From: an uncultured Polaribacter sp.
GTDB lineage: Bacteria; Bacteroidota; Bacteroidia; Flavobacteriales; Flavobacteriaceae
Length of the DNA stretch: 64,000 bases
Direction of reading: 5' to 3'
Assembly: GCA_943788045.1 (NCBI GenBank)
Contig: CALSOT010000005.1
Span: 12,789-76,788 of the forward strand
This document shows positions 1 to 64,000 of the stretch, in pieces. The position numbers were made by a program, and so were the translations under genes. The notes beneath the pieces were generated by a model. The model was not told where the DNA came from and did not search any database. It worked only from the letters and a program-made list of their open reading frames with translations. How positions within the stretch are numbered: position 1 is the stretch's first letter; each line of letters opens with the position of its first letter.

Positions 1-476
1 TTTGGTTTCTCTACTATTCCGTAGTTTGAAAACTTTTTAAAAGGTAAAATATATTTTAACTTGTCATAATTCCAAACAAGGATGTATAGATTGGCAAGTA
101 CCATTAATGGTGATGTTACAAAAGACCCTTCAAATCTAACTGCTAATGATAGTATCCAAATGTTTACAATTATTGGGAAATATAGTAAAGCACCTAATGT
201 TACAGTTCTGGGTATTATCAATAAAATAGCTGCAAGGACTTGAGCAATCCCAATGGATGTGTAATAATAACCTGTATGATGTAAAGCTTCAAGATAAGCT
301 CCCATTGGATGGATAATAGATAGTCCACTAGCGAATCTTTCCCCTAAAATTTTCACCATTCCTGCAACAATGAAAGCGTAGGCTAAACTTAATCGACAAA
401 AAATTGAAAATAACCAATACCACCTATTTCCTTTTATTTTTATATAAAATTGGTCGAATGTAGTTAAAGAGTTCAA
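1..476 (-). CDS. Multi-pass membrane protein, DoxX-like (partial, runs off the window start)
   Basis: Open minus-strand frame with no stop down to position 1. The translation (...CRLSLAYAFIVAGMVKILGERF...GIAQVLAAILLIIPRTVTLGALLYFPIIVNIW...) is strongly hydrophobic. The start is uncertain (TTG at 476 or ATG at 359). It is absent from the supplied ORF track because the window edge truncates it. Confidence 0.35.
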   Translation of the reverse strand, partial: MNSLTTFDQFYIKIKGNRWYWLFSIFCRLSLAYAFIVAGMVKILGERFASGLSIIHPMGAYLEALHHTGYYYTSIGIAQVLAAILLIIPRTVTLGALLYFPIIVNIWILSLAVRFEGSFVTSPLMVLANLYILVWNYDKLKYILPFKKFSNYGIVEKP

Positions 477-618
477 TTAATTGATGATGTTTTAAATTAC
501 GTACAACTAGTATATATGCTTATGTTATATCAGCATATCTTATCTTTTTGGCAGGATAAGCTGATGTTTTATGTTATTATTTACAACTTCGGTTTGCTAG
601 AATAAATGTAATTTTTTT

Positions 619-1734
619 CTATAGTTCATCAAAGGGATTTTTAATGTTTTTAAGACTAGTTTGTGAAACGTGCGTATAAATCATTGTTGTTTTCGGACTG
701 CTGTGTCCTAATAATTCTTGAATATATCTGATGTCTGTTCCGTTTTCTAATAAATGCGTTGCAAAGGTGTGTCTGAGCGTATGTAAAGTAACTCGTTTAG
801 TGATTTTAGTGTTTTTTAATGCTTTCTTTAACACTGCTTGCGCACTAGTGTTGCTGTATTTCTTTCCATGCTGTCCTTCAAATAGTAAAACTTTAGGTTT
901 ATAAGCTAAATAATATTCTCTAAGCAGCTTTAAAAATGAATGAGATAACAATGTGTATCTATCCTTCTTTCCTTTTGCTTGTTTAATATGAATTAACATT
1001 CTTTTACTATCAATATCCTCAATTTTTATACTCAATGCTTCCCCAATTCTTAGTCCGGCAGAATACAATAGGCTTAACAAAGTTTTGTGTTTAAGGTTCG
1101 TTATATTATTAAAGATCGCTTTAACCTCTTCAACACTTAAAACCGCTGGTAAGCTCTTTTTTTTCTGAGGTCTTTCTATATTTAATAAATTAACGTCTAT
1201 TTCTTTAAATAGAAAAAACTTTTTAATTCCGTTAATGCATTGATTTTGGTAAGATATAGATCTGTTTGCTTTAAATATAAAATCATAGTTAAACTGTTCA
1301 ATTAATTTTATTGAATAATTTTCTGACTTTTTTAGTAAACTATAACGAAGGAAGTATGCCGTTACTTCTACATAAGTGTGCACAGTATTATTACTCAACC
1401 TTTTTTGTTGCAACCATCTTTTAAATTTAGATAGTTCTAATGTTAAGCTATCCGTTAAACTGGGTAATACTAATGTGTATTTATCTTTTGATGAAGTTTT
1501 AACTTGTTTTTTTAAGTTTTCATAATTAACGAACCATTTTTTTAGTCGGATATGGTTGTATACTAAACTTCTGTTTTCGTATGAATCTTCAGTATAAAAA
1601 GACTTTAAAGTTTGACTCCATTTTATTTGGGGTAATAATTTTAAATGACTTTTTACTTCCTTGTCGTAAGGAAAATCAATCATAACAATATTAGTACCCT
1701 TGTGGGTGTTGGTGAGTAATGTAATAGATTTCAT
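619..1734 (-). CDS. Tyrosine-type site-specific recombinase/integrase (Bacteroidetes type)
   Basis: The C-terminal catalytic region is LRIGEAL...HTLRHTFATHLLENGTDIRYIQELLGHSSPKTTMIYTHV (R..HxxR..Y signature). The N-terminus MKSITLL..IDFPYDKEVKSHLKLLPQIKWSQTLKSFY resembles the arm-type domain of flavobacterial integrases. ATG at 1734 is preferred over the track start at 1776. Confidence 0.85.
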   Translation of the reverse strand: MKSITLLTNTHKGTNIVMIDFPYDKEVKSHLKLLPQIKWSQTLKSFYTEDSYENRSLVYNHIRLKKWFVNYENLKKQVKTSSKDKYTLVLPSLTDSLTLELSKFKRWLQQKRLSNNTVHTYVEVTAYFLRYSLLKKSENYSIKLIEQFNYDFIFKANRSISYQNQCINGIKKFFLFKEIDVNLLNIERPQKKKSLPAVLSVEEVKAIFNNITNLKHKTLLSLLYSAGLRIGEALSIKIEDIDSKRMLIHIKQAKGKKDRYTLLSHSFLKLLREYYLAYKPKVLLFEGQHGKKYSNTSAQAVLKKALKNTKITKRVTLHTLRHTFATHLLENGTDIRYIQELLGHSSPKTTMIYTHVSQTSLKNIKNPFDEL

Positions 1735-2090
1735 AGCAACAACTAAAGTAATCAAATTATACTGAACCAAAGTCATATATGAATATTTTAAAAACGTTTT
1801 TAAAAGGTGTTTATAATTGCAAAAAAGAGATGATCACGTTTATGAGAGAGTTATACTTTTTTAAAGGCTTTTATTTTTTGTTTGAATAAAATATTTCAAA
1901 GGGCTGTAGTTTCGGTTGCCTTGGAAAAAGATAGTCACTTCGCACACCATTAATTTTTTTTAATAATATGTTGTAGCCTCTCGCTACTGTTTATTTTTAC
2001 TTATTACTCATGTTTTGTGGGGGTTAGGTTTGTGTATTAATTTTTTACAATCTTAATAGAAAAAATATATGTTTCTATTAAAATCTATGT

Positions 2091-2098
2091 TATATTTG
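2091..2098 (+). promoter_or_regulatory. Candidate Bacteroidetes -7 promoter element (TAnnTTTG) for tRNA-Asp
   Basis: TATATTTG lies 18 nt upstream of the tRNA 5' end and matches the Bacteroidetes sigmaA -7 consensus TAnnTTTG. No clear -33 TTTG was seen. Confidence 0.4.
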
Positions 2099-2115
2099 CA
2101 ACCGCTTTAAGCAAC

Positions 2116-2189
2116 GGTCTGGTAGTTCAGTTGGTTAGAATACCTGCCTGTCACGCAGGGGGTCGCGGGTTCGAGTCCCGTCCAGACCG
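2116..2189 (+). tRNA. tRNA-Asp (GUC)
   Basis: Acceptor stem GGTCTGG/CCAGACC, anticodon stem-loop CCTGCCTGTCACGCAGG (GTC), T-arm GCGGGTTCGAGTCCCGT. Confidence 0.9.
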
Positions 2190-2194
2190 CGAAA

Positions 2195-2223
2195 ATCACT
2201 TCATTTATGGAGTGATTTTTTTG
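2195..2223 (+). terminator. Rho-independent terminator after tRNA-Asp
   Basis: Hairpin ATCACTTCA-TTTA-TGGAGTGAT followed by a T7 run. Confidence 0.7.
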
Positions 2224-2460
2224 TTAAAAGACTTTTTTTTAGGTACTTGAATTTGAAATTTTGATAGATAAAATTATCGTTTAAAAAAGTAGCCGACTTC
2301 TCAGAATATTATGTTTATGGTTGAGTAGAATCGTAACAATTTCGTTTATAATTTCTCTTTTCTTTGTCTTGTTCTTACGAGCTATTTTATGGCATGCAAT
2401 TCCTGAATAAAAAACAGGAATTAACTTTTTTTTATTCTTGATTTTTGAACTGTTATAAAG

Positions 2461-2513
2461 GGGGTGAATAAACAAAAAAAACCGTAGCAAATTAATGTTA
2501 CGGTTTTTTGTAC
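2461..2513. repeat. Left copy of the ~50-bp direct repeat bracketing the PUL block
   Basis: GTGAATAAACAAAAAAAACCGTAGCAAATTAATGTTACGGTTTTTTGTAC (2464-2513) matches 41019-41068 at 49/50 positions by manual alignment, in the same orientation. It contains an A-run/hairpin/T-run terminator-like structure. Confidence 0.85.
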
Positions 2514-3077
2514 ACTCTATTGATTTGTTTTCGAACCTAACCATCGATATATTCAAAAAGTTGACTACGCAAAATTTTTATTAAGACCTCAATCGAAAAA
2601 AATATTCCCAAGAATAAAAGTTATTGTTGGGAATAATATATACACTATATTGACTATTATTGCTGAACCAGACCACTGTTTTATCTTCTATATTTTTAAA
2701 AATAAAATTGCGTTATTTTTTTGGTGTCTAAATTAATAGCTTCAGATATCTCATTTGCTATATCTTTATTTAACTCTTCTATTCTTTTCAGTAGTAATTG
2801 AACTTTCTGAACCAACTTGAAAAGTTTGACAAAAAGTTAAAATTGGAAGTAGAACACAAAAGCTTTATTTATCATGTATCAAATTAAACAATAAAAAGTT
2901 GTTTACAATATTATTTTCCAATAAATAATAAGCAATATTAGGTATTAAGAGTTAAATTTTTGTCAGTATGCGAATCACATGAATAAGTTTATTAATTGAC
3001 ATTTTTTGTACAAATCAGAACATACAAACAAAAAAAAAACAAAAAAATCAACTTATTTTGTATCTAAACTTAACTGT

Positions 3078-4439
3078 ATGAAAAAATTAATTTGTTTAGT
3101 TATTTTCTGTTCTATGACATTAAATATGTCGGCACAAATAAATTCAGAAACAAAGGCTGAAAAAATGGAGCGGATGGAGTGGTGGACAAAAGCGCGCTTT
3201 GGGATGTTTATTCATTGGGGGCTATATTCCTTGCCAGCTAGACATGAGTGGGTAATGAGTAATGAAAAAATGTCAAAAAAAACATATGAAAAATACGCTA
3301 CTTATTTTAACCCGGAGTTATACAACCCAACCCAATGGGCCAAATTAGCCAAAAAAGCAGGGATGAAATATGTAGTTTTTACTGCAAAACATCATGATGG
3401 GTTTACGATGTATGATTCAAAATATACAGATTACAAAGTTACCAACACACCCTACGCAAAAGATGTAATGAGGGAGCTGGTAGATGCTTTTAGAGCAGAA
3501 GGAATTCGGATTGGACTATACTATTCTCTGATTGATTGGCACCATCCTGATTTTTTGGTAAAAGACCCTATTCATCCAGAAAAAAATAATAAAAAAGAAC
3601 TAGCAAAAGACTCAAGTCGAGACCTTAAAAAATTTCAAAAGTATTTAAAAAATCAGTTAACAGAAATCCTTACCAATTACGGACAAATTGATATTTTATT
3701 TACCGATTTTTCTTATCCGCAAAAAGAAGATGGAAAAGGAAAATCATATTGGAATTCAGAAGACTTATATAAACAGATTAGAAAACTTCAACCGCAAATT
3801 ATAATAAATGATCGACTCGATTTAAGAGAGGAAGGTGGCTGGGATTTTATGACGCCCGAACAGTTTATGCCAAAGCAATGGGTTACCTATAATGGAGAAA
3901 AAGTGCCTTGGGAGACTTGTCAAACTTTTTCTGGATATTCCTGGGGTTATCACAGAGATGACCGCTCATGGAAGAGCACAGAACAAACTATTGTCATGCT
4001 GATTGAAACAGTTAGTAAAGGGGGTAATTTATTATTAAATGTGGGGCCAACCGCTAGAGGTGTAATACAATCTGAAGCTGTCGATAGGCTTGAGGCTACA
4101 CACCAATGGATGAAATATCACGATCGTTCTATTTATGGTTGCACAGCTGCGCCTGCGGAGTTTGAAAAACCAGATAATTGTTTATTAACATACAATCCTG
4201 AAACAAATAGGCTTTATGTGCATGTGTTAGAATGGCCGTTTAAAACAATTTATCTTCCTGGCTTAGCCGATAAGGTCGCTTATGCACAAATATTAAATGA
4301 TGGATCAGAACTTAAACTGAAGACAAAAAAAGGAGCTTGGTTGGATGATGTTAAAAATGATGATAATGGCCTAACTATAACAATTCCTGTAACAAAACCA
4401 AATGTAGAAATACCTGTTATTGAAATTTTCTTGAAGTAA
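3078..4439 (+). CDS. GH29 alpha-L-fucosidase, secreted
   Basis: Signal peptide MKKLICLVIFCSMTLNMSAQ. GH29 motifs ARFGMFIHWGLYS and FTAKHHDGFTMYDS. ATG at 3078 is preferred to the non-ATG track start at 3006. Confidence 0.85.
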   Translation: MKKLICLVIFCSMTLNMSAQINSETKAEKMERMEWWTKARFGMFIHWGLYSLPARHEWVMSNEKMSKKTYEKYATYFNPELYNPTQWAKLAKKAGMKYVVFTAKHHDGFTMYDSKYTDYKVTNTPYAKDVMRELVDAFRAEGIRIGLYYSLIDWHHPDFLVKDPIHPEKNNKKELAKDSSRDLKKFQKYLKNQLTEILTNYGQIDILFTDFSYPQKEDGKGKSYWNSEDLYKQIRKLQPQIIINDRLDLREEGGWDFMTPEQFMPKQWVTYNGEKVPWETCQTFSGYSWGYHRDDRSWKSTEQTIVMLIETVSKGGNLLLNVGPTARGVIQSEAVDRLEATHQWMKYHDRSIYGCTAAPAEFEKPDNCLLTYNPETNRLYVHVLEWPFKTIYLPGLADKVAYAQILNDGSELKLKTKKGAWLDDVKNDDNGLTITIPVTKPNVEIPVIEIFLK

Positions 4440-4457
4440 TTTTTATTTCATATTTGT

Positions 4458-5077
4458 ATGAAGAATAGACCTAAAATTATAGTTTGTATTGTTTTATTGA
4501 TTTTCTTGGCATGCATGGATAAAACTTCAAAAAAAAGTGATTTCAAAAGCGGCAATGACAAGCCAAATATCATACTTATTTTAACAGACGATCAAGGCTA
4601 TGGAGATCTAGGCTTTAATGGCTCAAAAGACATTCAAATAATATGATAAAAGGTAATAATGAGTCTATTAGAGATTATTTATTTACAGAAAATTTATGGT
4701 CTACACACTTTGGCAATCCCCGTTGCGAATCTGTTCAAAATAAACAATGGAAATACATTCGTTATTACAAAAATGAGAATATTTATTCTAAAAATGTTAA
4801 GGTAATCGCAAAAGATCACAACATTAATCTTACCAAGTTATTATATGGCAATTAGGATCCTCAAATAGCTGTTTATGAAGAACTATACCATTTAAAAACA
4901 GACCCAAAAGAAAAAAATAATCTAAAAAATAATCTTGATTATAATAAAGAATTAAAAATTATGAGATTGGCATGGAGGGAAAAAATCAATTATGCACGTG
5001 GAGAGGGTAAAGCAAAAATTTTGAGGTACACGATTGACAGTAAATCAGAAAAAGGGAATATTTCGATGCCTGAGTAA
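4458..5077 (+). pseudogene. S1 sulfatase remnant (internal deletion plus in-frame stop)
   Basis: Only the signal peptide and first sulfatase block ([20 protein letters not shown]) remain. They join directly to a sulfatase C-terminal region (WKYIRYY...EELYHLKTDPKEKNNL). The CxPxR active-site region is missing. There is a frame change near 4643 and an in-frame TAG at 4853-4855. Confidence 0.8.
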
Positions 5078-5133
5078 TTATAATTTAGATTAAAATAGCT
5101 ATCAATAACCAAATAATATAAATACTAACAAAA

Positions 5134-7621
5134 ATGATACGAATTCGCATCAAATTTATCTTGCTAATTTGCCTATTTATGGCTTCTTGTATGACCGTTA
5201 CAGAGAACACAGAGCCTGTTAGTTTTAATGAAGGCTGGAAATTTCACAAGGGTGAAGCTAAAAATGCACAATACTTAAGTTTTGATGATTCTAGTTGGCG
5301 AGATCAAAATTTACCACATGATTGGGCCATCGAAGGACCATTTGACATCCAATACAATGCTCGATGCGGAGGATTGCCATTTCATGGTGAGGGTTGGTAC
5401 AGAAAATCTTTTAATGTCTCCTAAAAATCTAAAAGGGAAACACGTAAGCCTTCATTTTGACGGTGCTATGTACAATGCCAAGATATGGCTAAATGGAGTT
5501 TTAATTGGTAATCGACCAAATGGTTATATAGGTTTTTCTGTAAAATTGAGTGAATACCTAAATTATGGTGGGGAAAATCTCATTGCAGTTCAATTAACTC
5601 CAGAAGATTTATCTTCTAGATGGTACCCTGGTGCAGGAATCTATCGAAACACATGGTTAGAAATAAACAACCCTGTTCATGTTCCTAAATGGGGGACATT
5701 CATTACAACCCCAAAAATAACGGATGAATTAGCTAATATTAATATTCAAACAGAAATTGAAAATACCACATCAATAAATAAGATTATTACAATTCAGACT
5801 ATAATTTATTCCAAAGAAAACCAAGAGCTGAGTGCTATTTCTGAAGCTATTTCTGTGAACAAAAATGAAATATCCATTATTAACCAAAGTACCGAAATAG
5901 CAAACCCCAAATTATGGGATTTACAATCACCCTACCTCTACAGAGCTGAGACAAAACTATTTGAAAAAGGGAATTTAATTGACACCTACAATACCACATT
6001 TGGTGTTCGTACAATTAATTATGGAAGTGACTTTGGATTTAAATTGAATGATAAATCTACTAAATTTCAAGGGGTCTGTCTTCATCATGATCTAGGGCCT
6101 TTGGGGACTGCTGTAAATAGAAGAGCAACCGAACGTCAATTAGAAATCATGCAAGATATGGGAGTAAATGCAATTAGAACAAGTCATAATCCTCCATCCC
6201 CAGAACAAGTGCAACTATGCGATGAAATGGGATTGATGATTCAAATAGAGGCATTTGATATGTGGGAAAAACCAAAGGTGGAAAATGGATACAGCAAAGT
6301 TTTTAATGAGTGGCACAAACAAGATTTAAGAGATATGATTCGTGCTTTTAGAAATAGCCCTTCTGTTGTCATGTGGAGTATCGGTAATGAAATTTTAGAA
6401 CAAAGTGATAAAATTAATGGAAAACGTATAGCAAATGAACTAGCAATGATTTGCAAACAGGAAGACCCAACTCGACCTACCACCGCAGGTTTTAATTATT
6501 ATCCAGCCCCAATAAAGAATGGTTTAGCAAGTGCAATAGATCTTGTTGGGTGGAATTACAAGCCAAGAAAATACGCAGAAATTACAGAGCGACATCCAAA
6601 CTGGATAATTTATGGCTCTGAAACATCAAGCACTGTAAGCAGTCGTGGGGTCTATCATTTACCTATAGAAAAATATGAGCTTCATGAATCATTACAAATT
6701 ACAAGTTATGACATAATTGGTCCCCCTTGGGCCTACCCACCTGATATTGAGTTTGAATCTTTAGAAAATAATCCGAATAACTTAGGAGAATTTATTTGGA
6801 CTGGATTTGATTATTTAGGCGAACCAACTCCCTTTGGAGGGAAAGACAACTCAACAAACGGTTACTGGAATGGTGATTGGCCAGCAAGAAGCTCCTACTT
6901 TGGAGCGGTGGATTTGTGTGGTTTACCAAAAGACCGGTTTTATCTTTATCAAAGTCAATGGACTAAAGACCCTATGGTTCATGTACTTCCACATTGGAAT
7001 TGGGAAGGCATGGAAGGAAAAGAGATCCCTGTTTTTTCTTACACCAATTGTGATGAAGTAGAGTTATTTGTCAATGGAAAATCATATGGGAAAAAAATTA
7101 AGGGAATTGACAAAACACCTATTCCAATTAATTTTATTGATTGGGAAGGTGGCAGATACCAAGGCGATTTCATGTCTCCCTATCGATTGCATTGGAAAGT
7201 TCCATATCAAGCAGGCGAACTTAAAGTTGTAGGTTACATTGATGGAAAAAAAGTTACAGAAAAACAAATAAAAACTGCAGGAAAACCTGCTAAAATAGAA
7301 CTCATTGCAGATCGTAACCAAATCAAATCGGATGGCGAAGATATGGTATTTGTAACCGCACGTGTAGTAGATAAGGAGGGTAATTTGTGTCCAAATTCAG
7401 ACAATCTCATAGAGTTTGAGATTGAAGGGGAAGGCGATATAGTAGCTGTAGGAAATGGTAATGCAGCGACCACAGAGTCATTTCAATCAAGTAAGCGCAA
7501 AGCTTTTAACGGCCAGTGTATGGTCTTTATCAAAGCATCTAAGCAGCCTGGATACATAAATTTAAAAGCAAGATCAGAGGGGCTTGCTAAACAACAAGTT
7601 CAAGTTCAAACAAAAAAATAA
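5134..7621 (+). pseudogene. GH2 family glycosidase (beta-galactosidase-like) interrupted by a frameshift near 5400-5424
   Basis: The N-terminal 96-aa ORF (signal peptide, FNEGWKF, LPHDWAIEGPF, GWYRKSFNVS*) continues in another frame as SPKNLKGKHVSLHFDGAMYNAKIWLNG... with NAIRTSHNPPSPE and WSIGNE. This is either a true frameshift or a sequencing error. Confidence 0.75.
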
Positions 7622-7634
7622 TCAATTAAACTCC

Positions 7635-10600
7635 TTAGGTTTGTTTCTTTTTTTTGATGAACTCTGTAGGGGTCATTTTAAACAAAACTTTAAAAGATTG
7701 TGAGAAATAAGAAGGAGTATTAAATCCTGTTTTGTACATGCACTCTTTAACACTATAGCCTTTTGATAAAAATTGTGCTGCTAATTTCAATCTATAATTT
7801 CTTAAAAACTCAGTTGGCTTTAGCCCTGTAATTGATTTTACTTTATTAAAAAAAGAGGTTCTACTCATTCCGTTAAGATTGGAAAACTCTTGGACGGTAA
7901 AACTTGAGTTATCAATATTATCTTTTATGATGTTAATGATATTTTCAACAAAAACTTCATCCAGTGATGAAATATTAACTTTTGAAGGTTCAAAATTGAG
8001 GTTTTTAAATTCATTATGTGTCATTTTTCGGTTATTCAACAAAGAGGTCAATTGTGTTTTCAAAACTTCGAGACTAAAAGGTTTTGTCAAATAAACATCC
8101 GCACCAGATTTTAAACCTTCAATTTTAGATTCATCATTGGCTCGAGCCGAAAGCAAAATAATTGGAATATGACTTGTTTTTATGTTATTCTTTAGGGTTT
8201 TAGATACTTCAATTCCGCTGGTGCCGGGCATCATAATATCGCTAATTATAATATCGGGAAGTTTTTCTAAAGCTAATTCAATACCTTGCTTACCGTCGGT
8301 GCTGCCCATAGTCAAATAATGCTGACTAAGCTCTGAGGTTAAATAATGGTATATTTCGAGATTATCTTCAATAATTAGCAAACTCGGCTTATCCTTGAGA
8401 TTAGAATGATCTTTTTGTTGCTGATTAATTAGATCTAAATTATCATGATGATCCACCTTAGAAATAATAATTTCATTATTTTCGATCATCTGCTCGTTTG
8501 TTAAATGTGTATTCCCTAAAGGAAGCAAAAGTGTAAAACAACTCCCTTTTTGATACTGGCTCATCACTTTAATCTCTCCACCATGAAGCTTAGCTAGATT
8601 CTGAGAAAATGAAAGCCCAATTCCAAAACCTTCATTTTTTTTATTTTGATTATCAGATTGATAAAAGCGATTAAAAATAGTATTTACATCAGATGATTTA
8701 ATTCCTATCCCATTATCTTCTACATATATTTCAATATGCCCTTCTGGATAATTAGATTTTTGGAGATTAAGCTCTCGCATGCCTATAGTAATGCTTCCAC
8801 CTTTTGGAGTGAATTTTATAGCATTTGAAAGTAAGTTGTGGATAATTTTTTCGATGATATTAGCGTCTGTCCATGCAAATATCTTTTTCTCATTGAAATT
8901 ATATCCTAAATTAAGTTTTTCTTGTTCAGCCTTGGTTTGGAACTGCTCTGTTACTTTTTGTATTAAGTTAACCAAATTAATGTGAGTACATTTTAATTTG
9001 ATTTCCCCCTGTTCTAATTTCCTAAAATCTAAAAGTTGTTTTATCAATGCTAGAAGATAATCAGAATTGCGCTGCATGGTTTTGTAAAGCCTAATTCTTT
9101 CTTTTTTCTGAAGCTTATCACCTTGTTTTATTAACTTTTCGGCAGGGCCCAAAATAAGAGTTAATGGAGATCTAAGCTCATGAGATATGTTGGTGAAAAA
9201 CTCTAATTTTACTTTATTAATTTCTTTTTCTTTTTCTTTTTCTAGTCGATTAAATTCTAGTTTTCTTTTTCTTTTAATCTGAATAATGAAAATCCTTGTT
9301 AGAAGGTAAATTATAAGTAAAAAAGATAGAAGATATAATGTTTTTGCCCCTAATGTAAAATACCAGGGTGGTAATAAGGTGAGGTGTACTTTTGCTGGTT
9401 TTTCAGACCAAACGCCTTTATTATTGCTTCCGTATACTTTAAACACATAATCGCCGGGTTTTATGTTGGTATACTTAGCAACACGAAAGTCGGAGTTAGT
9501 TGCTATCCAGTTTTCATCAAAGCCTTCTAGAATATATTTATATTTATTAAATTCAGAATCATTAAAATGAAGAGATGAAAAACTAAATGAGAAATTATTG
9601 ATATTGGCATCCAAGGTGATGTGGTCTGTATGAGCTATACTTTGATCTAAAATTATTTTACCGTCAATTTCCTCAAGAGGCTTTACCGTCTCATACAGAA
9701 TACTAAAATCAGTGATCAAAATTCGAGGAGGAATATTACTTTTTTTGTTTGATAATGAAGAAAATACATTGATTCCATTTACCCCACCAAAGACTAACTC
9801 TCCATTTTTTCTTTTCAAGGCCGAAATTTCACTCATCTCTGGGTTTTGAAGCTCATTTGTTGAATACGTCTCAAAGCTTTCTTTTTTCGGATCAAACCTT
9901 ACCAAACCTGTATTAGTACCTACCCATAAAAAACCGTTGTCATCCTCTTGTATAGAGTTAATAACATCATTAGGGAATTGCTTGTTTTGGGTGTTGTATC
10001 GCTTAAACCCAATGACACTTAGCTCTTTATTTCTAATTAATTTATTAAGCCCACCACCGATTGTACCGATCCATAGGGTTTTATTTGTGCTTTCAAAAAT
10101 TTGTAGGGTATAATCGCTTCCAATGCTATTATCATTGGAAGGATCAAATCTGAAAGAATTAAAATAACTTTTAGTAATATCTGTACTATTTTCAATTAAT
10201 TTATTTAAACCATTGTTGGTAGTAATCCAAAGAACTCCAGTGGCATCTCTGTATATGTCTCTAATAATTTTTCCTGGAAATTGAATTTTTTTATCGTCAG
10301 GATTTATAAATGAAAAATACGGCTTGCTTTCTGGTGTATCCCACTCTGCTAGCCCAAGGCCAGATCCATAGTACCCAATCCATAACCTATTTTTACCCTC
10401 ACTAAATATGGAATGAATTGCTAAGGTTTTTACATTACTACCATCATTAACAGGATTGTTAAATTTTTCAAATTTGAAATCTTTTGATGTATCGTTTTTA
10501 TTAATAAACAATTTATTTAATCCACCATTCTCAGTCGAAAACCATAAAATAGAGTGATTTTTATCAATAATATTTTCAGAAATTGAAAAAATATTGTTAG

Positions 10601-11810
10601 ACGTTAAGCCATTTTCATTATTGGAAAAAGTAAATGACTCAAATGTATTGTAATTGGGGTTTGATTTTGATAAGAAGTTTAAACCTCCAAGCTCTGTACC
10701 AATCCATAAGTTTCCAAACTGATCTTCGTGTAAACTTCTAATTTTATTACTACTTAAACTCCCCTTGTAATTTTTTTTTCTAAAATGATTAAATTGATAG
10801 TCACTATTTGTTTTTTTATAGATTCCTCCCCCATTAGAACCAACCCATAAATTACCTGTATTGTCAACAAACAAACAATTGATTGAATTATTTTTAAGAC
10901 CTACAAATTCTAATTTTTCAAAATCAATAGTGTTTACAACAAGAGCCTCTCCGTTTTTGGAAACACTAGAAAGCTTTTCATCAATCACACACCACAAATT
11001 ATTATTGCGATCCAGAACACCAAAACGATTTGATAGTTTATTTATATTTTTAGTGAGGCTTAATTTACTATTGTATTTGTAAATAATTTTATCTCTATGA
11101 AGTTCCCAAACTTTACCATTAGGCCCTGAAATCTGCGAAATAAAATTTGTGTTTTTTGTTGGAGCAAAATTAAGAGCGGAGATTTTACCGTCAATTATTG
11201 TGTAATTTAATAAATATAAAACTTGAGAATTTAAAAAAAACACATCCTTCTGTTTTATCAAAATTCTATTTCCCAATTTTTCAACTGGGTTTTCTATATC
11301 TTCAGTCAAAAGAACATGAAATTCCATTTCATCTACATTCTCTTTAAGAACAGCATAGCATGTTTTTTGTTTAAACTGAACCCATAAAATCCCATCATCG
11401 GATATCGTTACATCATTTACATAATTTCCAAATTGACTTAGTTTTTCACTAAAGTTAAAAAAAGTTTCTTTTTCTAAGTTATAATAGTTCAATCCACCAT
11501 CCAAAGAGGCAATCCAAAGGTTGCCATAATAATCTGACTCAATTTGCTGGATGATTCTCCCTGAGATACTAGATCTAGTCTTTTTTGAGGGTCTAAAAAC
11601 CTTGAAATTATAGCCATCATATTTATTAAGACCATCATTAGTTCCAAACCACATGAATCCATCCTTATCTTGAATAATACAATTTACGTCATGTTGTGAT
11701 AAACCATCTGCTGAATTGAAATTCTTAAAAATTAATTCCTCATTAAATACAACGCTAGATGATAAGGATAAAATTAAAAATAGCAGCCCTACTTTATATA
11801 GGTGTCTCAT
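7635..11810 (-). CDS. Hybrid two-component system regulator (periplasmic beta-propeller sensor, histidine kinase, receiver, AraC-type HTH)
   Basis: Repeated GLNxL/WIGT propeller motifs and one TM segment. H-box FTNISHELRSPLT, N-box LLSNAIKFTPKGG, DNGIGI and GFGIGLS. Receiver LLIIEDN...ISDIMMPG. C-terminal AraC HTH (GFNTPSYFSQSFK). ATG at 11810 (MRHLYKVGLLFLIL) is preferred. Confidence 0.9.
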   Translation of the reverse strand: MRHLYKVGLLFLILSLSSSVVFNEELIFKNFNSADGLSQHDVNCIIQDKDGFMWFGTNDGLNKYDGYNFKVFRPSKKTRSSISGRIIQQIESDYYGNLWIASLDGGLNYYNLEKETFFNFSEKLSQFGNYVNDVTISDDGILWVQFKQKTCYAVLKENVDEMEFHVLLTEDIENPVEKLGNRILIKQKDVFFLNSQVLYLLNYTIIDGKISALNFAPTKNTNFISQISGPNGKVWELHRDKIIYKYNSKLSLTKNINKLSNRFGVLDRNNNLWCVIDEKLSSVSKNGEALVVNTIDFEKLEFVGLKNNSINCLFVDNTGNLWVGSNGGGIYKKTNSDYQFNHFRKKNYKGSLSSNKIRSLHEDQFGNLWIGTELGGLNFLSKSNPNYNTFESFTFSNNENGLTSNNIFSISENIIDKNHSILWFSTENGGLNKLFINKNDTSKDFKFEKFNNPVNDGSNVKTLAIHSIFSEGKNRLWIGYYGSGLGLAEWDTPESKPYFSFINPDDKKIQFPGKIIRDIYRDATGVLWITTNNGLNKLIENSTDITKSYFNSFRFDPSNDNSIGSDYTLQIFESTNKTLWIGTIGGGLNKLIRNKELSVIGFKRYNTQNKQFPNDVINSIQEDDNGFLWVGTNTGLVRFDPKKESFETYSTNELQNPEMSEISALKRKNGELVFGGVNGINVFSSLSNKKSNIPPRILITDFSILYETVKPLEEIDGKIILDQSIAHTDHITLDANINNFSFSFSSLHFNDSEFNKYKYILEGFDENWIATNSDFRVAKYTNIKPGDYVFKVYGSNNKGVWSEKPAKVHLTLLPPWYFTLGAKTLYLLSFLLIIYLLTRIFIIQIKRKRKLEFNRLEKEKEKEINKVKLEFFTNISHELRSPLTLILGPAEKLIKQGDKLQKKERIRLYKTMQRNSDYLLALIKQLLDFRKLEQGEIKLKCTHINLVNLIQKVTEQFQTKAEQEKLNLGYNFNEKKIFAWTDANIIEKIIHNLLSNAIKFTPKGGSITIGMRELNLQKSNYPEGHIEIYVEDNGIGIKSSDVNTIFNRFYQSDNQNKKNEGFGIGLSFSQNLAKLHGGEIKVMSQYQKGSCFTLLLPLGNTHLTNEQMIENNEIIISKVDHHDNLDLINQQQKDHSNLKDKPSLLIIEDNLEIYHYLTSELSQHYLTMGSTDGKQGIELALEKLPDIIISDIMMPGTSGIEVSKTLKNNIKTSHIPIILLSARANDESKIEGLKSGADVYLTKPFSLEVLKTQLTSLLNNRKMTHNEFKNLNFEPSKVNISSLDEVFVENIINIIKDNIDNSSFTVQEFSNLNGMSRTSFFNKVKSITGLKPTEFLRNYRLKLAAQFLSKGYSVKECMYKTGFNTPSYFSQSFKVLFKMTPTEFIKKKKQT

Positions 11811-11965
11811 AATATATAATTCAATTTTAAAATTAAACACTAAACTTACAAATAAATATATTTATCATTAGCATATATTGACATATGTGATATATTTTAA
11901 CCCATTTAAGCAAAATAGAAATAAATAGTTGCATTAACTTTAAAATGAATTAAATCTTTACTTTG

Positions 11966-14900
11966 ATGATAGACAAAAATAATTTCAAATTAAATAAACA
12001 TTACTTGGCCTTTATGCATTTTGTATTTATAAGCGCACTGCTATTAAGCTTTAAAGTTTCCAGTCAAACCCTAAGTGTCAAGGGAACGGTGCTAAGCGAG
12101 GAAAGTGGCCAACCAATACCAGGGGTTACAGTAATCATAAAAGGAACTACCACTGGTACCTTCACAGATTTTAATGGTCTTTATACAATAAATGCTGCCT
12201 TAGATAATGTTTTAGTATTTAGCTATGTTGGTTTAGAAGAGGTAGAACTTGCGGTTACTAAACCAATACATAATATTTTAATGAAAGAAAATCTTACAGG
12301 TTTAGATGAAATTGTTGTAGTAGGATATGGTACTGCTAAAAAACGCGAACTGACAGGAGCAATTTCTTCAGTAAAGTCTAAAGACATAAATAAAACTGTT
12401 ACTTCAGATTTTGCTACTGCTATTCAAGGAAGAATGGCTGGTGTGAGTGTCAGACAAGGCAATGCTGCTCCTGGAGAAAATGCCAATATTACCATTCGTG
12501 GAATAACATCTTTTCAAGATGGAGGCTCAGGCCCCTTGTATGTTGTTGACGGGGTTACATATATTGAAAATCCAAATATCACCCCTCAAGAAATAGAATC
12601 TATAGAAGTTTTAAAAGATGGTGCTTCGGCGGCAATTTACGGCTCTCGAGCATCTGGAGGTGTGATTTTAATTACTACAAAAAAAGGAAAAGAAGGACAG
12701 ATGAAAGTGAGCTTGGATTCGTATTACGGAGTCCAAAACATTACTTCGGGACTTCCCCTAGCAAATACCTTAGAGGCATTGTATATAAATGATTTACAGT
12801 ATAGGTATGATGAAAATGTTAATTACCCTGATAATTACCCTAACCCGCTTGATCAAAATCCAGATGGATTAGAATACAATACAGATTGGATGAACTTACT
12901 TCAGGTTGATTTAGCGCCTATTCAAAACCACTCTCTTAATGTAAATGGTGGAAAAAATGGATTAACCTACAGCGTGATTGGAACATTTTTTAATCAAACT
13001 GGTGCACTTATTAATTCTGAATATAAAAAGCAATCTTTAAGAAGTAATACAGGTTTTAAAAAAGGTAAATTTACAATACAGGCAAATTTAAGTACGAATT
13101 TTAGTGAGCAAAAAAGAGAACCCTACGGTATCATTTATGATGCAATTAGACTACAACCTTACAGGCCACCTTTTGACATTACTTCAGATGTTTTTCAAAC
13201 CAACTTAGATAATGATGATCAAAATACACAGAGAATTTCAAATTTTGCAGGGAAACTAAAGCAAGAAAGCTCTAATAAAATAAATAATTTTAATGCCAAT
13301 ATACAGCTTGCATATGAAATAGTTGAAGGGCTAACAGCGCGAGCAAATATTGGACGATCCTTTTACAACAAAAAAGATCGATTTTTCCAACCAAGCTTTC
13401 AAGTTTTGAGCGGAAACGGAGAAATTAACCTGGGAGCTAGTAACTTAAATGCGCAACTTAGATTAGGAGATGCCACAAGCACTAGGAGTATAGACGAATT
13501 TACTTTAAACTACACCAAAATCTTTAAAAAACATAATTTTAAATTTTTAATTGGTAACACCTACGAATCTTCTAAATATGAATTTTATAGAACCGGCGCT
13601 AACAATATTACAAGCAACTTCACCCCTGTTCTGGGTAATGGTGATCCCATCGTTGGTACTCAAACCATTAATAAAACAGAAAGTATTTCTTACATAGGGA
13701 GAATTAATTACAATTATAACTGGAAGTATTTTTTAAGTCTGGTAGTTAGAAGAGATGGGTCAAGTAATTTTGGAAATCAAAAGTTCGGAACTTTCCCATC
13801 TATTTCTGCAGGATGGACTTTCTCTAATGAACCTTTTTTTAAAAATTTAAAAAATACTGTATCCATGGCAAAATTGAGACTCGGGTACGGTAACACTGGT
13901 AGTGATAGGATACCACCTTATGGTTATAGTCCTATCGTCATTGCAAATGTAGATTACATATTGGGAGAACAACCTAATTTAATTTCGGGTATGACACAAC
14001 CGGGATATGTTGATCCTAATTTAAAGTGGGAGACTAACATAAGTAAAAACATTGGTTTAGACTTTAAATTTAAAGGTGGTAAAGCTGGGCTCGAAATCGA
14101 TCTTTATGAACAAAACAAGAAAGATATGCTACTTGCAATTACAACACCAATTTCTGCAGGATCAACGCCCGTAAATGGTGAAACCTATGACCGTTTTCTT
14201 ACTAACATAGGTGATTTAAGAAATAGAGGTGTTGAAGTTAGTGCTCATTACAATCACAAATTTGGACCAGTGGGTTTAAAATTTAGTGGAAACTTTACCA
14301 AGAATAAAAATACAGTTGTGAGTCTTTCTAGAGAAGGAGAAATAATCTTTGACGGGTATCCTAATATTATTAGAGTAAATCAAAATGAACCTGTTGCAGT
14401 ACTTGAAGCTGGCCTGCCTGTTGGTGCTTTTAAAGTCTATCAAACCGATGGAACTGTAAAAACAGACCAAGAGTTGGAAATTTATCAACTTTTAGATGCC
14501 AATGCTCGAAAAGGGGACCTAAGATATGTTGATACCGATGGGAACGGGGAGTTAAATAATAATGATAAAGTATATAAAGGGTCCTATCAGCCAGATTTTG
14601 AAATTGGTTTTAATGTAGATGCTAATTACAAGAATTTTGATTTTTCTGTTCAATTCTATGGTGTTAGTGGTAACACTATATATAATGGACAGAAACAATA
14701 TGCTTACAGTACAAAAAGACACAGAGATTTGGTTAACAGTTGGAGCGATGAAAACCCTACATCAAACATACCAACACCGCGGTCAAGTATTGAACACCCT
14801 AATGTAAATACCGCAACAGATTATTTTCTAGAAGATGGTTCCTTTTTAAGATTGCGAAACATTATACTTGGATACTCTTTGCAAAATAATTTACTTGATA

Positions 14901-15076
14901 AAATTGGGATAGAAAATTTCCGAGTTTATATAAACGCCCAGAATGCTATCACCTGGACCAATTACAGTGGATTTGATCCAGAAGTTGGAAGCAGCAATCC
15001 TTTTAACGGAGGGCTAGATAGAGGAAACTACCCAGTAACTGCAACATACAGTGCAGGTATCTCAATTACATTTTAA
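11966..15076 (+). CDS. SusC-like TonB-dependent outer-membrane transporter
   Basis: N-terminal carboxypeptidase-regulatory-like domain (VKGTVLSEESGQPIPGVTVIIKGTTTGTFTDFNGLY), plug region (DEIVVVGYGTAKKRELTGAISSV), about 1035 aa, terminal aromatic residue (SITF). A susD-like gene follows. Confidence 0.9.
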   Translation: MIDKNNFKLNKHYLAFMHFVFISALLLSFKVSSQTLSVKGTVLSEESGQPIPGVTVIIKGTTTGTFTDFNGLYTINAALDNVLVFSYVGLEEVELAVTKPIHNILMKENLTGLDEIVVVGYGTAKKRELTGAISSVKSKDINKTVTSDFATAIQGRMAGVSVRQGNAAPGENANITIRGITSFQDGGSGPLYVVDGVTYIENPNITPQEIESIEVLKDGASAAIYGSRASGGVILITTKKGKEGQMKVSLDSYYGVQNITSGLPLANTLEALYINDLQYRYDENVNYPDNYPNPLDQNPDGLEYNTDWMNLLQVDLAPIQNHSLNVNGGKNGLTYSVIGTFFNQTGALINSEYKKQSLRSNTGFKKGKFTIQANLSTNFSEQKREPYGIIYDAIRLQPYRPPFDITSDVFQTNLDNDDQNTQRISNFAGKLKQESSNKINNFNANIQLAYEIVEGLTARANIGRSFYNKKDRFFQPSFQVLSGNGEINLGASNLNAQLRLGDATSTRSIDEFTLNYTKIFKKHNFKFLIGNTYESSKYEFYRTGANNITSNFTPVLGNGDPIVGTQTINKTESISYIGRINYNYNWKYFLSLVVRRDGSSNFGNQKFGTFPSISAGWTFSNEPFFKNLKNTVSMAKLRLGYGNTGSDRIPPYGYSPIVIANVDYILGEQPNLISGMTQPGYVDPNLKWETNISKNIGLDFKFKGGKAGLEIDLYEQNKKDMLLAITTPISAGSTPVNGETYDRFLTNIGDLRNRGVEVSAHYNHKFGPVGLKFSGNFTKNKNTVVSLSREGEIIFDGYPNIIRVNQNEPVAVLEAGLPVGAFKVYQTDGTVKTDQELEIYQLLDANARKGDLRYVDTDGNGELNNNDKVYKGSYQPDFEIGFNVDANYKNFDFSVQFYGVSGNTIYNGQKQYAYSTKRHRDLVNSWSDENPTSNIPTPRSSIEHPNVNTATDYFLEDGSFLRLRNIILGYSLQNNLLDKIGIENFRVYINAQNAITWTNYSGFDPEVGSSNPFNGGLDRGNYPVTATYSAGISITF

Positions 15077-15096
15077 TTCTTTATAATTCTAGAAAA

Positions 15097-16740
15097 ATGA
15101 AACGAAATAAATTATATTTAGTACTAATAACTTCTATCGCTTTGCTATGCAGCTGTAGTTATGATCAATTAAATATTGAAAACCCTAATAATCTTCCTTT
15201 AAATAATTTTTGGAATTCAGAAGAGGATATTCAAAAAGGTTTAATAGCAACTTATGCAGCTCTGCAATTAGATGGATTACTTGGTGGGGCTAGCTCAACA
15301 CAACATCCTGTAAGGTCTGACATAGGAAGGCCAAACAATTGGAATGCAAACGCCCAAGGATTAAGCAGATTAGCTTTTAATGAAAACTCAGATATCGTTA
15401 AAAAGCGATGGAGAGATTGTTATATAGGTGTTTTTCGTGCTAACCAAGTGATAGCCAATTTATACACTATAGATTTAAGTGAGCAGACTAGAACTCAAAT
15501 AGAAGCAGAAGCTAAGTTTTTGAGAGGATTTTTTTACTACTCTTTGTACCGCGGTTACAATGGAGGTAGTGTAATAATACACACAACTCCACCACAGTCT
15601 AGTGAAGATTTTTATAAATCACCATCACCTGCCAGTGAGGTATTTAACTTAATCAAATCCGATTTAGAATTTGCTTACACTAATTTACCCCAGCAATATG
15701 AAAATAGTCAAGATTTAGGTAGAGCTACATGGGGTGCAGCTACAGCAATGCTCGGGAAATTACATATTAATGCCCGTGATTATGATCTCGCGAAAATGAA
15801 ATTCAAAGAAATTCTTGAAAGTAACTTGTATAGTCTTACAGCCAACATTGGAGATAATTTTGATGAAGAGCATGAAATGAATAGTGAATCAATTTTTGAA
15901 GTTGCATTTTCTACTGAATTTAGTCAAGGCACCTCTGGCAGTGCAGCAGATGGACCCCTTGGCTCAGAAGCCACATCAAGAGCAAGAACGTTAGCACCAG
16001 ATGAAGGCGGTGGCTATAGAACCATCATGCCATCATACCACATGACCATGCTATTTAAAAAAGACACTATGGATATAACAAATCCAATTAATAGCAATAG
16101 AACAGGTGCTGCTAATTACTCTATTAGAACTTCTATGTCAATAGCCATCGCAGACGACGACAATACTACAATATACCAAATACCATCAGAAAGTTTGCGA
16201 TATAATAATAATGAAGCCTCTTATTTAAAAAAATTCCAAAACTGGACACTTTTAAGAGAAAGTGATCAATCTATTTCTGGAATTAATGAACGTGTGATAA
16301 GACTCGCTGATGTTATGTTACTCTATGCAGAATGTATTCTTCAAACAGGGGGGGCATATACTGAAGCATTAGATTTAATTAATGAAATTAGATACAGGGC
16401 AGGAGTTGTGTTACTAGAGCCAGTAGATTATGATAATAGCAGTACAATGGAACACATTATGTGGGTAGAACGGCCACTTGAACTAATGTTTGAAGGACTC
16501 GACACTCGTTGGGAAGACTTGACAAGATGGGATAAAGTTCAGGAACAATATGATCGTTTGGCATTAAAAAGTTATGTTCTTGTTTCTAAAAACTTGTACG
16601 AATTTGACCCTGCTATTCACAATGAAGATAGAAAGCTCATAGAGTTTGAAAGTGCAGCAACATCTTACCAGAGTGCTATACACAACTATTTTCCAATTCC
16701 ATCAACGGAACAGAATTCGAATCCAGATCTTTTCAACTAA
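15097..16740 (+). CDS. SusD/RagB-family glycan-binding lipoprotein
   Basis: Lipoprotein signal (LLCSCSYD) and position immediately after susC-like. SusD-like features: RGFFYYSLYRGY, RLADVMLLYAEC, YFPIPSTEQNSNP. Confidence 0.85.
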   Translation: MKRNKLYLVLITSIALLCSCSYDQLNIENPNNLPLNNFWNSEEDIQKGLIATYAALQLDGLLGGASSTQHPVRSDIGRPNNWNANAQGLSRLAFNENSDIVKKRWRDCYIGVFRANQVIANLYTIDLSEQTRTQIEAEAKFLRGFFYYSLYRGYNGGSVIIHTTPPQSSEDFYKSPSPASEVFNLIKSDLEFAYTNLPQQYENSQDLGRATWGAATAMLGKLHINARDYDLAKMKFKEILESNLYSLTANIGDNFDEEHEMNSESIFEVAFSTEFSQGTSGSAADGPLGSEATSRARTLAPDEGGGYRTIMPSYHMTMLFKKDTMDITNPINSNRTGAANYSIRTSMSIAIADDDNTTIYQIPSESLRYNNNEASYLKKFQNWTLLRESDQSISGINERVIRLADVMLLYAECILQTGGAYTEALDLINEIRYRAGVVLLEPVDYDNSSTMEHIMWVERPLELMFEGLDTRWEDLTRWDKVQEQYDRLALKSYVLVSKNLYEFDPAIHNEDRKLIEFESAATSYQSAIHNYFPIPSTEQNSNPDLFN

Positions 16741-16778
16741 AAATATTTTTTTACAAAAAACATATAAAATAAAATATT

Positions 16779-18266
16779 ATGAAAATACCCATCAACAAAA
16801 TAGCAATTATAAGTTTTGTATTATTTGGAGTCATTGCTTGTCAAAAGGACGATGCGATTCCGGAATACAACAATTTCTCAGATGCGCTGGCCACTAATGG
16901 AGATAAAAGAATTCAAAGAGACGATTTTGCTTCCTTTGCGGATTTATCCAAGGGTGTAACCAATAGAACTTGGACCATTCCAGAATCAGCTTCCATAATT
17001 AATCTTGAAGGAAGAGACCCCTCTCAAGTTGAACTTGTCCAAGTACAGTTTGATGAACTCGGTCAGTTTGAAGTGAATTTGAAAGATGAATTTATAGATT
17101 CTACTGTACAACTCGATACAACTTTCAATGTGACGGTTCTAGATTTCATTCAAACAAATTTTGATGTGTTGTCTATTGAATCTAGTTTTCAAGAAGAAAC
17201 GCCAACACAAATAACAATATATGAAGGCGGCACCATTACATTTCAAGACGTTTCACAAGGGAGTCCCAACCGACGAAAATGGACATTTCCAGGAGGCGAT
17301 CCGTCATCAGCGGGTGGAATTAGTATTGATTATGACAAAGATTTTCAAAATATAGCAGTCTCCTATCCAACAATAGGAACCTATGATGTTTCGCTTGTTA
17401 CTTGGCGTCAGTATCCAGAGGGAAGTAAGGATACATTGCATCTAAAAGACTACATCAATGTTATAGAAAATATTGATCCACCAACCCTAACCCAGATTAC
17501 AGAAAGTGATGCAGGCGTGATTCATTTAAATTATAATTTACCTCTAAAATTGACAGCTGATCTTGTCCCTCATTTAACCCTTACTGTAGATGGTATTAAA
17601 ACAGACATTTTGAGCGCTGCTATTAACTTAGATGACAATCGAATTGTGGACATTACTACTACTGAAAATATTAAAAGTAACTCTGTAGCGTCATTGTCCT
17701 ATGATAATTCAGAGGGAGTATTGGTGCGAGTAAACGATGTAGTTGCTGAATCCTTTACAGACCAACCTGTTGAATTGTTTGTGTCATTAAATCTTGCTAA
17801 CTCTAGCATTTACGGATTTGAAGATGGTGGAGCTGGATGGATGGCCGCCTCAGATAATGTAGGCGAAATAAGCTTTACAGACCAAAAGGCAGCCTCAGGT
17901 AATTACAGCATGCGTATGGAAGCCACAGAAAATGCCAAATGGACGAGATCTTGGAGTTGGAAAGAGGGTTCTGAATTCACCTTGAAAGCTGGGCAAAAGG
18001 TTACCATTGAATTCAAAATTTGGATAGACCCCTCTTACACCGATGGTAGTATTGGACCATGGATTACCGGCACAGAAGCACCATACCCAGGTACACAATT
18101 CTGGACTGGCATGAGCGGTTTACCTCGAGGCGAATGGATAACCATAAATAAAGAAACTGCTAAGGTATGGACAGTTACTGCGGATGGAGATTATTTTGTT
18201 GCGTTTAGATTTCAGAAAAAAGGAATTATTTACATAGACGATGTTAAAGTCTATATTCCGGAATAA
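16779..18266 (+). CDS. Surface lipoprotein with a PKD-like domain and a C-terminal CBM-like domain (candidate SGBP)
   Basis: Lipobox FGVIACQKDD. PKD-type motif ITFQDVSQGSPNRRKWTFPGGDPSS...GTYDVSLV. C-terminal beta-sandwich-like end GFEDGGAGW...YIDDVKVY. It sits in the position typical of surface glycan-binding proteins after susD. Confidence 0.55.
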   Translation: MKIPINKIAIISFVLFGVIACQKDDAIPEYNNFSDALATNGDKRIQRDDFASFADLSKGVTNRTWTIPESASIINLEGRDPSQVELVQVQFDELGQFEVNLKDEFIDSTVQLDTTFNVTVLDFIQTNFDVLSIESSFQEETPTQITIYEGGTITFQDVSQGSPNRRKWTFPGGDPSSAGGISIDYDKDFQNIAVSYPTIGTYDVSLVTWRQYPEGSKDTLHLKDYINVIENIDPPTLTQITESDAGVIHLNYNLPLKLTADLVPHLTLTVDGIKTDILSAAINLDDNRIVDITTTENIKSNSVASLSYDNSEGVLVRVNDVVAESFTDQPVELFVSLNLANSSIYGFEDGGAGWMAASDNVGEISFTDQKAASGNYSMRMEATENAKWTRSWSWKEGSEFTLKAGQKVTIEFKIWIDPSYTDGSIGPWITGTEAPYPGTQFWTGMSGLPRGEWITINKETAKVWTVTADGDYFVAFRFQKKGIIYIDDVKVYIPE

Positions 18267-18357
18267 GTGATTTTTTGTCACTTTTAGTTCATTTTGAAAG
18301 CAATAAAAAAATTATGAAGAAAACTAGTATATAATAAATTTAAAAAAAATCTTATAA

Positions 18358-20172
18358 GTGAATTTTAAACTTAAAATTTATATTACTACATTATTTTTGG
18401 CCATGGTTAATGGTTTGAACGCTCAGGTAAATGTCGTACTGGTTGAGCCTACTGTTCAAAAGTTTATTGGGGAGGTTTCTGAGCTAGATCGATCAAAATA
18501 TTTTAATATCCACGCCCCAGGTAAAACACCATTACTTGAATCATTTTATAAAGAATATAACGTAGAGCAATCAGGAAGAGGGTTTTACGGGCCTGGAATA
18601 GACGCCAAAAAATTGATGGGAGAAGTTGGTGTTTATCCCAAATTTAATGGTAAAAAAAGTGACAAATCGTTAGCTGTGACACGTTATGTTGCTACAGAGC
18701 ACCCGCGAAACCTATATAAAGAAGGTATCAACTTAGAGGCATCGTCAAATTGGGCAGTCAACTATTTTAAAAATACAAAAAAAAGTAACAGGCCATTATG
18801 GTATGAACCGATGAACGAACCATTTGTTCATGCTAAAGACTTTTACGAAGAAAAAGATTGGGATCCTGTTGCAGAATTACGGGTTAAAACAGAAATGTCA
18901 AAGCTATTTAGAGCTCTGGCAGAAAAAATCCATGCAGAACCAAGCTTAAAAAATATTAAGGTAATGGGTTACAGCGCTGCATGGCCATCTTTTGAATTAA
19001 AAGATTTTCAAAATTGGAAAACAAATATGGGCCTTTTTTTAGATATTGCCGGTGATCAACTCGATGCAATTTCCTACCATCTTTATGATGGGATCAATCA
19101 AGTTGGGCAGGAAAACAAGCGCTCAGGAAGTAACAACGAAGCAATAATGGATCTCATTGAAACTTACAGTCACCAGCGTTGGGGATTTATTAAACCTCAT
19201 GCGATTACAGAATATGGTGGAATCGAGGTTTCTGAATTTTCCTTAATTCGAAATATGCAATCAATTCGATCTCAAAACGCCATGATTTTTGGTTTGCTGG
19301 ACCGTGAAGATCGACTAGAAATTTCCATCCCATTCACAACAGATAATGCCAAATGGCACATTAATAAAGCAAATAATTATTTACCATATAAAGCCGTTCT
19401 ATGGCGTGCAGAAAATATGGGTGTGCCAAAAAATCAAATTACAGGTTGGGTATATACTAATCGAATTCAATTTTATGAACTTTGGAAAGGGGTCAAAGGA
19501 AAAAGAGTTTTCGTTTCAACATCAAACCCTGATATTCAAGTCCAAGCCTTTTTGGATGAAAAAAAAATATTTGTTGCACTAAATAACTTGGACGATAATG
19601 CTCAACAAGTTGCATTAGATCTTAGCTCTATAAAATCTAACGTTAAAGATATATTGGTAAAGTCATTAACTATTTACAAGGAGGATTTTCCTCGATATTA
19701 TGAAAAAACTGTCAGCAGTATCCCTGAAGTATTTTCTATAGATTCTGCAGAGACAATAGTTCTAGAATTTAATTTAAAAAATAGTATGACATTCAAAAAC
19801 CAAATTAAATCCAAACGCTACTACAGTAGTAATTACTTAGTCCCAATTGAAGCTAATAATGAGTTGATATTTGAATTTAATAATGTTGCCCTTGGAGTTG
19901 GTTTTGCCAAACTAAGTATGAGTATAGGTAGGGGGCATGATTTGTCAAAAACTCCTGAAGTTTTTGTTAATGGCAGTAAAGTTGAAGTTCCTTTGAACTG
20001 GAAAGGGTATGACCAAGCTAATAGAAAAAAATTCTTTGGGGCTATAGAAATTCCTGTTCCCATAGAATTAATTAAACAAAATAATTCCGTTCGTGTTACT
20101 TTTCCAGATACTGGTGGGCATTTAAGTTCTCTAATTTTAGATGTGGAAAAAATTATTGATACTAATAATTGA
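18358..20172 (+). CDS. Secreted (beta/alpha)8-type glycoside hydrolase with C-terminal beta-sandwich region, family unassigned
   Basis: Signal peptide NFKLKIYITTLFLAMVNGLNAQ (apparent GTG start). Clan GH-A-like acid/base motif WYEPMNEPF and nucleophile-like motif AITEYGG. Roughly 60% identical by eye to the catalytic core of the next gene. Confidence 0.6.
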   Translation: MNFKLKIYITTLFLAMVNGLNAQVNVVLVEPTVQKFIGEVSELDRSKYFNIHAPGKTPLLESFYKEYNVEQSGRGFYGPGIDAKKLMGEVGVYPKFNGKKSDKSLAVTRYVATEHPRNLYKEGINLEASSNWAVNYFKNTKKSNRPLWYEPMNEPFVHAKDFYEEKDWDPVAELRVKTEMSKLFRALAEKIHAEPSLKNIKVMGYSAAWPSFELKDFQNWKTNMGLFLDIAGDQLDAISYHLYDGINQVGQENKRSGSNNEAIMDLIETYSHQRWGFIKPHAITEYGGIEVSEFSLIRNMQSIRSQNAMIFGLLDREDRLEISIPFTTDNAKWHINKANNYLPYKAVLWRAENMGVPKNQITGWVYTNRIQFYELWKGVKGKRVFVSTSNPDIQVQAFLDEKKIFVALNNLDDNAQQVALDLSSIKSNVKDILVKSLTIYKEDFPRYYEKTVSSIPEVFSIDSAETIVLEFNLKNSMTFKNQIKSKRYYSSNYLVPIEANNELIFEFNNVALGVGFAKLSMSIGRGHDLSKTPEVFVNGSKVEVPLNWKGYDQANRKKFFGAIEIPVPIELIKQNNSVRVTFPDTGGHLSSLILDVEKIIDTNN

Positions 20173-20182
20173 AAATATAGAT

Positions 20183-23100
20183 ATGTTAAGAATTCTTCAA
20201 GTTATTCAAATAGTAGTTTTTATCATTTGTGTTAATTCGATTCAAGGGCAAAATGTCAATTTTATATCCGATGAGGGGTTTACTAACGGAGCGCTTTCCG
20301 GTCAAACTAATTGGGATGCCCAATCAGGATGGTCAGTTGAAGCAGCCACAGGGGTAGTAACGACAACGCAGTGGTGGCAAAAAGCGGCCTGGGGACAGCC
20401 ATTTTCCCTTTCTGAAGTTGGCGATCAAATAACGTTTAGAGTAGATTTAAATCTTACTGGAACTCTAGCTGCAACAAACAATCCATTAATCAGAATTGGC
20501 TTTATTGCTTCAAGTGATGTTAACGCCAATCTATCAACAATGTTAAATACTGTTTATTTATCTAGCACAAATGGTGGTCTACTTCAACTTCGTGACAATA
20601 CGAATAGTAATCCCTTAAGTTTAGGGACTTCTTTAACAATTTTGGAATGTCAAGGAAGTGAAACAACAGATGATTTGGCGCTTTTGGTAACCCTTACACT
20701 TGGCATAGATGCAGCATCTTCAACAATATCTGCAAAGCTTCTTAATGTAACTGATGGCACTTCATCAAGTATTGGCCACTACAATGGAATAAAGACGGAT
20801 GTATTTAATGCTTCAACAAGCAGTATTTACGGATTTTTTCAAGCTCAATCTTTTACAAGTGGTAGTGATCTCACAGCCATAAATGTAAAAAAAGTTAGCA
20901 TGATTTCAAAAGTAGATATCTTTCCAAAAGTCAAGCGAGAAATTGGAGGGATTTCAACTTTAGATCGTAGTAAATATTTTAATATTCATGCAGGTGTTAA
21001 TGATGTAGAACCGGATTTTTATACAGATTATAATGTGAGTCAAAGTGGACGACAATTTTATGGACCAGGTGGATTTAACGTGCTCGACACTATTAGCCCA
21101 GGAGCTGTTGGCACAGGAACTGTTGGCACATACCCAGAATCAAGTCCTGAAAATAATACAACATTGCGCGAAGTTAGAAGATATGTAGCCACTGATCATC
21201 CTTATCACGTCTATGAAGAAGGGCTTGATCCTGTAGCATTTGCTGATTGGGCGGTAGAGTATTATAAAAATTTTGCAACTACTGACTCAAGACCTGAATA
21301 TTACGAGCCAATGAACGAGCCTTTCGTTCATGCAAGAGACTATTATGATGAACCGGACTTTGATACTGATGCAGAGGCAAGGGTAAAGCTAGAAATGGCT
21401 CAATTTTTTAAGCATGTTGCGCAAAAAATTCATGCCGCTCCAGAATTAGATAATATGAAAATACTTGGTTATTCTTCGGCATTTCCATCTTTTGAAATAA
21501 CTGATTTTTCTAATTGGAATCAAAACATGAAAATGTTTATGGATGAAGCTGGGGCTGATGTTGATATTTTTTCAACACATCTTTACGATGGAATTAATCA
21601 GGTTGGGCAAGAAACCCGAAGATCTGGCAGTAATATGGAAGCCATTCTAGATTTGATTGAAACCTATAGTTATGATAAGTGGGGGCTTATTAAACCACAT
21701 GGCATTACTGAATTTGGAGGAATTGTAAATGGAGATTATACTGATATCAATAACGTTCAGTCTATACGTTCTCAAAATTCGATACTTTTTGGACTTTTGG
21801 AACGAACCGATCGAATGGAAATTGCTATCCCATTTACTACTGGAAAATCCACATGGCATATCAAACAAGACACTATTGAAATGCCATATCATATGCCATA
21901 TAAAGCTATACTATACAAGCCAATCCCAATTGGGGTGCCTTTAGACCAAGTTACAGGTTGGGAATATACCAACAGAATTCATTTTTATGAATTATGGAAA
22001 GATGTTGCTGGAGAGAGAGTATTGATTCGTTCAGGTAATAAGGACGTTCTCGCTCAGGCATTTGCAAATAACGATAAATTATATGTGGCCTTTAACAATT
22101 TAGATGATTTTGATCAGTCCGTTAACCTAAAATTACATGGAAACCTTCCTGAAATTTCGAATGTTGTAATTAAATCTTTAATCGTTAATCCAGGTGTCGA
22201 TGCAGTTTATACAACTCAATCTTTTACAGAATTACAGGAAAGCTACACACTCAAAAAAAATGAAACGGTAGTAATAGAATATACTTTTTCGGAGTCACTT
22301 GTTTTTGATAAAACCATCGAGTCTGTAAATTATTATAGTAATAACCATTTGCAGGAAATCCAGGCAAATACCCCAATTGTTTATAATTTCAATGGTGTGA
22401 CCCTAGGAAATTCTGGATATGCAAAACTTTCTATGAGTATTGGTCGAACACATGATAAATCTAAATCACCCACTGTTTTATTTAATAATATATCAATTCC
22501 TGTACCAATTAATTGGAAAGGGTATGACCAAGCATCAAGAGCTACTTTTTTTGGAACTATAGAAATCTCCGTTCCAATAGGTCTCCTTAACGAAAATAAT
22601 ACAGTTTCAATTACGTTTGCAGATACTGGAGGGCATTTGAGCTCTTTAATACTCAATGCAGAAACATCAGACGCGAATGTTTTATCAGATATTACTTGGG
22701 ATGGTAGTGATAGTTCAGAGTGGGCAGCTGCTGCAAACTGGGATATTAACACAGTTCCATCTGCAACTGACAATGTTATTATTCCTGATGTTGCTACCGC
22801 ACCAATTATTGGAGCAACAACTGGAGCTGAAATTAATAATTTAACAATTACAGAACCAGATGGTATTAATATCACTGCAGGCGGTTCTTTAATAGTAAAT
22901 GGTTCTTCTTCAGGAAATATAACTTATAATAGAACTTTAGACACAGACAACTGGTATTTAGTTTCATCACCTATTGTGGGAGAAATGTATGATGATGCTT
23001 ATGTAACTGATAATGGTATTGATTTAGGAGCAGACTCTAACAGAGGAATTGCATCTTATATAACCAGTGATGACACTTGGGATTATATGCAGGCAGGGGA

Positions 23101-24187
23101 AACTGCTACTTTTTTAGCTGGAATAGGATATTCGATTAAAAGAAGTTCTGTCGGAGATGTTTCTTTTACAGGTACATTAAATGTTGCTGATACTGGAGTA
23201 GATGTAGTTCTCGATGCTACTGGAAATCGTTATAACCTTTTAGGAAATCCTTATTCGTCTCACATTGCTAGTGCAACTTTTTTGACTAATGAAGCTGCTG
23301 TTTCAGAAACACAAACCCTGTGGGTATGGAATCAAGTAACAGGTGCTAGTGGAGCCTATGAAGTAAAAACGTTAGCAGATGCTATGGTAATAGCTCCTGC
23401 ACAAGGATTTTTTATAAAAGCAAATGCGGCTGGAGGCACATTTAACTTTGCTGAATCTAACCAAGCTGGCAGTGGAGGGACCTTTCAAAGAACTGAAGCT
23501 AGACCAGAGATGCATCTTACACTATCTAATCAATCAGATGTAAGAGAGGCTAAAATCTATTATATAGAAAACATGACCACTGGATTTGATGTTGGTTATG
23601 AAGGAGAATTATTTAATGGAGTTGCTAATCCTCTAGATATTTACACGCATTTAGTAGCTGATAGTGAAGGGAAAAATTATCAAGTGCAATCCTTACCAGA
23701 TAATGATTTTGAGGACACGATTATTCCTTTAGGAATTAATGCAATTTCTGGAAGTTCTATTTCTATAGAAGCTTCAAAAAATAACTTCCCTGAAGGAATG
23801 AATATTTATCTAGAAGACAAACAAGACAATAGTTTTACTCTTTTAGAGTCAGATGTTAATTTTAACACTACACTTGAGAATGATCTTTCTGGAATTGGAC
23901 GTTTTTACTTGCATACTACTTCAAGTACTATGAGTACCAATGATTTGGCAACAAACAATAATTTGAGTATTTACTCCTATAATAGAGAAACCCTTCGAGT
24001 TGTGGGTATTCAAAAAGGAGTTGCAAATATTAGTATTTACAATTTACTTGGACAAAAAGTGTTAAGTTCTTCATTTCAAGGAAATGGAGTGAATGATATT
24101 TCATTACCATCTATAATTAATGGAATTTACATCGCAAAAATCACTTCAGAAAACAGAACAACTAACAGGAAAATAATCTTAGAATAA
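20183..24187 (+). CDS. Large T9SS-sorted multidomain glycoside hydrolase (N-domain, GH core, ~430-aa module, CTD)
   Basis: Signal peptide MLRILQVIQIVVFIICVNSIQGQ. The N-terminal ~250-aa domain is shared with the genes at 25832 and 28395. The GH core (YYEPMNEPF, GITEFGG) is paralogous to 18358..20172. The C-terminal module is shared with 25832..28139. A T9SS type-A CTD-like tail ends the protein (ISIYNLLGQKVL...NGIYIAKITSENRTTNRKIILE). Confidence 0.75.
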   Translation: MLRILQVIQIVVFIICVNSIQGQNVNFISDEGFTNGALSGQTNWDAQSGWSVEAATGVVTTTQWWQKAAWGQPFSLSEVGDQITFRVDLNLTGTLAATNNPLIRIGFIASSDVNANLSTMLNTVYLSSTNGGLLQLRDNTNSNPLSLGTSLTILECQGSETTDDLALLVTLTLGIDAASSTISAKLLNVTDGTSSSIGHYNGIKTDVFNASTSSIYGFFQAQSFTSGSDLTAINVKKVSMISKVDIFPKVKREIGGISTLDRSKYFNIHAGVNDVEPDFYTDYNVSQSGRQFYGPGGFNVLDTISPGAVGTGTVGTYPESSPENNTTLREVRRYVATDHPYHVYEEGLDPVAFADWAVEYYKNFATTDSRPEYYEPMNEPFVHARDYYDEPDFDTDAEARVKLEMAQFFKHVAQKIHAAPELDNMKILGYSSAFPSFEITDFSNWNQNMKMFMDEAGADVDIFSTHLYDGINQVGQETRRSGSNMEAILDLIETYSYDKWGLIKPHGITEFGGIVNGDYTDINNVQSIRSQNSILFGLLERTDRMEIAIPFTTGKSTWHIKQDTIEMPYHMPYKAILYKPIPIGVPLDQVTGWEYTNRIHFYELWKDVAGERVLIRSGNKDVLAQAFANNDKLYVAFNNLDDFDQSVNLKLHGNLPEISNVVIKSLIVNPGVDAVYTTQSFTELQESYTLKKNETVVIEYTFSESLVFDKTIESVNYYSNNHLQEIQANTPIVYNFNGVTLGNSGYAKLSMSIGRTHDKSKSPTVLFNNISIPVPINWKGYDQASRATFFGTIEISVPIGLLNENNTVSITFADTGGHLSSLILNAETSDANVLSDITWDGSDSSEWAAAANWDINTVPSATDNVIIPDVATAPIIGATTGAEINNLTITEPDGINITAGGSLIVNGSSSGNITYNRTLDTDNWYLVSSPIVGEMYDDAYVTDNGIDLGADSNRGIASYITSDDTWDYMQAGETATFLAGIGYSIKRSSVGDVSFTGTLNVADTGVDVVLDATGNRYNLLGNPYSSHIASATFLTNEAAVSETQTLWVWNQVTGASGAYEVKTLADAMVIAPAQGFFIKANAAGGTFNFAESNQAGSGGTFQRTEARPEMHLTLSNQSDVREAKIYYIENMTTGFDVGYEGELFNGVANPLDIYTHLVADSEGKNYQVQSLPDNDFEDTIIPLGINAISGSSISIEASKNNFPEGMNIYLEDKQDNSFTLLESDVNFNTTLENDLSGIGRFYLHTTSSTMSTNDLATNNNLSIYSYNRETLRVVGIQKGVANISIYNLLGQKVLSSSFQGNGVNDISLPSIINGIYIAKITSENRTTNRKIILE

Positions 24188-24314
24188 ATAACGAGAACTT
24201 ACAAAGAATAATATTTATAAAAACGAAACGGTAGTGATGAAATACACTTTTATGGTAAAATTGTTAACGCTACAATTCAGCCAATCATCAAAAACTAAGA
24301 AAATTTTCAAAAAG

Positions 24315-25721
24315 ATGTTTTTAAAATCTTTCTATGCTTTTACCTACATTTTTTTTAGTGTACAAATTGTATGTGCTCAAAAGTACGTGTCTAAAATTTT
24401 CGAAAATGGAAATACCATTTGTCTCCTAGGAGACAGCATTACCCACGGAGGGCAGTTTCATGAATTCCTACAACTCTATTACGCCACTCGCTATCCAAAT
24501 CTAAAACTCACTTTTATAAATTGTGGAATCGCTGGAGATAATGCCGAAGGTATGATCTACAGATTAGATAAAGACGTCCTTATTCATGAGCCAAGTCATG
24601 TGTTTTTAATGACCGGTATGAATGATGTAATACGGACACTTTATTTTGAAGGTAAAGCTTCGGATGAAATTATAGAAAAGCGAAAAATTGCACTGTTTGA
24701 ATACAAAAAAAACACAGACGTTTTAGCAGAAAAATTTGAAGCATCAGGAATATCTCCAATCTATCTTACCCCATCAATTTACGATCAATACTCGAAAATT
24801 GAAAAAGAAAATGACTTAGGTTGCAATGATGCTCTTATTGAATGTTCTGACCACATTAAATCAATTGCATATCAGTATGATGCAACCGTTGTTGATTTAA
24901 ATACCCCAATGAAGAACATTATGGAGCGAGAACTACAAAACGATTCCTTATTTACAATTGTTGGTAAGGACCGAGTACACCCAGAAACAACAGGACATTT
25001 TATTATGTTTTATGAAATTTTATCAACGATAGAATCACCAAGTCTTGTAGCTCAAATTTCAATTGACCTGCATCAAAAACCAAGTGTTCAAACAAAAAAC
25101 TGCGTTGTTGAGAAATTTCAAATTTCAAATGAAACTATTACTTTTAATTGTTTAGAAAACAGCCTACCATTCCCTATTAATGAAGCTATAGAAAAAGCTA
25201 TTTCTTTGGTTCCTTTTCAAAACAATTTCAACAAAGAAATACTTCAAATTAAAGGGCTAAAAGAGGGTGAATATGATCTTTTTATTCAGGAAAAATTAAT
25301 AAATACTTTTTCTAGTAAGGAGCTAAATGAAGGTGTCAATCTTTCAAATCAATTGAATAGCCCGCAATTACAACAAGCCAAAAAAATTACGAAACTTTGT
25401 AAAGAGTATCGCAAGACAGGCTATCAATTACGAGCAGTTCCGCTTATTGAGTTCAAATACCTTCGCGACTACCGAGGTGCTAACAATCTTTTGGGTAAAC
25501 AAAAGCATTTAGAAAAAAAGTTGAAAATAATTGAAGGAAAACCGTTTTACAATTATATCAAAAGGAGTATTGATGTGTATTTTGAAACACTTCCTAAACA
25601 GGACTCATTAAAAAATAGACTACAATTAATTGAAAACTCTATTTATGAAGAAAATAAACCGACTCAACTAAAATGGCGTCTTGTAAAAAACATGAAACAG
25701 AGTTCTTATCAAAAAATGTAG
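24315..25721 (+). CDS. SGNH/GDSL-family hydrolase (putative carbohydrate esterase) with C-terminal extension
   Basis: Signal peptide MFLKSFYAFTYIFFSVQIVCAQ. SGNH blocks ICLLGDSITHGG, MTGMNDV and DRVHP. Confidence 0.7.
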   Translation: MFLKSFYAFTYIFFSVQIVCAQKYVSKIFENGNTICLLGDSITHGGQFHEFLQLYYATRYPNLKLTFINCGIAGDNAEGMIYRLDKDVLIHEPSHVFLMTGMNDVIRTLYFEGKASDEIIEKRKIALFEYKKNTDVLAEKFEASGISPIYLTPSIYDQYSKIEKENDLGCNDALIECSDHIKSIAYQYDATVVDLNTPMKNIMERELQNDSLFTIVGKDRVHPETTGHFIMFYEILSTIESPSLVAQISIDLHQKPSVQTKNCVVEKFQISNETITFNCLENSLPFPINEAIEKAISLVPFQNNFNKEILQIKGLKEGEYDLFIQEKLINTFSSKELNEGVNLSNQLNSPQLQQAKKITKLCKEYRKTGYQLRAVPLIEFKYLRDYRGANNLLGKQKHLEKKLKIIEGKPFYNYIKRSIDVYFETLPKQDSLKNRLQLIENSIYEENKPTQLKWRLVKNMKQSSYQKM

Positions 25722-25831
25722 TATAAATCAGAATATTTAAGATGTTTTTTACATATGTAATATAAATCAGAACATATATGGAACTTCTTTAACTGCGTCA
25801 TTCTTAATTTTATGTGACAAACAAACAAATT

Positions 25832-28139
25832 ATGAAAAAAATTTACACACTATTATTTTTTACCATAACCACAAGTTTTTTAACTGCTCAAACTACAGCA
25901 AATTTTTCTACTGCAGAAGGGTATACCAATGGTTTACTTAGCAACAACACAAACTGGGGTGGCCAGTTTATTTATGTTAACACGACCAATGAAAGTGTAT
26001 CCACTCAGTCCAACGGCGCTGAGGCTTATTGGGGGCAGTCTCAATCAATAACAGAGGGTGAAACAATTACTTTTGAAGTTGATATGAAATTTGGAGGCGA
26101 TCTTGGATATATAGCTAATACATTTATTGCTCAAATTGGTTTTAATGCTGGAGGGACTACTTCTTCAGGGGGTAGCGACAGACAATTTATTTACTCTAAA
26201 AGCACTGACTAACGGTAAACTAAAAATTGAAAGGCGTGCGGGGGGTAACCTATCATCCACACCTACTTATGTTGAGGGCTGGGATATTGATACTTGGAAA
26301 AATGATGATTTGACTGTTAAAGTATCTTTTTTATTGGGTAATAGTGCATCAAGCTCTACAGTAACCGTAAAGCTAATCAATAATACAACTGGAGAATATA
26401 CTGATGCTGCATTTGACCAAAATGGGGTTGTTAGTACAAGTGTTTACGATGGAGCTGTTAATGGTAATTTATATGGTTTTTTTAGAACAGTAACTCTTCA
26501 AGATGGTGATGGTGATACTACCGAAAGTTTTGCGGTATCACGCGTAAAATTGGTAAACGAAGATACATTGTTTCCAAACACTTTCTATAATACTAGTGGA
26601 GACAATCAGTGGGGAACTGCAACTAATTGGGAATCGGGTAATGTGCCAACATCATATACTGATGTTAATATTTTAAATGGTCAATCAATTCAAGCTGGAG
26701 TTTCTACAACAGCTTTAGCCAATAGTATTGTTGTTAATAGTGGAGGTAGTCTAACTATAGATCAAACATCATCTGTAACAGTTTCAGATGATTTCAACAA
26801 CAATGGAACTGTTACATTAAACTCAGGCGGTTCTTTAATAGTAAATGGTACTTCTTCAGGAAACGTAACTTACAACAGAGATTTAGCCACTACTAATTGG
26901 TATTTAGTTTCATCACCTGTTGTGGGAGAAACGTATGATGATGCTTATGTGACTGCCAATGGTATAGCTTCAGGGACACAAAACACGAACTCTAGAGGAA
27001 TTGCACCATATGTAACTACTGATGATTCTTGGGATTATATGCTGGCAGGAGAAACTGCCACTTTTTCTGCTGGAACAGGATATTCCGTTAAGAGAAGTTC
27101 TACCGGAGATGTTTCTTTTACAGGAACACTAAATGTTGATAATGCCGGTGTTGATGTTGTTCTTTCTTCTGATGGAAATCGTTTTAATCTTTTAGGAAAT
27201 CCTTACACATCACATATTGCAAGTGCAACTTTTTTAGCTAATGAAGGTGCTGTTTCAGAAACACAAACACTCTGGGTTTGGGATCAAGGTTCAGGTTCTG
27301 GAGCTTATGAAGTAAAAACACTTGCAGATGCTATGGTAATCGCTCCTGCTCAAGGATTTTTTGTAAAAGCAAATGCCGCTGGCGGTACCTTTAACTTTGC
27401 TGAATCTAACCAAGCTAGTAGTGGAGGTTCTTTTCAAAGAACTGATACTAGACCAGAGATATATTTAACAATCTCTGATCAAACAGATGCTAGAGAAGCT
27501 AAAATATATTATATAGAAGACATGACCACTGGATTTGATGTGGGTTATGAGGGAGAATTATTTAATGGGGTCTCTAATCCGTTGGCGATTTACACCCATT
27601 TGGTTGCTGATAGTGAAGGAAAGAATTACCAAGTACAATCTTTACCTCCCAACAACTATGAAAACATGATTGTTCCTTTAGGAATTAATGCTGAAGCTGG
27701 AACTGCCATTACCATAAATGCATCTGCAAACAACTTCCCTTCAGATATAAACATTTATCTAGAAGACAAACAAGACAATAGTTTTACTTTGTTAGAAGCA
27801 GATTCAAACTTTAGCTTTACACCAGAGAATAATCTTGACGGTATTGGACGTTTTTACTTGCATACCACATCTGGAGCTTTAAGTTCGGATGACTTCGCTA
27901 TAAACAATAACATCAGTATGTATACCTCTAGTAATGATAATATAAGAATTGTTGGTATACAGAATGGTAACGCTACTGTTCAATTGTATACTATTCTAGG
28001 GAAAGAGATCTTAAAAAACTCTTTTACAGGAAGCGGTATCAATGACATCAAAGTAAATGATATCCCTAGAGGCATTTATATTGTAAAACTTACTACAGAA
28101 AACGGGACGCTAAACAGAAAAATCATCATTCAATACTAG
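25832..28139 (+). pseudogene. T9SS-sorted non-catalytic paralog (N-domain, shared module, CTD), frameshifted in a G5 run
   Basis: Two overlapping ORFs (25814..26212 and 26127..28139) form one gene by homology to the paralogs. Removing one G from GGGGG at 26168-26172 gives ...TSSGVATDNLFTLKALTNGKLKI..., aligning with ...NTVYLSSTNGGLLQL... of the 20183 gene. CTD tail VQLYTILGKEIL...GIYIVKLTTENGTLNRKIIIQY. Confidence 0.7.
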
Positions 28140-28153
28140 AAATCTATAAACAC

Positions 28154-28324
28154 ATGGAACATCAAAAAAAAAAACAAAAAGAAGAGATTTCAAGAAAAAA
28201 GGCTCTTAAAAAAATTGGAAACTATGGTAAATATGCGGCTTTAACTGCCATAGGTACTTATACGTTATTAAATCCTAAAAAAGCACAAGCAATGAGTCCT
28301 GCAGATCCCGGCAGCGGATTTTAA
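28154..28324 (+). CDS. Small 56-aa ORF with a basic N-terminus, one hydrophobic segment and a short C-terminal peptide (hypothetical)
   Basis: My own translation is MEHQKKKQKEEISRKKALKKIGNYGKYAALTAIGTYTLLNPKKAQAMSPADPGSGF. It is below the track length cutoff and fills the gap between two T9SS paralogs. It contains an A11 run (28164-28174). The coding status is unproven. Confidence 0.3.
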   Translation: MEHQKKKQKEEISRKKALKKIGNYGKYAALTAIGTYTLLNPKKAQAMSPADPGSGF

Positions 28325-28394
28325 TTAGCTATTTAACACGGTGTCTAATGAATAACTTTTAAATTCACTAATTTTAAAATTAAATACAAAAATT

Positions 28395-29414
28395 ATGAAA
28401 AAAATTTACATGCTAATATTTTTTACCATAACCACAAGTTTTTTAACTGCTCAAACTACAGTAAACTTTACTGAAGATGAGGGGTTTACGTCCGGAGTAT
28501 TATACAATCAAACAAATTGGGACTCTCAGTTTACCGGAACCACATGGACTGTTAATCCATCGGCAGCAGGTATGACTTTAGTTGGCGCTAATCCTGTCAA
28601 CCCTGGTGATGGTGAATACCAAAGGGCAGCTTGGGAGCAGGGTTTTTCAGTCTCTGGTCCTGGTGAGTCAATTACCTTTAGAGTTGATCTTAAGTTTTTA
28701 GGTACTATTGGTACCAGTAACAACCCACTTATGAAAATTGGTTTTAGTGATGGTGCTGATGTAAGTGGAGGTGATACCCCCTTCCCAACAAACAATGGTG
28801 TTTTTTTAAGAACGGCCAATTTTGAGGGCCAACTACAACTTGGAAATAATGGGAATGGTGGTCCATTATCTCCAAATGCATCCCTTCCAATAGCCGATTG
28901 CCAAGCTGTCGGTGAGTCAGATGATTTGGCAGTACTAGTTACTTTGACGCTTGGCGCTGATGCGACAAGTTCGACAATTAGTGCAATATTAAAAAACTTA
29001 ACAGATGGAACAAAAACTGATATTGGTTCATATGAAAGTATAGAACCTTTGTTATTTACGGCAGCAACAAGTAATATTTACGGTTATTTTCAGAGTTCAA
29101 GTTTTAAAACTACAGCAGGTGGCGGAGCATTAACAGAAATTCAAGTTAGTTCGGTAACTATGACAGCAGGAAATGTACTAAATACAGATTCATATTCCAT
29201 TTCTAATTTTAACTTTTCTCAAAACCCTGTTGAGGATACCTTGCAGCTGAGAGGGGTCACTACAGGAAGTAAAATTTCTGTTTATAACGTTACTGGAGCT
29301 TTAGTAAATAATTATGTTTATGATGGTAATCAATTAAACTTAGGACATCTAAGTTCTGGAGTTTACTTTATGCAAGTGCCGGGTTTTACAACTCAAAAAC
29401 TAATAAAGAAATAA
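28395..29414 (+). CDS. T9SS-sorted protein made of the shared N-domain plus CTD only
   Basis: The signal peptide MKKIYMLIFFTITTSFLTAQT is nearly identical to that of 25832. The N-domain is homologous to the N-terminus of 20183 (DDLAVLVTLTLGADATSSTISAILKNLTDGT vs DDLALLVTLTLGIDAASSTISAKLLNVTDGT). CTD tail KISVYNVTGALV...GVYFMQV. Confidence 0.7.
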   Translation: MKKIYMLIFFTITTSFLTAQTTVNFTEDEGFTSGVLYNQTNWDSQFTGTTWTVNPSAAGMTLVGANPVNPGDGEYQRAAWEQGFSVSGPGESITFRVDLKFLGTIGTSNNPLMKIGFSDGADVSGGDTPFPTNNGVFLRTANFEGQLQLGNNGNGGPLSPNASLPIADCQAVGESDDLAVLVTLTLGADATSSTISAILKNLTDGTKTDIGSYESIEPLLFTAATSNIYGYFQSSSFKTTAGGGALTEIQVSSVTMTAGNVLNTDSYSISNFNFSQNPVEDTLQLRGVTTGSKISVYNVTGALVNNYVYDGNQLNLGHLSSGVYFMQVPGFTTQKLIKK

Positions 29415-29501
29415 TACCAACTAATAAAATTAAAACCTTTAAGATCAAAGTCACCGTAATTCGGTGGTTTTGTCTGTTTTACGCTATTTATTAAAATCAA
29501 T

Positions 29502-30413
29502 ATGAAACTATGTATCAGCTTTTGTATGTGTGTTTTTATCTGGGGAAATGCCCAAGACAAAATAGTTCTTTATCCGGAGGGCATTCCATGTAACAGCAGT
29601 GAAACGACTATTGAACCAGTAAGAATAAAAAAAATAAACCACCAAATAGCTAACCCTCAATTGTGGTATTATGCAGTAGCCGTTTCTAAAAAGGAAGTTC
29701 CTGCAATTCTGGTAATTCCAGGAGGTGGCTACAAAAACTTGGCTTTTGAACACGAGGGCATTAAGGTAGCAAAATGGTTAAATCAAATAGGTATTAGTGC
29801 ATTTGTACTAATGTATCGAAGCCCATATTGGGAGCCTAAACCCTGTAAAAGTAAAGTTGCTTTGTTAGATGCGCAGCGTGCTATGCGTGTAATTCGTCAA
29901 AGGGCAAGCCAATGGAATATAGAGGCGTCTAAAATTGGTGTCATGGGATTTTCAGCGGGCGGACATCTAGCAGCATCACTTTCTACTCAGTTTGATCTTG
30001 GTAAAGCAGCTAAAGAAAACCAACTCGAAAAATTAAGTTCTCGCCCCAATTTTAGTATACTCATATATCCTGTTATTAGTATGCGAAAGGAGCTCACCCA
30101 TATGGGTTCTCGAAAGAGTCTATTGGGGGGGAATCCAACCAAAGACCAAATAATTCTTTATTCAAATGAGTTACAAGTCAAATCGGACACACCTACAACA
30201 ATACTGATTCACGCCAAGGACGATAGTGTAGTCATCCCCAAAAATAGTATACTCTACCACGAGGCGTTACAGGAAAATAAAATTCCTTCAACACTTCACC
30301 TTATGGAGCAAGGCGGTCATGGTTTTGGAATATCCTCTACAAATAAGTCAACACAATTATGGTTAGCACTTGCAAAAAATTGGTTGATTCAACTTGGTAT
30401 AATCGCTGATTAA
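29502..30413 (+). CDS. Alpha/beta-hydrolase fold esterase
   Basis: Signal peptide, oxyanion-region IPGGGY, nucleophile elbow GFSAGGHLA, later HAKDDSVV and GGHGF. Confidence 0.7.
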   Translation: MKLCISFCMCVFIWGNAQDKIVLYPEGIPCNSSETTIEPVRIKKINHQIANPQLWYYAVAVSKKEVPAILVIPGGGYKNLAFEHEGIKVAKWLNQIGISAFVLMYRSPYWEPKPCKSKVALLDAQRAMRVIRQRASQWNIEASKIGVMGFSAGGHLAASLSTQFDLGKAAKENQLEKLSSRPNFSILIYPVISMRKELTHMGSRKSLLGGNPTKDQIILYSNELQVKSDTPTTILIHAKDDSVVIPKNSILYHEALQENKIPSTLHLMEQGGHGFGISSTNKSTQLWLALAKNWLIQLGIIAD

Positions 30414-31945
30414 TCAAACTTTAGTTTACTGGTTTTCTTATAAGAATCTCCTACAATAGCTTCAAATGCTCTCATCATCTCATCTCTTTTTTCGGGCATC
30501 GTTTCTGCCAGGTTATTTTGCTGTGATGTATCATTTTCTAAATTATAAAGTTGAAATTCTTCGCCATTCCCAGTTTCTATTCCTTTAGTTAAAAACATTT
30601 TAGGGCCAGGATAAGGAGGGATTAGCACCCAATCGCCCTGACGATAGGCTGTTCTGGAAGTCGCTTCTAAAATAACATCACTTCTTCCTTTGACACTTTT
30701 TCCTAATAATAAATCCAAATGATTTTCACTATCAAGATTATCTACGGGTTGTTTAATCAGATTTGATAGTGAGGATAACCAATCCACCTGCGAAATAATT
30801 TCGGTGGTTACACCTGGTTCAATATGTCCTTTCCAATAGGTAATGAAAGGGACTCTAGTACCCGCTTCATACAAACTGTATTTTCCTCCTCTTAAATTGC
30901 CTGTAGGGGTATGATTCCCTAATTTTTCGATAGCATCGTCCTCATAGCCATCATCCAAAACCGGTCCGTTGTCACTTGATAAGAAAATTAAAGTATTTTC
31001 CATAATACCTTCTTGTTTAAGTGTTTTAATGAGTTCACCAATACACCAATCCGCTTCAGCAATTACATCGCCTCTGGGACCCATTCCTGTAGCACCCACA
31101 AAGCGCGGATGAGGTGTTCTTGGTACATGAGGTTGTTGCAATCCATAGTAGAGAAAGAACGGCTGATCTTTTTCTTTTTTAATATAAGTTTTCACCTCAT
31201 CCAGAAATATATCTGCCATATCTTCATCAATCCATCTAGCAGACTGTCCACCTTTCATATGTCCAATACGAGGAACACCATTAACGATCGTTCTGTTGTG
31301 TTGTGGGTCGCCTTTCATTTTTAATAAATGTGGAGAGTTTTCTCCAGTGGGTTCACCAGAAAAATTATTCTTATAATCGATTTCAATAGGATCCTCAGAA
31401 TCATGGTTAAAAACATACCCATTTTTTATATAAACCGTTGGTACTCTGTCTTGAGTTGCTGCCATGATATAGCTAAAGTCAAACCCAACTTGGTTGGGGC
31501 CAGGTGATATATACGAATTCCAATCCACATTACCAGTTCCAAGACCTAAATGCCACTTTCCAATAACAGCAGTTTTATAACCATGATTGCGTAACATTTT
31601 GGGAATTGTAGTTTGAGTTGTGTCTATGAGAAGTGGTGCTGTTCCTGGAAGGATTTTTGCGTCTCTATTTCGCCATGGATATTGACCTGTGAGAAGTGCA
31701 TATCTACTTGGTGTACAGGTTGCAGAAGTGGCGTAACCATTGGTGAACTTAAGACCATTATTTGCCAAGAAATCCATATTTGGCGTTTCCAATTCAGTGG
31801 CGCCATATGCACTGATATCTCCATAACCTAAATCATCTAAATAGATAAAAATGATATTAGGAGTAGAATCCACTTTAACTTTTTTTTCTTTGTGATTACA
31901 AGCACTTACCAGTACAAAAGCAATCATGATTAATAAATGTTTCAT
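30410..31945 (-). CDS. S1 (formylglycine-dependent) sulfatase
   Basis: Lipoprotein-like signal. PNIIFIYLDDLGYGD and the active-site motif SATCTPSRYALLTGQ (CxPxR). Confidence 0.85.
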   Translation of the reverse strand: MKHLLIMIAFVLVSACNHKEKKVKVDSTPNIIFIYLDDLGYGDISAYGATELETPNMDFLANNGLKFTNGYATSATCTPSRYALLTGQYPWRNRDAKILPGTAPLLIDTTQTTIPKMLRNHGYKTAVIGKWHLGLGTGNVDWNSYISPGPNQVGFDFSYIMAATQDRVPTVYIKNGYVFNHDSEDPIEIDYKNNFSGEPTGENSPHLLKMKGDPQHNRTIVNGVPRIGHMKGGQSARWIDEDMADIFLDEVKTYIKKEKDQPFFLYYGLQQPHVPRTPHPRFVGATGMGPRGDVIAEADWCIGELIKTLKQEGIMENTLIFLSSDNGPVLDDGYEDDAIEKLGNHTPTGNLRGGKYSLYEAGTRVPFITYWKGHIEPGVTTEIISQVDWLSSLSNLIKQPVDNLDSENHLDLLLGKSVKGRSDVILEATSRTAYRQGDWVLIPPYPGPKMFLTKGIETGNGEEFQLYNLENDTSQQNNLAETMPEKRDEMMRAFEAIVGDSYKKTSKLKFD

Positions 31946-31962
31946 CTTATTGTAATTTATTA

Positions 31963-33066
31963 TTAATTTTTAAGGTTAGCATTCCATTTGATGTTTTGAT
32001 CTATAAATTTAATCAAACTATTGGCCATTTGTTGATGATCTAAAATTGAAGGATGCCCTTTTGACTTATTATATGTCATATAGTGCGTGAATATTTTTTG
32101 GTCTTTCATCTTACGAACTGCCAAGCCAATAAATTCCTTCCACTTCGACCCATTTTTAACAGCATCCATACTCCCAAGAGTACAAATAATATTAGCATCA
32201 GGATAATGAGTTCGAATTTTAGAAACAAATGTTTCGTACATCTCAACAAAGTATTCATCCGTTGGGGTGTTGGAACCAAATCTTTTCTTAAACTCCTTAT
32301 GTTCTGGTAAATTAATAAGCCAAGAATCATTTTGAAATAAATTAATTATTACTATTTCTGGTTGATACATTGAAAAATCCCACTGACTTTCTAACTTAGT
32401 AGGTACTAATTTGCTGTGCAATTCATCCATAGTTAATGAGTGCCAACTTACAGCGATTCCCGTACCACTTTTACAAATACATTGATACTCTGCATCGTAA
32501 TGTCGAGCAACTAAAGCAGCGTAACTTAGGTAATTATTTGTATTCATTCCATGCGGGGAATCTGCACCTGAGGTATCTTCATTAGCATAGCCTACTGAAA
32601 TGGAATCTCCAAAAAATTCAATTTTTCGATTAGTAGATTTTGACTTGGGTAATAGTTTTGCGTGGTCATTAATTTTAAATCCATAAAATTGTGTCTTTCC
32701 TCGATTACAGTCATTTCTTTTGAATATCTCTACGCTGTGTTTTCCTTTTGTCAAATTGGAGGCCAGTGTATAAAGTTGCTTTAATGAATCGGGTTGAATA
32801 ATGGTTTCGAGTTTCTCGTCGACAATAACATTATAATAATTTTTTCCGGTTTCATCTTTTAAAATCACACTAACACGCTCTCCCTCAAAATTCATTTTTA
32901 TAGAAGTCCCTGTCCAATAAAGCTCTGCACCATCATTGTCGTTTATTTTTACTCTTCCAGAATATTCAAGCTCTGGGTTCGAGTAATTCACAAATATCTC
33001 TTTATTCTGAAAGCAACTTATAAGAAATAGTGATCCAAGCCATAAAGAGTAAGTTATACGTTTCAT
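31963..33066 (-). CDS. SGNH esterase with N-terminal beta-sandwich domain (CE2-like architecture)
   Basis: Signal peptide, a ~140-aa N-terminal domain, then IEFFGDSISVGY (GDS block) and a late DxxH-like region (ILDHQQM). Confidence 0.6.
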   Translation of the reverse strand: MKRITYSLWLGSLFLISCFQNKEIFVNYSNPELEYSGRVKINDNDGAELYWTGTSIKMNFEGERVSVILKDETGKNYYNVIVDEKLETIIQPDSLKQLYTLASNLTKGKHSVEIFKRNDCNRGKTQFYGFKINDHAKLLPKSKSTNRKIEFFGDSISVGYANEDTSGADSPHGMNTNNYLSYAALVARHYDAEYQCICKSGTGIAVSWHSLTMDELHSKLVPTKLESQWDFSMYQPEIVIINLFQNDSWLINLPEHKEFKKRFGSNTPTDEYFVEMYETFVSKIRTHYPDANIICTLGSMDAVKNGSKWKEFIGLAVRKMKDQKIFTHYMTYNKSKGHPSILDHQQMANSLIKFIDQNIKWNANLKN

Positions 33067-33452
33067 TTCTTATTTGATGTTTTCAATCCAAATAAAGCAA
33101 TATATATATAAAACACAAAGCAAAAAAACCAAAATGCTTCACTGATTGCAGCTGGATAAAACATCAGTGCACCTGAAGAATACAACCCAAGTCCTATTAA
33201 AATACCTACTTTATAGGAATACTTTCGCATAAATAGTGCTGCAGGGATTGCCATACAAAAGTAGCCTCCATAAAAGGCCATTTGAACCCATGCGGCTTGA
33301 GAATTAGATAATTCCAATACTTTTTTAAAGGCTTGTACCATGGGATCTGTAACTGCATTGGCAAAACCCCATAAAGCAAATAAAGAGGTTATTAGAATAA
33401 ATGGTATTATAACCTTTTTTGTTACTACCGGCATTGATACTGAATGTTTCAT
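33063..33452 (-). pseudogene. fucP: L-fucose:H+ symporter (FucP-type MFS) N-terminal fragment
   Basis: The 129 aa align by eye with the first ~125 residues of E. coli FucP (IIPFxLxxSLFxLWxxAN...QxAFYxGYFxxxIPAxxxMxKxSYKxGIxxGLxLY). The remaining ~300 aa are absent. The stop overlaps the start of the esterase gene. Confidence 0.75.
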
Positions 33453-33455
33453 AAT

Positions 33456-34772
33456 TTAAAATAGATTAATTTGAATGATGGTTGCTATATCATCAATTTC
33501 ATCCTCAGGAATAGAAAACTTAATCCTATTGAAATTTGTACTAAAATCAATTGATTTTTTAGATTTTAATAAAATAACAGATTCAATCTTTAGGTTCTTG
33601 TTAGGAATTTCAAATGTCTTATTGTCCGAACCTATAAAATGAATAAATATTTTATTTTTCTTCATTGTTGATACCATTGAATCTGATGGTGGAAATGGAC
33701 CTGTATCTGTTCCATAAATGGCATCTCCATTTTGTTTTAACCAATCCCCAACTTCCTTAAGAGTGACAATATGTTCGTATTGAATCTGACCATTGGGCAT
33801 TGGACCTACATTGAGTAAAAAATTACTGCCATACCCAGCTGAAATAATAAGATCTTTAATTATCCTTTTGGCAGATTTGTGTTTATTGGCCTTATATTTA
33901 AATCCCCAATAACCATTAATTGTTTCGCAAACCTCTAGAGGTAAATTAGTACTTACCTCACCATATACAGTGCCGAAACCAGTAGTGTTTTTGCCAGGGA
34001 AATCCCTTTCAAACATTTGAAAATCCTCACCCCATTTCGGACTTTGGTGATGATTATTCCCAATCAAACAACTTGGTTGTAATTGATGAATTAATTCGTA
34101 GATCTCATCATAGTGCCAATTTGCATCTTTTTTATCCCAATGTCCATCTAGCCAAATACCTGCAATTGGGCCATAATTTGTTAACAGTTCTTTTAACTGT
34201 TTTTTCATAAATTCAATATAATCTCCCCAATTACCTTCAGCCCTACCGGTAATTCCCTTGCCTGTTTTACCTCTTGGAAAATAATCATCTCGATACCAAT
34301 CTAATAAGGAATAATAAAAAAACAATTTAATTCCCTCAGATTCACAGGCCTCCGATAATTCTTTCAAAATGTCTTTTTTGTAAGGTGTTTTACTAACTAT
34401 ATTATAATCACTAGCCTTTGAATTAAACATCGAAAATCCATCATGATGTCTACTAGTAATTGTAATATATTTCATTCCCGCATTTTTTGCTGTTTTAACC
34501 CATTGATATGCATCAAACTCTGTTGGATTAAATAGTGAAGGTAATATTTCGTAAGTATCCTTTGGAATATTTTTTTTGTTCATTACCCACTCACCATCAC
34601 CCAAAATACTGTATACACCCCAATGAATAAAAAGTCCAAATCTTGCAGTCTCAAACCATTTTCGAGCTACTAAATTTTCTTCACTTGGTATATATTTTTT
34701 AATTTCATTTTGTGCAGTACTGTATAGTGAAATACATAAAGTAACGAATAAAAAAAAAGCTCTTTTGTTCAT
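33456..34772 (-). CDS. GH29 alpha-L-fucosidase, secreted
   Basis: Signal peptide. GH29 motifs ARFGLFIHWGVYS and ITSRHHDGFSMFNS. Confidence 0.85.
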   Translation of the reverse strand: MNKRAFFLFVTLCISLYSTAQNEIKKYIPSEENLVARKWFETARFGLFIHWGVYSILGDGEWVMNKKNIPKDTYEILPSLFNPTEFDAYQWVKTAKNAGMKYITITSRHHDGFSMFNSKASDYNIVSKTPYKKDILKELSEACESEGIKLFFYYSLLDWYRDDYFPRGKTGKGITGRAEGNWGDYIEFMKKQLKELLTNYGPIAGIWLDGHWDKKDANWHYDEIYELIHQLQPSCLIGNNHHQSPKWGEDFQMFERDFPGKNTTGFGTVYGEVSTNLPLEVCETINGYWGFKYKANKHKSAKRIIKDLIISAGYGSNFLLNVGPMPNGQIQYEHIVTLKEVGDWLKQNGDAIYGTDTGPFPPSDSMVSTMKKNKIFIHFIGSDNKTFEIPNKNLKIESVILLKSKKSIDFSTNFNRIKFSIPEDEIDDIATIIQINLF

Positions 34773-34790
34773 AATATGGTATCTATATGA

Positions 34791-35936
34791 CTAAATTAAG
34801 TTCTTTGTTAAATCATTTACTTCAGCACAGCTCATTTGTTCCATAACTTGCGTTAATTGAGTTTTAAGCATGGCTATGGTGTGATTTCCACCTTTTTTCC
34901 CCAAAGCCGAAACTCCATACATAAAAGTACGCCCCATAAAACTAAAGTCAGCACCGCTTGCCATGACTCGTGCTACATCGGCACCACCCCGAATACCACT
35001 ATCCATCATTACTTTGATTTTATCTTTATATAGTGGGACAATGCTATTTAAGGAATCTATTGTGGCCTGGCCTACATCTACTTGTCTTCCGCCATGATTA
35101 GATATAATAACTCCATCAAGCCCGAGTTGGTAGGCTTTTTCAACATCATGTATAGACTCTGCACCTTTCAATACTAATTTTCCTTTCCAAAGGTCTCGAA
35201 TACGCTTTATTTTATCTTCATTTAAACGACCAGAAAACGTTGCATCCATAAATTTAGCTAATTGATTTAAATTCAGGTTTTTTTGCATGTAGGGCTTTAA
35301 TATTTCAAAGCTTGGTTGTCCATTAATTAGAGTGTTTAGCGCCCAATGAGGCCGTTTCATTGCAGATAAAATGTTTGAAACTGTCATTTTTGGTGGCATC
35401 GATAAGCCGTTGCGTATATCCCGTGGGCGATAGCCAAAGGAAGGAACATCGGCCAAAATAATAAGGACAGGACAATGTGCGGCTTCTGCTCTTTTCAAGA
35501 GATCTTTTGTTACACGTTCTTCGGCAGGATGGTATAACTGGAACCATGCGCGGCCTTCTGTTATTTCGGCAATGGACTCTATACTAGCTGTTGTAACCGT
35601 ACTCAATACAAATGGAATATTGTGGTCAAATGCGGCTTTTGCTAATATTTCGGGCGACTTTGGCCACATGAGACCTTGTAACCCTACTGGTGAAATACCA
35701 AAAGGAGCGTCATATTCGTGGCCAAAAAGCTCAGTCTTTAGATTTGGAGGCGTGTAATCGACCAGGTATTTTGGCTTGAGTTCTACGTCTCTTATACGAG
35801 AAGTGTTTTTTTTCAAGTTTACATCGTTATTACATCCACCGTCTAAGTATTCAAATGCAAATTTTGGAATTTTAGCCTTGGCTCGAATTCGTAAATCATC
35901 AACTGAAGGATACTTGTAATTTATTTGTTGTTTCAT
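34791..35936 (-). CDS. FMN-dependent alpha-hydroxy-acid dehydrogenase (L-lactate dehydrogenase-like)
   Basis: Family motifs VLKG...ISNHGGRQVD and DSGIRGGADV. About 380 aa, as for LldD/glycolate oxidase family members. Confidence 0.8.
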   Translation of the reverse strand: MKQQINYKYPSVDDLRIRAKAKIPKFAFEYLDGGCNNDVNLKKNTSRIRDVELKPKYLVDYTPPNLKTELFGHEYDAPFGISPVGLQGLMWPKSPEILAKAAFDHNIPFVLSTVTTASIESIAEITEGRAWFQLYHPAEERVTKDLLKRAEAAHCPVLIILADVPSFGYRPRDIRNGLSMPPKMTVSNILSAMKRPHWALNTLINGQPSFEILKPYMQKNLNLNQLAKFMDATFSGRLNEDKIKRIRDLWKGKLVLKGAESIHDVEKAYQLGLDGVIISNHGGRQVDVGQATIDSLNSIVPLYKDKIKVMMDSGIRGGADVARVMASGADFSFMGRTFMYGVSALGKKGGNHTIAMLKTQLTQVMEQMSCAEVNDLTKNLI

Positions 35937-35942
35937 ATGTTT

Positions 35943-36410
35943 CTATGCATTTAAATCATAAATTTTGTCCATCAAAACCCATTTCTCGTTTGGATTAATG
36001 TTGGGAAGCGCTTGTTGGAAACTCCACATCAATGCTTCCCAATTCCATATTGTACATCCTTTCTTAGCAAATAGTCATCATTTTCTGCATGAACGATATG
36101 ACGAACCCCTTTAAACAGAGAGTTAGATGCATAATATTCAAGACGCTCTTCTAAATTGTTGGACGTGAGATCTACCCAGCCTACCACGCCCTTTATAAAC
36201 GGGTTTTTATCGGCACATTGCAACAGAAATTCTGTTTCGGTCAGATTGGTCAGCTTGAACTGCTATGCAGCCATCAATAGTATTGGCTTTTATAATCGGC
36301 AAGAAATCTTTGGGAAGAAAATCCTTTCTAATGGCATGCATAGAAGTATCTATCCATGCATCTCTCACTGGATCATAATTCCAAAAATATTGATGACTAT
36401 CTATGATCAT
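35943..36410 (-). pseudogene. Amidohydrolase_2-family lactonase (L-fucono-1,5-lactonase-like) remnant
   Basis: The N-terminus MIIDSHQYFWNYDP..IAVQADQS shifts frame near 36225-36245 into ETEFLLQCADKNPFIKGVVGWVDL...GVRHIVHAENDDYLL. It then stops at 36029. A short third-frame tail follows (..NPNEKWVLMDKIYDLNA*). Only ~470 bp remain, versus the ~870 bp I expect for this family. Confidence 0.7.
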
Positions 36411-37261
36411 TTATATGATTTACATACTTGGCGGGAAACACCTAAATGTTCAATCCCTAATTCAACAATATCACCATTCTTTAAGTATTTTGGGGGTGTT
36501 AATCCAAGCCCAACACCAAAAGGGGTGCCCGTAGAAATAACATCGCCAGGGAGTAAAGTCATAAACTGACTAATATAACTCACTACATGCTGAATATTAA
36601 AAATAAAGTCTGAGGTACTGCTATTTTGCATAATTTCGCCATTGAGTTTCAACCAAAGATTTAAATTATTGGGGTCTGTAATTTCATCTTTTGTTGCAAT
36701 AAAAGGACCAAGGGGAGCAAAAGTATCACAGCTTTTTCCTTTAACCCATTGTCCTGAACGTTCTATTTGAAAGGCACGTTCACTTACATCATTATGTAAA
36801 ACATAACCAGCTATATGATTCATGGCGTTTTTTTCACTTACATAGGAAGCTTTCTTTCCAATTACAACAGCGAGTTCAACTTCCCAATCTGTCTTGGTGC
36901 TATTTTTAGGAATTATAATATCATCAAAGGGTCCTACAATAGCAGAAGTTGCTTTAAAAAAGAGTACAGGTTCTTGAGGGACATCCATTCCACTTTCGGC
37001 AGCGTGTTTGGCATAGTTAAGTCCAACACAAACAACTTTAGAGGGTCGTGCAAGTGGTGCACCTAATCGGATTGTATCTTCCACAATTGGACATAAATCT
37101 TGATTTTTATTTAACCAATTTTGTAGTTTTTCTATTCCCTCATTACCAAAAAAATCTTCATTGTAGTCAGATACAAATGCAGATACATCTAACTTCGTTC
37201 CATTGGGCAACAAAACCCCTGGTTTTTCTTTATTAATAGTTCCAAATCTAATAAGTTTCAT
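36407..37261 (-). CDS. Fumarylacetoacetate hydrolase-family enzyme (candidate 2,4-diketo-3-deoxy-L-fuconate hydrolase)
   Basis: FAH-family motifs KVVCVGLNYAKHAAESG and GDVISTGTPFGVG. The specific function is inferred from context. Confidence 0.7.
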   Translation of the reverse strand: MKLIRFGTINKEKPGVLLPNGTKLDVSAFVSDYNEDFFGNEGIEKLQNWLNKNQDLCPIVEDTIRLGAPLARPSKVVCVGLNYAKHAAESGMDVPQEPVLFFKATSAIVGPFDDIIIPKNSTKTDWEVELAVVIGKKASYVSEKNAMNHIAGYVLHNDVSERAFQIERSGQWVKGKSCDTFAPLGPFIATKDEITDPNNLNLWLKLNGEIMQNSSTSDFIFNIQHVVSYISQFMTLLPGDVISTGTPFGVGLGLTPPKYLKNGDIVELGIEHLGVSRQVCKSYK

Positions 37262-37267
37262 TTATTT

Positions 37268-38053
37268 TTATTTTGAGTTAAGTGTGACATAGCCGCCATC
37301 AATTCCATAGTTAGAGCCTGTAATAAAGCTAGATTCGTTAGAACACAAGAATAATGCTAAATCTGCTATTTCTTGTGGAATTCCCATCCGACCAATAGGT
37401 TGGGTTTTTGATAAATTTTCAAACATTTCCGATTCTTTTCCTGGATAGTTTTCTTTAATAAAGCCATCAACAAATGGCGTGTGCACTCTAGCCGGAGAAA
37501 TACAGTTACAACGAATATTGTGGTTAATATAATCCTTTGCTATAGAATAGGTCATTGTTAATACCGCTCCTTTTGTCATAGAATAGGCAAAACGATCTGA
37601 AAGACCAACAGAAGAGGCAATGGACGCTAGGTTTAAAATCACTCCGCTATTTTGAGTTTTCATTAATGAAATACAAGCTTTCGTACAATTGAAAACCCCT
37701 TTGATGTTTATATTGTATAATCTATCTAAATCTTCCTCCTTACAGGTTTCAATATTTCCCACATGCGCTATGCCTGCGTTATTAACTAAAATATCGACTG
37801 AGGTATGAGATGATATATTTGAAATTATATCTGAAACTTGTTGAAAATTTGCGACATCGCAGTAATAGGCAGTAGCTAAAAAACCCTTCGTCTTAATGGC
37901 TTGAACGACTTCTGAGGCAGATTGTAAATCATAATCTAAAATATGTACATGAGCTCCTTGTTGAGAAAATGTTTCAGCAATGGCTTTGCCTATACCGCCA
38001 CCGCCTCCTGTAATGATGGCGCTTTTATTCTTTAAAGAAAATTTTGTTTTCAT
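37268..38053 (-). CDS. Short-chain dehydrogenase/reductase (candidate 2-keto-3-deoxy-L-fuconate dehydrogenase)
   Basis: TGGGGGIGKAIA cofactor motif, NNAGI, catalytic YSMTKGAV (YxxxK). The specific function is inferred from context. Confidence 0.7.
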   Translation of the reverse strand: MKTKFSLKNKSAIITGGGGGIGKAIAETFSQQGAHVHILDYDLQSASEVVQAIKTKGFLATAYYCDVANFQQVSDIISNISSHTSVDILVNNAGIAHVGNIETCKEEDLDRLYNINIKGVFNCTKACISLMKTQNSGVILNLASIASSVGLSDRFAYSMTKGAVLTMTYSIAKDYINHNIRCNCISPARVHTPFVDGFIKENYPGKESEMFENLSKTQPIGRMGIPQEIADLALFLCSNESSFITGSNYGIDGGYVTLNSK

Positions 38054-38063
38054 ATATCTAAAT

Positions 38064-39734
38064 TTATAAAGATAAGCCTCGTTTCCAAGGAATAAAATCG
38101 TTTTGGTCTAATCTTCGTGCATGTGGTTGTATGGTTCCACTTGCTACTTTTATGATAAACTCAAGTAGTGCTTTACCACAATCTTCTATGGTATCTGTAC
38201 CTTCAATAATAGTACCTGTATTAAAGTCTATAATATCGTTCATTTTATTATACAGCTTAGTGTTCGTGGATACCTTTATAACGGGTACAGCTGGATTGCC
38301 TGTAGGCGTTCCAAGTCCTGTTGTGAATAAAATCAAATTAGCTCCTGAACCCGCTAGGCCTGTAGTCGATTCTACATCATTCCCGGGGGTACATAATAGG
38401 TTTAAACCGGGTTTTATTAACTGTTCTGTGTAATCCAACACATCAACTATTGGCGAAGTACCTCCTTTTTTTGCAGCACCAGCAGACTTTATAGCGTCTG
38501 TAATAAGACCATCTTTTATATTTCCAGGGGATGGATTTGCATGAAATCCTGCACCCAAAGCGGTTGCTTTAGTGTTATAGACCTCCATGATTTCGGCAAA
38601 TTTCTGTGCTTTATCAATATCAACACAGCGTTTGATAAGTTCTTGTTCGACGCCATTTAGCTCTGGAAATTCAGAAAGGATTGCAGAGCCTCCTAGCCCA
38701 ACAATTATATCTGAAATATAGCCTAAGGTTGGATTGGCAGAAATACCAGAAAACCCGTCTGAGCCACCACATTCTAAGCCGAGTGTTAATTTATTTAAAG
38801 GTGCAGGAGCTCTTGAAACTTTATTGGCTTGAATCAAACCAGTAAATGTTTTTTTTATTGCATCTGCCAAGAATTCTGGTTCAGATTTGCTTTGTTGTTG
38901 TTCTAAAAAATAAATTGGCTTTTTAATATTTGGAGCGATGCGTTGTAGAGCCTTTTCTACAAGCTTAATCTGAGCATGTTGACAGCCTAAACTCAAAACT
39001 GTTGCTCCAGCAATATTTGGATTATTAATGTAACCTGCCAATAAATTACAAAGTGTAATTGCATCAGAAGTAGCCCCACCACAACCTCCATCATGAGTTA
39101 AAAAATAAATTCCGTCAACATTAGAAAACAAGGGCTTATTTTTGTTATTATGACTACTTTTTATTAAATCTACTTCCAGAAGTTCATGTTCTGAAGCTCC
39201 AGAATTATATTTATGAATAAGCTCATCTAAATGATAGGTATCTTTAGCTGACTTCTCGTAACCAAATTTATCTAACATGGTTTTTTTCAGAATTTCAACA
39301 TTTCTATTTTGACAAAAAACTAGTGGAATGACTAACCAATTGTTCTCAGTGCCAACAGCACCATTATCTCTGTGATATCCTAAAAATTTACGGTTCAAAA
39401 AATCAGAAAAATTAGGAGCTTCCCATTTAATTTGCTCTTTTAATTTTGGAATTTCATAAGATTCGGTTTTATGAGAAATATTTAAGGTTGTTATGGATTC
39501 CCCTTTTTTAATTTCTTTAATTGCTTTTCCAACAACTACCCCATACATGAAAATAGAATCTCCTATATTTAAATTATCAATTGAAAATTTATGTTTTGAA
39601 GCAACATTGCTTACAAGTTGACATTTACTGTCACCAATTTGAATTGTTAATCCCTTACTTAAATCACACAAAGCAACTACTACGTTATCCCTAGAATGGA
39701 TTTTTAATATTTGTGTACTGCTTTTTGAGATCAT
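38064..39734 (-). CDS. UxaA/altronate dehydratase-family sugar-acid dehydratase (candidate L-fuconate dehydratase)
   Basis: 556 aa with an N-terminal SAF-like domain and a central THDGGCGG-type motif, the length and architecture of the UxaA family. It is the first gene of the minus-strand catabolic cluster. Confidence 0.75.
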   Translation of the reverse strand: MISKSSTQILKIHSRDNVVVALCDLSKGLTIQIGDSKCQLVSNVASKHKFSIDNLNIGDSIFMYGVVVGKAIKEIKKGESITTLNISHKTESYEIPKLKEQIKWEAPNFSDFLNRKFLGYHRDNGAVGTENNWLVIPLVFCQNRNVEILKKTMLDKFGYEKSAKDTYHLDELIHKYNSGASEHELLEVDLIKSSHNNKNKPLFSNVDGIYFLTHDGGCGGATSDAITLCNLLAGYINNPNIAGATVLSLGCQHAQIKLVEKALQRIAPNIKKPIYFLEQQQSKSEPEFLADAIKKTFTGLIQANKVSRAPAPLNKLTLGLECGGSDGFSGISANPTLGYISDIIVGLGGSAILSEFPELNGVEQELIKRCVDIDKAQKFAEIMEVYNTKATALGAGFHANPSPGNIKDGLITDAIKSAGAAKKGGTSPIVDVLDYTEQLIKPGLNLLCTPGNDVESTTGLAGSGANLILFTTGLGTPTGNPAVPVIKVSTNTKLYNKMNDIIDFNTGTIIEGTDTIEDCGKALLEFIIKVASGTIQPHARRLDQNDFIPWKRGLSL

Positions 39735-39874
39735 GTGTAAATATCAAATAAATTTAAAATCATTCATACCAATAATGAACAATTATCTATCACATATTTT
39801 CATATATGCTTTAAATAGGGATTTTAATATAAAGATTATCAACAATTTTTCACTCTAAATTTATTATAAACCGC

Positions 39875-39912
39875 ATTAAAATCGATCTTCAGCGATTATT
39901 TTCGATTTTAAT
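39875..39912. promoter_or_regulatory. Perfect 11-bp inverted repeat upstream of the catabolic cluster (operator or terminator candidate)
   Basis: ATTAAAATCGA (39875-39885) and TCGATTTTAAT (39902-39912) are exact reverse complements separated by 16 bp, about 140 bp upstream of the dehydratase start. Confidence 0.3.
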
Positions 39913-40042
39913 AGCCTTTAACCAATTCTCGTCTTTGTTTTTTTATACTGATTCTTTGTTCTCCTTACTTTTTTGAGCTTGCTTTATTGGCGACAAAAGT
40001 TTGTCCATATCACTTAAAATAATTGCTTTCATTTTTATTTGT

Positions 40043-40291
40043 TTAGTTTCTAATTATTAATAATTCTTCTTTTAGCTCAAAATAAATATCATAAACGTAA
40101 TTAATCTGAACCACGTCCCCATTATCATCTATTTTAGGTTCTGCTTTATGTATGGCATCAAAATCAAATCCATGACTCTTTAATATTTGATGGGTAATAC
40201 CACCTAAATCTAAAGTGCTTAACTTCTTTAATACTTTATAATTCCTGCGCATAGCCTTGTCCATCGCTAATAAATCAGCTTCATCAACCAT
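40043..40291 (-). CDS. Hypothetical 82-aa protein
   Basis: ATG-initiated ORF with no motif I recognise. It lies where the N-terminal half of the adjacent recombinase should be. Confidence 0.3.
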   Translation of the reverse strand: MVDEADLLAMDKAMRRNYKVLKKLSTLDLGGITHQILKSHGFDFDAIHKAEPKIDDNGDVVQINYVYDIYFELKEELLIIRN

Positions 40292-40295
40292 CTTT

Positions 40296-41022
40296 TTTAT
40301 ACACGAGCCGATCGTGACAAAAGCGCTTTTTTATAAAGTCCAAACCATTATTGATGGAGGTAAAAATCAACTTAAAGTAGCACACAAGAAAATAAATCCT
40401 AAATATCCGCTAAAAGATTTTGATTTATGTCCCAAGTGTCACTGCCCCCTGCTCGCTAGCGCTTCAAAAGGCCGTTCTAAATACTACGCTTATTACCACT
40501 GTGTAAAACCGTGTAATACAAGATACAAACTTGAAGATGCAGAACTTTGGTTTAACGCATTCCTAGACGGAATTAACTTAAATAAAAATGCACAAAGGTT
40601 ACTCAATACGATGATTACAGAAAGAATAAAAACACAAAGTGAATCTCAAAAAGTTGGACCTAGTCACTAAAAAAAATAAAGGATATGGAAGACAGACTTG
40701 ATAAAGTGCAAGATTTATTTGTAGATGGTGTTATCGATGCAGATGATTTTCATAAAACAAAAAACAGATATCAAAATAGTTGAGAAGAGATGAAAACAAA
40801 AGGTGAACAATGCAATAAACAATCTGAAATCATCGAAACCTACAAGAAAGGATTAAGCAAACTATAAGATATCAATAACCTATTCAATAAAGCAAAATCA
40901 ATGATAAAAGACAACTAATTGGTTCTATATTTCCAGAAAAATTTCAATTTGAAAAAAATAAAGTTCGAACCGCTGATATTAACCCAATACTTTTAAAAAT
41001 TGCTAGTGTAAACAAGGAGTGA
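40296..41022 (+). pseudogene. Large serine recombinase, C-terminal remnant with multiple stops and frameshifts
   Basis: HEPIVTKALFYKVQ, the zinc-ribbon region CPKCHCPLLASASKGRSKYYAYYHC, then a coiled-coil region broken by stops. The final segment QLIGSIFPEKFQFEKNKVRTADINPILLKIASVNKE* is in a different frame. The N-terminal catalytic domain is absent. Confidence 0.75.
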
Positions 41023-41068
41023 ATAAACAAAAAAAACCGTAACAAATTAATGTTACGGTTTTTTGTAC
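41016..41068. repeat. Right copy of the direct repeat; doubles as the tRNA-Leu terminator
   Basis: Matches 2461-2513. On the minus strand it is a hairpin (CCGTAAC...GTTACGG) followed by a T8 run directly after the tRNA-Leu 3' end. It overlaps the recombinase remnant stop codon and the last 3 nt of the tRNA. Confidence 0.85.
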
Positions 41069-41151
41069 TGAAGGCGGGACTTGAACCCGCACGGCCATTA
41101 CTGACCACTGGATTTTAAGTCCAGCGTGTCTACCAATTCCACCACTTCAGC
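41066..41151 (-). tRNA. tRNA-Leu (UAA)
   Basis: The reverse complement is GCTGAAGTGGTGGAATTGGTAGACACGCTGGACTTAAAATCCAG...long variable arm...GCGGGTTCAAGTCCCGCCTTCAGTA. Anticodon TAA, discriminator A73. Position 1:72 is G:U. Confidence 0.85.
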
Positions 41152-41170
41152 ATGGTTTTTTATTTAATAG

Positions 41171-41242
41171 AGCGAAAGACGGGATTTGAACCCGCGACCC
41201 CCACCTTGGCAAGGTGATGCTCTACCCCTGAGCTACTTTCGC
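41171..41242 (-). tRNA. tRNA-Gly (GCC)
   Basis: The reverse complement is GCGAAAGTAGCTCAGGGGTAGAGCATCACCTTGCCAAGGTGGGGGTCGCGGGTTCAAATCCCGTCTTTCGCT. Anticodon GCC. Confidence 0.9.
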
Positions 41243-41444
41243 AGTCATTATTTTATAATTTGAACTTGTAATGAAACCCCGTTATTTCCTAACTGGGCTG
41301 CAAATATAGTAAGTTTTATACATCTAGCAAATGTTTTTGATTTTTTTTTAATTTTTTTTTAATTTCATTAATTTGTAAATTAGTAAGTCTTCTTTTTTAG
41401 GCATCGAATGATCATATTTACAGCAAATTATAAGAGTTTTATGC

Positions 41445-41478
41445 AAAAAAAAGCACTCTAAACATAGAGTGCTTTTTT
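41445..41478 (-). terminator. Bidirectional rho-independent terminator downstream of sodA
   Basis: A8 run, hairpin AGCACTCTA-AACA-TAGAGTGCT, then a T6 run. Confidence 0.7.
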
Positions 41479-41499
41479 GTATTTAAAAAGGTTGTGCCT

Positions 41500-42108
41500 T
41501 TATTTAGCTTCAGCATATCTTCTTTCCACCTCGTTCCAGTTAATTACATTAAAGAAAGCATTAATGTAATCTGGTCTTCTGTTTTGATAGTTTAAGTAGT
41601 ACGCATGTTCCCAAACATCTAAACCTAAAATCGGCGTTCCTCCGCAAGTTACACCAGGCATTAATGGGTTGTCTTGGTTTGGCGTAGAGCAAACTTCTAC
41701 TTTACCGCCTGGTAAAACACATAACCATGCCCAACCAGAACCAAATTGAGTTGCAGCGGCTTTAGAAAAAGCTTCAATAAAAGCATCTTTAGAACCAAAG
41801 GCAGCTTCAATAGCGTCTTTTAATTCTCCAGATAAATAGCCTCTATCATTAGGGTTCATTACTGACCAAAACAATGAGTGATTATAAAAACCACCACCAT
41901 TATTTCTTACACCACCATTACTCATGTCTAAGTTAGTAAGAATATCCTCAATAGATTTTCCTTCTAAATCAGTACCTGCAATTGCACCGTTTAATTTTGT
42001 TGTATATCCGTTATGATGTTTTGTATGGTGAATTTCCATAGTTCTTGCATCAATATTTGGTTCTAGCGCATCGTAAGCGTATCCTAAATCTGGTAATTGA
42101 AAAGCCAT
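41500..42108 (-). CDS. sodA: Fe/Mn superoxide dismutase
   Basis: [14 protein letters not shown] and the metal-binding DVWEHAYYL motif; 202 aa. Confidence 0.9.
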
Positions 42109-42219
42109 TTTTTATGTTTTTAAAAGTTAATATTATTTTAACGACTGTAAAACTAACCATTAATGAGGGGTTTTACAAGAAGTTTACGTATTGAAAATTT
42201 ATTTTAGTATAAGAAAGAC

Positions 42220-43230
42220 TTATTCTCCATATTTTATCATAAATTCTTCCAATTCTTCAACCATATTTGTACTACCACAAATAAAAGGAACTCTTTGGTG
42301 CAATTCTGTAGGCTGAACATCCATTGTTCTTGTGTAACCATCAGATGATTTACCATTAGCTTGTTCTGCTAAAAAAGCCATAGGGTTACACTCGTATAAC
42401 AATCTTAATTTTCCATTCGGATTTCTCGATCCTTTTGGGTACATATAAATTCCACCTTTAATCATGTTTCTGTGAAAATCAGAAACTAAAGAACCAATAT
42501 ATCTACTCGTGTAAGGTCTGTCTCCTTCTTCTCCCTGACAATGTTTTATGTATTTTTTTACACCAAGAGGAAAATCCATATAATTTCCTTCGTTTACAGA
42601 ATACATCGTTCCATTTTTAGGAAATGTCATATTTGGGTGAGATAAATAAAAAGTACCAATTGCAGGGTTTAGTGTAAAACCATTTACACCATTACCTGTT
42701 GTATAAACCAACATTGTTGAGGTTCCATAAACTACATAGCCCGCAGCAACTTGTTCGCTTCCTTTTTGTAAAAAATCTTCTATTTGTACTGGTTTTCCAA
42801 CAGGAGTTACTCTTCTGTAGATCGAAAAAATAGTTCCCACAGAAACATTAACATCAATATTAGAGGAACCGTCTAAAGGATCAATTAAAACAACGTAATT
42901 ATTTTGATTTTTTTCATCAATACTATTAATAGCAACAAAACTATCTTCTTCTTCACTGGCAATACCACAAACAATATTTCTTCTAGTTAAGGTTTGAATA
43001 AACTTATCATTTGCATAAACATCTAATTTCTGTTGGTCTTCACCTTGTATGTTTGTGTCTCCTGCAGCTCCAATAATATCAACTAAACCAGCTTTATTTA
43101 CCTCGTGATTTACCACTTTTGCAGCTAATCGAATAGAGTTTAAAAGACTAGAAAGTTCTCCGGAGCTATACTTAAAAGCATGCTGATTTTCTATGATAAA
43201 TTCCCCTAAAGTTTGTTTTTGAGCACTCAT
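42220..43230 (-). CDS. fbp: Fructose-1,6-bisphosphatase class I
   Basis: 336 aa. [25 protein letters not shown] and [23 protein letters not shown] are typical of class I FBPase. Confidence 0.9.
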
Positions 43231-43406
43231 TTTATTTAAGATTCAAGATTTTTCACAAAGATTCAACTTTTTTTAATGTACTACAACGATTTAGTTCTTT
43301 ATTTTTTTGCTTCTAAAATTTAAACAAATCAAAAATAATTGTCTAAAATATTTAATTTTTTTTGAAGGATAACAAAAGAACTATCTTTGACTAAAATTTA
43401 AGTAAT

Positions 43407-43886
43407 ATGGACTTTACAGTAAGGTTAGGTGAGAAAAAAGATATGCAATCTGTGCTAGATTTAATAACAGAGTTAGCTGTTTTTGAAAAAGAACCAGATG
43501 CTGTAGAAATTACAGTTGAAGATTTAGTAAGAGATGGTTTTTCTACAAATCCAAAGTTTAAGATTTATGTTGCTGAACAAGAAAATGCGATCATTGGTAT
43601 TGCTTTGTTTTATGAGCGATATTCTACATGGAAAGGTAGAGCTATTCATTTAGAAGACTTAATTGTAACCAAGAGCAAACAAAAAATAGGAGCGGGAAAG
43701 GCTTTGTATACAGCTGTTCTAAAATACGCTCTTGACAATAACTTTAATAGGGTTGCCTGGGAAGTTATAGATTGGAACACCAATGCAATAGATTTTTACA
43801 AAAGCACCGGAGCCACTTATTTGAATGATTGGTCTGTAGTACAAATGAACAAAGAGAATTTAGTGAATTTTATTCAAAACAGTTAA
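43407..43886 (+). CDS. GNAT-family N-acetyltransferase
   Basis: 159 aa. Acetyl-CoA-binding-type motif QKIGAGKALY within a GNAT-like layout. Confidence 0.7.
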   Translation: MDFTVRLGEKKDMQSVLDLITELAVFEKEPDAVEITVEDLVRDGFSTNPKFKIYVAEQENAIIGIALFYERYSTWKGRAIHLEDLIVTKSKQKIGAGKALYTAVLKYALDNNFNRVAWEVIDWNTNAIDFYKSTGATYLNDWSVVQMNKENLVNFIQNS

Positions 43887-43887
43887 A

Positions 43888-45141
43888 ATGAAGATTTTTA
43901 AATTTGGAGGAGCATCTGTAAAGGACGCAGAAAGTGTAAAGAATATAACTCAAATTTTACAAAGCGAAGGAACAGAAAATACAGTAGTTGTAATTTCTGC
44001 AATGGGGAAAACTACAAATGCATTTGAAGAGGTAATAAATGCCTATTATAATAAGACAGATAAATTATCGGATAATTTAGGTGTTATTGAAGATTACCAT
44101 AAGGCCATTATAGATGATTTGTTTGATAAAGGAGATGCAATTTATAAAGAAATTAATATTCTTTTAGGAGAATTAAGCTGGTTTTTAGCAAGAAATACTT
44201 CTCAAAGATACAATTATGTGTATGATCAAATTATTTGCTTCGGAGAACTTTTATCCACAAAAATAGTAAGTGCTTACTTATCAAAAATAGGAATTGATAA
44301 CAACTGGTTCGATGTAAGAAATTACATTAAAACAGATAGTAATTATAGAGACGCAAAAGTAGATTGGAATTTAACTCAAAAGATAATTACTGAAAAATTA
44401 GATGCTACTAAACTGAATATAACACAAGGTTTTATTGCAGCAAATGATACAGAAAATACAACAACCTTAGGTAGAGAAGGGTCTGATTATACTGCAGGGA
44501 TTTTTGCGTATTGTTTAGATGCAGAAAGCGTTACTATTTGGAAAGATGTACCAGGGGTTTTAAATGCAGATCCAAGAGTATTTAAAGAAACTACTTTATT
44601 AGAGCAAATTTCTTATGAAGAAGCTATCGAAATGGCATTTTATGGGGCGTCAGTAATTCATCCAAAAACATTACAACCGTTAGAGAGAAAAGAAATTCCT
44701 TTATTGGTGCGTTCTTTTGTAAACCCCAAAGAAACAGGTACAAAAGTTTCTAAAGGGACTAGATTAGTGCCTGATATACCTTGTTTTATTGTAAAGAAAG
44801 ATCAGGTTTTAGTTTCAATTTCTGCTTTAGATTTCTCTTTTATGGTAGAAAATAACATTAGTTATATTTTTCAAAAACTACACGATTATCAATTAAAAGT
44901 AAATTTAATTCAGAATTCTGCGATTAGTTTTTCTGTTTGTATTGATAATAAATTTAACAAGTTTGATGCTTTTTATGATGAGTTAAAAACGCAGTTTAAA
45001 ATAGATGTGCAAAAAGGAGTGGATTTATACACTGTGCGTCATTTTGATAATAATGCAGTTTTAAGCATTGAAGAAAAAGGAGAATCGTTATTAACACAGG
45101 TAAATAAAGAGACAATTCAGATTGTTTTAGCCGCAAAATAA
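43888..45141 (+). CDS. lysC: Aspartate kinase
   Basis: N-terminus KFGGASVKDAES, VVISAMGKTTN and LGREGSDYTA motifs, plus a C-terminal ACT-like region; 417 aa. Confidence 0.85.
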   Translation: MKIFKFGGASVKDAESVKNITQILQSEGTENTVVVISAMGKTTNAFEEVINAYYNKTDKLSDNLGVIEDYHKAIIDDLFDKGDAIYKEINILLGELSWFLARNTSQRYNYVYDQIICFGELLSTKIVSAYLSKIGIDNNWFDVRNYIKTDSNYRDAKVDWNLTQKIITEKLDATKLNITQGFIAANDTENTTTLGREGSDYTAGIFAYCLDAESVTIWKDVPGVLNADPRVFKETTLLEQISYEEAIEMAFYGASVIHPKTLQPLERKEIPLLVRSFVNPKETGTKVSKGTRLVPDIPCFIVKKDQVLVSISALDFSFMVENNISYIFQKLHDYQLKVNLIQNSAISFSVCIDNKFNKFDAFYDELKTQFKIDVQKGVDLYTVRHFDNNAVLSIEEKGESLLTQVNKETIQIVLAAK

Positions 45142-45194
45142 TATTACGATATTTGTTTTTTTAGTATGTTTGCATTTCGCTTTAATCACAAGGA

Positions 45195-47006
45195 ATGGCA
45201 TTAGTAACATCTAAAGAAATTGCACAGGTCATTGGTCTGCAGAAACTTGGTTTTTTTGGAACTTTTGTAGGATGGGTTTTATTAAGAATTCTTCGTATTT
45301 CGGTAATTAATAAAATCTACGATAATAATAAAAACAAGACTGATTTAGATTTTCTAAACGGTGTTTTAGATGATTGTAATATTAATTTTGAAATTCCGGA
45401 TGAAGATTTAAAAAGAATTCCAAAAGAGGGCCCTTTTATCACAATTTCTAACCATCCTCTAGGAGGTATTGATGGAGTTTTGTTATTGAAATTACTTGTT
45501 GAAAAAAGAACAGATTATAAAATTATTGCAAACTTTTTATTACATAGAGTTACTCCTTTAAAGCCCTATGTAATGCCAGTAAATCCTTTTGAAGATAGAA
45601 AAGATGTAAAATCGAGTCTTATTGGAATCAAAAATGCACTTTTGCATTTAAGAGAAGGCAAGCCTCTAGGTATTTTTCCTGCAGGCGAAGTTTCTACATA
45701 CAAAGACGGAAAATTAAATGTAGACAAACCTTGGGAAGAGGGCGCGGTTAAGCTAATAAAGAAAGCAAATGTTCCCGTAATTCCTATTTATTTTCACGCC
45801 AAAAATAGCCGTCTTTTTTACTTTTTATCAAAAATTTCTGACACCTTAAGAACAGCAAAACTTCCTTCCGAGCTTGTTTCTCAAAGAGGTAAGGTAATAA
45901 AAGTAAGAATAGGAAAACCAATTTCTGTTAAGGACCAAAAAGAGTATAAAGATATTCCTTCATTTTATGAGTTTATTAGAAAGAAAACCTACATGTTGGC
46001 AAATCCTTTTGAGAAAGCGCATAAATTAATTTCTACTCAAAATATAAAAATACCCAAAAAAGCTGCTAAAAAAATAACGACTCAAAAAAATTCAGATTTA
46101 TTTATACGAGAAGTAAATGCTTTAAGAGAAGCTGATGGACGTTTATTAGAGAGTAAGAATTACGAAGTGTTTTTTGCTAGTGCTAAAGAGATTCCTAATT
46201 TATTACATGAAATTGGTAGACTTCGCGAAATTACTTTTAGAGATGTTGGTGAAGGAACCAATAAAGAAATAGATTTAGATCAGTTCGATAAAGATTACCA
46301 TCATTTATTATTGTGGGATAGAGAGGCAAAACTTTTAGCCGGTGCTTATAGAATGGGGCTTGGTAATGAAATTTATAAAAAAAATGGTATTCATGGATTC
46401 TATATACAAACCTTGTTTAGGATAGAACCAGAATTACATCAAATGATGAGCAATACCATAGAAATGGGTAGAGCTTTTATTATTGGTGAGTATCAGCAGA
46501 AACCAATGCCTTTATTTTTATTATGGAAAGGAATTGTGCATGTTACATTGCGTTATCCTGAATATAAATATTTAATGGGTGGTGTTTCTATTAGTAATAA
46601 ATTTTCAGATTTTTCTAAATCATTGATGATTGAGTTTATGAAATCTCATTATTATGATCCTTATATAGCTCAGTATATTCATCCCAAGAAAGAATACAAG
46701 GTAAAGTTAAAAGATGCAGATAAAGATTTTGTGTTTGATACAACGGAGGCAGACATGCAAAAATTTGATAAAATTATTGATGAAATTGAACCAGGGGCGC
46801 TTAGAATTCCTGTTTTAATTAAAAAGTATGTGAAGCAAAATGCACGTTTGGTTGCCTTTAATGTTGATCCTAAGTTTAATAATGCTGTAGATGGATTAAT
46901 GTATATAAAAGTATCAGATATCCCAGATAGTACTGTAAAACCTGTAATGGAAGAGTTTCAAGCTGAATTAGAACGCAAATCTACAGCAGAATTTAAGAAG
47001 AAATAG
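45195..47006 (+). CDS. Bifunctional acyltransferase (PlsC-like O-acyltransferase plus OlsB/GNAT-like N-acyltransferase), OlsF-like aminolipid synthase
   Basis: The N-terminal half carries the HX4D motif (SNHPLGGIDG) and FPAGEVS. The C-terminal half (LREITFRDVGEGT...LLLWD) resembles OlsB/hemolysin-like N-acyltransferases. The fusion matches OlsF as described in Flavobacterium and Serratia. Confidence 0.6.
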   Translation: MALVTSKEIAQVIGLQKLGFFGTFVGWVLLRILRISVINKIYDNNKNKTDLDFLNGVLDDCNINFEIPDEDLKRIPKEGPFITISNHPLGGIDGVLLLKLLVEKRTDYKIIANFLLHRVTPLKPYVMPVNPFEDRKDVKSSLIGIKNALLHLREGKPLGIFPAGEVSTYKDGKLNVDKPWEEGAVKLIKKANVPVIPIYFHAKNSRLFYFLSKISDTLRTAKLPSELVSQRGKVIKVRIGKPISVKDQKEYKDIPSFYEFIRKKTYMLANPFEKAHKLISTQNIKIPKKAAKKITTQKNSDLFIREVNALREADGRLLESKNYEVFFASAKEIPNLLHEIGRLREITFRDVGEGTNKEIDLDQFDKDYHHLLLWDREAKLLAGAYRMGLGNEIYKKNGIHGFYIQTLFRIEPELHQMMSNTIEMGRAFIIGEYQQKPMPLFLLWKGIVHVTLRYPEYKYLMGGVSISNKFSDFSKSLMIEFMKSHYYDPYIAQYIHPKKEYKVKLKDADKDFVFDTTEADMQKFDKIIDEIEPGALRIPVLIKKYVKQNARLVAFNVDPKFNNAVDGLMYIKVSDIPDSTVKPVMEEFQAELERKSTAEFKKK

Positions 47007-47083
47007 TTTTTAAGCTATTAGAATTCAGAAAATGAAAGTCGCAATTTATTCGATTCCGTGCCAGTAATATTTATTTAATCTTA

Positions 47084-47551
47084 TCAATTTTCCGTAGATC
47101 TCTCATAAGAAAAACCTCCATTTTTTTGTTGTCCCCAACTTTTAAACTCAACGGATAAGTAAATGTCTTCTTCTATGATATGCATGACCAAGTTCTTTCC
47201 CACAACATCTTTGGGGCTTCCAACCGCGTTTCTGAATGTCTTAAATGAAAGGTTTGCTATATTAGAAACTGTGCCTATGGCCCATTCTGTGCCTACTGGG
47301 CTTATACTTTTGGCAGAGGTGAATTCTGATTGGATATTATAGATTTCACCCCCAGAATTATCTCTTGTAATTGCAACACTAGGAGTTATTCTATCTTGAT
47401 TCGCCTCTAAAGTTGGATCAGAATCACCATTTTTAACGAATTCAATTTTATCTCCACTCCATATAGTATAATCGGTTTGTGGATTATTATCGTCATTTGA
47501 TGAGCAAGAGATTAATGTCAAAATAAAAATAGAAAATGTAAGATATTTCAT
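47084..47551 (-). CDS. Hypothetical lipoprotein
   Basis: Lipobox at MKYLTFSIFILTLISCSSNDD. ATG at 47551 is preferred to the track start at 47665. Confidence 0.5.
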   Translation of the reverse strand: MKYLTFSIFILTLISCSSNDDNNPQTDYTIWSGDKIEFVKNGDSDPTLEANQDRITPSVAITRDNSGGEIYNIQSEFTSAKSISPVGTEWAIGTVSNIANLSFKTFRNAVGSPKDVVGKNLVMHIIEEDIYLSVEFKSWGQQKNGGFSYERSTEN

Positions 47552-48073
47552 AATATATTTTTTTAATTCGTATGAGATTTTACCTAATTTGATGAAAGTA
47601 TAAGATTTTTTAAACAATATACTTTCAATAGTTACGAAGTTATATTTTTTTTGGTGTAAAAGCAAATTGAATTATTGCATAGGAATGCGCACGCCATAGT
47701 TGTGAGATTCTGTCCAGTTGTTGCTTTTTTAAATCAGTGAAAAAATATCTTTTTCTGTCAGTTTAAAATTATTTTAACATTGTCTTTAAATTTACCAATA
47801 TTTAGTGATATTTCTTTTTGAAATGAATGCATGTTTTTACCTTATTTAAATTTGAATTAACGAACAGCTTTCTTGTTTACAATTTTTTCTTTGCATTATT
47901 ATTCAGTGTTTTACTGTCTATTTTTAGTTTAGTATTATTTTCATTATTGATAAGAGACGTAAAAACCATTAAAAAGTAAATAACGATGCTGAAATAGAAG
48001 TATTTAAGATTTGTGAAATCAATTAAAATGATTAGTTTTGCAGTCGATTTTTTTAAGATAAAAGAACAAATAA

Positions 48074-49396
48074 ATGAATATTACAAAAGAAAACATAGAT
48101 GCATTAAATGCAGTTGTAAAAGTTGATATCGTTGCTGATGATTACCAAGCAAAAGTAACAGGTTTATTAGCAGATTATCGTAAAAAGGCAGATGTTCCTG
48201 GTTTTAGAAAAGGGCATGTACCAATGGGTATGATTAAAAAGAAGTACGGTAAATCTATAATGATAGATGAGGTTAATAAGCTTTTACAAGAATCTTTAAA
48301 TAAATTTTTAGCAGACGAGAAATTAGACATCTTGGGAAATCCTATTCCAAGAATGACAGAGAATTTTGATTGGGATGCAGAAGTTTTTTCTTTTGAATTC
48401 GAATTAGGTTTAGCACCTGTTTTTGATGTAAACTTAGATTCTAAAAAGAAAGTAACAAAATATAATATCGTTGCAACAGAAGAATTACTTGACGAAGAAG
48501 TTAAGAATATTCAAAAGCGTTATGGTAAGATGATTCCTCTAGAAGAAGCTTTAGTGGATTCAAATGTAACAGCTACTTTTGTAAACGAAGAAAACGAAAT
48601 CAACAAAAAATCTACTTTTTTAGTAAAAGATCTGAAAGGAAAGAAAAATGAAAAGAAAGTAATTGGAGCTAAGGTTGGTGACGTAATCGAATTAGAAACC
48701 AAGGGGTTATTTGAGGATAATAACAAGTTAGAACACATTTTAGGTGTTTCCAAAGATGCTGCAAAAGATTTAAATGTTACAGTTTCTGTAACAATAGAAG
48801 AAATTACAAAAACAGAATTAGCTGAGTTAGATAAAGAGTTATTTGATAAATTGTTTTCTGATGGAAGTGTAACTTCTGTAACTGAATTAAAGGCAAAAAT
48901 TAAAATAGATGCCGAAAAGCAATTTGAGCAGCAGGGAGATCAGCAATTACTAAATGCAATTACAGAGTATTTAGTAGAAAACACAAAATTTGATTTACCA
49001 GCTAGTTTCTTAAAGAAATGGTTAAAAACTGCAGGAGAAAAAGAGTTGACTGAAGAGGAAGCTACAGCAGAATTTGATAAGTCTGAGAAAGGTTTACGTT
49101 ATCAATTAATCGAAGGAAAGATTATGAAGGATAATGATATTAAATTAGATTACAAAGAATTGGTAGATTATGCAAAAGGATTTATCCGTTCGCAAATGGC
49201 TCAGTTTGGTAACATGAATCCAGAAGAAAAAGAATTGGATGATATTGCTGGTAGAATTTTACAAAACCAAGAAGAAGCTCAAAAATTACAATCTCAATTA
49301 ATGAGCCAAAAATTATTGGCTTTTTATAAAGAGAATATGAGTTTTAAATCGAAAGAGCTTTCTTACGAAGATTTCATAAAAGAAGTTTATAAGTAA
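48074..49396 (+). CDS. tig: Trigger factor
   Basis: 440 aa. N-terminal ribosome-binding signature GFRKGHVP, with clpP and clpX downstream. Confidence 0.9.
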   Translation: MNITKENIDALNAVVKVDIVADDYQAKVTGLLADYRKKADVPGFRKGHVPMGMIKKKYGKSIMIDEVNKLLQESLNKFLADEKLDILGNPIPRMTENFDWDAEVFSFEFELGLAPVFDVNLDSKKKVTKYNIVATEELLDEEVKNIQKRYGKMIPLEEALVDSNVTATFVNEENEINKKSTFLVKDLKGKKNEKKVIGAKVGDVIELETKGLFEDNNKLEHILGVSKDAAKDLNVTVSVTIEEITKTELAELDKELFDKLFSDGSVTSVTELKAKIKIDAEKQFEQQGDQQLLNAITEYLVENTKFDLPASFLKKWLKTAGEKELTEEEATAEFDKSEKGLRYQLIEGKIMKDNDIKLDYKELVDYAKGFIRSQMAQFGNMNPEEKELDDIAGRILQNQEEAQKLQSQLMSQKLLAFYKENMSFKSKELSYEDFIKEVYK

Positions 49397-49452
49397 TAAT
49401 CATACTGTTTTTGGTATCAATTTTTGCTGATGAACACAATGGATAAAGAGAA

Positions 49453-49482
49453 AACCTGAATTGTTAGATTCAGGTTTTTTTT
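49453..49482 (+). terminator. Rho-independent terminator after tig
   Basis: Hairpin AACCTGAAT-TGTTAG-ATTCAGGTT followed by a T run. Confidence 0.7.
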
Positions 49483-49557
49483 AGCGACTCACTCAAACAA
49501 AATAGTAATAAATAGTTCTTATATTTACACTATTAAACTTAAAATAGAAGCACGAAA

Positions 49558-50220
49558 ATGGATTACGGAAAAGAGTTCGAAAAATACGCAACAAAACATC
49601 AAGGAATAAACAGCACATATTTAGGTAAAATAACAAGTAGTTTAACGCCATATATTATGGAAGAACGTCAAATGAACATTACGCAGATGGATGTTTTTTC
49701 TCGGTTAATGATGGATAGAATTATCTTTTTGGGTACAGGAATTAACGATCAAGTAGCGAATGTTATTCAGGCGCAGTTATTGTTTTTAGAAAGTGTAGAC
49801 GCAAATAAAGATATTTCAATTTATATTAATTCACCAGGTGGAGGCGTTTATGCCGGTTTAGGTATTTATGATACAATGCAGTTTATAAAACCAGATGTTG
49901 CAACAATTTGTACAGGTATGGCAGCTTCTATGGGAGCGGTTTTAATGTGTGCGGGAGCAAAAGGGAAACGCTCTGCATTGCCACACTCTAGAGTTATGAT
50001 TCATCAACCTTTAGGAGGAACTCAAGGTCAGGCTTCAGATATTGAAATTACGACTAGAGAAATTTTAAAATTGAAAGATGAGTTGTATGCTATTATTGCA
50101 AATCATTCAGGACAAACTATTGAAAAAGTTCATAATGATTCTGATAGAGATTATTGGATGAAAGCAGAAGAGGCGAAGGCTTATGGAATGATTGATGAAG
50201 TTTTAGCGAGAAAAATATAG
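49558..50220 (+). CDS. clpP: ATP-dependent Clp protease proteolytic subunit
   Basis: DRIIFLG, INSPGG and the catalytic Ser context GMAASMGA; MIHQPLGG. Confidence 0.9.
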
Positions 50221-50250
50221 GTTAAATCCTAAAAGAATAAAGTAGATATA

Positions 50251-51486
50251 ATGTCGAAAGAAGAAAATTTAGAATGTTCGTTTTGTGGACGAAAAAAAGC
50301 AGAAACTGACTTGCTAATTGCAGGAATAGATGCCCATATTTGTGATAAATGTATTGAGCAAGCTCATGGAATTGTGGAAGAAGAAGTTTCTGATTCAAAA
50401 TCAAATGAGCTTTCTAAAGATTTAATACTTAAAAAACCTTTGGAAATCAAAGAGTTTTTAGATCAATATATAATTGGTCAAGATGAAACAAAAAGAGCAA
50501 TGGCAGTTGCTGTTTATAATCACTATAAGCGTTTATTACAAGAAGAAAGTGAAGATGATGTAGAAATTGAAAAGTCTAATATTGTCTTAGTAGGAGAAAC
50601 CGGTACAGGTAAAACCTTGGTTGCAAAAACAATTGCAAGAATGCTTAATATACCTTTTGCAATCGTTGATGCTACTGTTTTAACACAAGCAGGTTATGTT
50701 GGTGAAGATGTAGAAAGCATTTTAAGTAAATTATTGCAAGCTGCAGATTATGATGTAGAAAAGGCACAAAGAGGTATAATTTTTATTGATGAAATTGATA
50801 AAATTGCCAGAAAAGGTGATAATCCTTCTATAACAAGGGATGTTTCTGGAGAAGGAGTGCAGCAAGCTTTATTAAAATTATTAGAGGGAACCGTTGTTAA
50901 TGTTGCACCAAAAGGTGGAAGAAAACATCCTGAACAAAAATTTATAGAAGTAAACACTAAAGAAATTTTGTTTATTGCTGGTGGCGCGTTTTCAGGAATT
51001 GAAAGACTTATAAGTAAGCGTTTAAATATGCAAGCTGTAGGTTTTAGTGCCTCTTTAGATGATGATAAAGTAGATGAAGAAAATTTGTTGCAATATATTA
51101 TACCATCAGATTTAAAAGCATTTGGATTAATTCCAGAAATTATTGGGCGTTTACCTGTGTTGAGTTACATGAACCCTTTAGATGCTAAAACCTTAAGGTC
51201 AATTTTAACAGAGCCTAAAAATGCGATAATTAAGCAATATGCTAAGCTATTTTTAATGGATGATGTTGACTTTGTTATAGAGGACGAGGCTTTAAATTAT
51301 ATCGTTGAAAAAGCAATTGAGTATAAGCTAGGAGCAAGGGGGTTACGTTCTTTATGTGAGGCTATATTTACAGATGCCATGTTTGATTTACCGAGTTCTG
51401 ATGAAAAAGAATTTAACGTGACTAAAGATTACGCAGAGGCAAAATTAACAAATACAACATTAAAAAAATTAAGGACAGCCTCTTAA
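50251..51486 (+). CDS. clpX: ATP-dependent Clp protease ATP-binding subunit ClpX
   Basis: N-terminal C4 zinc finger CSFCGRK...ICDKC, Walker A GETGTGKT, Walker [10 protein letters not shown]. Confidence 0.92.
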
Positions 51487-51506
51487 GGTAAAAAAAATAG
51501 ATATTG

Positions 51507-51537
51507 AAACCTCATTATTAATTTAGTGAGGTTTTTT
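51507..51537 (+). terminator. Rho-independent terminator after clpX
   Basis: Hairpin AAACCTCA...TGAGGTTT followed by a T run. Confidence 0.65.
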
Positions 51538-51603
51538 AATTATAAAATTTATCAGAAATAAGGTTTTCTTATCTTTGTTTTCACTTTCCAATAAATAGCA
51601 TTC

Positions 51604-53622
51604 ATGATAGTAAGAAGTACCATAGACCAAATTTTTGAATCTGCAAGGGTAGAAGAGGTTATTGGTGAATTTGTTCAGCTTAAAAAAGCAGGAAGTAACT
51701 TTAAAGGGTTAAGTCCTTTTACAGATGAAAAATCACCATCCTTTATGGTATCTCCAGTAAAACAAATTTGGAAAGATTTTTCTACTGGGAAAGGAGGTAA
51801 CTCAGTTTCTTTTTTAATGGAACATGAGCATTTTTCATATCCAGAAGCGTTAAGGTGGTTGGCTAAAAAGTACAATATAGAAATTGAAGAAACTGAAAGA
51901 TCATCTGAAGAGAAGGCGCAGATGAATGAACGAGAGAGTATGTTTATGGTATCTAATTTTGCCAAAGACTATTTTCATGATTTAATGCTAAATTCTAATA
52001 AAGGAAAGGCGATTGGATTATCTTATTTTAGAGAACGTGGTTTTACAGATGAAACCATTAAAAGATTTGAATTAGGATATTGTATCGATGAATGGGATAA
52101 TTTTACAAAAAGTGCTTTAGCAAAAGGATATGATATAAAATATCTTGCTTCAACAGGATTAACAATTGTAAAAGAAAACAAACAATTTGATCGTTTTAAA
52201 GGGCGCGTAATGTTTCCAATACATTCTATGTCGGGTCGTATTTTAGGTTTCGGAGGTCGTATTTTAACTGCGGATAAAAAGGCGGCTAAATATTTAAACT
52301 CACCCGAAAGCGATATTTATCACAAGAGTAAAATTCTTTATGGATTATATCAAGCTAAAAAAGAAATAGCAAAACAAGATAATTGTTTTTTGGTAGAAGG
52401 TTATACAGATGTAATTTCTTTTAACCAGTCTGGTGTAGAAAATGTTGTAGCTTCCTCTGGTACTGCGCTAACACCAGATCAAATACGATTGATAAATAGA
52501 CTTACCAAAAATATAACAGTTCTTTTTGATGGAGATGCGGCGGGAATTAGAGCCTCTATTCGGGGTATAGATTTAATTTTAGAGCAAGGAATGAACGTAA
52601 AAGTAGTTCAATTCCCTGAAGGAGAAGATCCTGATAGTTTTGCAAAATCAAATTCGGAAGCTGAGCTAAAAGAGTATCTAGAAAATTCTGCTCAAGACTT
52701 TATCAACTTTAAAGTGTCACTTTTATTAAAAGACTCCAAAAACGATCCTATAAAAAAAGCAGGTGTTATTAGAGATATTGTTAGTAGCATTTCTAAAATT
52801 CCAGATGGTATTCAGCGAGAAGTGTATGTCCAAGAATGTGCTAGAGTTATGGATATTTCTGAGCGAGTTTTATTTAGTGAGTTAGCCCAATTATTAAAAA
52901 AAGGAATACAAGAAAAAAACAAAAAAAACAGACAGCAAAATAGAGCACCGCAAGATCCAAATGAGCCACCCGCAGAATATTTTATGAACCAAGAACAGGC
53001 TCAAATGGGCTTGGTTAAAGGTGGTGCGGTTTCTACTCAAAAAATAGATCAACTAAGTATTCTTGAAAATGAAATTATTAAAATTTTGCTTTTATATGGA
53101 AATGAGCAAGTTGAATTTAGTGAAGAGGTAATTAATGTTGATGAGGAAGGAGTAGAACATATAGAAACAAGAAAGTATGAAAATACGGTTTCTGCTGAAA
53201 TTTATGTGCATTTGCATGAGGATGAAATAGAATTTTCTAATGTTCTTTTTCAGGAAATTTATACAGAAATTATTCATCAATTGAATCAATTAGAAAAATT
53301 AGATATTGATGGTTTAATCAATCATCAAAATTCTGATATATCTACAATTGTAACCTCTATTTTAATGGAGAAAGAAAATCCTAACCGCCAGTTGAGTGAT
53401 TGGGAAGGGCAAAATATAGAAGTTAAGTCCGTTTTAGAGGTTTTAGCGAAAGGAGTAAACGACGTTGTTTACAATTTAAGAAGAGTATTAATTGGAGAAA
53501 AGATTGAAGAATTGATGAATCAGGCTGTTAAGGACCAAAGTGCATCAATAGATTTAGATATTATTAGAAATTATACAAGCTTGAAAATGAGGCTTTTTGA
53601 AAAGTTAAATAGAGTTGTATGA
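51604..53622 (+). CDS. dnaG: DNA primase
   Basis: The N-terminal primase region aligns by eye with the E. coli DnaG zinc-binding domain, but without the Cys/His ligands. TOPRIM region VEGYTDVIS...LFDGDAAG. Confidence 0.88.
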   Translation: MIVRSTIDQIFESARVEEVIGEFVQLKKAGSNFKGLSPFTDEKSPSFMVSPVKQIWKDFSTGKGGNSVSFLMEHEHFSYPEALRWLAKKYNIEIEETERSSEEKAQMNERESMFMVSNFAKDYFHDLMLNSNKGKAIGLSYFRERGFTDETIKRFELGYCIDEWDNFTKSALAKGYDIKYLASTGLTIVKENKQFDRFKGRVMFPIHSMSGRILGFGGRILTADKKAAKYLNSPESDIYHKSKILYGLYQAKKEIAKQDNCFLVEGYTDVISFNQSGVENVVASSGTALTPDQIRLINRLTKNITVLFDGDAAGIRASIRGIDLILEQGMNVKVVQFPEGEDPDSFAKSNSEAELKEYLENSAQDFINFKVSLLLKDSKNDPIKKAGVIRDIVSSISKIPDGIQREVYVQECARVMDISERVLFSELAQLLKKGIQEKNKKNRQQNRAPQDPNEPPAEYFMNQEQAQMGLVKGGAVSTQKIDQLSILENEIIKILLLYGNEQVEFSEEVINVDEEGVEHIETRKYENTVSAEIYVHLHEDEIEFSNVLFQEIYTEIIHQLNQLEKLDIDGLINHQNSDISTIVTSILMEKENPNRQLSDWEGQNIEVKSVLEVLAKGVNDVVYNLRRVLIGEKIEELMNQAVKDQSASIDLDIIRNYTSLKMRLFEKLNRVV

Positions 53623-53863
53623 TTTTTAAAATTGTAAAAACAGGTGTTTTCACCTACAGTAATTATTATTGCAATTAAATATTTTTGTGTATATTGCAAT
53701 CGCTAAAAAGAAATCCCTCACATAATGAAAAAACTAGTACAAGTACTAAACGTGTTTAAATTGTTCGTTTTATTACCTTATGAAATATCAAAAGGTTCAA
53801 AAAAAAGAGCATATATGAGAATAAAGCAGAGTATGCTATCAGCAAACTTATTATAAAGAAAAT

Positions 53864-53906
53864 AAAAAAAAGCCTCAATTGTGTTCTACATAATTAAGGC
53901 TTTTTT
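53864..53906 (-). terminator. Bidirectional terminator downstream of nadE
   Basis: A7 run, hairpin AAGCCTCAATT...AATTAAGGCTT (one mismatch), then a T6 run. Confidence 0.6.
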
Positions 53907-53922
53907 GTTGTTAAGAATTATT

Positions 53923-54711
53923 TTATTGAAGTTCTTTAGGTATTTTACAAATAGGTATTGGTTCCATTTTGTGCTGATTAGCCTTGTTTAGTTTCAAATA
54001 TATTTTAAAGACCTCATATTCTCTTCCGGAAAAATCATTTTCTGATTTTCCTTTACTTTGCATATCCATTGCCCATTCTAACTCATCATAAGAAGCTCCT
54101 ATTTGATCTTCATCAGTTCTACTATCTCCAAATAATCCATCTGTTGGAGCTGCTTTTTGTATTGAATTTGGGACATCAAGAAATGCAGCTAATTCATAAA
54201 CTTCAGATTTCATTAAATCTGCAATAGGACTTAAGTCCACACCTCCATCACCATATTTAGTGTAAAATCCTACCCCAAAATCTTCGACTTTATTACCTGT
54301 TCCTATAACTAAATAGCTATGTAAGCCGGCTAAATAGTATAGAGTAGTCATTCTTAATCTTGCTCTTGTGTTAGCTAAAGACAAATCTACTTTTACGGAA
54401 GATTCCGTTTTCGGAACTACATTTTTAAAATCCTCAAAAGTAGAAGTTAAATCAACTCTAATATCACAAACATTCTCAAATTTACTTTTTAATGAGTTAA
54501 TATGTTCTTGCGCTCTCGTAACTTGATTTTTTGCCTGGTGGATGGGCAATTCCACACATAGAGTTGGGAAACCGGTCTTTGCGCAAAGTGTTGATGTTAG
54601 GGCAGAATCAATTCCGCCAGATACTCCAACAACAAATCCTTTTACTTTTGCATTTTTAGCATATTCTTTTAGCCATTTTATAATATGATCTGCAACTTTT
54701 ACGGTATTCAT
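53923..54711 (-). CDS. nadE: NH3-dependent NAD+ synthetase
   Basis: PP-loop motif VGVSGGIDSALT; 262 aa. Confidence 0.88.
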   Translation of the reverse strand: MNTVKVADHIIKWLKEYAKNAKVKGFVVGVSGGIDSALTSTLCAKTGFPTLCVELPIHQAKNQVTRAQEHINSLKSKFENVCDIRVDLTSTFEDFKNVVPKTESSVKVDLSLANTRARLRMTTLYYLAGLHSYLVIGTGNKVEDFGVGFYTKYGDGGVDLSPIADLMKSEVYELAAFLDVPNSIQKAAPTDGLFGDSRTDEDQIGASYDELEWAMDMQSKGKSENDFSGREYEVFKIYLKLNKANQHKMEPIPICKIPKELQ

Positions 54712-54770
54712 TGATAAACTATTTTAGTATTTTTATCGTTTTATATTTTCAATAGCAAGATACGAAGTTT

Positions 54771-55730
54771 ATGAGATTTTTTATAATAGTTTTTTTGATT
54801 TTATTAACCATTACATCATGTAGCTCAGATAATAAAGGATTTGTTGATGTATCTGGTATTGATGTAGAGTTTTTAGTAAATAGGTATGAGATTGATTTTT
54901 ATAAATCTAATAAAGAGAATTTACCTCTTTTAAAAAATAAATATCCTTACTTATTTCCAAGATCATTTTCAGATAGTCTTGCAATGTCTAAAATGTCTAA
55001 TAAAGAAGAAATCGATTTATTTAATGAAACACAAAAAATATATAGTGATATTTCTGGTTTAGAATTACAATTAACATCTCTTTTCAAACACATAAAATAT
55101 TATAATCCTAAATTTAAATCACCCAATATAACTACGATGATTTCTAATATAGATTATGATAGTCGTGTGATTTATGCAGATAGTATACTACTCATTTCTT
55201 TGGATGTATATTTGGGAAAAGAACATGAATTTTATTCAGATTATCCAAAGTACATAAAAGAGAATAATACTAAAGAAAATATAATTGTAGATATTGCTAA
55301 TTCAATTTCAGTAAATCAGATTCCGTCTCTTAGCAGTAGAAGTTTTATTGGGAAAATGATTCATCAAGGAAAGAAAATGTATTTATTAGATCTGTATTTG
55401 CCTACTATTTCAGATAAATTAAAAATTGGATTTTTAGAGAAAAAACTTGATTGGGCTGTTGCGAATGAAGAAGATATTTGGAAGTATTTCATTGAAAGAA
55501 AACTATTGTTTAGTACAGATACAAAACTTAATAAAAGGTTTTTAGATAATGCACCATTTTCTAAGTTTTACTTAGAAAACGATAATCAATCTCCTGGCAG
55601 AATAGGTGCCTGGTTAGGGTGGCAAATAGTGAGGTCGTTTATGCGTAATAATGATGTATCTTTGCAGCAATTATTAAAAATTAATGAATTAGATTTGTAT
55701 AAGAAATCTAGATATAAGCCCAGAAAATAA
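54771..55730 (+). CDS. gldB: Gliding motility lipoprotein GldB
   Basis: Lipobox LLTITSCSS, ~320 aa, a GldB-like sequence, directly followed by gldC as in Flavobacterium johnsoniae. Confidence 0.8.
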   Translation: MRFFIIVFLILLTITSCSSDNKGFVDVSGIDVEFLVNRYEIDFYKSNKENLPLLKNKYPYLFPRSFSDSLAMSKMSNKEEIDLFNETQKIYSDISGLELQLTSLFKHIKYYNPKFKSPNITTMISNIDYDSRVIYADSILLISLDVYLGKEHEFYSDYPKYIKENNTKENIIVDIANSISVNQIPSLSSRSFIGKMIHQGKKMYLLDLYLPTISDKLKIGFLEKKLDWAVANEEDIWKYFIERKLLFSTDTKLNKRFLDNAPFSKFYLENDNQSPGRIGAWLGWQIVRSFMRNNDVSLQQLLKINELDLYKKSRYKPRK

Positions 55731-56062
55731 TGTCAGTAAAACATAATTCAGAAATCAAGTTTGAAGTTGGTTTAGATGAAAACAAAGTGCCAGAAGAAAT
55801 TTCTTGGTCAGCAAAAGAAGGAGGTATAAATAATGAAGCTTCTAAAGCTATTATGATTTCTGTTTGGGATCATAAGAAAAAAGATACTTTGCGCATGGAT
55901 TTATGGACAAAAGATATGCCTGTAGATGATATGAAACAATTTTATCATCAAACTTTAGTTTCTATGGCTGATTCTTTTGAGCGAGCAACAGATGATCAAA
56001 AAATGAGTGCTACAATGCGTGATTTTTGTGATTATTTTGCAGAGAAGTTAGAGTTAAAATAA
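55730..56062 (+). CDS. gldC: Gliding motility-associated protein GldC
   Basis: 110 aa beginning MSVKHNSEIKFEVGLDENKVPEEISWSA, typical of GldC. It is translationally coupled to gldB (ATAATG overlap). Confidence 0.8.
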   Translation: MSVKHNSEIKFEVGLDENKVPEEISWSAKEGGINNEASKAIMISVWDHKKKDTLRMDLWTKDMPVDDMKQFYHQTLVSMADSFERATDDQKMSATMRDFCDYFAEKLELK

Positions 56063-56178
56063 TAATATTTATCTTGTTTTTGTAAACATATTTCGTTGCT
56101 TATAAATGGATTTAAGAATTGATCAATACCTAAAGATCAAAATGGATTTTTTTGATTAATAAAGTATTTGATTGTTTT

Positions 56179-57303
56179 TTAAAAAGTCTTTATTTTATTG
56201 ACAATGTAATTGTAATCTTCAGGTTTATTTACGAAATCTAATTCTGAAACATCAATTATTAATAGGTTTAAATTCTTTTCAGTGTTTATAAAGTTTTTAT
56301 AACCATTATGTATTTTCTTTAAATAAGAAGTCTCAATGCTTTGTTCATAATCTCGTCCTCTTTTTTTTATATTTTCTAAAAGTCGTTCTGTGTTTTGAAA
56401 CAGATAGATATATAAATCAGGTTTTGTAATTTCCTTGTACATTAAGTCAAACATTTTTCTGTACAACAGATATTCTTCCTTCGGCAAAGTTACTTGAGCA
56501 AATATTAAAGATTTAAAGATATAATAATCCGAAATAATAAAGTTTTTAAATAAATCGTATTGTGCTAAATCGTCTGTAAGTTGTTGATACCTGTCAGCTA
56601 AAAAGCTCATTTCTAATGGAAAAGCGTATCGCTCATTATCTTCGTAGAATTTTGGTAAAAAAGGATTGTCGGCAAAACGTTCTAGTACTGTTTTGGCATT
56701 AAACTCATGGGAGAGTAAATTTGCTAAAGATGTTTTACCTGCTCCAATATTCCCTTCAATAGCAATATAGTTATATTTCTCATAAATTGGTGTTGGTCTT
56801 TTTAAAGTCTCATTTGTTAATGTTACCTCAGAGGAATCATCACAGTTTAGTAAACAAACCGAGATTTTAGTTTTTTCTATTGGATGAATAGCATTTGGCG
56901 CTATTTCTGCTAATGGAATCATTACAAACTTTCTTTGTAACATTTTTGAATGAGGAACTATGAGTGTTTTTGAAAATATAATCTCATCATTTACCAATAA
57001 TATGTCTATGTCTATATTTCTATTTTGATAACCATCTTCGTTAGACCTTAATCTACCTAAATCATTCTCTATTTTTAGTAAAGAATTCATTAACGTTTCA
57101 GGTTGGTGCTGCGTGGAAACTTCAATACATATATTAAAGAAATCTTCTCCTTTAAAACCCCATGATGGAGTTTTGTATACAGATGAAATGTTTTGAATTC
57201 CCCCAATTCTATCATCTATTAAATTAATAGCATTTTGTAGATTTTCAAGTTTATTTCCTTGATTTGTTCCGAGAGATAAATATGTGTTACTTTGAATTGT
57301 CAT
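56179..57303 (-). CDS. folK: Fused 6-hydroxymethyl-dihydropterin pyrophosphokinase (HPPK) and deoxynucleoside kinase
   Basis: The N-terminal half is YLSLGTNQGNKLENLQ...TPSWGFKG...RNIDIDIL...PHSKMLQRKFVMIPL (HPPK). The C-terminal half has the P-loop IAIEGNIGAGKTSLANLL and a dNK-like fold. No stop or ATG separates the halves. ATG at 57303 is preferred because the pnp terminator overlaps the longer track ORF. Confidence 0.7.
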   Translation of the reverse strand: MTIQSNTYLSLGTNQGNKLENLQNAINLIDDRIGGIQNISSVYKTPSWGFKGEDFFNICIEVSTQHQPETLMNSLLKIENDLGRLRSNEDGYQNRNIDIDILLVNDEIIFSKTLIVPHSKMLQRKFVMIPLAEIAPNAIHPIEKTKISVCLLNCDDSSEVTLTNETLKRPTPIYEKYNYIAIEGNIGAGKTSLANLLSHEFNAKTVLERFADNPFLPKFYEDNERYAFPLEMSFLADRYQQLTDDLAQYDLFKNFIISDYYIFKSLIFAQVTLPKEEYLLYRKMFDLMYKEITKPDLYIYLFQNTERLLENIKKRGRDYEQSIETSYLKKIHNGYKNFINTEKNLNLLIIDVSELDFVNKPEDYNYIVNKIKTF

Positions 57304-57351
57304 AAGTTCCTTACAAAGTAAATAAAAGCATTTTATAAATAGGCTATAAAC

Positions 57352-57384
57352 AAAAAAAATCGCCAAATTATTTTGGCGATTTTT
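57352..57384 (-). terminator. Rho-independent terminator after pnp
   Basis: On the minus strand, hairpin ATCGCCAAA-ATAA-TTTGGCGAT followed by T8. Confidence 0.8.
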
Positions 57385-57404
57385 AATGTCAATTATAAAA
57401 GAAT

Positions 57405-59636
57405 TTAATCCTCTTTTCTTGGTTCTCTTGGTTTTCTTGAATCACGACGATTGTCTCTACCTCTATTATCGCGTCCTCCAGAACGTTTGTCGTCTCTTGG
57501 TGGTCTCGCTACATAACCTTCAGGCTTCTCTAGCAAGGCTTTCCTAGAAACTTTTTCTTTTTTAGTTCTTGGGTCTAAACCGAAATATTTTACATCTAAA
57601 ACATCTCCCATGTTTACAACATCTGAAACATTGTCTGTACGTTCCCATGCTAATTCGCTTACATGTAGTAAAACTTCATTACCGGGGGCTTCAACATACT
57701 CTACCACAGCACCAAAATCTAACATTTTGATTACTTTTACTTGGTATGTAGATCCTTTTTCAGGTTTAAACATCATAGATTCAATTTTAGCAATTACTGC
57801 TTCAATTCCATCTGGTTTTGTTCCTAGAATTTCAATGATCCCTTCTTCGGTAACAGCGTCTTCTGTTATAACAATTGTAGTTTCAGTCTCTTTCTGTAAT
57901 TCTTGAATATTTTTACCACCTGGCCCAATAAATGCACCAATCAAATCATTAGGGATTCTTCGGTTAATCATTTTAGGAGCATGATCTTTTACCTCTTCAT
58001 TTGGAGTAGTAATAGTATCAGTTAATTTTTCTAAAATGTGTAAACGACCATCACGAGCTTGTTTTAGTGCATTTACTAAAATTTCGTATGACAATCCTTT
58101 TACTTTAATATCCATTTGACACGCAGTAATTCCTTCTGCAGTTCCCGTTACTTTAAAATCCATATCTCCTAAATGGTCTTCATCACCTAAAATATCAGAT
58201 AAAACAGCGTAACGATCTCCATCAGAAATTAATCCCATGGCAATACCAGAAACAGGTCTAATCATTTGAACACCGGCATCCATCATTGCCATTGTACCAG
58301 CACAAACTGTTGCCATAGATGAAGAACCGTTAGATTCTAAAACTTCAGAAACCACTCTCACTGTGTATGGGCAATCATCAGGAACCATTCCCTTTAAAGC
58401 TCTTTGAGCTAAATTACCATGTCCAACCTCTCTTCGTGAAGTTCCTCTTAAAGGACGTGCTTCACCTGTACAAAAAGGAGGGAAGTTATAATGTAAATAG
58501 AAATTTTCTTCAGCTTCGTGGGAAGGCATGTCTATTTTTATAGCATCTCTTGATGTTCCTAAAGTTACCGTTGCTAAAGCTTGAGTTTCTCCACGAGTAA
58601 AAATAGAAGAACCATGTGTTGATGGCAAATAATCTACCTCACACCAAATTGGTCTAATTTCATCCGTTTTACGACCGTCTAAACGTAAACCTTCTGCTAA
58701 TGTTAATTCTCTAACTGCATTTTTTTGAGATTTGTTGAAATATTTACCAACTAAATCACCATAATCTTCTAATTCTTCTTCAGAAAAAGTAGCTTTTAAT
58801 GCTTCTTTTACTTCAGAAAAAGCAGTTGTACGTTCTACTTTAGAAGTTCCTTTTTTAGCAATAGCATAACATTTATCGTAACAAAAGTCATTTATTTTTG
58901 CAGCTAATTCTTCATCTTCTCTCTCTCCTTCGTATTCTCTAGTTTCTTTTTTTCCGAAAGCTTCTGCTAATTTAACTTGAGCAGCACATTGTATTTTAAT
59001 TGATTCATGGGCAAACTTAATAGCATCTGCCATTTCTTCTTCAGAAATTTCATCCATTTCACCTTCAACCATCATTACAGAATCAGCTGATGCTCCAATC
59101 ATCATATCGATGTCAGACTCTGCTAATTGAGCTCTACTTGGATTGATTACGAATTCACCGTTTACTCGAGCAACACGTGCTTCAGAAATAGGACATTCGA
59201 ATGGAAAATCAGATAATTGAATAGCTGCTGATGCTGCTAAACCTGCTAATGCATCAGGCATAACATCTTCATCATGAGACATTAATTGGATCATTACCTG
59301 TACTTCTGAATGATAGTCTTTTGGAAATAATGGACGTAAAACACGGTCTACTAAACGCATTGTTAATACTTCTCCATCACTTGGTCTTGCTTCTCTTTTG
59401 AAAAAACCACCAGGGTAACGACCTGCAGCAGCAAATTTTTCTCTATAATCTACTGTTAATGGCAAAAAATCAACTGTTCCTGCTTTGTAGCTAGATACTA
59501 CAGTACATAATAACATTGCTTTACCCATTTGAACAACAACCGAACCGTGAGCTTGTTTCGCTAACTTACCAGTTTCTAACGAGATAGTTCTTCCATCTCC
59601 AAGGTCTATAACCTCTCTAAATACTTTTGGAATCAT
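57405..59636 (-). CDS. pnp: Polynucleotide phosphorylase
   Basis: Two RNase PH domains, a KH region ([12 protein letters not shown]), an S1 domain and a basic C-terminal tail. ATG at 59636 ([16 protein letters not shown]) is preferred. Confidence 0.92.
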
Positions 59637-59840
59637 AAATTTTAATTCTAAATTTTTAAATTGTTTGTTGTTGTGTTGCTGTCTGTTGTTGCAATGGAAA
59701 TTCAAAAATGCTGTTACTATTTTTGATTTTTTTATATAGATTCTGTCTGTTAGTCAGAATTAAATACTTTTAAATTTCTGCTTCTGCAGAAAAAAATAAA
59801 TTATTGTTTTGTATAAATCTACGTGTAAATTTATCAAAAT

Positions 59841-59875
59841 AAAAAAAAGAGGCACGTTTACAGAGCCTCTTTTTG
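59841..59875 (-). terminator. Terminator/attenuator between rpsO and pnp
   Basis: On the minus strand, hairpin AGAGGC...GCCTCT followed by T8, directly after the rpsO stop. Confidence 0.7.
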
Positions 59876-59881
59876 TAAGAA

Positions 59882-60151
59882 TTATTTTCTAATTCCTAAT
59901 TCTTTAATTATCGCACGATATCTATTGATTTCCGTTTTCTTAAGATAATCTAATAAACTCTTACGTTTACCTACTAACATTACTAATGAACGCTCAGTAT
60001 TAAAATCTTTACGATTTTTCTTTAAGTGCTCCGTTAGGTGATTAATTCTGTGTGTAAACAGTGCAATTTGACCTTCTGAAGAACCGGTATCGTTTTTTCC
60101 TTTACCATGTTTCTCGAAGATGCTTTCTTTTACTTCTTTGGTTAAATACAT
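59882..60151 (-). CDS. rpsO: 30S ribosomal protein S15
   Basis: 89 aa. GSSEGQIALFTHRINHLTEHLKKNRKDFNTERSL is typical of S15, in the conserved position upstream of pnp. Confidence 0.92.
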   Translation of the reverse strand: MYLTKEVKESIFEKHGKGKNDTGSSEGQIALFTHRINHLTEHLKKNRKDFNTERSLVMLVGKRKSLLDYLKKTEINRYRAIIKELGIRK

Positions 60152-60306
60152 TCCAATATTATTTAAATGATTATTATGTATATCAATGATTTATTCATTG
60201 AGGTTGCAAATATATAATTTATTTTTTGAATAGAAACATTGCTGAACTTCTTCTTTTTTAGAGTTTTACTCTAAGAATAATAAAGCGAGTAAATAAAAGC
60301 TTTTAG

Positions 60307-61164
60307 TTATGCTCTAATTGGTATGTTTTGTATTAAATCTATATACAAATTAACTTGTTTCTTTAAGTTTTTACGCTCGTAAATTCCATCTAAAAAACCG
60401 TGCTCTAGTACAAATTCAGATTTTTGAAAACCTTCTGGTAAATCTTTTCCAGTTGTATCTTTTACCACTCTTGGTCCTGCAAAAGCGATTAATGCGTTAG
60501 GCTCTGCAATGTTAATGTCACCAAGCATAGCATAGGAGGCTGTAGTACCTCCAGTAGTTGGGTCTGTGCACAAAGAAATGTATGGAATGTTAACTTCTGC
60601 TAATTGAGCTAGTTTTGCAGATGTTTTAACTAGTTGCATTAAAGAGAGTGATGCTTCCATCATTCGTGCACCACCAGATTTAGAAATCATTAAAAAAGGT
60701 ACTTTATTTTTTATGGAATAATCTATAGCTCTTGCTATTTTTTCACCAACAACAGAACCCATTGATCCCCCAATGAAAGAGAAGTCCATTGCAGCTATTA
60801 CTAAATCTTTTCCAAGTGATTTACCAACAGCTGTTCTTACAGCGTCTTTCAACTTTGTTTTTTCTTTTGCTGCCTTTAATCTTTCAGGGTACTTTTTAGT
60901 ATCTTCAAATTTTAAAGGGTCTCTTGAGGTAAGGTTTGTATTTAACTCTTTAAATTTGTTATCATCAAAAAATAATTCGAAATATTCTTTACTTCCTATT
61001 CTTACATGATATCCATCTTCTGGACTTACGTATAAGTTTCTTTTTAATTCTTCTGTATCTATTATTTTTCCACTAGGGGTTTTGTACCATAAACCCTTTG
61101 GAGTATCTTTTTTGTCTTCTGTAGAAGTTTGTATTCCCTTATCTGTTCTTTTAAACCAAGCCAT
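60307..61164 (-). CDS. accD: Acetyl-CoA carboxylase carboxyltransferase beta subunit
   Basis: Carboxyltransferase core [20 protein letters not shown]...SGGARMMEA. The N-terminal region lacks the CxxC...CxxC zinc ribbon of E. coli AccD. Confidence 0.88.
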
Positions 61165-61281
61165 ACTAGTTATTCTGTTTTATTTTGTTTCTACACCTAT
61201 TTTTAAAAATAGAAATCAAGTTTAGGAGTACAAATGTAAAAGTTTTTTCTTTAAAGTTTCCTTTTTGATGTTTAAAGTCAT

Positions 61282-61315
61282 AAAAAAAGCACTTTGATTT
61301 ATTCAAAGTGCTTTT
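61282..61315 (-). terminator. Rho-independent terminator after fba
   Basis: Hairpin AGCACTTTGA-TTTAT-TCAAAGTGCT with a T7 run on the minus strand. Confidence 0.75.
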
Positions 61316-61337
61316 CACCTATTTAAAAGGGTAGTTT

Positions 61338-62405
61338 TTATAAAGTATCAACGTTGTTTAAGTCAGCAAAAGCTTGTTTTAAACGTGTTTTAAAAGTTTT
61401 TTCACCTTCACGTAACCATTTTCTTGGGTCATAGAATTTTTTATTAGGCTGATCTGCCCCATCAGGATTACCAATTTGAGTAGCTAAATAAGCTGATTTA
61501 TCTTGAATATAATCTCTAATTCCCTCTGTAAACGCAAATTGTAAATCTGTATCAATGTTCATTTTCACAACTCCATAACCAATTGCTTCTCTAATTTCTT
61601 CTACTGTAGATCCAGAACCTCCGTGAAATACAAAATCAATATGGTTTTCTTCAACACCATATTTTTTTGTGATAAATTCTTGAGAATCCTTTAATATTTT
61701 TGGAGTTAATTTTACGTTTCCTGGTTTATAAACACCGTGTACATTACCAAAAGCGGCTGCAATTGTAAATTGAGGAGATACTTTTAATAATTCTTCATAA
61801 GAATAGGCAACTTCTTCTGGTTGTGTGTATAATTTAGAAACATCTACATCAGAGTTGTCTACACCATCTTCTTCTCCGCCAGTTATACCTAATTCAATTT
61901 CTAAAGTCATACCTATTTTACTCATACGAGCTAAATAAGTTTTACAAATAGCGATGTTTTCTTCTAGAGGCTCTTCAGATAAATCTATCATATGAGAACT
62001 AAATAAAGATTTTCCAGTCTGTGCAAAATGTTTTTCTGAGGCATCTAATAAACCATCAATCCAAGGTAATAATTTTTTCGCTGCGTGGTCGGTATGTAAA
62101 ATTACAGGAACTCCATAGGCAACTGCTAGTTCATGTATGTGCTTTGCACCTGCAACAGCACCCGCGATAGCTGCTTTTTCATTTTCGTTAGATAAACCTT
62201 TTCCTGCATTAAATTGTGCACCACCATTTGAGAACTGAATGATTACTGGAGCGTTTAATTCGCTTGCAGTTTCCAGAACACCGTTAATTGTGTTTGATCC
62301 AATAACGTTTACTGCTGGTAGAGCAAATCCTTTTTCTTTTGCATAGTTAAAAATATCTTGAACTTCTGTTCCAGTTGCAACACCAGGTTTTATATTATGA
62401 CTCAT
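61338..62405 (-). CDS. fbaA: Class II fructose-bisphosphate aldolase
   Basis: VILHTDHAAK and FVFHGGSGS motifs. About 355 aa from the ATG at 62405 (MSHNIKPGV). Confidence 0.9.
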   Translation of the reverse strand: MSHNIKPGVATGTEVQDIFNYAKEKGFALPAVNVIGSNTINGVLETASELNAPVIIQFSNGGAQFNAGKGLSNENEKAAIAGAVAGAKHIHELAVAYGVPVILHTDHAAKKLLPWIDGLLDASEKHFAQTGKSLFSSHMIDLSEEPLEENIAICKTYLARMSKIGMTLEIELGITGGEEDGVDNSDVDVSKLYTQPEEVAYSYEELLKVSPQFTIAAAFGNVHGVYKPGNVKLTPKILKDSQEFITKKYGVEENHIDFVFHGGSGSTVEEIREAIGYGVVKMNIDTDLQFAFTEGIRDYIQDKSAYLATQIGNPDGADQPNKKFYDPRKWLREGEKTFKTRLKQAFADLNNVDTL

Positions 62406-62503
62406 TTTTGTTTTTTTAATCATTAATTACGAATCAAAAGTACTAAAAATAGACAGTAGAGTATGTGAAAAATAACGAAAACGTTATAGGTTTCTCTCTC
62501 ATT

Positions 62504-64000
62504 TTAGAAGGGGTAGTTGATTCCTATGTTATACACAGCATTCGCAAAGTTGTAGTTTTTAAGCCATTTATTTCCGGTTAGATAAGGTTCGTAGGTTTTA
62601 AATCCAATATCTAAACGAAGAATTAAAAAGTTAAAGTCTAATCTTGCTCCAAAACCTGAGCCAATAGCCATATCTTCTAAAGAGGATAAATCATTAAATT
62701 TAGCATCTTCATCAACAAAACTTGAGCCAGTAATATCCCAAATATTTCCTGCATCAATAAATATTGCACCTTTTAATTTACTAATAACATCAAACCGGTA
62801 TTCTGCACTTGCAAGAAACTTAAGACTACCAACATTAAATTCTAATCCTGTATTTCTACTTCCAGGACCTAATTCATAAGTTTGCCAAGCTCTAATATCA
62901 TTTGAACCACCAGCAAAATAACTTTTAGTAAAAGGAATATCAGAATTATCATAAGGAATAATTGCACCTAAAAATGTTCTGAAACCGAAAACAGAATTAG
63001 AAGCTATATCCCAAAATTTCTTGTATTCAAAATCGATTTTAAAATACTGAGCTAAAGGTATTTTAGAAAATGTTTTTTTATTGTTTGTATTTGTGTTTTT
63101 AGATATTAACCCTAAAAAATTACCGGAATTAGCCATTCTTGCTTTGAAAAACGAAAAGTTATTATCGTTAAACTTTGTTTGATTATTGTATGTGTAAGAA
63201 TAAGCAAGAACAGGAATTAAAAAATCGGATGTTACAATATTATATCTATTCAAGATATTTAAAGCTTTGTTGTACTCATCTGAATTTGTAACTTTAAAAT
63301 TATTATCATTAGAAACTGTTCTCATGAAATTGATAGCCTCACTTACTTGGTTGTCTATGTTATTTGAAAGAGGGTAGTTGGTACTAATATTATTGGCTGC
63401 GTCGTATACTTTGGCTACGTTATTTAAATTTGAAAATTCAGAACTGTATATTTTAAAGTAACTATTAATATTTAAGTTTTTAATGTATTGGGTGTTGAGT
63501 ATTTCTAGCTGAATTGTTTTTTTCGTGTTATACTGCCATTTGTAATCAGATAAAAAAGTAAAGGCTTGTCTATCTAAACCAATATTTTTTTGAAAACTAG
63601 ATCCAATAGAAAATAATGTTCTTGGAGACATTCGTTTAGGTACTAATTTGCTTAAACCTAAAGGGGCTATAAATCTGGGTATTTCTAAAGATGCGTCTGC
63701 ACCAATTTCCCAGCCGGGACCATTGTTTGAATTAAAATAAGATCCCAAAAAAGATAGCTTTAAGAGTTCTGCACCTCTAAAAGCATTCCTGTTTGAGATA
63801 GAAAATTTAGCTGAAGCACCTATGTTTCTTATATTTGAATGTGTTATTTCTGTTTCTAAGCCTAATGTATATTTTTCTATGGGTGATAAAAAAACATCCA
63901 TCTTTAATTCATTATCAGTTCCCGGAATTGTACTGAACTTTATATTGGTAGATTTGAAGTTTTTAAGTGACTTTAGGTGATTTCTTGTTAAGTTTCTTAA
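62504..64000 (-). CDS. Omp85/BamA-TamA-family outer-membrane protein (C-terminal beta-barrel; N-terminus outside the window)
   Basis: The frame stays open upstream of the track ATG through to position 64000. The pattern is beta-barrel-like with alternating residues, and the protein ends in the aromatic terminus INYPF. Confidence 0.6.
   Translation of the reverse strand, partial: LRNLTRNHLKSLKNFKSTNIKFSTIPGTDNELKMDVFLSPIEKYTLGLETEITHSNIRNIGASAKFSISNRNAFRGAELLKLSFLGSYFNSNNGPGWEIGADASLEIPRFIAPLGLSKLVPKRMSPRTLFSIGSSFQKNIGLDRQAFTFLSDYKWQYNTKKTIQLEILNTQYIKNLNINSYFKIYSSEFSNLNNVAKVYDAANNISTNYPLSNNIDNQVSEAINFMRTVSNDNNFKVTNSDEYNKALNILNRYNIVTSDFLIPVLAYSYTYNNQTKFNDNNFSFFKARMANSGNFLGLISKNTNTNNKKTFSKIPLAQYFKIDFEYKKFWDIASNSVFGFRTFLGAIIPYDNSDIPFTKSYFAGGSNDIRAWQTYELGPGSRNTGLEFNVGSLKFLASAEYRFDVISKLKGAIFIDAGNIWDITGSSFVDEDAKFNDLSSLEDMAIGSGFGARLDFNFLILRLDIGFKTYEPYLTGNKWLKNYNFANAVYNIGINYPF

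Follow-up and report, generated by a model that had tools for sequence, protein, structure and literature searches.

Between tRNA-Asp on one side and tRNA-Leu(UAA) and tRNA-Gly(GCC) on the other, the 64-kb window (the whole stretch of Polaribacter DNA analysed here) carries what is, judged by its gene content, a complete PUL for a fucose-containing glycan, with an adjacent SusC/SusD pair accompanied by CAZymes and a regulator (Table 1). Pfam scans covering all ORFs of 90 aa or more that lie between the flanking repeats returned only glycan-degradation, transport, regulatory and sugar-catabolism genes, with no conjugation, mobilisation (relaxase, coupling protein, Tra), replication or phage genes among them. 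By this content the island is neither an ICE nor an IME and, with IMG/VR also compared, not a prophage. Its composition differs from that of the core flank, as the earlier note had proposed to check, though modestly (GC 34.2% versus 31.0%; GC3 25.7% versus 20.1%, p = 1.8e-5).

Table 1 Features of the tRNA-Asp to tRNA-Gly locus (window coordinates)
Feature	Position	Strand	Basis or description
Tyrosine integrase, intact	619-1776		PF00589, E = 1.4e-39
tRNA-Asp	2116-2190	+	ARAGORN
Native spacer, tRNA-Asp to tRNA-Leu terminator	2191-2463		Outside the island; kept in the empty-site allele
Left repeat copy	2464-2513	+	Native tRNA-Leu terminator hairpin plus GTAC; host-side arm of left junction
Conserved far-end (P′) motif	2514-2541	+	ACTCTATTGATTTGTTTTCGAACC; begins directly after GTAC
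Mini-element, ~130 nt	2514-2643	+	P′ motif, spacer, hairpin ATATTCCCAAG..TTGGGAATAAT, ATAC
Second P′-like motif	2644-2669	+	ACTATATTGACTATTATTGCTGAACC; probable left end of PUL-carrying unit proper
Cargo PUL	3078-39734		Pfam scans; fucose-containing glycan, probably sulfated and acetylated
GH29 fucosidases	3078-4439, 33456-34772		Pfam
GH2	5282-7621		Pfam
Hybrid two-component regulator	7635-11840		Pfam
SusC	11963-15076		Pfam
SusD	15097-16740		Pfam
Two proteins with porphyranase-type domains	18358-20172, 20141-24187		Pfam
Sulfatase	30410-31945		Pfam
GDSL, CE2 and BD-FAE esterases; T9SS-tail proteins	within 3078-39734		Pfam
Sugar catabolism: FMN-dependent dehydrogenase, FAH-family hydrolase, SDR, altronate/galactarate-dehydratase-like gene	34791-39734		Pfam
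orf82	40043-40291	-	tblastn; small gene without assigned function, also paired with the recombinase in related elements
Decayed large serine recombinase (LSR)	40299-41022	+	Three-frame translation; tblastn of intact relatives
Right repeat copy	41019-41068	+	Between recombinase 3′ end and tRNA-Leu; serves as tRNA-Leu terminator
tRNA-Leu(UAA), intact	41065-41151	-	ARAGORN; integration target
tRNA-Gly(GCC)	41170-41242	-	ARAGORN

The 50-bp direct repeat that the earlier note had described at both borders was confirmed: the two copies (GTGAATAAACAAAAAAAACCGTA[G/A]CAAATTAATGTTACGGTTTTTTGTAC; 2464-2513 and 41019-41068) are identical at 49 of 50 positions, differ internally only at 2487G versus 41042A and lie 38,555 nt apart from start to start. 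A repeat search of the window returned them as a 60-nt direct repeat of 92% identity (2454-2513 and 41009-41068), while a motif scan at ≤3 mismatches found exactly two copies of the 50-mer, the right one and, with 1 mismatch, the left; none would be expected by chance (100 shuffles). Read on the tRNA-Leu strand the repeat is a hairpin followed by U8, the folding energy of the right copy being -17.0 kcal/mol (z = -5.5) and that of the left -12.7 kcal/mol. The right junction at 41068 falls 4 nt into the 3′ end of the intact tRNA-Leu as placed by ARAGORN, so the overlap is 4 nt and not the 3 nt first given.

The unoccupied site and the neighbouring island

Two independent metagenome contigs from different assemblies of a related Polaribacter lineage (L116, a 74-kb contig, and L118, taken from a 296-kb contig) show the site without the island. 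Window 1952-2513 (93.4% identity; 6297-6858 in L116, 9-570 in L118) runs in both straight into tRNA-Leu, joined directly to 41019-41404 (94.8%) through one 50-mer, their flanks being about 93-96% identical to the window. tRNA-Asp and tRNA-Leu/tRNA-Gly are adjacent, 319 nt apart, which is the single-repeat allele that the earlier note had predicted. The one copy is the native tRNA-Leu terminator; two further relatives, L120 and L114, have the same hairpin beside tRNA-Leu without a recombinase, with a single repeat copy also in L120. In all four contigs it is the left-copy sequence that is joined to tRNA-Leu, and the left copy is the original terminator, pushed away from tRNA-Leu by the insertion. 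Exact hits to the hairpin core in the metagenome collection were not dispersed, all 7 of 7 lying at tRNA-Leu or at the island left junction. None of these seven was a circle junction, no excised circle, active copy or element-without-PUL intermediate was seen, and no hairpin copies were found in IMG/VR or viral contigs.

These comparisons support an insertion of 38.5 kb at the tRNA-Leu 3′ flank, bracketed by the duplicated native terminator. The locus has the features of a tRNA-integrated genomic island, with insertion at an intact tRNA end, flanking repeats with a single-copy empty site, a border recombinase gene and a composition (modestly) unlike the core. Element-type ends, described below, argue for gain of the island here, although the empty-site lineage, at ~5% divergence, may instead have lost it precisely.

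The intact tyrosine integrase, which had been taken for a border gene of the same island, belongs to a separate, hypervariable island beyond tRNA-Asp. At least eight different cargo flanks adjoin its far (left) side within one population, similarity to the window breaking off at ~496-505, and in most of the population a second PUL (PUL-2) of about 26 kb is inserted at tRNA-Asp, between the integrase and the island. It is absent from L116, whose homology to the window begins only at 1952.

The recombinase remnant and its family

The LSR remnant keeps only residues ~244-497 of an about 500-aa protein, in three frames with internal stops, leaving the zinc ribbon, the coiled coil and the C-terminal part. 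Seven intact relatives match the window by tblastn only from their residue ~228/244 onward, and Pfam found no Resolvase domain in the window copy, which is a pseudogene because its catalytic N-terminal domain has been deleted. An intact relative has Resolvase (PF00239, E = 1.6e-25), Recombinase and Zn_ribbon_recom domains. The joined remnant gives only a weak Pfam match, to the end of PF07508 (E = 0.029), and aligns at 51-81% amino acid identity with proteins that have PF07508 and PF13408 in their full-length relatives; a C-x2-C...C-x3-C motif is visible in its translation. The TGA at 41020-41022 places the end of the gene within the right repeat copy, as had been noted before. Since the recombinase has lost its catalytic domain the island is fixed, in line with the earlier view of an immobilised element. 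A deletion has fused orf82 to recombinase residue ~244, so the region has undergone rearrangement. orf82 has no Pfam match, and its homologues in two related loci sit upstream of the recombinase gene and are encoded on the other strand (75% amino acid identity in L016, 911-1150, called gene 884-1129; 38% in L019, 7286-7504).

Relatives of the remnant form a family in the Flavobacteriaceae whose gene mostly meets a tRNA 3′ end with its own 3′ end, with a hairpin between; none were found in IMG/VR. Of 80 genome loci with such a relative, 60 have an opposite-strand tRNA whose 3′ end is 20-120 nt away from that of the recombinase gene (Val 21, Leu-UAA 17, Leu-CAA 8, Met 8, six others). Yeosuana marina has the same arrangement of remnant, tRNA-Leu and tRNA-Gly with different neighbouring genes. 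The right repeat copy of the window takes the place that the family hairpin GGGACAAATC..GATTTGTCCC has in relatives, with an AAGGGG microhomology at the recombinase/repeat junction. Because the closest relatives, P0006 (81% amino acid identity) and P0030, both retain the family hairpin, the hairpin of the right copy is a replacement.

The opposite end of the island also carries a family signature. The P′ motif ATTGA[GT][CT]T[AG]TTTTCGAAAC matches the window once, at 2519-2537 with 1 mismatch, and follows a hairpin and GTAC in the window and more than eight other loci. It has the same position after hairpin and GTAC/GTAG in L021, L071, L068, L070, L081 and L090, is present there by eye in a related, more diverged version in L016 and L065 (the latter matching at 3 mismatches), and is seen at the protein level in P0002. 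As 2514-2541 is the family far-end motif, 2514-41018 is bounded by both ends of an LSR-family element. The short mini-element directly inside the left junction is homologous to ~110-nt mini-elements elsewhere (alignment with L070, L090 and L061), and arrays and remnants are common at family sites, including L068, L070 and the window's own mini-element. PUL genes lie directly upstream of intact family recombinases in L019 and L036 and of remnants in L066, L083 and L094. The only canonical element found with both ends is intact and ~7.2 kb long (L021/L071), with a native-type hairpin, GTAC and P′ at its left end and an intact recombinase, the family hairpin, GTAC and tRNA-Leu at its right. It has no conjugation or mobilisation genes, and its junctions share only 7 nt, TGTGTAC.

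Origin of the island and relation to known systems

From these sequence comparisons we consider that 2514-41018 probably belongs to a Flavobacteriaceae LSR family that targets the extreme 3′ end of tRNA genes, either as one integrative element, now decayed, or as the ~130-nt mini-element and a PUL-carrying unit in a short tandem array; the mobile-island reading of the earlier note is largely right. Junction comparisons suggest that the LSR gene lies at one element end and is transcribed outward, followed by a hairpin and then the crossover region, which for tRNA-Leu would be GTAC, the discriminator base plus the first acceptor-stem pair, while the conserved ~25-nt P′ motif would mark the opposite end. 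Integration would part the tRNA from its native terminator by the length of the element, leaving the tRNA intact and providing the element hairpin as a new terminator. The target here was the Polaribacter tRNA-Leu(UAA), in the 319-nt spacer between convergent tRNA-Asp and tRNA-Leu.

For this family the repeat itself is atypical. The window junctions share 49 of 50 nt as against 7 nt in the canonical member, so that they do not form a short-core attL/attR pair, and because such identity is unexpected for a serine recombinase and unseen in the canonical relative, the explanation requires one or more further events that were not observed. An earlier aberrant, microhomology-mediated excision may have captured the Polaribacter terminator, through which the element then re-integrated; or, after integration, a patch may have been copied from the left junction or from an incoming empty-site allele. 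We can only infer the origin of the right copy, and all three routes fit.

The PUL could also have been added inside a resident element, separately from the arrival of the element ends. In its full form this is a composite origin, in which a small LSR element or array occupied tRNA-Leu and homologous or illegitimate recombination later placed the PUL, never mobilised by the LSR, inside or beside it; the repeat could stem from a terminator-carrying circle that entered by RecA-dependent, Campbell-type insertion. The repeat does span exactly from the AAGGGG microhomology to GTAC, as a single crossover in a shared 50-nt segment would yield, the fusion of orf82 and the frequency of arrays and remnants at such sites (L068, L070, the window mini-element) are in keeping with it, and the GC of the last 2 kb (0.297) is below that of the PUL. 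We nevertheless regard it as rather unlikely, since the empty-site allele has nothing between the repeats, the element-without-PUL intermediate was not among the metagenome hits, and at least five other genomes have PUL genes beside a family recombinase, which suggests that PULs are regular cargo.

Far less probable is integration by the tyrosine integrase at 619-1776, with the 50-nt repeat as a tyrosine-type core of attP and attB. A long identical core around a tRNA-side island is the usual signature of such integrases (general knowledge; PMC5704250), and this one is intact (PF00589) and occurs in the occupied lineage but not in L116. However, it lies outside the insertion, past tRNA-Asp and 273 nt of native spacer, has its own variable DNA on its left and is separated from the island in most contigs by PUL-2, while only 4 nt of the tRNA fall within the repeat and both island ends bear the LSR-family hallmarks (P′ motif, recombinase 3′ end). 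The recombination system to which the borders point is the LSR family targeting tRNA 3′ ends and not a tyrosine attL/attR system. The least probable reading takes the 50-mer for a generic repeated terminator, or for the product of a chance duplication, unrelated to the arrival of the PUL. It draws on the repeat being a good bidirectional intrinsic-terminator hairpin of a kind that can recur within genomes, but is already contradicted by a count of exactly two in 64 kb where none is expected, by the confinement of all seven metagenome hits to tRNA-Leu or the island left junction and their absence from viral contigs, and by the single copy precisely at the insertion point of the empty-site allele.

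Which algal glycans marine Flavobacteriia consume in blooms is decided by their PULs, and PUL transfer among marine strains is far less documented than in gut Bacteroides, where ICEs are known vehicles. For a complete fucose-glycan PUL, the locus allows a clean comparison of the occupied with the empty state. The Polaribacter population is an abundant one, and in it separate PUL islands, one per tRNA, have expanded a 319-nt spacer between convergent tRNA genes to 39-65 kb. The locus also points to a tRNA-targeting serine-recombinase family with mini-elements. We tentatively propose, as a possibility that falls somewhat short of even, an undescribed, widespread family of LSR elements in marine and freshwater Flavobacteriaceae that would use hairpin/GTAC/P′ sites at the extreme 3′ ends of tRNAs (Leu, Val, Met, Ser, Arg), with its own non-autonomous 110-130-nt mini-elements, tandem arrays at tRNAs and whole PULs as regular cargo. 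If so, the family would be a conjugation-independent vehicle for the exchange of glycan-degradation loci, and the 50-nt repeat would show that LSR elements are able to take over a tRNA terminator from the host and use it as an att arm. Recombinases whose tRNA targets are defined and conserved might serve as integration tools for Bacteroidota.

NBU1 of Bacteroides inserts at the 3′ end of a tRNA-Leu gene by means of a tyrosine integrase (PMC5704250). The Polaribacter island resembles such tyrosine-integrase tRNA islands in its tRNA-Leu 3′ end target, intact tRNA, direct repeats, empty site and border recombinase beside the tRNA, but its recombinase is an LSR, its repeat is the terminator downstream of the tRNA (with only 4 nt of tRNA) and not a tRNA 3′ segment, and it is without mobilisation genes. 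With phiC31, Bxb1 and Tn4451/TnpX the relatives of the window LSR share the Resolvase, Recombinase and zinc-ribbon set and a gene adjoining the att site, and the canonical relative resembles those elements in its short junction identity, in its case 7 nt. Known serine-recombinase IMEs insert within protein genes, with very short repeats on either side (PMC5704250), whereas this family abuts tRNA 3′ ends and the repeats around the window element consist of 50 nt of duplicated host sequence. The tycheposons of Prochlorococcus, of which 27 of 937 encode an LSR, have mostly tyrosine recombinases, partial tRNA copies as flanks and in many cases replication genes (bioRxiv 10.1101/2020.12.28.424599). 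They too carry cargo, reside at tRNA genes and build up islands through one integration after another, with degenerate remnants and tandem junctions, although they belong to another phylum and recombinase family, and the Polaribacter island has neither a partial tRNA copy nor a replication module and carries a 37-kb PUL. The porphyran/carrageenan ICEs of gut Bacteroides carry PULs, conjugation genes and 16-21-bp repeats (bioRxiv 10.1101/2020.06.09.142968); the Polaribacter island differs in its marine host, its recombinase class and its lack of transfer genes, and shares with them a whole algal-glycan PUL in an element beside a tRNA, delimited by direct repeats and by comparison with the empty site.

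The occupied and the empty tRNA-Leu locus

A repeat search of the window placed the two 50-mer copies within a 60-nt direct repeat (92 % identity), the copies themselves showing a single difference (2487G vs 41042A). At up to three mismatches the 50-mer occurs twice in the window and 0 times by expectation in shuffled sequence, confirming the earlier note's view of a PUL bracketed by a repeat identical at 49 of 50 positions. The overlap of the right copy with the tRNA-Leu(UAA) 3′ end also stands, its extent being 4 nt by ARAGORN coordinates instead of the 3 nt first given. Folded on the tRNA-Leu strand, the 50-mer forms a 14-bp hairpin followed by U8; its folding energy is -17.0 kcal/mol (z = -5.5) in the right copy, against -12.7 kcal/mol in the left one. 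The left copy was not flagged by a simple terminator scan despite this clear hairpin, likely because base pairing between the flanking A and T runs lengthens the stem beyond the T tail.

Coordinates of the features discussed, in the window and in locus excerpts (L handles) from other genomes and metagenome contigs
Feature	Sequence	Position	Strand	Source
Tyrosine integrase	window	619-1776		PF00589
tRNA-Asp	window	2116-2190	+	ARAGORN
60-nt direct repeat	window	2454-2513; 41009-41068		repeat search
50-mer, left and right copies	window	2464-2513; 41019-41068		
Island	window	2514-41018		
Mini-element	window	2514-2643		
Second P′-like motif	window	2644-2669		
GH86-like genes	window	within 18358-24187		
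T9SS-tail genes	window	within 22878-28533		
Small gene (~82 aa)	window	40043-40291	-	
Small gene (~82 aa)	L016	884-1129		
Small gene (~82 aa)	L019	7286-7504		
Recombinase remnant	window	40299-41022		
tRNA-Leu(UAA)	window	41065-41151	-	ARAGORN
tRNA-Gly	window	41170-41242	-	ARAGORN
Mini-elements	L070	124-235; 238 onward		
Mini-element	L090	~10177-10290		
Mini-element	L061	9917-9997		
Mini-element	L068	3915-3962		
Intact recombinase ORFs	L021; L030	8918-10525 (both)		
Second PUL	L101	1-9554		
Second PUL	L106-L111	1-9190		

We scanned a metagenome collection with the hairpin core ACCGTARCAAATTAATGTTACGGT and obtained seven loci, all of them at the present locus and none at the unrelated sites that a generic repeated terminator would occupy. 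The matches L115 and L119 represent the right junction and L117 the left. Two loci from separate assemblies, L116 (a 74-kb contig) and L118 (from a 296-kb contig), carry the empty site predicted in the earlier note: window 1952-2513 (93.4 % identity) is joined straight to 41019-41404 (94.8 %), the 50-mer is present once, and tRNA-Asp and tRNA-Leu are convergent with 319 nt between them. As the flanks are ~5 % diverged and L116 differs structurally, being without the integrase and having an extra outer-membrane protein gene between tRNA-Gly and sodA, these contigs are not assembly collapses of the occupied genome. The single copy at empty sites identifies the hairpin as the native Polaribacter tRNA-Leu terminator, and the 38,555 bp (one repeat copy included) are an insertion exactly between this terminator and tRNA-Leu. 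In L120 a stretch of ~1 kb of other sequence separates tRNA-Asp from this hairpin, which again adjoins tRNA-Leu; in the relative L114 (82 % identity) the hairpin likewise adjoins tRNA-Leu and the left flank is different.

The SodA of the window (WP_297804114.1) assigns it to an uncultured Polaribacter. All ten contigs with a SodA identical to it carry the island, hence that population offers no empty site. Two further Polaribacter genomes, of P. tangerinus (L097) and of another uncultured member of the genus (L098), were ruled out as empty sites, having no tRNAs beside sodA. There, a purF-like gene, PfkB and sufE come directly after sodA, so the tRNA-Gly/tRNA-Leu/tRNA-Asp cluster beside sodA is itself a lineage-specific arrangement.

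Pfam scans identified a complete PUL between the repeats, with two GH29 fucosidases, one GH2, a hybrid two-component regulator, a SusC/SusD pair, two proteins with porphyranase-type domains, GDSL, CE2 and BD-FAE esterases, T9SS-tail proteins, a sulfatase and a four-gene block for sugar-acid catabolism (FMN-dependent dehydrogenase, FAH-family hydrolase, SDR and an altronate-dehydratase-like protein); the same scans found no transfer, replication or phage genes there. To the right of the island lie sodA, fbp, an aspartate-kinase-like gene, tig, clpP, clpX and dnaG. Composition differs between island and core flank, as anticipated for an insertion in the earlier note, both in GC (34.2 % vs 31.0 %) and in GC3 (25.7 % vs 20.1 %, Mann-Whitney p = 1.8e-5). 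Within the cargo, the GH86-like genes are 72-75 % identical over stretches of ~95-160 nt at a spacing of ~2.5 kb and the T9SS-tail genes 83-86 % identical over 150-300 nt at ~3.9 kb, pointing to tandem gene duplications.

The serine recombinase family and the ends of the element

The recombinase remnant is spread over three reading frames with internal stops and corresponds to residues ~244-497 of intact relatives of ~500 aa, which contain Resolvase, Recombinase and zinc-ribbon domains. Pfam found nothing significant in the remnant ORF 40257-40670 or in a three-frame composite, thus the large serine recombinase (LSR) family was assigned via homologues. With its catalytic domain missing the gene is dead, in agreement with the proposed immobilisation of the island. 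A homologue search recovered proteins whose C-termini read into tRNA-Leu ('VLKAGLEPAR'), and in Yeosuana marina a similar remnant adjoins tRNA-Leu(UAA)/tRNA-Gly with mutS instead of sodA as the neighbour.

A family scan, limited to one genome per species and using a trimmed alignment of the recombinase as query, yielded 80 loci. At 60 of these a tRNA on the other strand faces the recombinase gene, their 3′ ends being 20-120 nt apart (Val-UAC, 21; Leu-UAA, 17; Leu-CAA, 8; Met, 8; plus Leu-UAG, Leu-GAG, Ser and Arg). The gap nearly always consists of a conserved hairpin, AAAAAAGGGACAAATC-loop-GATTTGTCCC, and a few bases, and since it stays with the recombinase whichever tRNA is involved, this hairpin is part of the element. 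Complete genomes with intact family recombinases include L019, L023, L030, L036, L040 and L044, and in Tamlana fucoidanivorans CW2-9 an intact gene of the family ends beside tRNA-Leu(UAA) near position 556,100 of NZ_CP074074.1. Viral contigs contained neither copies of the terminator hairpin of the 50-mer nor relatives of the recombinase. Intact recombinase ORFs (L021, L030 and others) have no stop codon ahead of the tRNA, translation running through the hairpin (as NKKRDKSKKNDLS) and into the tRNA gene, which would give the protein one C-terminal tail while the element is integrated and another once it is excised. At least three elements have, upstream of the recombinase gene and on the other strand, a small gene of ~82 aa and unknown function (75 % and 38 % aa identity), which may encode a directionality factor or regulator; in the window the two genes have been joined by a deletion, at recombinase residue ~244. 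Five other genomes (L019, L036, L066, L083, L094) also have PUL genes (SusC, hybrid regulator, GH29) immediately upstream of a family recombinase at tRNA-Leu, the recombinase being intact in two and a remnant in three; in L066 (Aestuariivivens marinum) the GH29 gene directly adjoins the remnant.

At the opposite end of the element the left repeat copy ends in GTAC, followed by ACTCTATTGATTTGTTTTCGAACC, here termed the P′ motif (consensus ATTGA[GT][CT]T[AG]TTTTCGAAAC). The motif also follows hairpin+GTAC or hairpin+GTAG in L068, L070, L081, L090 and L021/L071, a more diverged version occupies the same position in L016 and L065, and it is present as translation in the protein P0002. L021/L071 represents one complete canonical element of ~7.2 kb with TPR and SPFH genes as cargo. 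Its left junction reads native-type hairpin, TATGTGTAC and P′, its right junction intact recombinase, family hairpin, GTTGTGTAC and tRNA-Leu, and the two have only TGTGTAC in common. These junction sequences place the predicted crossover at GTAC (the discriminator base plus the first acceptor pair) or immediately beside it. Window 2514-41018 is bounded by both element ends. A crossover to the left of the hairpin was rejected on the grounds that the family hairpin stays linked to the recombinase gene at one tRNA after another. We also rejected reading the sequence that follows GTAC at the left copy as a degenerate tRNA 3′ end, the T-loop-like TTCGAACC being by eye 5 nt out of register with a tRNA. 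Again by eye, CTTGAACC of the tRNA-side arm lies ~5 bp nearer GTAC than TTCGAACC of the P′ arm. A shift of ~5 bp separates the attB from the attP half-sites of large serine integrases, and we regard the resemblance as a lead only.

The left end of the island is composite, starting with a mini-element of ~130 nt and continuing directly with a second P′-like motif. This mini-element is homologous to ~110-nt mini-elements in L070, L090 and L061. Such units (~110-130 nt) comprise a P′ motif, a spacer, a hairpin ATAT(T/C)CCCAA..TTG(A/G)GGATAAT and (C)GTAC/GTAG, and stand in tandem at recombinase junctions of different genomes; L068 and L070 contain arrays of hairpin/GTAC/P′ junctions. In appearance the mini-elements are MITE-like, non-autonomous derivatives that the serine recombinase would mobilise in trans.

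Origin of the right repeat copy

Junctions of the family should differ apart from ~7 nt, but those of the window do not. Its right junction has the native terminator in place of the family hairpin, which the closest relatives of the remnant, the proteins P0006 (81 % aa identity) and P0030, have kept. Homology to the family ends at ...AACAAGG, where the repeat begins, and AAGGGG occurs both at the 3′ end of the recombinase gene (L119 variant) and in the native flank. Site-specific exchange at GTAC can never bring the host left arm next to the recombinase gene, so a step that is not site-specific must have taken place. Microhomology-mediated aberrant excision might have captured the terminator, with re-integration through it by the recombinase or RecA. 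Alternatively, the right junction could have been repaired from the left junction or from an incoming empty-site allele as template. The repeat could also stem from a simple duplication of the element in tandem with a large deletion afterwards, but this finds no support in the left flank (2226-2463), which shows no similarity to the recombinase gene beyond the repeat.

Neighbouring islands and comparison with known elements

The intact tyrosine integrase, which the earlier note had treated as a border gene, is not part of the tRNA-Leu island: it lies beyond tRNA-Asp, to its left, has its own variable left flank and is absent from the empty-site contig, where homology to the window starts at 1952. 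A look-up matched the 385-aa form and gave no match for the form starting at the codon chosen earlier (619-1734). The integrase and tRNA-Asp module (window ~500-2190) is constant within one population while the DNA to its left has at least eight variants. In one metagenome series (L011, L012, L099-L105, L112) we observed module 496-2190 with variable left flanks, the integrase island being separate and hypervariable with its right end ~165 nt upstream of tRNA-Asp.

In most of the population's large contigs the tRNA-Asp 3′ end is immediately followed by a second PUL (~26 kb), after which the window sequence resumes at ~2258-2265. This PUL encodes a 57-aa tyrosine-integrase fragment, a hybrid regulator, a T9SS protein, SusC, GH2, GH3, SDR, uxuA, uxaC, MFS and a PfkB gene truncated to 98 aa. 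It is absent from the window, L102, L112 and L113, and the 50-mer is not found at the bounds of its insertion or deletion between contigs. The tRNA-Asp terminator stem differs between alleles with and without it. With the second PUL after tRNA-Asp and the island at tRNA-Leu, the 319-nt spacer took independent PUL islands at both convergent tRNAs.

The island of the window is probably a decayed integrative island of serine-recombinase type at tRNA-Leu. The mobile-island reading of the earlier note thus holds for the island, its empty site and its immobilisation, and fails for the role of the tyrosine integrase and the att mechanism implied. A literature search returned no paper that treats a PUL together with a serine recombinase and a tRNA in Flavobacteri*. 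According to a review of IMEs, those with serine recombinases insert inside genes and are flanked by very short repeats, whereas tRNA 3′ ends are listed as targets of tyrosine integrases, such as that of NBU1 at tRNA-Leu (PMC5704250). Prochlorococcus harbours tRNA-targeted cargo elements in tandem arrays and as remnants, a few of which have large serine recombinases (10.1101/2020.12.28.424599), and gut Bacteroides have PUL-carrying ICEs beside tRNAs with 16-21-bp repeats (10.1101/2020.06.09.142968). A tRNA-linked island carrying a PUL is therefore already known as a kind, while the recombinase family, its site architecture, the mini-elements and the captured 50-nt terminator appear to be new forms of it.

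Follow-up and report, generated by a model that had tools for sequence, protein, structure and literature searches.

A polysaccharide locus with modules shared among four coding units

Four coding units on the plus strand (G1 to G4) of a 64,000-nucleotide window (the whole stretch of DNA analysed) from an uncultured Polaribacter sp. were found to share a common set of modules, and the set is, on balance, probably the outward-facing, exported tier of a PUL that is conserved among marine Flavobacteriaceae and targets a sulfated, esterified galactan of the agar/porphyran type. G1 (18358-20172) consists of a GH86 core behind a Sec signal, with no CTD (Pfam, PDB 4aw7 and motifs). G2 (20183-24187; 1334 aa) combines a signal peptide, an N-domain (20255-20920), a GH86 core (~20897-22663), a ~430-aa RemA-like module (22697-23983) and a T9SS CTD (23984-24187), as mapped by blastp and tblastn and by matches to Pfam, TIGR04183, 4aw7 and RemA. 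G3 (25832-28139; ORF calls, frames and TIGR04183) carries a signal peptide, an N-domain (25892-26552), the RemA-like module (26586-27926) and a type A CTD (27930-28139), while G4 (28395-29414; 339 aa; ORF call, TIGR04183 and blast map) is reduced to a signal peptide, an N-domain (28455-29189) and a type A CTD (29220-29414).

The sharing of modules among G1-G4 is real and well above chance. G1 and residues 239-827 of G2 were 51% identical over 590 aa, residues 839-1334 of G2 (module and CTD) and G3 were 64% identical over 517 aa, the N-domains of G2 and G4 were 44.5% identical over 256 aa, and the G3 N-domain aligned to G4 in two parts, one half at 47% and the other at 32% identity, with E-values ranging from ~1e-4 (the weakest N-domain fragment) to 0. 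A likeness restricted to signal peptides and CTDs was ruled out, as the alignments span 220-590 residues of internal domains. The domain contents that a first-pass annotation had given for G1, G2 and G4 were thus borne out; those of G3 were also found, but in the window they are spread over two overlapping ORFs rather than contained in a single one. That annotation had further placed the four units next to each other; strictly, a GDSL-family esterase gene separates G2 from G3, and an ORF of 56 aa separates G3 from G4.

Gene content and substrate of the locus

The units lie in a PUL, in which a SusC/SusD pair is combined with co-localised CAZymes and a regulator; its contents include SusC/D, a hybrid two-component regulator, GH2, two GH29, an S1_15-like sulfatase and three esterases. 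The upstream part holds a GH29 gene (3006-4439, plus strand; Pfam), the GH2 gene (5282-7621, plus strand; Pfam, and PDB 5t98 at E 8e-285) and the regulator (7635-11840, minus strand; Pfam). The transporter pair consists of a SusC-like gene (11963-15076) and a SusD-like gene (15097-16740), both plus-strand ORF calls, with orthologues of 68-95% identity at the equivalent position in related loci L005-L012 in a synteny comparison, and with Pfam Plug/SusD matches on the orthologous transporter genes in L013 and L016. The gene in the SusE position (16779-18266, plus strand), the position of which is conserved in relatives, encodes a putative lipoprotein (signal ending GVIAC, lipobox judged by eye) with weak Pfam matches to PKD, DUF7601 and Mann_GBD and a beta-sandwich at the C-terminus, and is the candidate for a canonical surface glycan-binding protein.

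The GDSL-family esterase (24234-25721, plus strand; 495 aa) matches Pfam Lipase_GDSL at residues 62-261, its C-terminal half (~230 aa) being without a family assignment. Its place is kept in all related loci, with orthologues of 55-71% identity in L005-L012 and genes at the equivalent position in L013 and L017. Beyond G4 follow a BD-FAE/acetyl-esterase-like gene (29502-30413, plus strand; Pfam and NCBIfam), a downstream partner conserved by synteny, and the likewise conserved S1_15-like sulfatase (30410-31945, minus strand; Pfam, NCBIfam, and PDB sulfatases 7ozc, 6s20 and 9bas). The minus-strand genes at 31963-39734 (a CE2 esterase, the second GH29, an FMN-dependent dehydrogenase, an FAA-hydrolase-family protein, an SDR and an altronate/galactarate-dehydratase-family protein; Pfam and synteny) would, judging by their families, serve deoxy-/L-sugar catabolism.

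Fucoidan, which the first-pass annotation had put forward for binding tests, is not supported as the target: GH86 is the only endo-enzyme family present, the GH86 structures matched are exclusively beta-agarases and beta-porphyranases, and a galactan is indicated by what the sulfatase and the GH2 matched, the GH2 being nearest to its counterpart in the agarose locus of Bacteroides uniformis. The L-sugar pathway and the GH29 genes would allow for side groups of fucose or L-galactose. For classical porphyran, the presence of three esterases and two GH29 is atypical, and the actual substrate may be a galactan of microalgae.

GH86 cores of G1 and G2

The hydrolase core of both proteins was assigned to GH86, nearest to the BpGH86A porphyranase of Bacteroides plebeius (4aw7; E 1.3e-136 for G1 and 6.6e-128 for the G2 core), with further matches to 8h97, 5ta0 and 5ta1. 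Porphyrn_cat_1 and BPA_C (beta-sandwich domains after the barrel) scored far over their Pfam cut-offs in G1 and G2, and the motifs EPMNEPFVHA and ITEYGG/ITEFGG align with EPLNEPFVHA and ISEFGG of 4aw7. These motifs contain what we take to be the catalytic glutamates of GH86 (clan GH-A), with the acid/base in NEP and the nucleophile in the xxE(F/Y)GG strand, as in BpGH86A. The TIM barrel, the Porphyrn_cat_1 and BPA_C layout and both catalytic motifs are common to G1, the G2 core, BpGH86A and the GH86 agarases (8h97; 5ta0/5ta1). To this layout G2 adds a lectin-like domain at its N-terminus, the RemA-type region and a CTD for T9SS sorting. Proteins spanning the junction between GH86 and the module were limited to one fragment (P0001) from a related strain, with 92% identity; a divergent locus (L017) reproduces the arrangement of the window at ~50% identity, and its fragment ends ahead of that junction. 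The architecture of G2 thus appears to be documented within this species alone.

Export signals and T9SS sorting

With the TIGR04183 model (curated cut-off 23 bits), T9SS CTDs were identified in G2 (38.4 bits), G3 (45.8 bits) and G4 (33.0 bits), and there was no match in G1, which is probably periplasmic. The modelled CTD superposes on the RemA CTD (8gl6_D) with a TM-score of 0.81. Sec signal cleavage regions, judged from sequence, read SIQG/QNVNF and LTAQ/TT(A/V)NF, and the C-termini (NRKIILE, NRKIIIQY and TQKLIKK) keep a conserved lysine; a lysine near the C-terminus matters in a type A CTD, as described for K1110 of RemZ (PMC10994853). The window contains no T9SS genes.

The role proposed here for G3 and G4 is in common with SusE/SusF-like SGBPs, as non-catalytic, PUL-encoded, outward-facing glycan binders. 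SGBPs, however, are lipoproteins encoded beside SusD, whereas G3 and G4 have SPI-type signals without a cysteine at the cleavage region, carry T9SS CTDs, and are encoded downstream of enzymes, 9-12 kb downstream of SusD. They are accordingly not SusE/F-like lipoproteins; the gene at 16779-18266, with its lipobox judged by eye and its position beside SusD, does have both features.

The N-domain resembles legume lectins

The first-pass annotation had seen no assignable motif in the accessory modules, which holds for the profile libraries but not for structure and remote homology. The N-domain gave no match in Pfam or NCBIfam at E <=0.1, none with a profile against PDB sequences even at E 10, and none among precomputed Pfam matches (from a release containing PF27624). 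An AF2 model of G4 (pLDDT 86.5, pTM 0.89) nevertheless placed the N-domain in a legume-lectin-like jelly-roll fold: all 50 of the 50 best Foldseek matches were legume lectins or arcelin/alpha-amylase-inhibitor relatives, with probability 1.00, E 1.7e-8 and TM-scores of 0.55-0.58 against legume lectins, for example soybean agglutinin (4d69). The predicted fold is shared with legume (L-type) lectins at a sequence identity of merely 11-16%. The Pfam family PF27624 ('Porph_assoc') was ruled out as an identity of the N-domain, since it is reported for P0205 only and is missing on the N-domain carriers G2, G4 and P0188.

The domain is rare (209 matches among 1.84 billion representative clusters) and is present in three phyla. 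The N-domain is joined to GH86 in three topologies: N-terminal to it in P0161 (a cluster of 72 members), C-terminal to it in P0188 and in P0203 of Pontiella agarivorans, and nested within the catalytic domain in P0205. Other partners were beta-helix, DUF5060/PKD and PhoD domains; a T9SS CTD was present in 26 and PEP-CTERM in 29 of 150 representatives, and three copies each of the N-domain occur in P0158, P0159 and P0160. The N-domain has one feature of CBMs as a functional class, namely a discrete predicted fold attached to carbohydrate-active catalytic modules. Its repeated fusion to GH86, together with the lectin-like model, is compatible with a glycan-binding role, which makes it a candidate new carbohydrate-binding module. 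The ConA-like superfamily includes enzymes and protein-binding domains as well, and a lectin fold by itself is no proof of sugar binding.

The ~430-aa module is a RemA/RemZ-type region

The ~430-aa module also had no family in Pfam or NCBIfam. Sequence and profile comparisons show homology to the C-terminal part of two adhesins of Flavobacterium johnsoniae, RemA and RemZ, so that the module is no private part of this PUL: a phmmer search aligned query residues 9-503 to RemA 891-1434 (E 1.5e-11), and a module profile run against PDB sequences matched residues 776-1435 of RemA (E 4.8e-31) and 849-1113 of RemZ (E 8.8e-20). At least 696 relatives were found; 40 of 43 aligned members passed the Pfam CTD model, with the module immediately upstream of the CTD, and the heads carried include LTD, GEVED, beta-helix, RicinB, CBM4_9 and the N-domain. 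A Foldseek search with the model of module and CTD gave no global match in the PDB, the hits being confined to the CTD and to generic chains of the Ig/FN3 kind; the fold thus gave no clue to function, and a stalk role is argued from position. The RemA-type region is most likely a cell-proximal stalk or retention module keeping the head on the surface. In RemA, which occurs both anchored and released, secretion and anchoring behaviour have been attributed to the CTD, not to the region upstream of it (PMC12618676).

In the window, a single extra base near 26194 interrupts the N-domain of G3 and splits the gene into a pair of ORFs that overlap (25814/25832-26212 and 26127-28139). The gene is an intact ORF of 768 aa in L002 and at least five other assemblies (at least six of the same population), on contigs 99.7% identical to the window. 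The extra base sits where two in-frame variants differ, which indicates either a rare variant or an error in the consensus, and a pseudogene is therefore not our main reading of G3.

Between G3 and G4 lies a small ORF (28154-28324, plus strand; 56 aa). Its N-terminus is basic, a stretch that ends in AQA resembles a Tat/Sec signal, and the 10-aa tail closes with PGSGF, on the pattern PGxGF. It matched no family in Pfam or NCBIfam, and belongs to a family of 53-60 aa present in at least 449 metagenome loci, with an entropy at the third codon position 10x that at the second position. In 58-59 of 59 testable loci a gene for module and CTD ends 8-48 nt upstream of it, and it was not found in 10 loci without the module. 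The small ORF trails stand-alone head+module+CTD genes (the G3 type), with none after G2, and is an obligate downstream partner of such genes. Tied to every stand-alone module gene examined, it is an unannotated partner of interest for the T9SS/gliding field.

Conservation of the gene order in relatives

Related loci were collected by a genome search with an alignment of 5 closely related N-domain sequences. The order GH86, lectin-GH86-CTD, GDSL esterase, lectin-CTD is kept in at least 6-7 genomes/MAGs from several genera and is common to Polaribacter, Formosa, 'Ulvibacter'/AB_MB380 and other Flavobacteriaceae MAGs. Orthologues of G4 occupy the equivalent position in L005-L007 and L010-L012. 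In the majority of related loci the set is limited to the lectin-GH86-CTD and lectin-CTD genes, with no module and no G3, so that both would be dispensable for the core pathway; the stalk and G3 appear to be additions in this lineage. Recombination is visible, with N-domain alleles exchanged between strains.

The first-pass annotation had not recognised the arrangement as a described PUL component. Its basic layout recurs across genera, and its PUL type is reported, under the label 'putative porphyran (GH29-GH86)', as expressed in MAGs from North Sea spring blooms in the portions of Sidhu et al. 2023 drawn on here (PMC10108472). Two MAGs of the series in that study, AB_MB380 (L011) and AA_MB54 (L006), were matched by the N-domain search and are syntenic with the window. 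In the same portions, the PUL is sorted by its CAZyme families; neither the lectin domain nor the gene joining it to a CTD is mentioned, nor are the RemA-type module and the small ORF. As such loci are expressed by abundant Flavobacteriaceae in phytoplankton blooms, the exported tier bears on the capture and cutting of marine algal galactans.

Proposed function and alternative explanations

In the outward-facing tier proposed here, G2 would be the GH86 endo-hydrolase, its N-terminal lectin-like jelly-roll domain steering the enzyme to the glycan, and G1, the CTD-less GH86 paralog, would work in the periplasm on imported oligosaccharides, in concert with the GH2, GH29, sulfatase and esterases that the locus encodes. 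G4 (lectin and CTD) would be a conserved T9SS-exported glycan-binding protein. The lineage would then have inserted the ~430-aa RemA/RemZ C-terminal region between the GH86 core and the CTD of G2, and acquired G3 (lectin, RemA-type region and CTD), followed by the small ORF; the outcome would be one lectin in two lengths, a stalked long form and a short one, alongside an enzyme that is itself stalked. The earlier idea of a surface endo-hydrolase accompanied by non-catalytic paralogs is upheld in part, for a single endo-hydrolase with export signals and two non-catalytic proteins, likewise tagged for export, that reuse its accessory domains. A bolder version is put forward tentatively: the RemA-type region and the obligate small ORF could form an undescribed T9SS surface-display cassette of marine Flavobacteriaceae in which recombination swaps glycan-recognition heads (here a whole GH86), stalked forms are paired with stalkless head+CTD twins, and the N-domain is a new family specific for agar/porphyran galactans.

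The homology of the module to RemA/RemZ over ~540 residues, the existence of module proteins outside PULs (for example P0013, amid hypothetical genes) and the many sorts of lectins and CBMs among its heads would also fit G3, and perhaps G4, being RemA-type adhesins for algal surfaces, particles or the cell's own exopolysaccharide, possibly coupled to gliding, and not suppliers of glycan to the SusC/D transporter, with their place in the PUL reflecting co-regulation with the matching substrate. We consider this rather unlikely, because the G4-type lectin+CTD gene is fixed in the PUL in 7/7 GH86 loci of the scan (6 genomes or MAGs), and the covalent joining of the N-domain to GH86 in three topologies points to the substrate of the enzyme rather than to general adhesion; adhesion and glycan-feeding roles can, moreover, coexist. 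An assembly role was judged improbable: the N-domain would be a protein-protein domain holding G2, G3 and G4 in a heteromeric, mini-cellulosome-like surface complex, with glycan binding secondary. One domain type is indeed common to three co-encoded exported proteins, its nearest structural matches are oligomeric lectins, legume lectins oligomerise via their beta-sheets, and multi-copy proteins exist (P0158, P0159 and P0160). The N-domains of the window are, however, only 32-47% identical, with alleles swapped, a pattern more in keeping with diversified recognition of ligands than with an interface under conservation. In many organisms the domain has a sorting tag as its only companion, and in other phyla it is fused to unrelated enzymes.

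That local duplication and decay alone gave rise to the gene set, with G3 a pseudogene and the modules without coordinated function, seems very improbable. G3 is frameshifted in the window, and both G2 and G3 are split in a related contig (L001), but the intact G3 in the same population, the position of the extra base at a variant site, the retention of the three-gene design in the divergent L017 (~50% identity) and the conservation of the modules across hundreds of clusters all speak against it.

Relation to known systems

The outward-facing tier is a new variation on known themes rather than a system of a new kind; it reuses an uncatalogued lectin-like domain and a presumed stalk of the type found in gliding adhesins. 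RemA (Fjoh_0808) and RemZ (Fjoh_0803) are T9SS type A substrates, RemA being a mobile surface lectin, and the plan of RemA (lectin head, this region, type A CTD) matches that of G3; the head of G3 is, however, ConA/legume-lectin-like and not the RemA lectin domain, that of G2 includes a glycoside hydrolase, and the genes lie within a PUL. As far as the consulted portions of the sources go, T9SS multi-modular CAZymes (F. johnsoniae ChiA, the cellulases of 'Ca. Paraporphyromonas polyenzymogenes' (PMC5831590) and PUL enzymes of Chitinophaga pinensis (PMC10449523)) combine catalytic and binding modules with a CTD in or near SusC/D loci, as here, whereas in our case the putative binding module has no family in Pfam or NCBIfam, and two further genes carry the accessory modules again but not the enzyme.

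Sugar binding by the N-domain, if it holds, would establish a new carbohydrate-binding family and provide a probe for the substrate of the locus. If the RemA-type region retains its head on the surface, G2 would be an enzyme on an adhesin chassis, and the long/short lectin pairs would make a layered capture system delivered by T9SS, as opposed to lipoprotein anchoring. A like long/short pair built on another head (47% identity over 227 aa) was found in Polaribacter porphyrae, in a PUL that also encodes a P450/ferredoxin/reductase set.

Gene organization and shared modules

The genes under study were arranged as consecutive plus-strand ORFs, in which a SusC-like protein (11963-15076, +), a SusD-like protein (15097-16740, +) and a lipoprotein at the SusE position (16779-18266, +) were followed by G1 (GH86 without a T9SS type A C-terminal sorting domain (CTD); 18358-20172, +), G2 (N-domain, GH86, ~430-aa module and CTD; 20183-24187, +), a GDSL esterase (24234-25721, +), G3 (N-domain, module and CTD; 25832-28139, +; two ORFs in the window), a 56-aa ORF (28154-28324, +), G4 (N-domain and CTD; 28395-29414, +) and a BD-FAE-type esterase (29502-30413, +). 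The first-pass annotation had described G1 to G4 as a dissection of one architecture into common modules, and this was borne out by pairwise BLASTP: G1 aligned with residues 239-827 of G2 (51% identity over 590 aa), G3 with residues 839-1334 of G2 (64% over 517 aa), and G4 with the N-domain of G2 (44.5% over 256 aa) and the two halves of the G3 N-domain (47% and 32%). Similarity limited to signal peptides and CTDs was ruled out, as internal domains aligned. The four genes were not adjacent as described, the GDSL esterase lying between G2 and G3 and the 56-aa ORF between G3 and G4, nor was G3 a single ORF in the window, being split by one extra base near 26194. The GDSL esterase, whose C-terminal ~230 aa had no family assignment and whose true start is suggested by orthologue alignments to lie near 24315, occupied a conserved position in all related loci, with the CTD-GH86 gene on one side and the lectin genes on the other. 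An antisense ORF of 164 aa inside G2 (22381-22875, -) was without support and is most likely spurious.

At the split site in G3 the window reads TTTACTCTAAAAGC, while sister contigs read TTTAC-TTAAAAGC (L002) and TTTA-TCTAAAAGC (L001), so that the extra base coincides with a difference between two in-frame variants of the sister assemblies (TAC-TTA versus TA-TCTA). G3 was intact, as a 768-aa ORF, in contigs sharing 99.7% identity with the window and in at least six assemblies from the same population. Because the in-frame variants differ at this position and the gene is intact in sister assemblies, we read the frameshift either as an apparent error in the consensus, made where the sequence is polymorphic, or as a rare variant; gene decay as its cause was set aside in view of the same intact ORFs.

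GH86 enzymes and the surrounding PUL

Both G1 and the G2 core matched Pfam Porphyrn_cat_1 and BPA_C and are by sequence members of GH86. Among solved structures, both came closest to 4aw7, the porphyranase BpGH86A of Bacteroides plebeius (E 1.3e-136 with G1, 6.6e-128 with G2), ahead of GH86 agarases, and their NEP and (T/S)E(F/Y)GG motifs aligned with those of 4aw7. In RefSeq, the protein identical to G1 (WP_297805435.1) bears the name 'T9SS C-terminal target domain-containing protein'; no CTD was found in G1 by PF18962 or TIGR04183, and the name looks like a mis-annotation.

The surroundings are those of a classical polysaccharide utilisation locus (PUL), with GH29, GH2 and a hybrid two-component regulator on the upstream side, and a sulfatase, a CE2 esterase, a second GH29 and sugar-acid pathway enzymes downstream. 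The GH2 had its nearest match in 5t98 (E 8e-285), which is the GH2 encoded by the agarose locus of B. uniformis, and the sulfatase was nearest to S1_15-type enzymes. The window was assigned to an uncultured Polaribacter sp. by its ClpP, SOD and FBPase, all of which found exact matches there. A North Sea bloom study (PMC10108472) places 'putative porphyran (GH29-GH86)' PULs among the expressed loci, and AB_MB380 and AA_MB54, MAG designations of that series, were recovered as syntenic loci in our genome scan. Because of the GH86, GH2 and sulfatase matches together with this PUL label, fucoidan, raised earlier as a target, was not supported. The presence of three esterases and two GH29 enzymes suggests a decorated galactan rather than textbook porphyran.

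A lectin-like domain family linked to GH86

The N-domain matched no profile in Pfam or NCBIfam, in agreement with the first-pass annotation, and a profile search of PDB sequences returned nothing even at E 10. The domain is rare, with 37 matches in a word-index search and 209 among 1.84 billion representative clusters in an exhaustive profile search. An AlphaFold model of the G4 N-domain was confident (pLDDT 86.5, pTM 0.89), and its 50 best PDB structure matches were all legume lectins or arcelin/alpha-amylase-inhibitor relatives (E down to 1.7e-8, TM 0.55-0.58, 11-16% identity). Co-occurrence with GH86 extended beyond the window, as fusions in three topologies: the N-domain was N-terminal to GH86 in P0161, a 72-member cluster from Tara, JGI and ENA data; C-terminal in P0188 (L013:10001-12736; GH86, then N-domain, then CTD) and in P0203 from Pontiella agarivorans, an agar-degrading member of Kiritimatiellota; and nested in the GH86 catalytic domain, after ~100 residues, in P0205 (L013:1-1274). 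P0205 also carried PF27624 'Porph_assoc', a family missing from the Pfam copy used. Other partners were a beta-helix, a DUF5060/PKD protein (Coraliomargarita) and a PhoD protein (Opitutaceae MAG). Out of 150 representatives, 26 ended in a T9SS CTD and 29 in PEP-CTERM; lectin plus sorting tag is therefore a common minimal form. The GH86 fusions are the strongest functional clue, and we regard the N-domain as a candidate for a new type of carbohydrate-binding module, linked to the substrates of GH86, in which sugar binding is predicted.

A genome scan for the N-domain, with one genome per species, gave eight loci, seven of which had the same PUL order: SusC, SusD, SusE-like, GH86, [N-domain + GH86 + CTD, about 911 aa], GDSL esterase, [N-domain + CTD], esterase and sulfatase. 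Their sources were a Polaribacter single-cell genome and Flavobacteriaceae MAGs, Formosa and 'Ulvibacter'/AB_MB380 among these, and the RemA-type module and the G3 gene were absent from all of them; the core design is thus common and conserved, and the stalked versions are a second, rarer variant. In a further variant (L013/L014) the lectin followed GH86 in the CTD enzyme, accompanied by a GH86 with a nested lectin. A divergent metagenome contig (L017) repeated the design of the window, in the order [...module + CTD], GDSL, [N-domain + module + CTD], small ORF and [N-domain + CTD], with a module identity of about 50-54%.

The RemA-like module and the small downstream ORF

Although the ~430-aa module matched nothing in profile libraries, module plus CTD aligned with residues 891-1434 of the Flavobacterium johnsoniae T9SS-exported adhesin RemA (phmmer, E 1.5e-11), and a 43-sequence profile matched RemA 776-1435 (E 4.8e-31) and the adhesin RemZ 849-1113 (E 8.8e-20). 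The family comprised at least 696 matches, mainly in Polaribacter and other Flavobacteriaceae, with heads of the LTD, GEVED, beta-helix, RicinB, CBM4_9 and N-domain types. In the 43 aligned members the module lay immediately N-terminal to the CTD (Pfam CTD match in 40). Its AlphaFold model (pLDDT 85, pTM 0.82) was all-beta, the part preceding the CTD forming about three subdomains; module plus CTD had no global PDB match, and only the CTD part superposed on T9SS CTDs (TM 0.81 to that of RemA). Because the module adjoins the CTD and is homologous to an adhesin base, it may act as a cell-proximal stalk or retention region. The anchoring and release behaviour of RemA has been assigned to its CTD (PMC12618676).

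The 56-aa ORF directly 3' of G3 (MEHQKKKQKEEISRKKALKKIGNYGKYAALTAIGTYTLLNPKKAQAMSPADPGSGF) had homologues of 53-60 aa after stand-alone module genes (L015:10212-10373, L016:10259-10441, L017:5310-5489 and further loci, L018-L097). At least 449 loci were found in a metagenome scan, and a module + CTD gene ended 8-48 nt upstream in 58-59 of 59 testable loci; the ORF was absent from 10 PUL loci without the module, and also after G2. Codon-position entropy (0.37, 0.12 and 1.18 bits for positions 1-3 in 78 distinct sequences) shows that it is a real coding gene. It belongs to no Pfam or NCBIfam family and is a RefSeq 'hypothetical protein' (WP_297804846.1, WP_105017238.1). Its N-terminus is basic and is followed by an S/T-R-K-x-A-L-K-K motif and a brief hydrophobic segment leading to AQA (consensus to this point …ISRKxALKKIGNYGKYAALTALGTYxILNPxKAQA); roughly 10 residues then remain, with PGxGF at the end. 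The whole resembles a signal of the Tat/Sec type attached to a very small mature peptide.

Recombination and paired long and short forms

The label 'combinatorial' proved apt, as allele and module shuffling was visible within the population. The modules of G2 and G3 had 82% DNA identity over 1050 bp. Contig L003, with flanks >99% identical to the window, carried a G3 (7568-9745) with a different N-domain allele, in which the first ~250 nt of the module were 93-96% identical to G2 (window 22697-22936) and the remainder 99-100% identical to the G3 of the window. This shift from G2-like to G3-like identity marks recombination or gene conversion between paralogs, with a breakpoint near the first subdomain boundary. 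In L017, the N-domain of the G3-like gene was 78% identical to that of G4, not G3, in the window. G3 and G4 shared 94% DNA identity over their initial 75 nt, the part that encodes the signal peptides (25827-25906 versus 28390-28469), the N-domains beyond it having only 32-47% protein identity; the stretch is a local conversion tract or recombination anchor. In a PUL of Polaribacter porphyrae, a long and short pair with an unrelated head was present (L016; GCA_020532745.1, VRMK01000007.1, 8001-11605). The long protein (744 aa) has head, module and CTD, the short one (339 aa) has head and CTD, their genes are separated by the small ORF, and the two heads are 47% identical over 227 aa. This pair lay between SusC/D and a P450/ferredoxin/reductase cluster with esterase, ADH and sulfatase.

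Proposed mechanism and alternatives

In the mechanism that we consider reasonably probable as a whole, G2 would pass through Sec and T9SS, be directed to galactan by its lectin domain and cut this glycan outside the cell; oligosaccharides would enter through SusC/D, and G1, which has neither CTD nor lipobox, would act in the periplasm in further breakdown with the sulfatase, GH29, GH2 and esterases. G4 would be an exported glycan binder, kept across genera, and the RemA-type stalk would keep G2 and G3 at the surface in this lineage. Confidence is high for the gene and domain annotations, and moderate to low for glycan binding and surface anchoring. With adhesin homology in the stalk on one side, and the GH86 fusions of the N-domain and the fixed place of G4-type genes in the PUL on the other, adhesion rather than nutrient capture seems unlikely. 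We give little credence to the N-domain being an assembly domain, as it often occurs alone with a sorting tag. That the gene set consists of decaying duplicates is highly improbable; the split G3 of the window is matched by intact copies elsewhere, and the divergent contig L017 keeps the same design.

Multi-modular CAZymes exported by T9SS were already known, as were adhesins of the RemA type and GH86 PULs (PMC10108472). New here are a family of lectin-like domains, uncatalogued and linked to GH86; an exported lectin gene that is conserved in the GH29-GH86 PUL type; the mounting of an enzyme on a RemA-type region (G2); the long/short pairing of heads; and a small ORF linked to the RemA-like module.

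Genomic context of the PUL

A tyrosine integrase (619-1776, -) and tRNA-Asp (2116-2190) flanked the PUL at one end, and a zinc-ribbon recombinase-like remnant (40257-40670) with tRNA-Leu and tRNA-Gly (41065-41242) at the other, which suggests that the region is a genomic island. SusC, SusD and HTCS of the window were 90-95% identical to those of MAG AB_MB380, the FMN-dependent dehydrogenase was 98-99% identical to those of AA_MB54 and the Formosa MAG, and the FAA hydrolase was 97.5% identical, to the Formosa MAG only; G1 was only about 86-87% identical to its counterparts in these three MAGs (L006, L007, L011). As the nearest relatives differ by segment, there are hints that PUL segments (11963-39734) have been exchanged between genera.

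Follow-up and report, generated by a model that had tools for sequence, protein, structure and literature searches.

The window analyzed here (the whole stretch of 64,000 nucleotides) harbors two neighboring genes, GH86a and GH86b, whose products both carry the motifs YEPMNEPF and ITE[YF]GG, and it raises the question to which glycoside hydrolase family the pair belongs and which glycan it depolymerizes. An earlier note on the same DNA had taken the two for retaining clan GH-A hydrolases of unassigned family and for the only endo-glycanase candidates of a locus directed at a fucose-containing glycan. The positions of the pair, its modules and its neighbors are listed in Table 1.

Table 1. Features of the GH86 pair and of the surrounding polysaccharide utilization locus (PUL), with positions in the window.
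Feature	Position	Strand	Description and evidence
GH29a	3006..4439	+	second GH29A-type α-L-fucosidase; 6GN6 E=4e-113, 7LJJ 7e-29
GH2 β-galactosidase	5134..7621	+	5T98 (B. uniformis agarose-PUL GH2) E=8e-285; frameshift near 5420
HTCS (hybrid two-component sensor/regulator)	7635..11840	-	Reg_prop, Y_Y_Y, HisKA, HATPase_c, Response_reg, HTH_18; syntenic in L001-L016
SusC	11963..15076	+	Pfam; synteny
SusD	15097..16740	+	Pfam; synteny
495-aa lipoprotein	16779..18266	+	probably surface glycan-binding protein; N-terminal lipobox; synteny
GH86a (P0001, 604 aa, GTG start)	18358..20172	+	signal peptide, GH86 (β/α)8 core, two β-sandwich domains
GH86a Glu154 codon	18817..18819	+	acid/base, N-E-P motif; 72/72 homologs; aligned to BpGH86A NEP
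GH86a Glu285 codon	19210..19212	+	nucleophile, ITEYGG; 72/72 homologs; BuGH86 E/Q column
GH86b (P0002, 1348 aa as ORF)	20141..24187	+	four-part T9SS-secreted enzyme
GH86b X domain, residues 36-256	20246..20908	+	legume-lectin/ConA-like β-sandwich fold
GH86b GH86 core, residues 253-845	20897..22676	+	4AW7 E=6e-128; Porphyrn_cat_1 and BPA_C
GH86b Glu393 codon	21317-21319	+	
GH86b Glu524 codon	21710-21712	+	
GH86b Y module, residues 853-1280	22697..23980	+	
GH86b T9SS C-terminal sorting domain (CTD)	23984..24181	+	TIGR04183 E=9e-10, PF18962
GDSL/SGNH esterase	24234..25721	+	PF00657, PF13472; adjoins GH86b in L001-L016
T9SS protein X+Y+CTD	25814..28139	+	modules as in GH86b; frameshift at G5 run 26168-26172
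T9SS protein X+CTD	28395..29414	+	modules as in GH86b
α/β-hydrolase esterase (BD-FAE type)	29502..30413	+	PF20434 E=3e-18; syntenic
S1_15 sulfatase	30410..31945	-	predicted exo D-galactose(NAc)-6-O-sulfatase; 7OZC E=7e-191
CE2 acetyl esterase	31963..33066	-	PF17996 CE2_N and SGNH
L-fucose (or L-galactose) catabolic cluster remnant	33063..39734	-	non-phosphorylative; Pfam; compared with intact G001/G003 clusters
GH29b	33456..34772	-	GH29A-type α-L-fucosidase; TfFuc1 (9EU2) E=1e-127, BpGH29 (7LJJ) 4e-27

GH86a matches the β-porphyranase BpGH86A (PDB code 4AW7) over its full length (residues 28-599, E=1.3e-136), as does the core of GH86b (E=6e-128). Next in rank come the agarases 8H97 and 5TA0/5TA1 (E 1e-76 to 1e-90), their alignments beginning only at about residue 146 of GH86a and leaving the N-terminal ~145 residues unaligned by sequence. 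In Foldseek the AF2 model of GH86a (pLDDT 84) superposes on 4AW7 with TM 0.86/0.91 and 42% identity, compared to 26-32% identity for the agarases. Both proteins contain Porphyrn_cat_1 (PF18206) and BPA_C (PF18040), the porphyranase β-sandwich domains, located at residues 392-494 and 505-596 in GH86a; the β-sandwich C-terminal region of ~200 aa described earlier is thus real, and a (β/α)8 barrel followed by two Ig-like β-sandwich domains is present according to both Pfam and the AF2 model with Foldseek. Both genes encode confident members of GH86 (clan GH-A) from the BpGH86A porphyranase-like branch, which upholds the proposed retaining GH-A architecture. The family is, however, not unassigned: GH86 was the first one the earlier note had named, and the confident match is to a characterized enzyme cleaving porphyran rather than a fucose-containing glycan, the very outcome on which the note had said it would give up its family claim.

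The two motifs contain Glu154 and Glu285 in GH86a and Glu393 and Glu524 in GH86b. The region of Glu154 aligns with the NEP of BpGH86A, and the PDB sequences of BuGH86, 5TA1 and 5TA0, differ as E versus Q at exactly the column of Glu285; 5TA0 is titled BuGH86 E322Q, E322 being the site of the nucleophile mutant (PMC5849685). Both catalytic Glu, the Asn of NEP, His241, Tyr243 and Trp333 are unchanged in all 72 homologs, so that the two glutamates had been chosen correctly. In a clan GH-A double displacement, Glu154/Glu393 would serve as acid/base and Glu285/Glu524 would act as nucleophile, and the family activity, retaining endo-hydrolysis of β-1,4-galactosidic bonds in agarans, is predicted for the pair.

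The -1 subsite is reported to be identical in agarase and porphyranase; in BpGH86A, Phe77 forms the -2 subsite and accommodates the kinked α-L-Gal6S, and His114 lies in the -3 subsite (PMC5849685). The equivalent of Phe77 (Phe76 in GH86a, Phe306 in GH86b) is found in 71 of the 72 homologs and that of His114 is conserved as well, and because both are kept the pair is porphyranase-like, not agarase-like. With BpGH86A from Bacteroides (Phocaeicola) plebeius it shares family, three-domain architecture, catalytic Glu pair, -2 Phe and -3 His; with BuGH86 from Bacteroides uniformis NP1 and with Aga86A_Wa (8H97) it shares the GH86 fold and catalytic machinery, whereas BuGH86 employs Thr82/Met396 in the -2 subsite in place of the Phe retained here. 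In contrast to BpGH86A, the residue presumed to be Ser326, which lies at the bottom of the 6-sulfate pocket (PFVSD in 4AW7), is replaced by Thr328/Thr567, the numbering offset between PDB sequence and publication being ambiguous by one residue; Thr occupies this position in 68 of the 72 homologs, macroalgal ones included. Further differences from BpGH86A, which set both planktonic clades apart from 39 macroalgal homologs, are the loss of four residues directly behind the nucleophile strand, V248Q and S299N. As Phe77 and His114 are unchanged and Thr at the Ser326 position is also macroalgal, no known determinant separates the planktonic clade.

GH86b is larger than first described. The end formerly placed at 22676 is that of its GH86 core only, while the reading frame reaches 24187 and has about 235 additional N-terminal residues, giving 1348 aa and not about 845. 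Its start is more likely Met15 (20183), in which case the overlap with GH86a disappears. The X domain has no Pfam match; its AF2 model (pLDDT 94.3, pTM 0.92) finds legume lectins as best Foldseek matches (E about 5e-8, TM 0.55-0.60), which makes it a probable carbohydrate-binding module, and it recurs in the proteins at 28395..29414 and 25814..26212. The Y module is 64% identical in amino acids to 26127..28139, with 80% nucleotide identity over 1147 bp, and retrieved T9SS hypothetical proteins only in a protein-atlas search; the GH86b orthologs of 14 related loci have ~915 aa and do not contain it. From its T9SS CTD, its lectin-like X domain and the signal peptides, GH86b would be the cell-surface copy. 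The signal peptide of GH86a lacks a lipobox Cys, and GH86a is putatively the periplasmic copy, the sole basis being that it has neither lipobox nor CTD.

The two copies are 51% identical over 590 aa. GH86a and GH86b form sister clades (SH-aLRT 99-100), with a long stem (0.38) leading to that of GH86a, and a single duplication gave rise to the pair. Sixteen planktonic Flavobacteriaceae loci (L001-L016) retain both copies, with the same PUL in the order HTCS-SusC-SusD-lipoprotein-GH86a-GH86b-GDSL-X protein-BD-FAE-S1_15, and the hosts are small-genome planktonic, bloom-associated bacteria. In marine metagenomes the clade is common, with about 50 clusters at ≥80% identity.

The locus is a PUL by its adjacent SusC/SusD pair with sensor and CAZymes. 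All other ORFs of at least 150 aa in 3006..39734 are assigned to exo-enzyme, esterase, sulfatase, transport, sensor and catabolic functions or to lectin-like T9SS proteins, and the GH86 pair does represent the only endo-glycanase candidates, as had been proposed. The former inventory of two GH29 enzymes and esterases likewise stands, but there is one sulfatase in the PUL of the window instead of several, and the L-fucose cluster is present but partly deleted. GH29b keeps the nucleophile Asp, the acid/base Glu and the C6-pocket Phe/Trp and is 33% identical to GH29a, and in the S1_15 sulfatase the formylglycine motif CTPSR is conserved, as is the galacto-recognition triad (Asp-Arg/His) known from BT1624. 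The catabolic remnant, with GH29b interleaved, comprises a fucP fragment, an FMN-dependent dehydrogenase, a broken lactonase, an FAH-family hydrolase, an SDR and a UxaA-type dehydratase; in the genomes G001, G002 and G003, 15-18 kb separate GH86a from the UxaA-type fucose cluster downstream of it. The fucose pathway (Xanthomonas-type) and FucP (E. coli) could handle L-galactose as well.

By its accessory enzymes the locus does not correspond to a canonical porphyran PUL, since the GH29s are of the GH29A fucosidase type, the sulfatase is S1_15 and not S1_11, and the locus further includes three esterases as well as an L-fucose pathway. The genomic partners of BpGH86A are BpGH29, S1_11, GH16 and GH117, and neither its L-Gal-6-sulfatase (S1_11) nor a BpGH29-type exo-α-L-galactosidase is found among the partners here. 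The porphyran PUL-PorB of B. plebeius (SusC/D, GH2, GH16, S1_11, GH29) resembles the present locus in combining an endo-enzyme with exo-α-L-glycosidase, exo-sulfatase and β-galactosidase, but every accessory enzyme here falls into another subfamily with different known specificity. Macroalgal GH86 loci have no esterases, and in the macroalgal comparator Wenyingzhuangia aestuarii the GH29 beside GH86 is BpGH29-type (2.7e-108). The gene neighborhood points to an acetylated and sulfated galactan bearing fucose and away from the textbook porphyran of red algae.

We therefore lean, if only slightly, towards regarding the pair as conserved, duplicated retaining endo-β-galactanases that perform the depolymerizing step of a planktonic PUL, with a fucose-bearing, acetylated, lightly sulfated porphyran-like galactan as substrate. 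GH86b would be exported by the T9SS, grip the polymer at the cell surface with its lectin-like N-terminal domain and release oligosaccharides, which SusC/SusD would import and GH86a, with its plain signal peptide, would cut further in the periplasm. The three esterases would take off O-acyl groups, the GH29A fucosidases α-L-fucose, S1_15 the 6-sulfate of D-galactose and GH2 the β-D-galactose, and L-fucose would enter the attached oxidative pathway. The substrate would place β-D-Gal at subsite -1 and an α-L sugar at -2, carry fucose, O-acetyl groups and light 6-sulfation on D-Gal, and originate from phytoplankton instead of being classical red-algal porphyran.

A new substrate specificity of this GH86 clade is plausible, given the divergent accessory genes and the clade's own changes close to the active site. 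In its specific form, that the planktonic GH86a/GH86b clade has a specificity unrecorded for GH86, namely endo-cleavage of an O-acetylated, D-Gal-6-sulfated, L-fucose-containing phytoplankton galactan, we put it forward tentatively; an example backbone would be alternating β-D-Gal/α-L-Fuc, isosteric with porphyran.

Alternatively, the two enzymes could be ordinary β-porphyranases (EC 3.2.1.178) acting on porphyran or agaran shed by red algae, with the GH29s as α-L-galactosidases and the oxidative pathway consuming L-galactose. The closest characterized enzyme, BpGH86A, is a true porphyranase, the Phe77 and His114 equivalents are kept, the GH2 is very near the B. uniformis agarose-PUL GH2, and a canonical porphyran core likewise consists of GH2, GH29, sulfatase and endo-porphyranase. 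Moreover, GH29-GH86 PULs of North Sea bloom MAGs already bear the label "putative porphyran" (Sidhu et al. 2023, PMC10108472), which also counts against a non-porphyran substrate. Those of the Aurantivirga MAGs C_MB100 and AB_MB169 and of related bloom MAGs are of the same type as the PUL described here (C_MB100 is locus L013, with GH86a at 89% and GH86b at 91%; AB_MB380 is L015). The pair represents new members of a known family. The published substrate call, however, is a prediction from family names only; it leaves aside to which subfamilies GH29s and sulfatase belong, and likewise the esterases, the tandem arrangement of the duplicates and the modular T9SS proteins (PMC10108472). Against porphyran speak the GH29s, which are of GH29A fucosidase type with an intact hydrophobic C6 pocket and only remote from BpGH29, the D-galacto triad of S1_15 where S1_11 would act on L-Gal6S, the three conserved esterases, which have no role in porphyran breakdown, the small-genome planktonic hosts, and the finding of no cytochrome P450 for 6-O-methyl-galactose in the genome. 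Taken together, ordinary porphyranases appear unlikely, although they remain a serious contender.

Recruitment of the GH86 scaffold to a backbone with no relation to agaran-type galactans, such as a fucan or another β-linked phytoplankton glycan, would suit the dominance of fucose genes in the PUL, the clade-specific changes beside the nucleophile and the long GH86a stem. It is nevertheless improbable, as 70 columns are invariant across planktonic and macroalgal sequences, including the surroundings of both catalytic Glu and the Phe/His subsite residues, and the PUL conserves a BuGH2-type β-galactosidase and a Gal-6-sulfatase, which argues that β-D-galactose is still a backbone sugar. That the pair are β-agarases (EC 3.2.1.81) on neutral agarose is hardly credible despite agarases being most of the characterized GH86 enzymes and the next-best matches, given the lower identity, the alignments restricted to the region from about residue 146 onward, the porphyranase Phe in place of the BuGH86 Thr at -2, and the finding of no GH117-like, GH50-like or anhydrogalactose genes among those PUL ORFs that have an assignment.

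To our knowledge, the only activities on record for GH86 are those of agarases and porphyranases acting on galactans of red macroalgae. Contrary to that setting, the present clade belongs to small-genome planktonic flavobacteria blooming with microalgae. If its substrate is not porphyran, bloom PUL predictions that equate GH86 with porphyran or agar mislabel a distinct algal polysaccharide, which the enzymes could serve to detect and dissect, and with a new specificity the widespread "putative porphyran" PUL would mark a bloom glycan not described so far. Should porphyran prove to be the substrate, the result is an ordinary one; either way, the family question is settled as GH86.

In the genome studied here the PUL is partly decayed. 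Compared to the intact ortholog of G003, the GH2 is frameshifted, its lipoprotein N-terminus and its body lying in different reading frames. In addition, fucP, lactonase, mutarotase and one SDR are lost, so that the PUL may no longer function as a unit in this strain. Despite this decay, both GH86 genes are intact.

The two GH86 genes of the polysaccharide utilisation locus (PUL), GH86a and GH86b, both encode the motifs YEPMNEPF and ITE[YF]GG. Their products, P0001 and P0002, share 51% identity across 590 residues and are full length in the genome from which the window derives. The earlier note had delimited the pair at 18358-22676; both genes carry the expected motifs, but position 22676 marks the end of the homologous core and the second gene is longer.

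Features of the GH86 pair and of the related proteins in the PUL
Feature	Position	Strand	Remark
GH86a, P0001, 604 aa	18358..20172	+	ORF
GH86b, P0002, 1348 aa	20141..24187	+	ORF adjoining P0001
P0002 domain X	residues ~20-256		N-terminal part
P0002 GH86 core	residues 253-845		
P0002 module Y	residues 853-1280		
P0002 T9SS sorting domain (CTD)	C-terminus		
X+CTD protein	28395..29414		X recurs
X+Y+CTD protein	25814..28139		X and Y recur; frameshifted

Pfam detects Porphyrn_cat_1 and BPA_C, two β-sandwich domains defined on β-porphyranase A, in both proteins (E-values 1e-22 to 2e-30). In a search of all PDB sequences, P0001 (residues 28-599, E=1.3e-136) and the core of P0002 (E=6e-128) match the B. 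plebeius porphyranase BpGH86A (4AW7), followed by the GH86 agarases Aga86A_Wa (8H97) and BuGH86 (5TA0/5TA1) with 1e-76 to 1e-90. The AlphaFold2 model of P0001 (pLDDT 84) superposes on 4AW7 with TM-scores of 0.86/0.91 at 42% identity, and on the agarases with a TM-score of about 0.8 at 26-32% identity, while GH30, GH51 and GH44, the next fold families, follow far behind the GH86 structures. No NCBIfam model matched the GH86 core; the T9SS tail alone was recognised. Several lines of evidence, independent of one another, thus assign both proteins to GH86, and the earlier view that their family is unassigned is refuted; P0001 and P0002 are new members of this known family. Literature searches retrieved neither a GH86 enzyme with a non-agar substrate nor any GH86 subfamilies.

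Across 72 aligned GH86 cores drawn from 56 genome loci, both glutamates, the asparagine of the N-E-P motif, His241, Tyr243 and Trp333 are invariant. The two deposited BuGH86 sequences differ, Glu versus Gln, exactly opposite Glu285 of P0001, the Gln form being the entry titled BuGH86 E322Q, in which Pluvinage et al. (PMC5849685) mutated the nucleophile. The proposal that these two glutamates are catalytic is thereby borne out. According to the same authors (PMC5849685), subsite -2 is the main source of specificity for porphyran versus agarose. On their account, it comprises Phe77 in BpGH86A, together with a pocket for the sulfate group that has Ser326 at its base, and Thr82 and Met396 in BuGH86. 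The phenylalanine is kept in both window proteins as Phe76 (P0001) and Phe306 (P0002), as is the histidine of subsite -3. The putative equivalent of Ser326 is a threonine, which would not discriminate because 68 of the 72 homologs likewise have threonine there; Met396 of BuGH86 is not the sequence equivalent of Ser326 and could not be mapped by alignment. Judged from these residues, P0001 and P0002 are predicted to be porphyranase-like and not agarase-like. Compared with 39 macroalgal homologs, a four-residue deletion just after the nucleophile strand and the exchanges V248Q and S299N are common to both planktonic clades described below; these changes would be compatible with altered subsites but prove nothing.

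Domain X of P0002 lacks a Pfam match and adopts a legume-lectin/ConA-like fold in its AlphaFold2 model (pLDDT 94). Protein-atlas feature searches with X and Y returned solely DUF or hypothetical clusters, at scores reachable by shuffled sequences. Over 1147 bp, the Y copies of GH86b and of the X+Y+CTD paralog are 80% identical at the nucleotide level, the last ~1.15 kb of the paralog corresponding to GH86b 22878-24018 at this same 80% DNA identity; the frame change of the paralog lies at a G5 run (26168-26172). Module Y is a recent addition to GH86b, since the enzyme measures only about 915 residues in 14 related loci and consists there of X, core and CTD.

When prokaryotic genomes were scanned, one per species, 56 GH86 loci were obtained. 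Sixteen of these keep the order HTCS (hybrid two-component sensor/regulator), SusC, SusD, lipoprotein, GH86a, GH86b, GDSL esterase, X protein, BD-FAE esterase and S1_15 sulfatase, which recurs at 53-95% identity. All sixteen come from planktonic Flavobacteriaceae, as MAGs or single cells under labels such as Formosa, Polaribacter and "Ulvibacter"; the conserved neighbours are absent from every macroalga-associated locus (≤52% identity) of the scan. In a tree that places the pair relative to uncharacterised homologs alone and takes the most divergent row as an arbitrary root, the GH86a and GH86b orthologs (15 rows each) form monophyletic sister groups with SH-aLRT support of 99-100, nested among macroalgal Bacteroidota sequences. 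This topology points to one duplication, after which both copies were kept. Three further genomes carry a UxaA-type fucose cluster, situated 15-18 kb downstream of GH86a. One 10-kb contig with this flavobacterial PUL (CAXPPN010000044.1; GH86a at 85% identity, SusC/SusD also present) has been assigned to a MAG named Aeromicrobium (Actinomycetota), which is almost certainly a mistake of binning.

Besides the GH86 pair the PUL harbors a GH2 resembling that of the B. uniformis agarose PUL (5T98, 8e-285), three esterases (GDSL, BD-FAE and CE2) and a sulfatase matching BT1624 (7OZC, 7e-191), which retains the CTPSR motif and the Asp-Arg/His triad recognising D-galacto-configured 6-sulfated sugars (Luis et al.). 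The two GH29s match the GH29A fucosidases aLfuk1 (4e-113) and TfFuc1 (1e-127), and GH29b retains the nucleophile, the acid/base and the hydrophobic C6 pocket of TfFuc1; BpGH29, the exo-α-L-galactosidase of the porphyran pathway, is merely a remote match (~1e-27). The canonical porphyran exo-cascade of S1_11 sulfatase, BpGH29 and GH2 was rejected, since the sulfatase belongs to S1_15, whereas the porphyran core of B. plebeius contains an S1_11 enzyme, and since both GH29s are of the GH29A type, whereas the one directly upstream of GH86 in Wenyingzhuangia aestuarii is BpGH29-type (2.7e-108). Instead, endo-cleavage by GH86 would be followed by deacylation, removal of α-L-fucose, 6-desulfation of D-galactose and finally removal of β-D-galactose, a cascade that would match an acetylated galactan resembling porphyran but carrying fucose. 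True porphyran is a serious rival as substrate, and Sidhu et al. (PMC10108472) label this PUL type putative porphyran in Aurantivirga MAGs, of which C_MB100 is one of the loci of our scan (L013). A new specificity of the GH86 pair would be plausible, though somewhat less likely than not. The organism is a sulfated-glycan specialist. Its 2.9-Mb genome contains no cytochrome P450; it gives 49 Sulfatase (PF00884) hits, yet one sulfatase only is located in this PUL.

Judged against the intact versions in comparison genomes G001 and G003, parts of the PUL are decayed. A one-base frameshift near 5420, at a site without a long homopolymer, interrupts the GH2 gene (5134-5424 / 5282-7621) and puts the lipoprotein signal and the first ~95 residues in a different frame from the body; the G003 ortholog is continuous. 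The fucP gene (33063-33452) is shortened to 129 aa at its junction with the CE2 gene, the Amidohydro_2 lactonase (35943-36410) is broken, and the rhaM-type mutarotase and an SDR adjacent to it in G001 (L060 5345-6490) are deleted. A second, intact fucP and lactonase are found ~185 kb away (G000:C5:231-234 kb), beside many sulfatases.

A 60-nt direct repeat, 92% identical (2454-2513 and 41009-41068), flanks the entire 38.5-kb PUL. On the right, the repeat directly adjoins the 3′ terminus of tRNA-Leu (tRNA-Leu/Gly 41065-41242), and a tyrosine integrase (619-1776) and tRNA-Asp (2116-2190) lie just outside the left copy. With a GC content of 34.5%, the PUL exceeds the window's housekeeping part (30.9%). 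It may be situated on an integrated island. Identity to G003 is 90-95% for SusC, SusD, HTCS, GH29a and GH2, and identity to G001 is 93-98% for FMN-dh, FAH, SDR and GH29b, yet the DnaG, trigger factor and PNPase of these two genomes match those of the window at only 53-84%. G006, whose housekeeping genes are the most similar (70-88%), reaches only 75-83% identity in SusC, SusD and HTCS. Compared with these three genomes, the PUL (3006-39734) shows an apparently mosaic ancestry, indicative of horizontal exchange. A scan for sigma-70 promoters performed at chance (72 sites versus 72.7 expected). An S15-Flavobacteria ribosomal protein leader (Rfam RF03161, 77 bits) occupies 60149-60214 on the minus strand, towards the right-hand end of the window; it is flanked by the PNPase gene (57405-59705) on one side and by the following annotated ORF (60307-61164) on the other.
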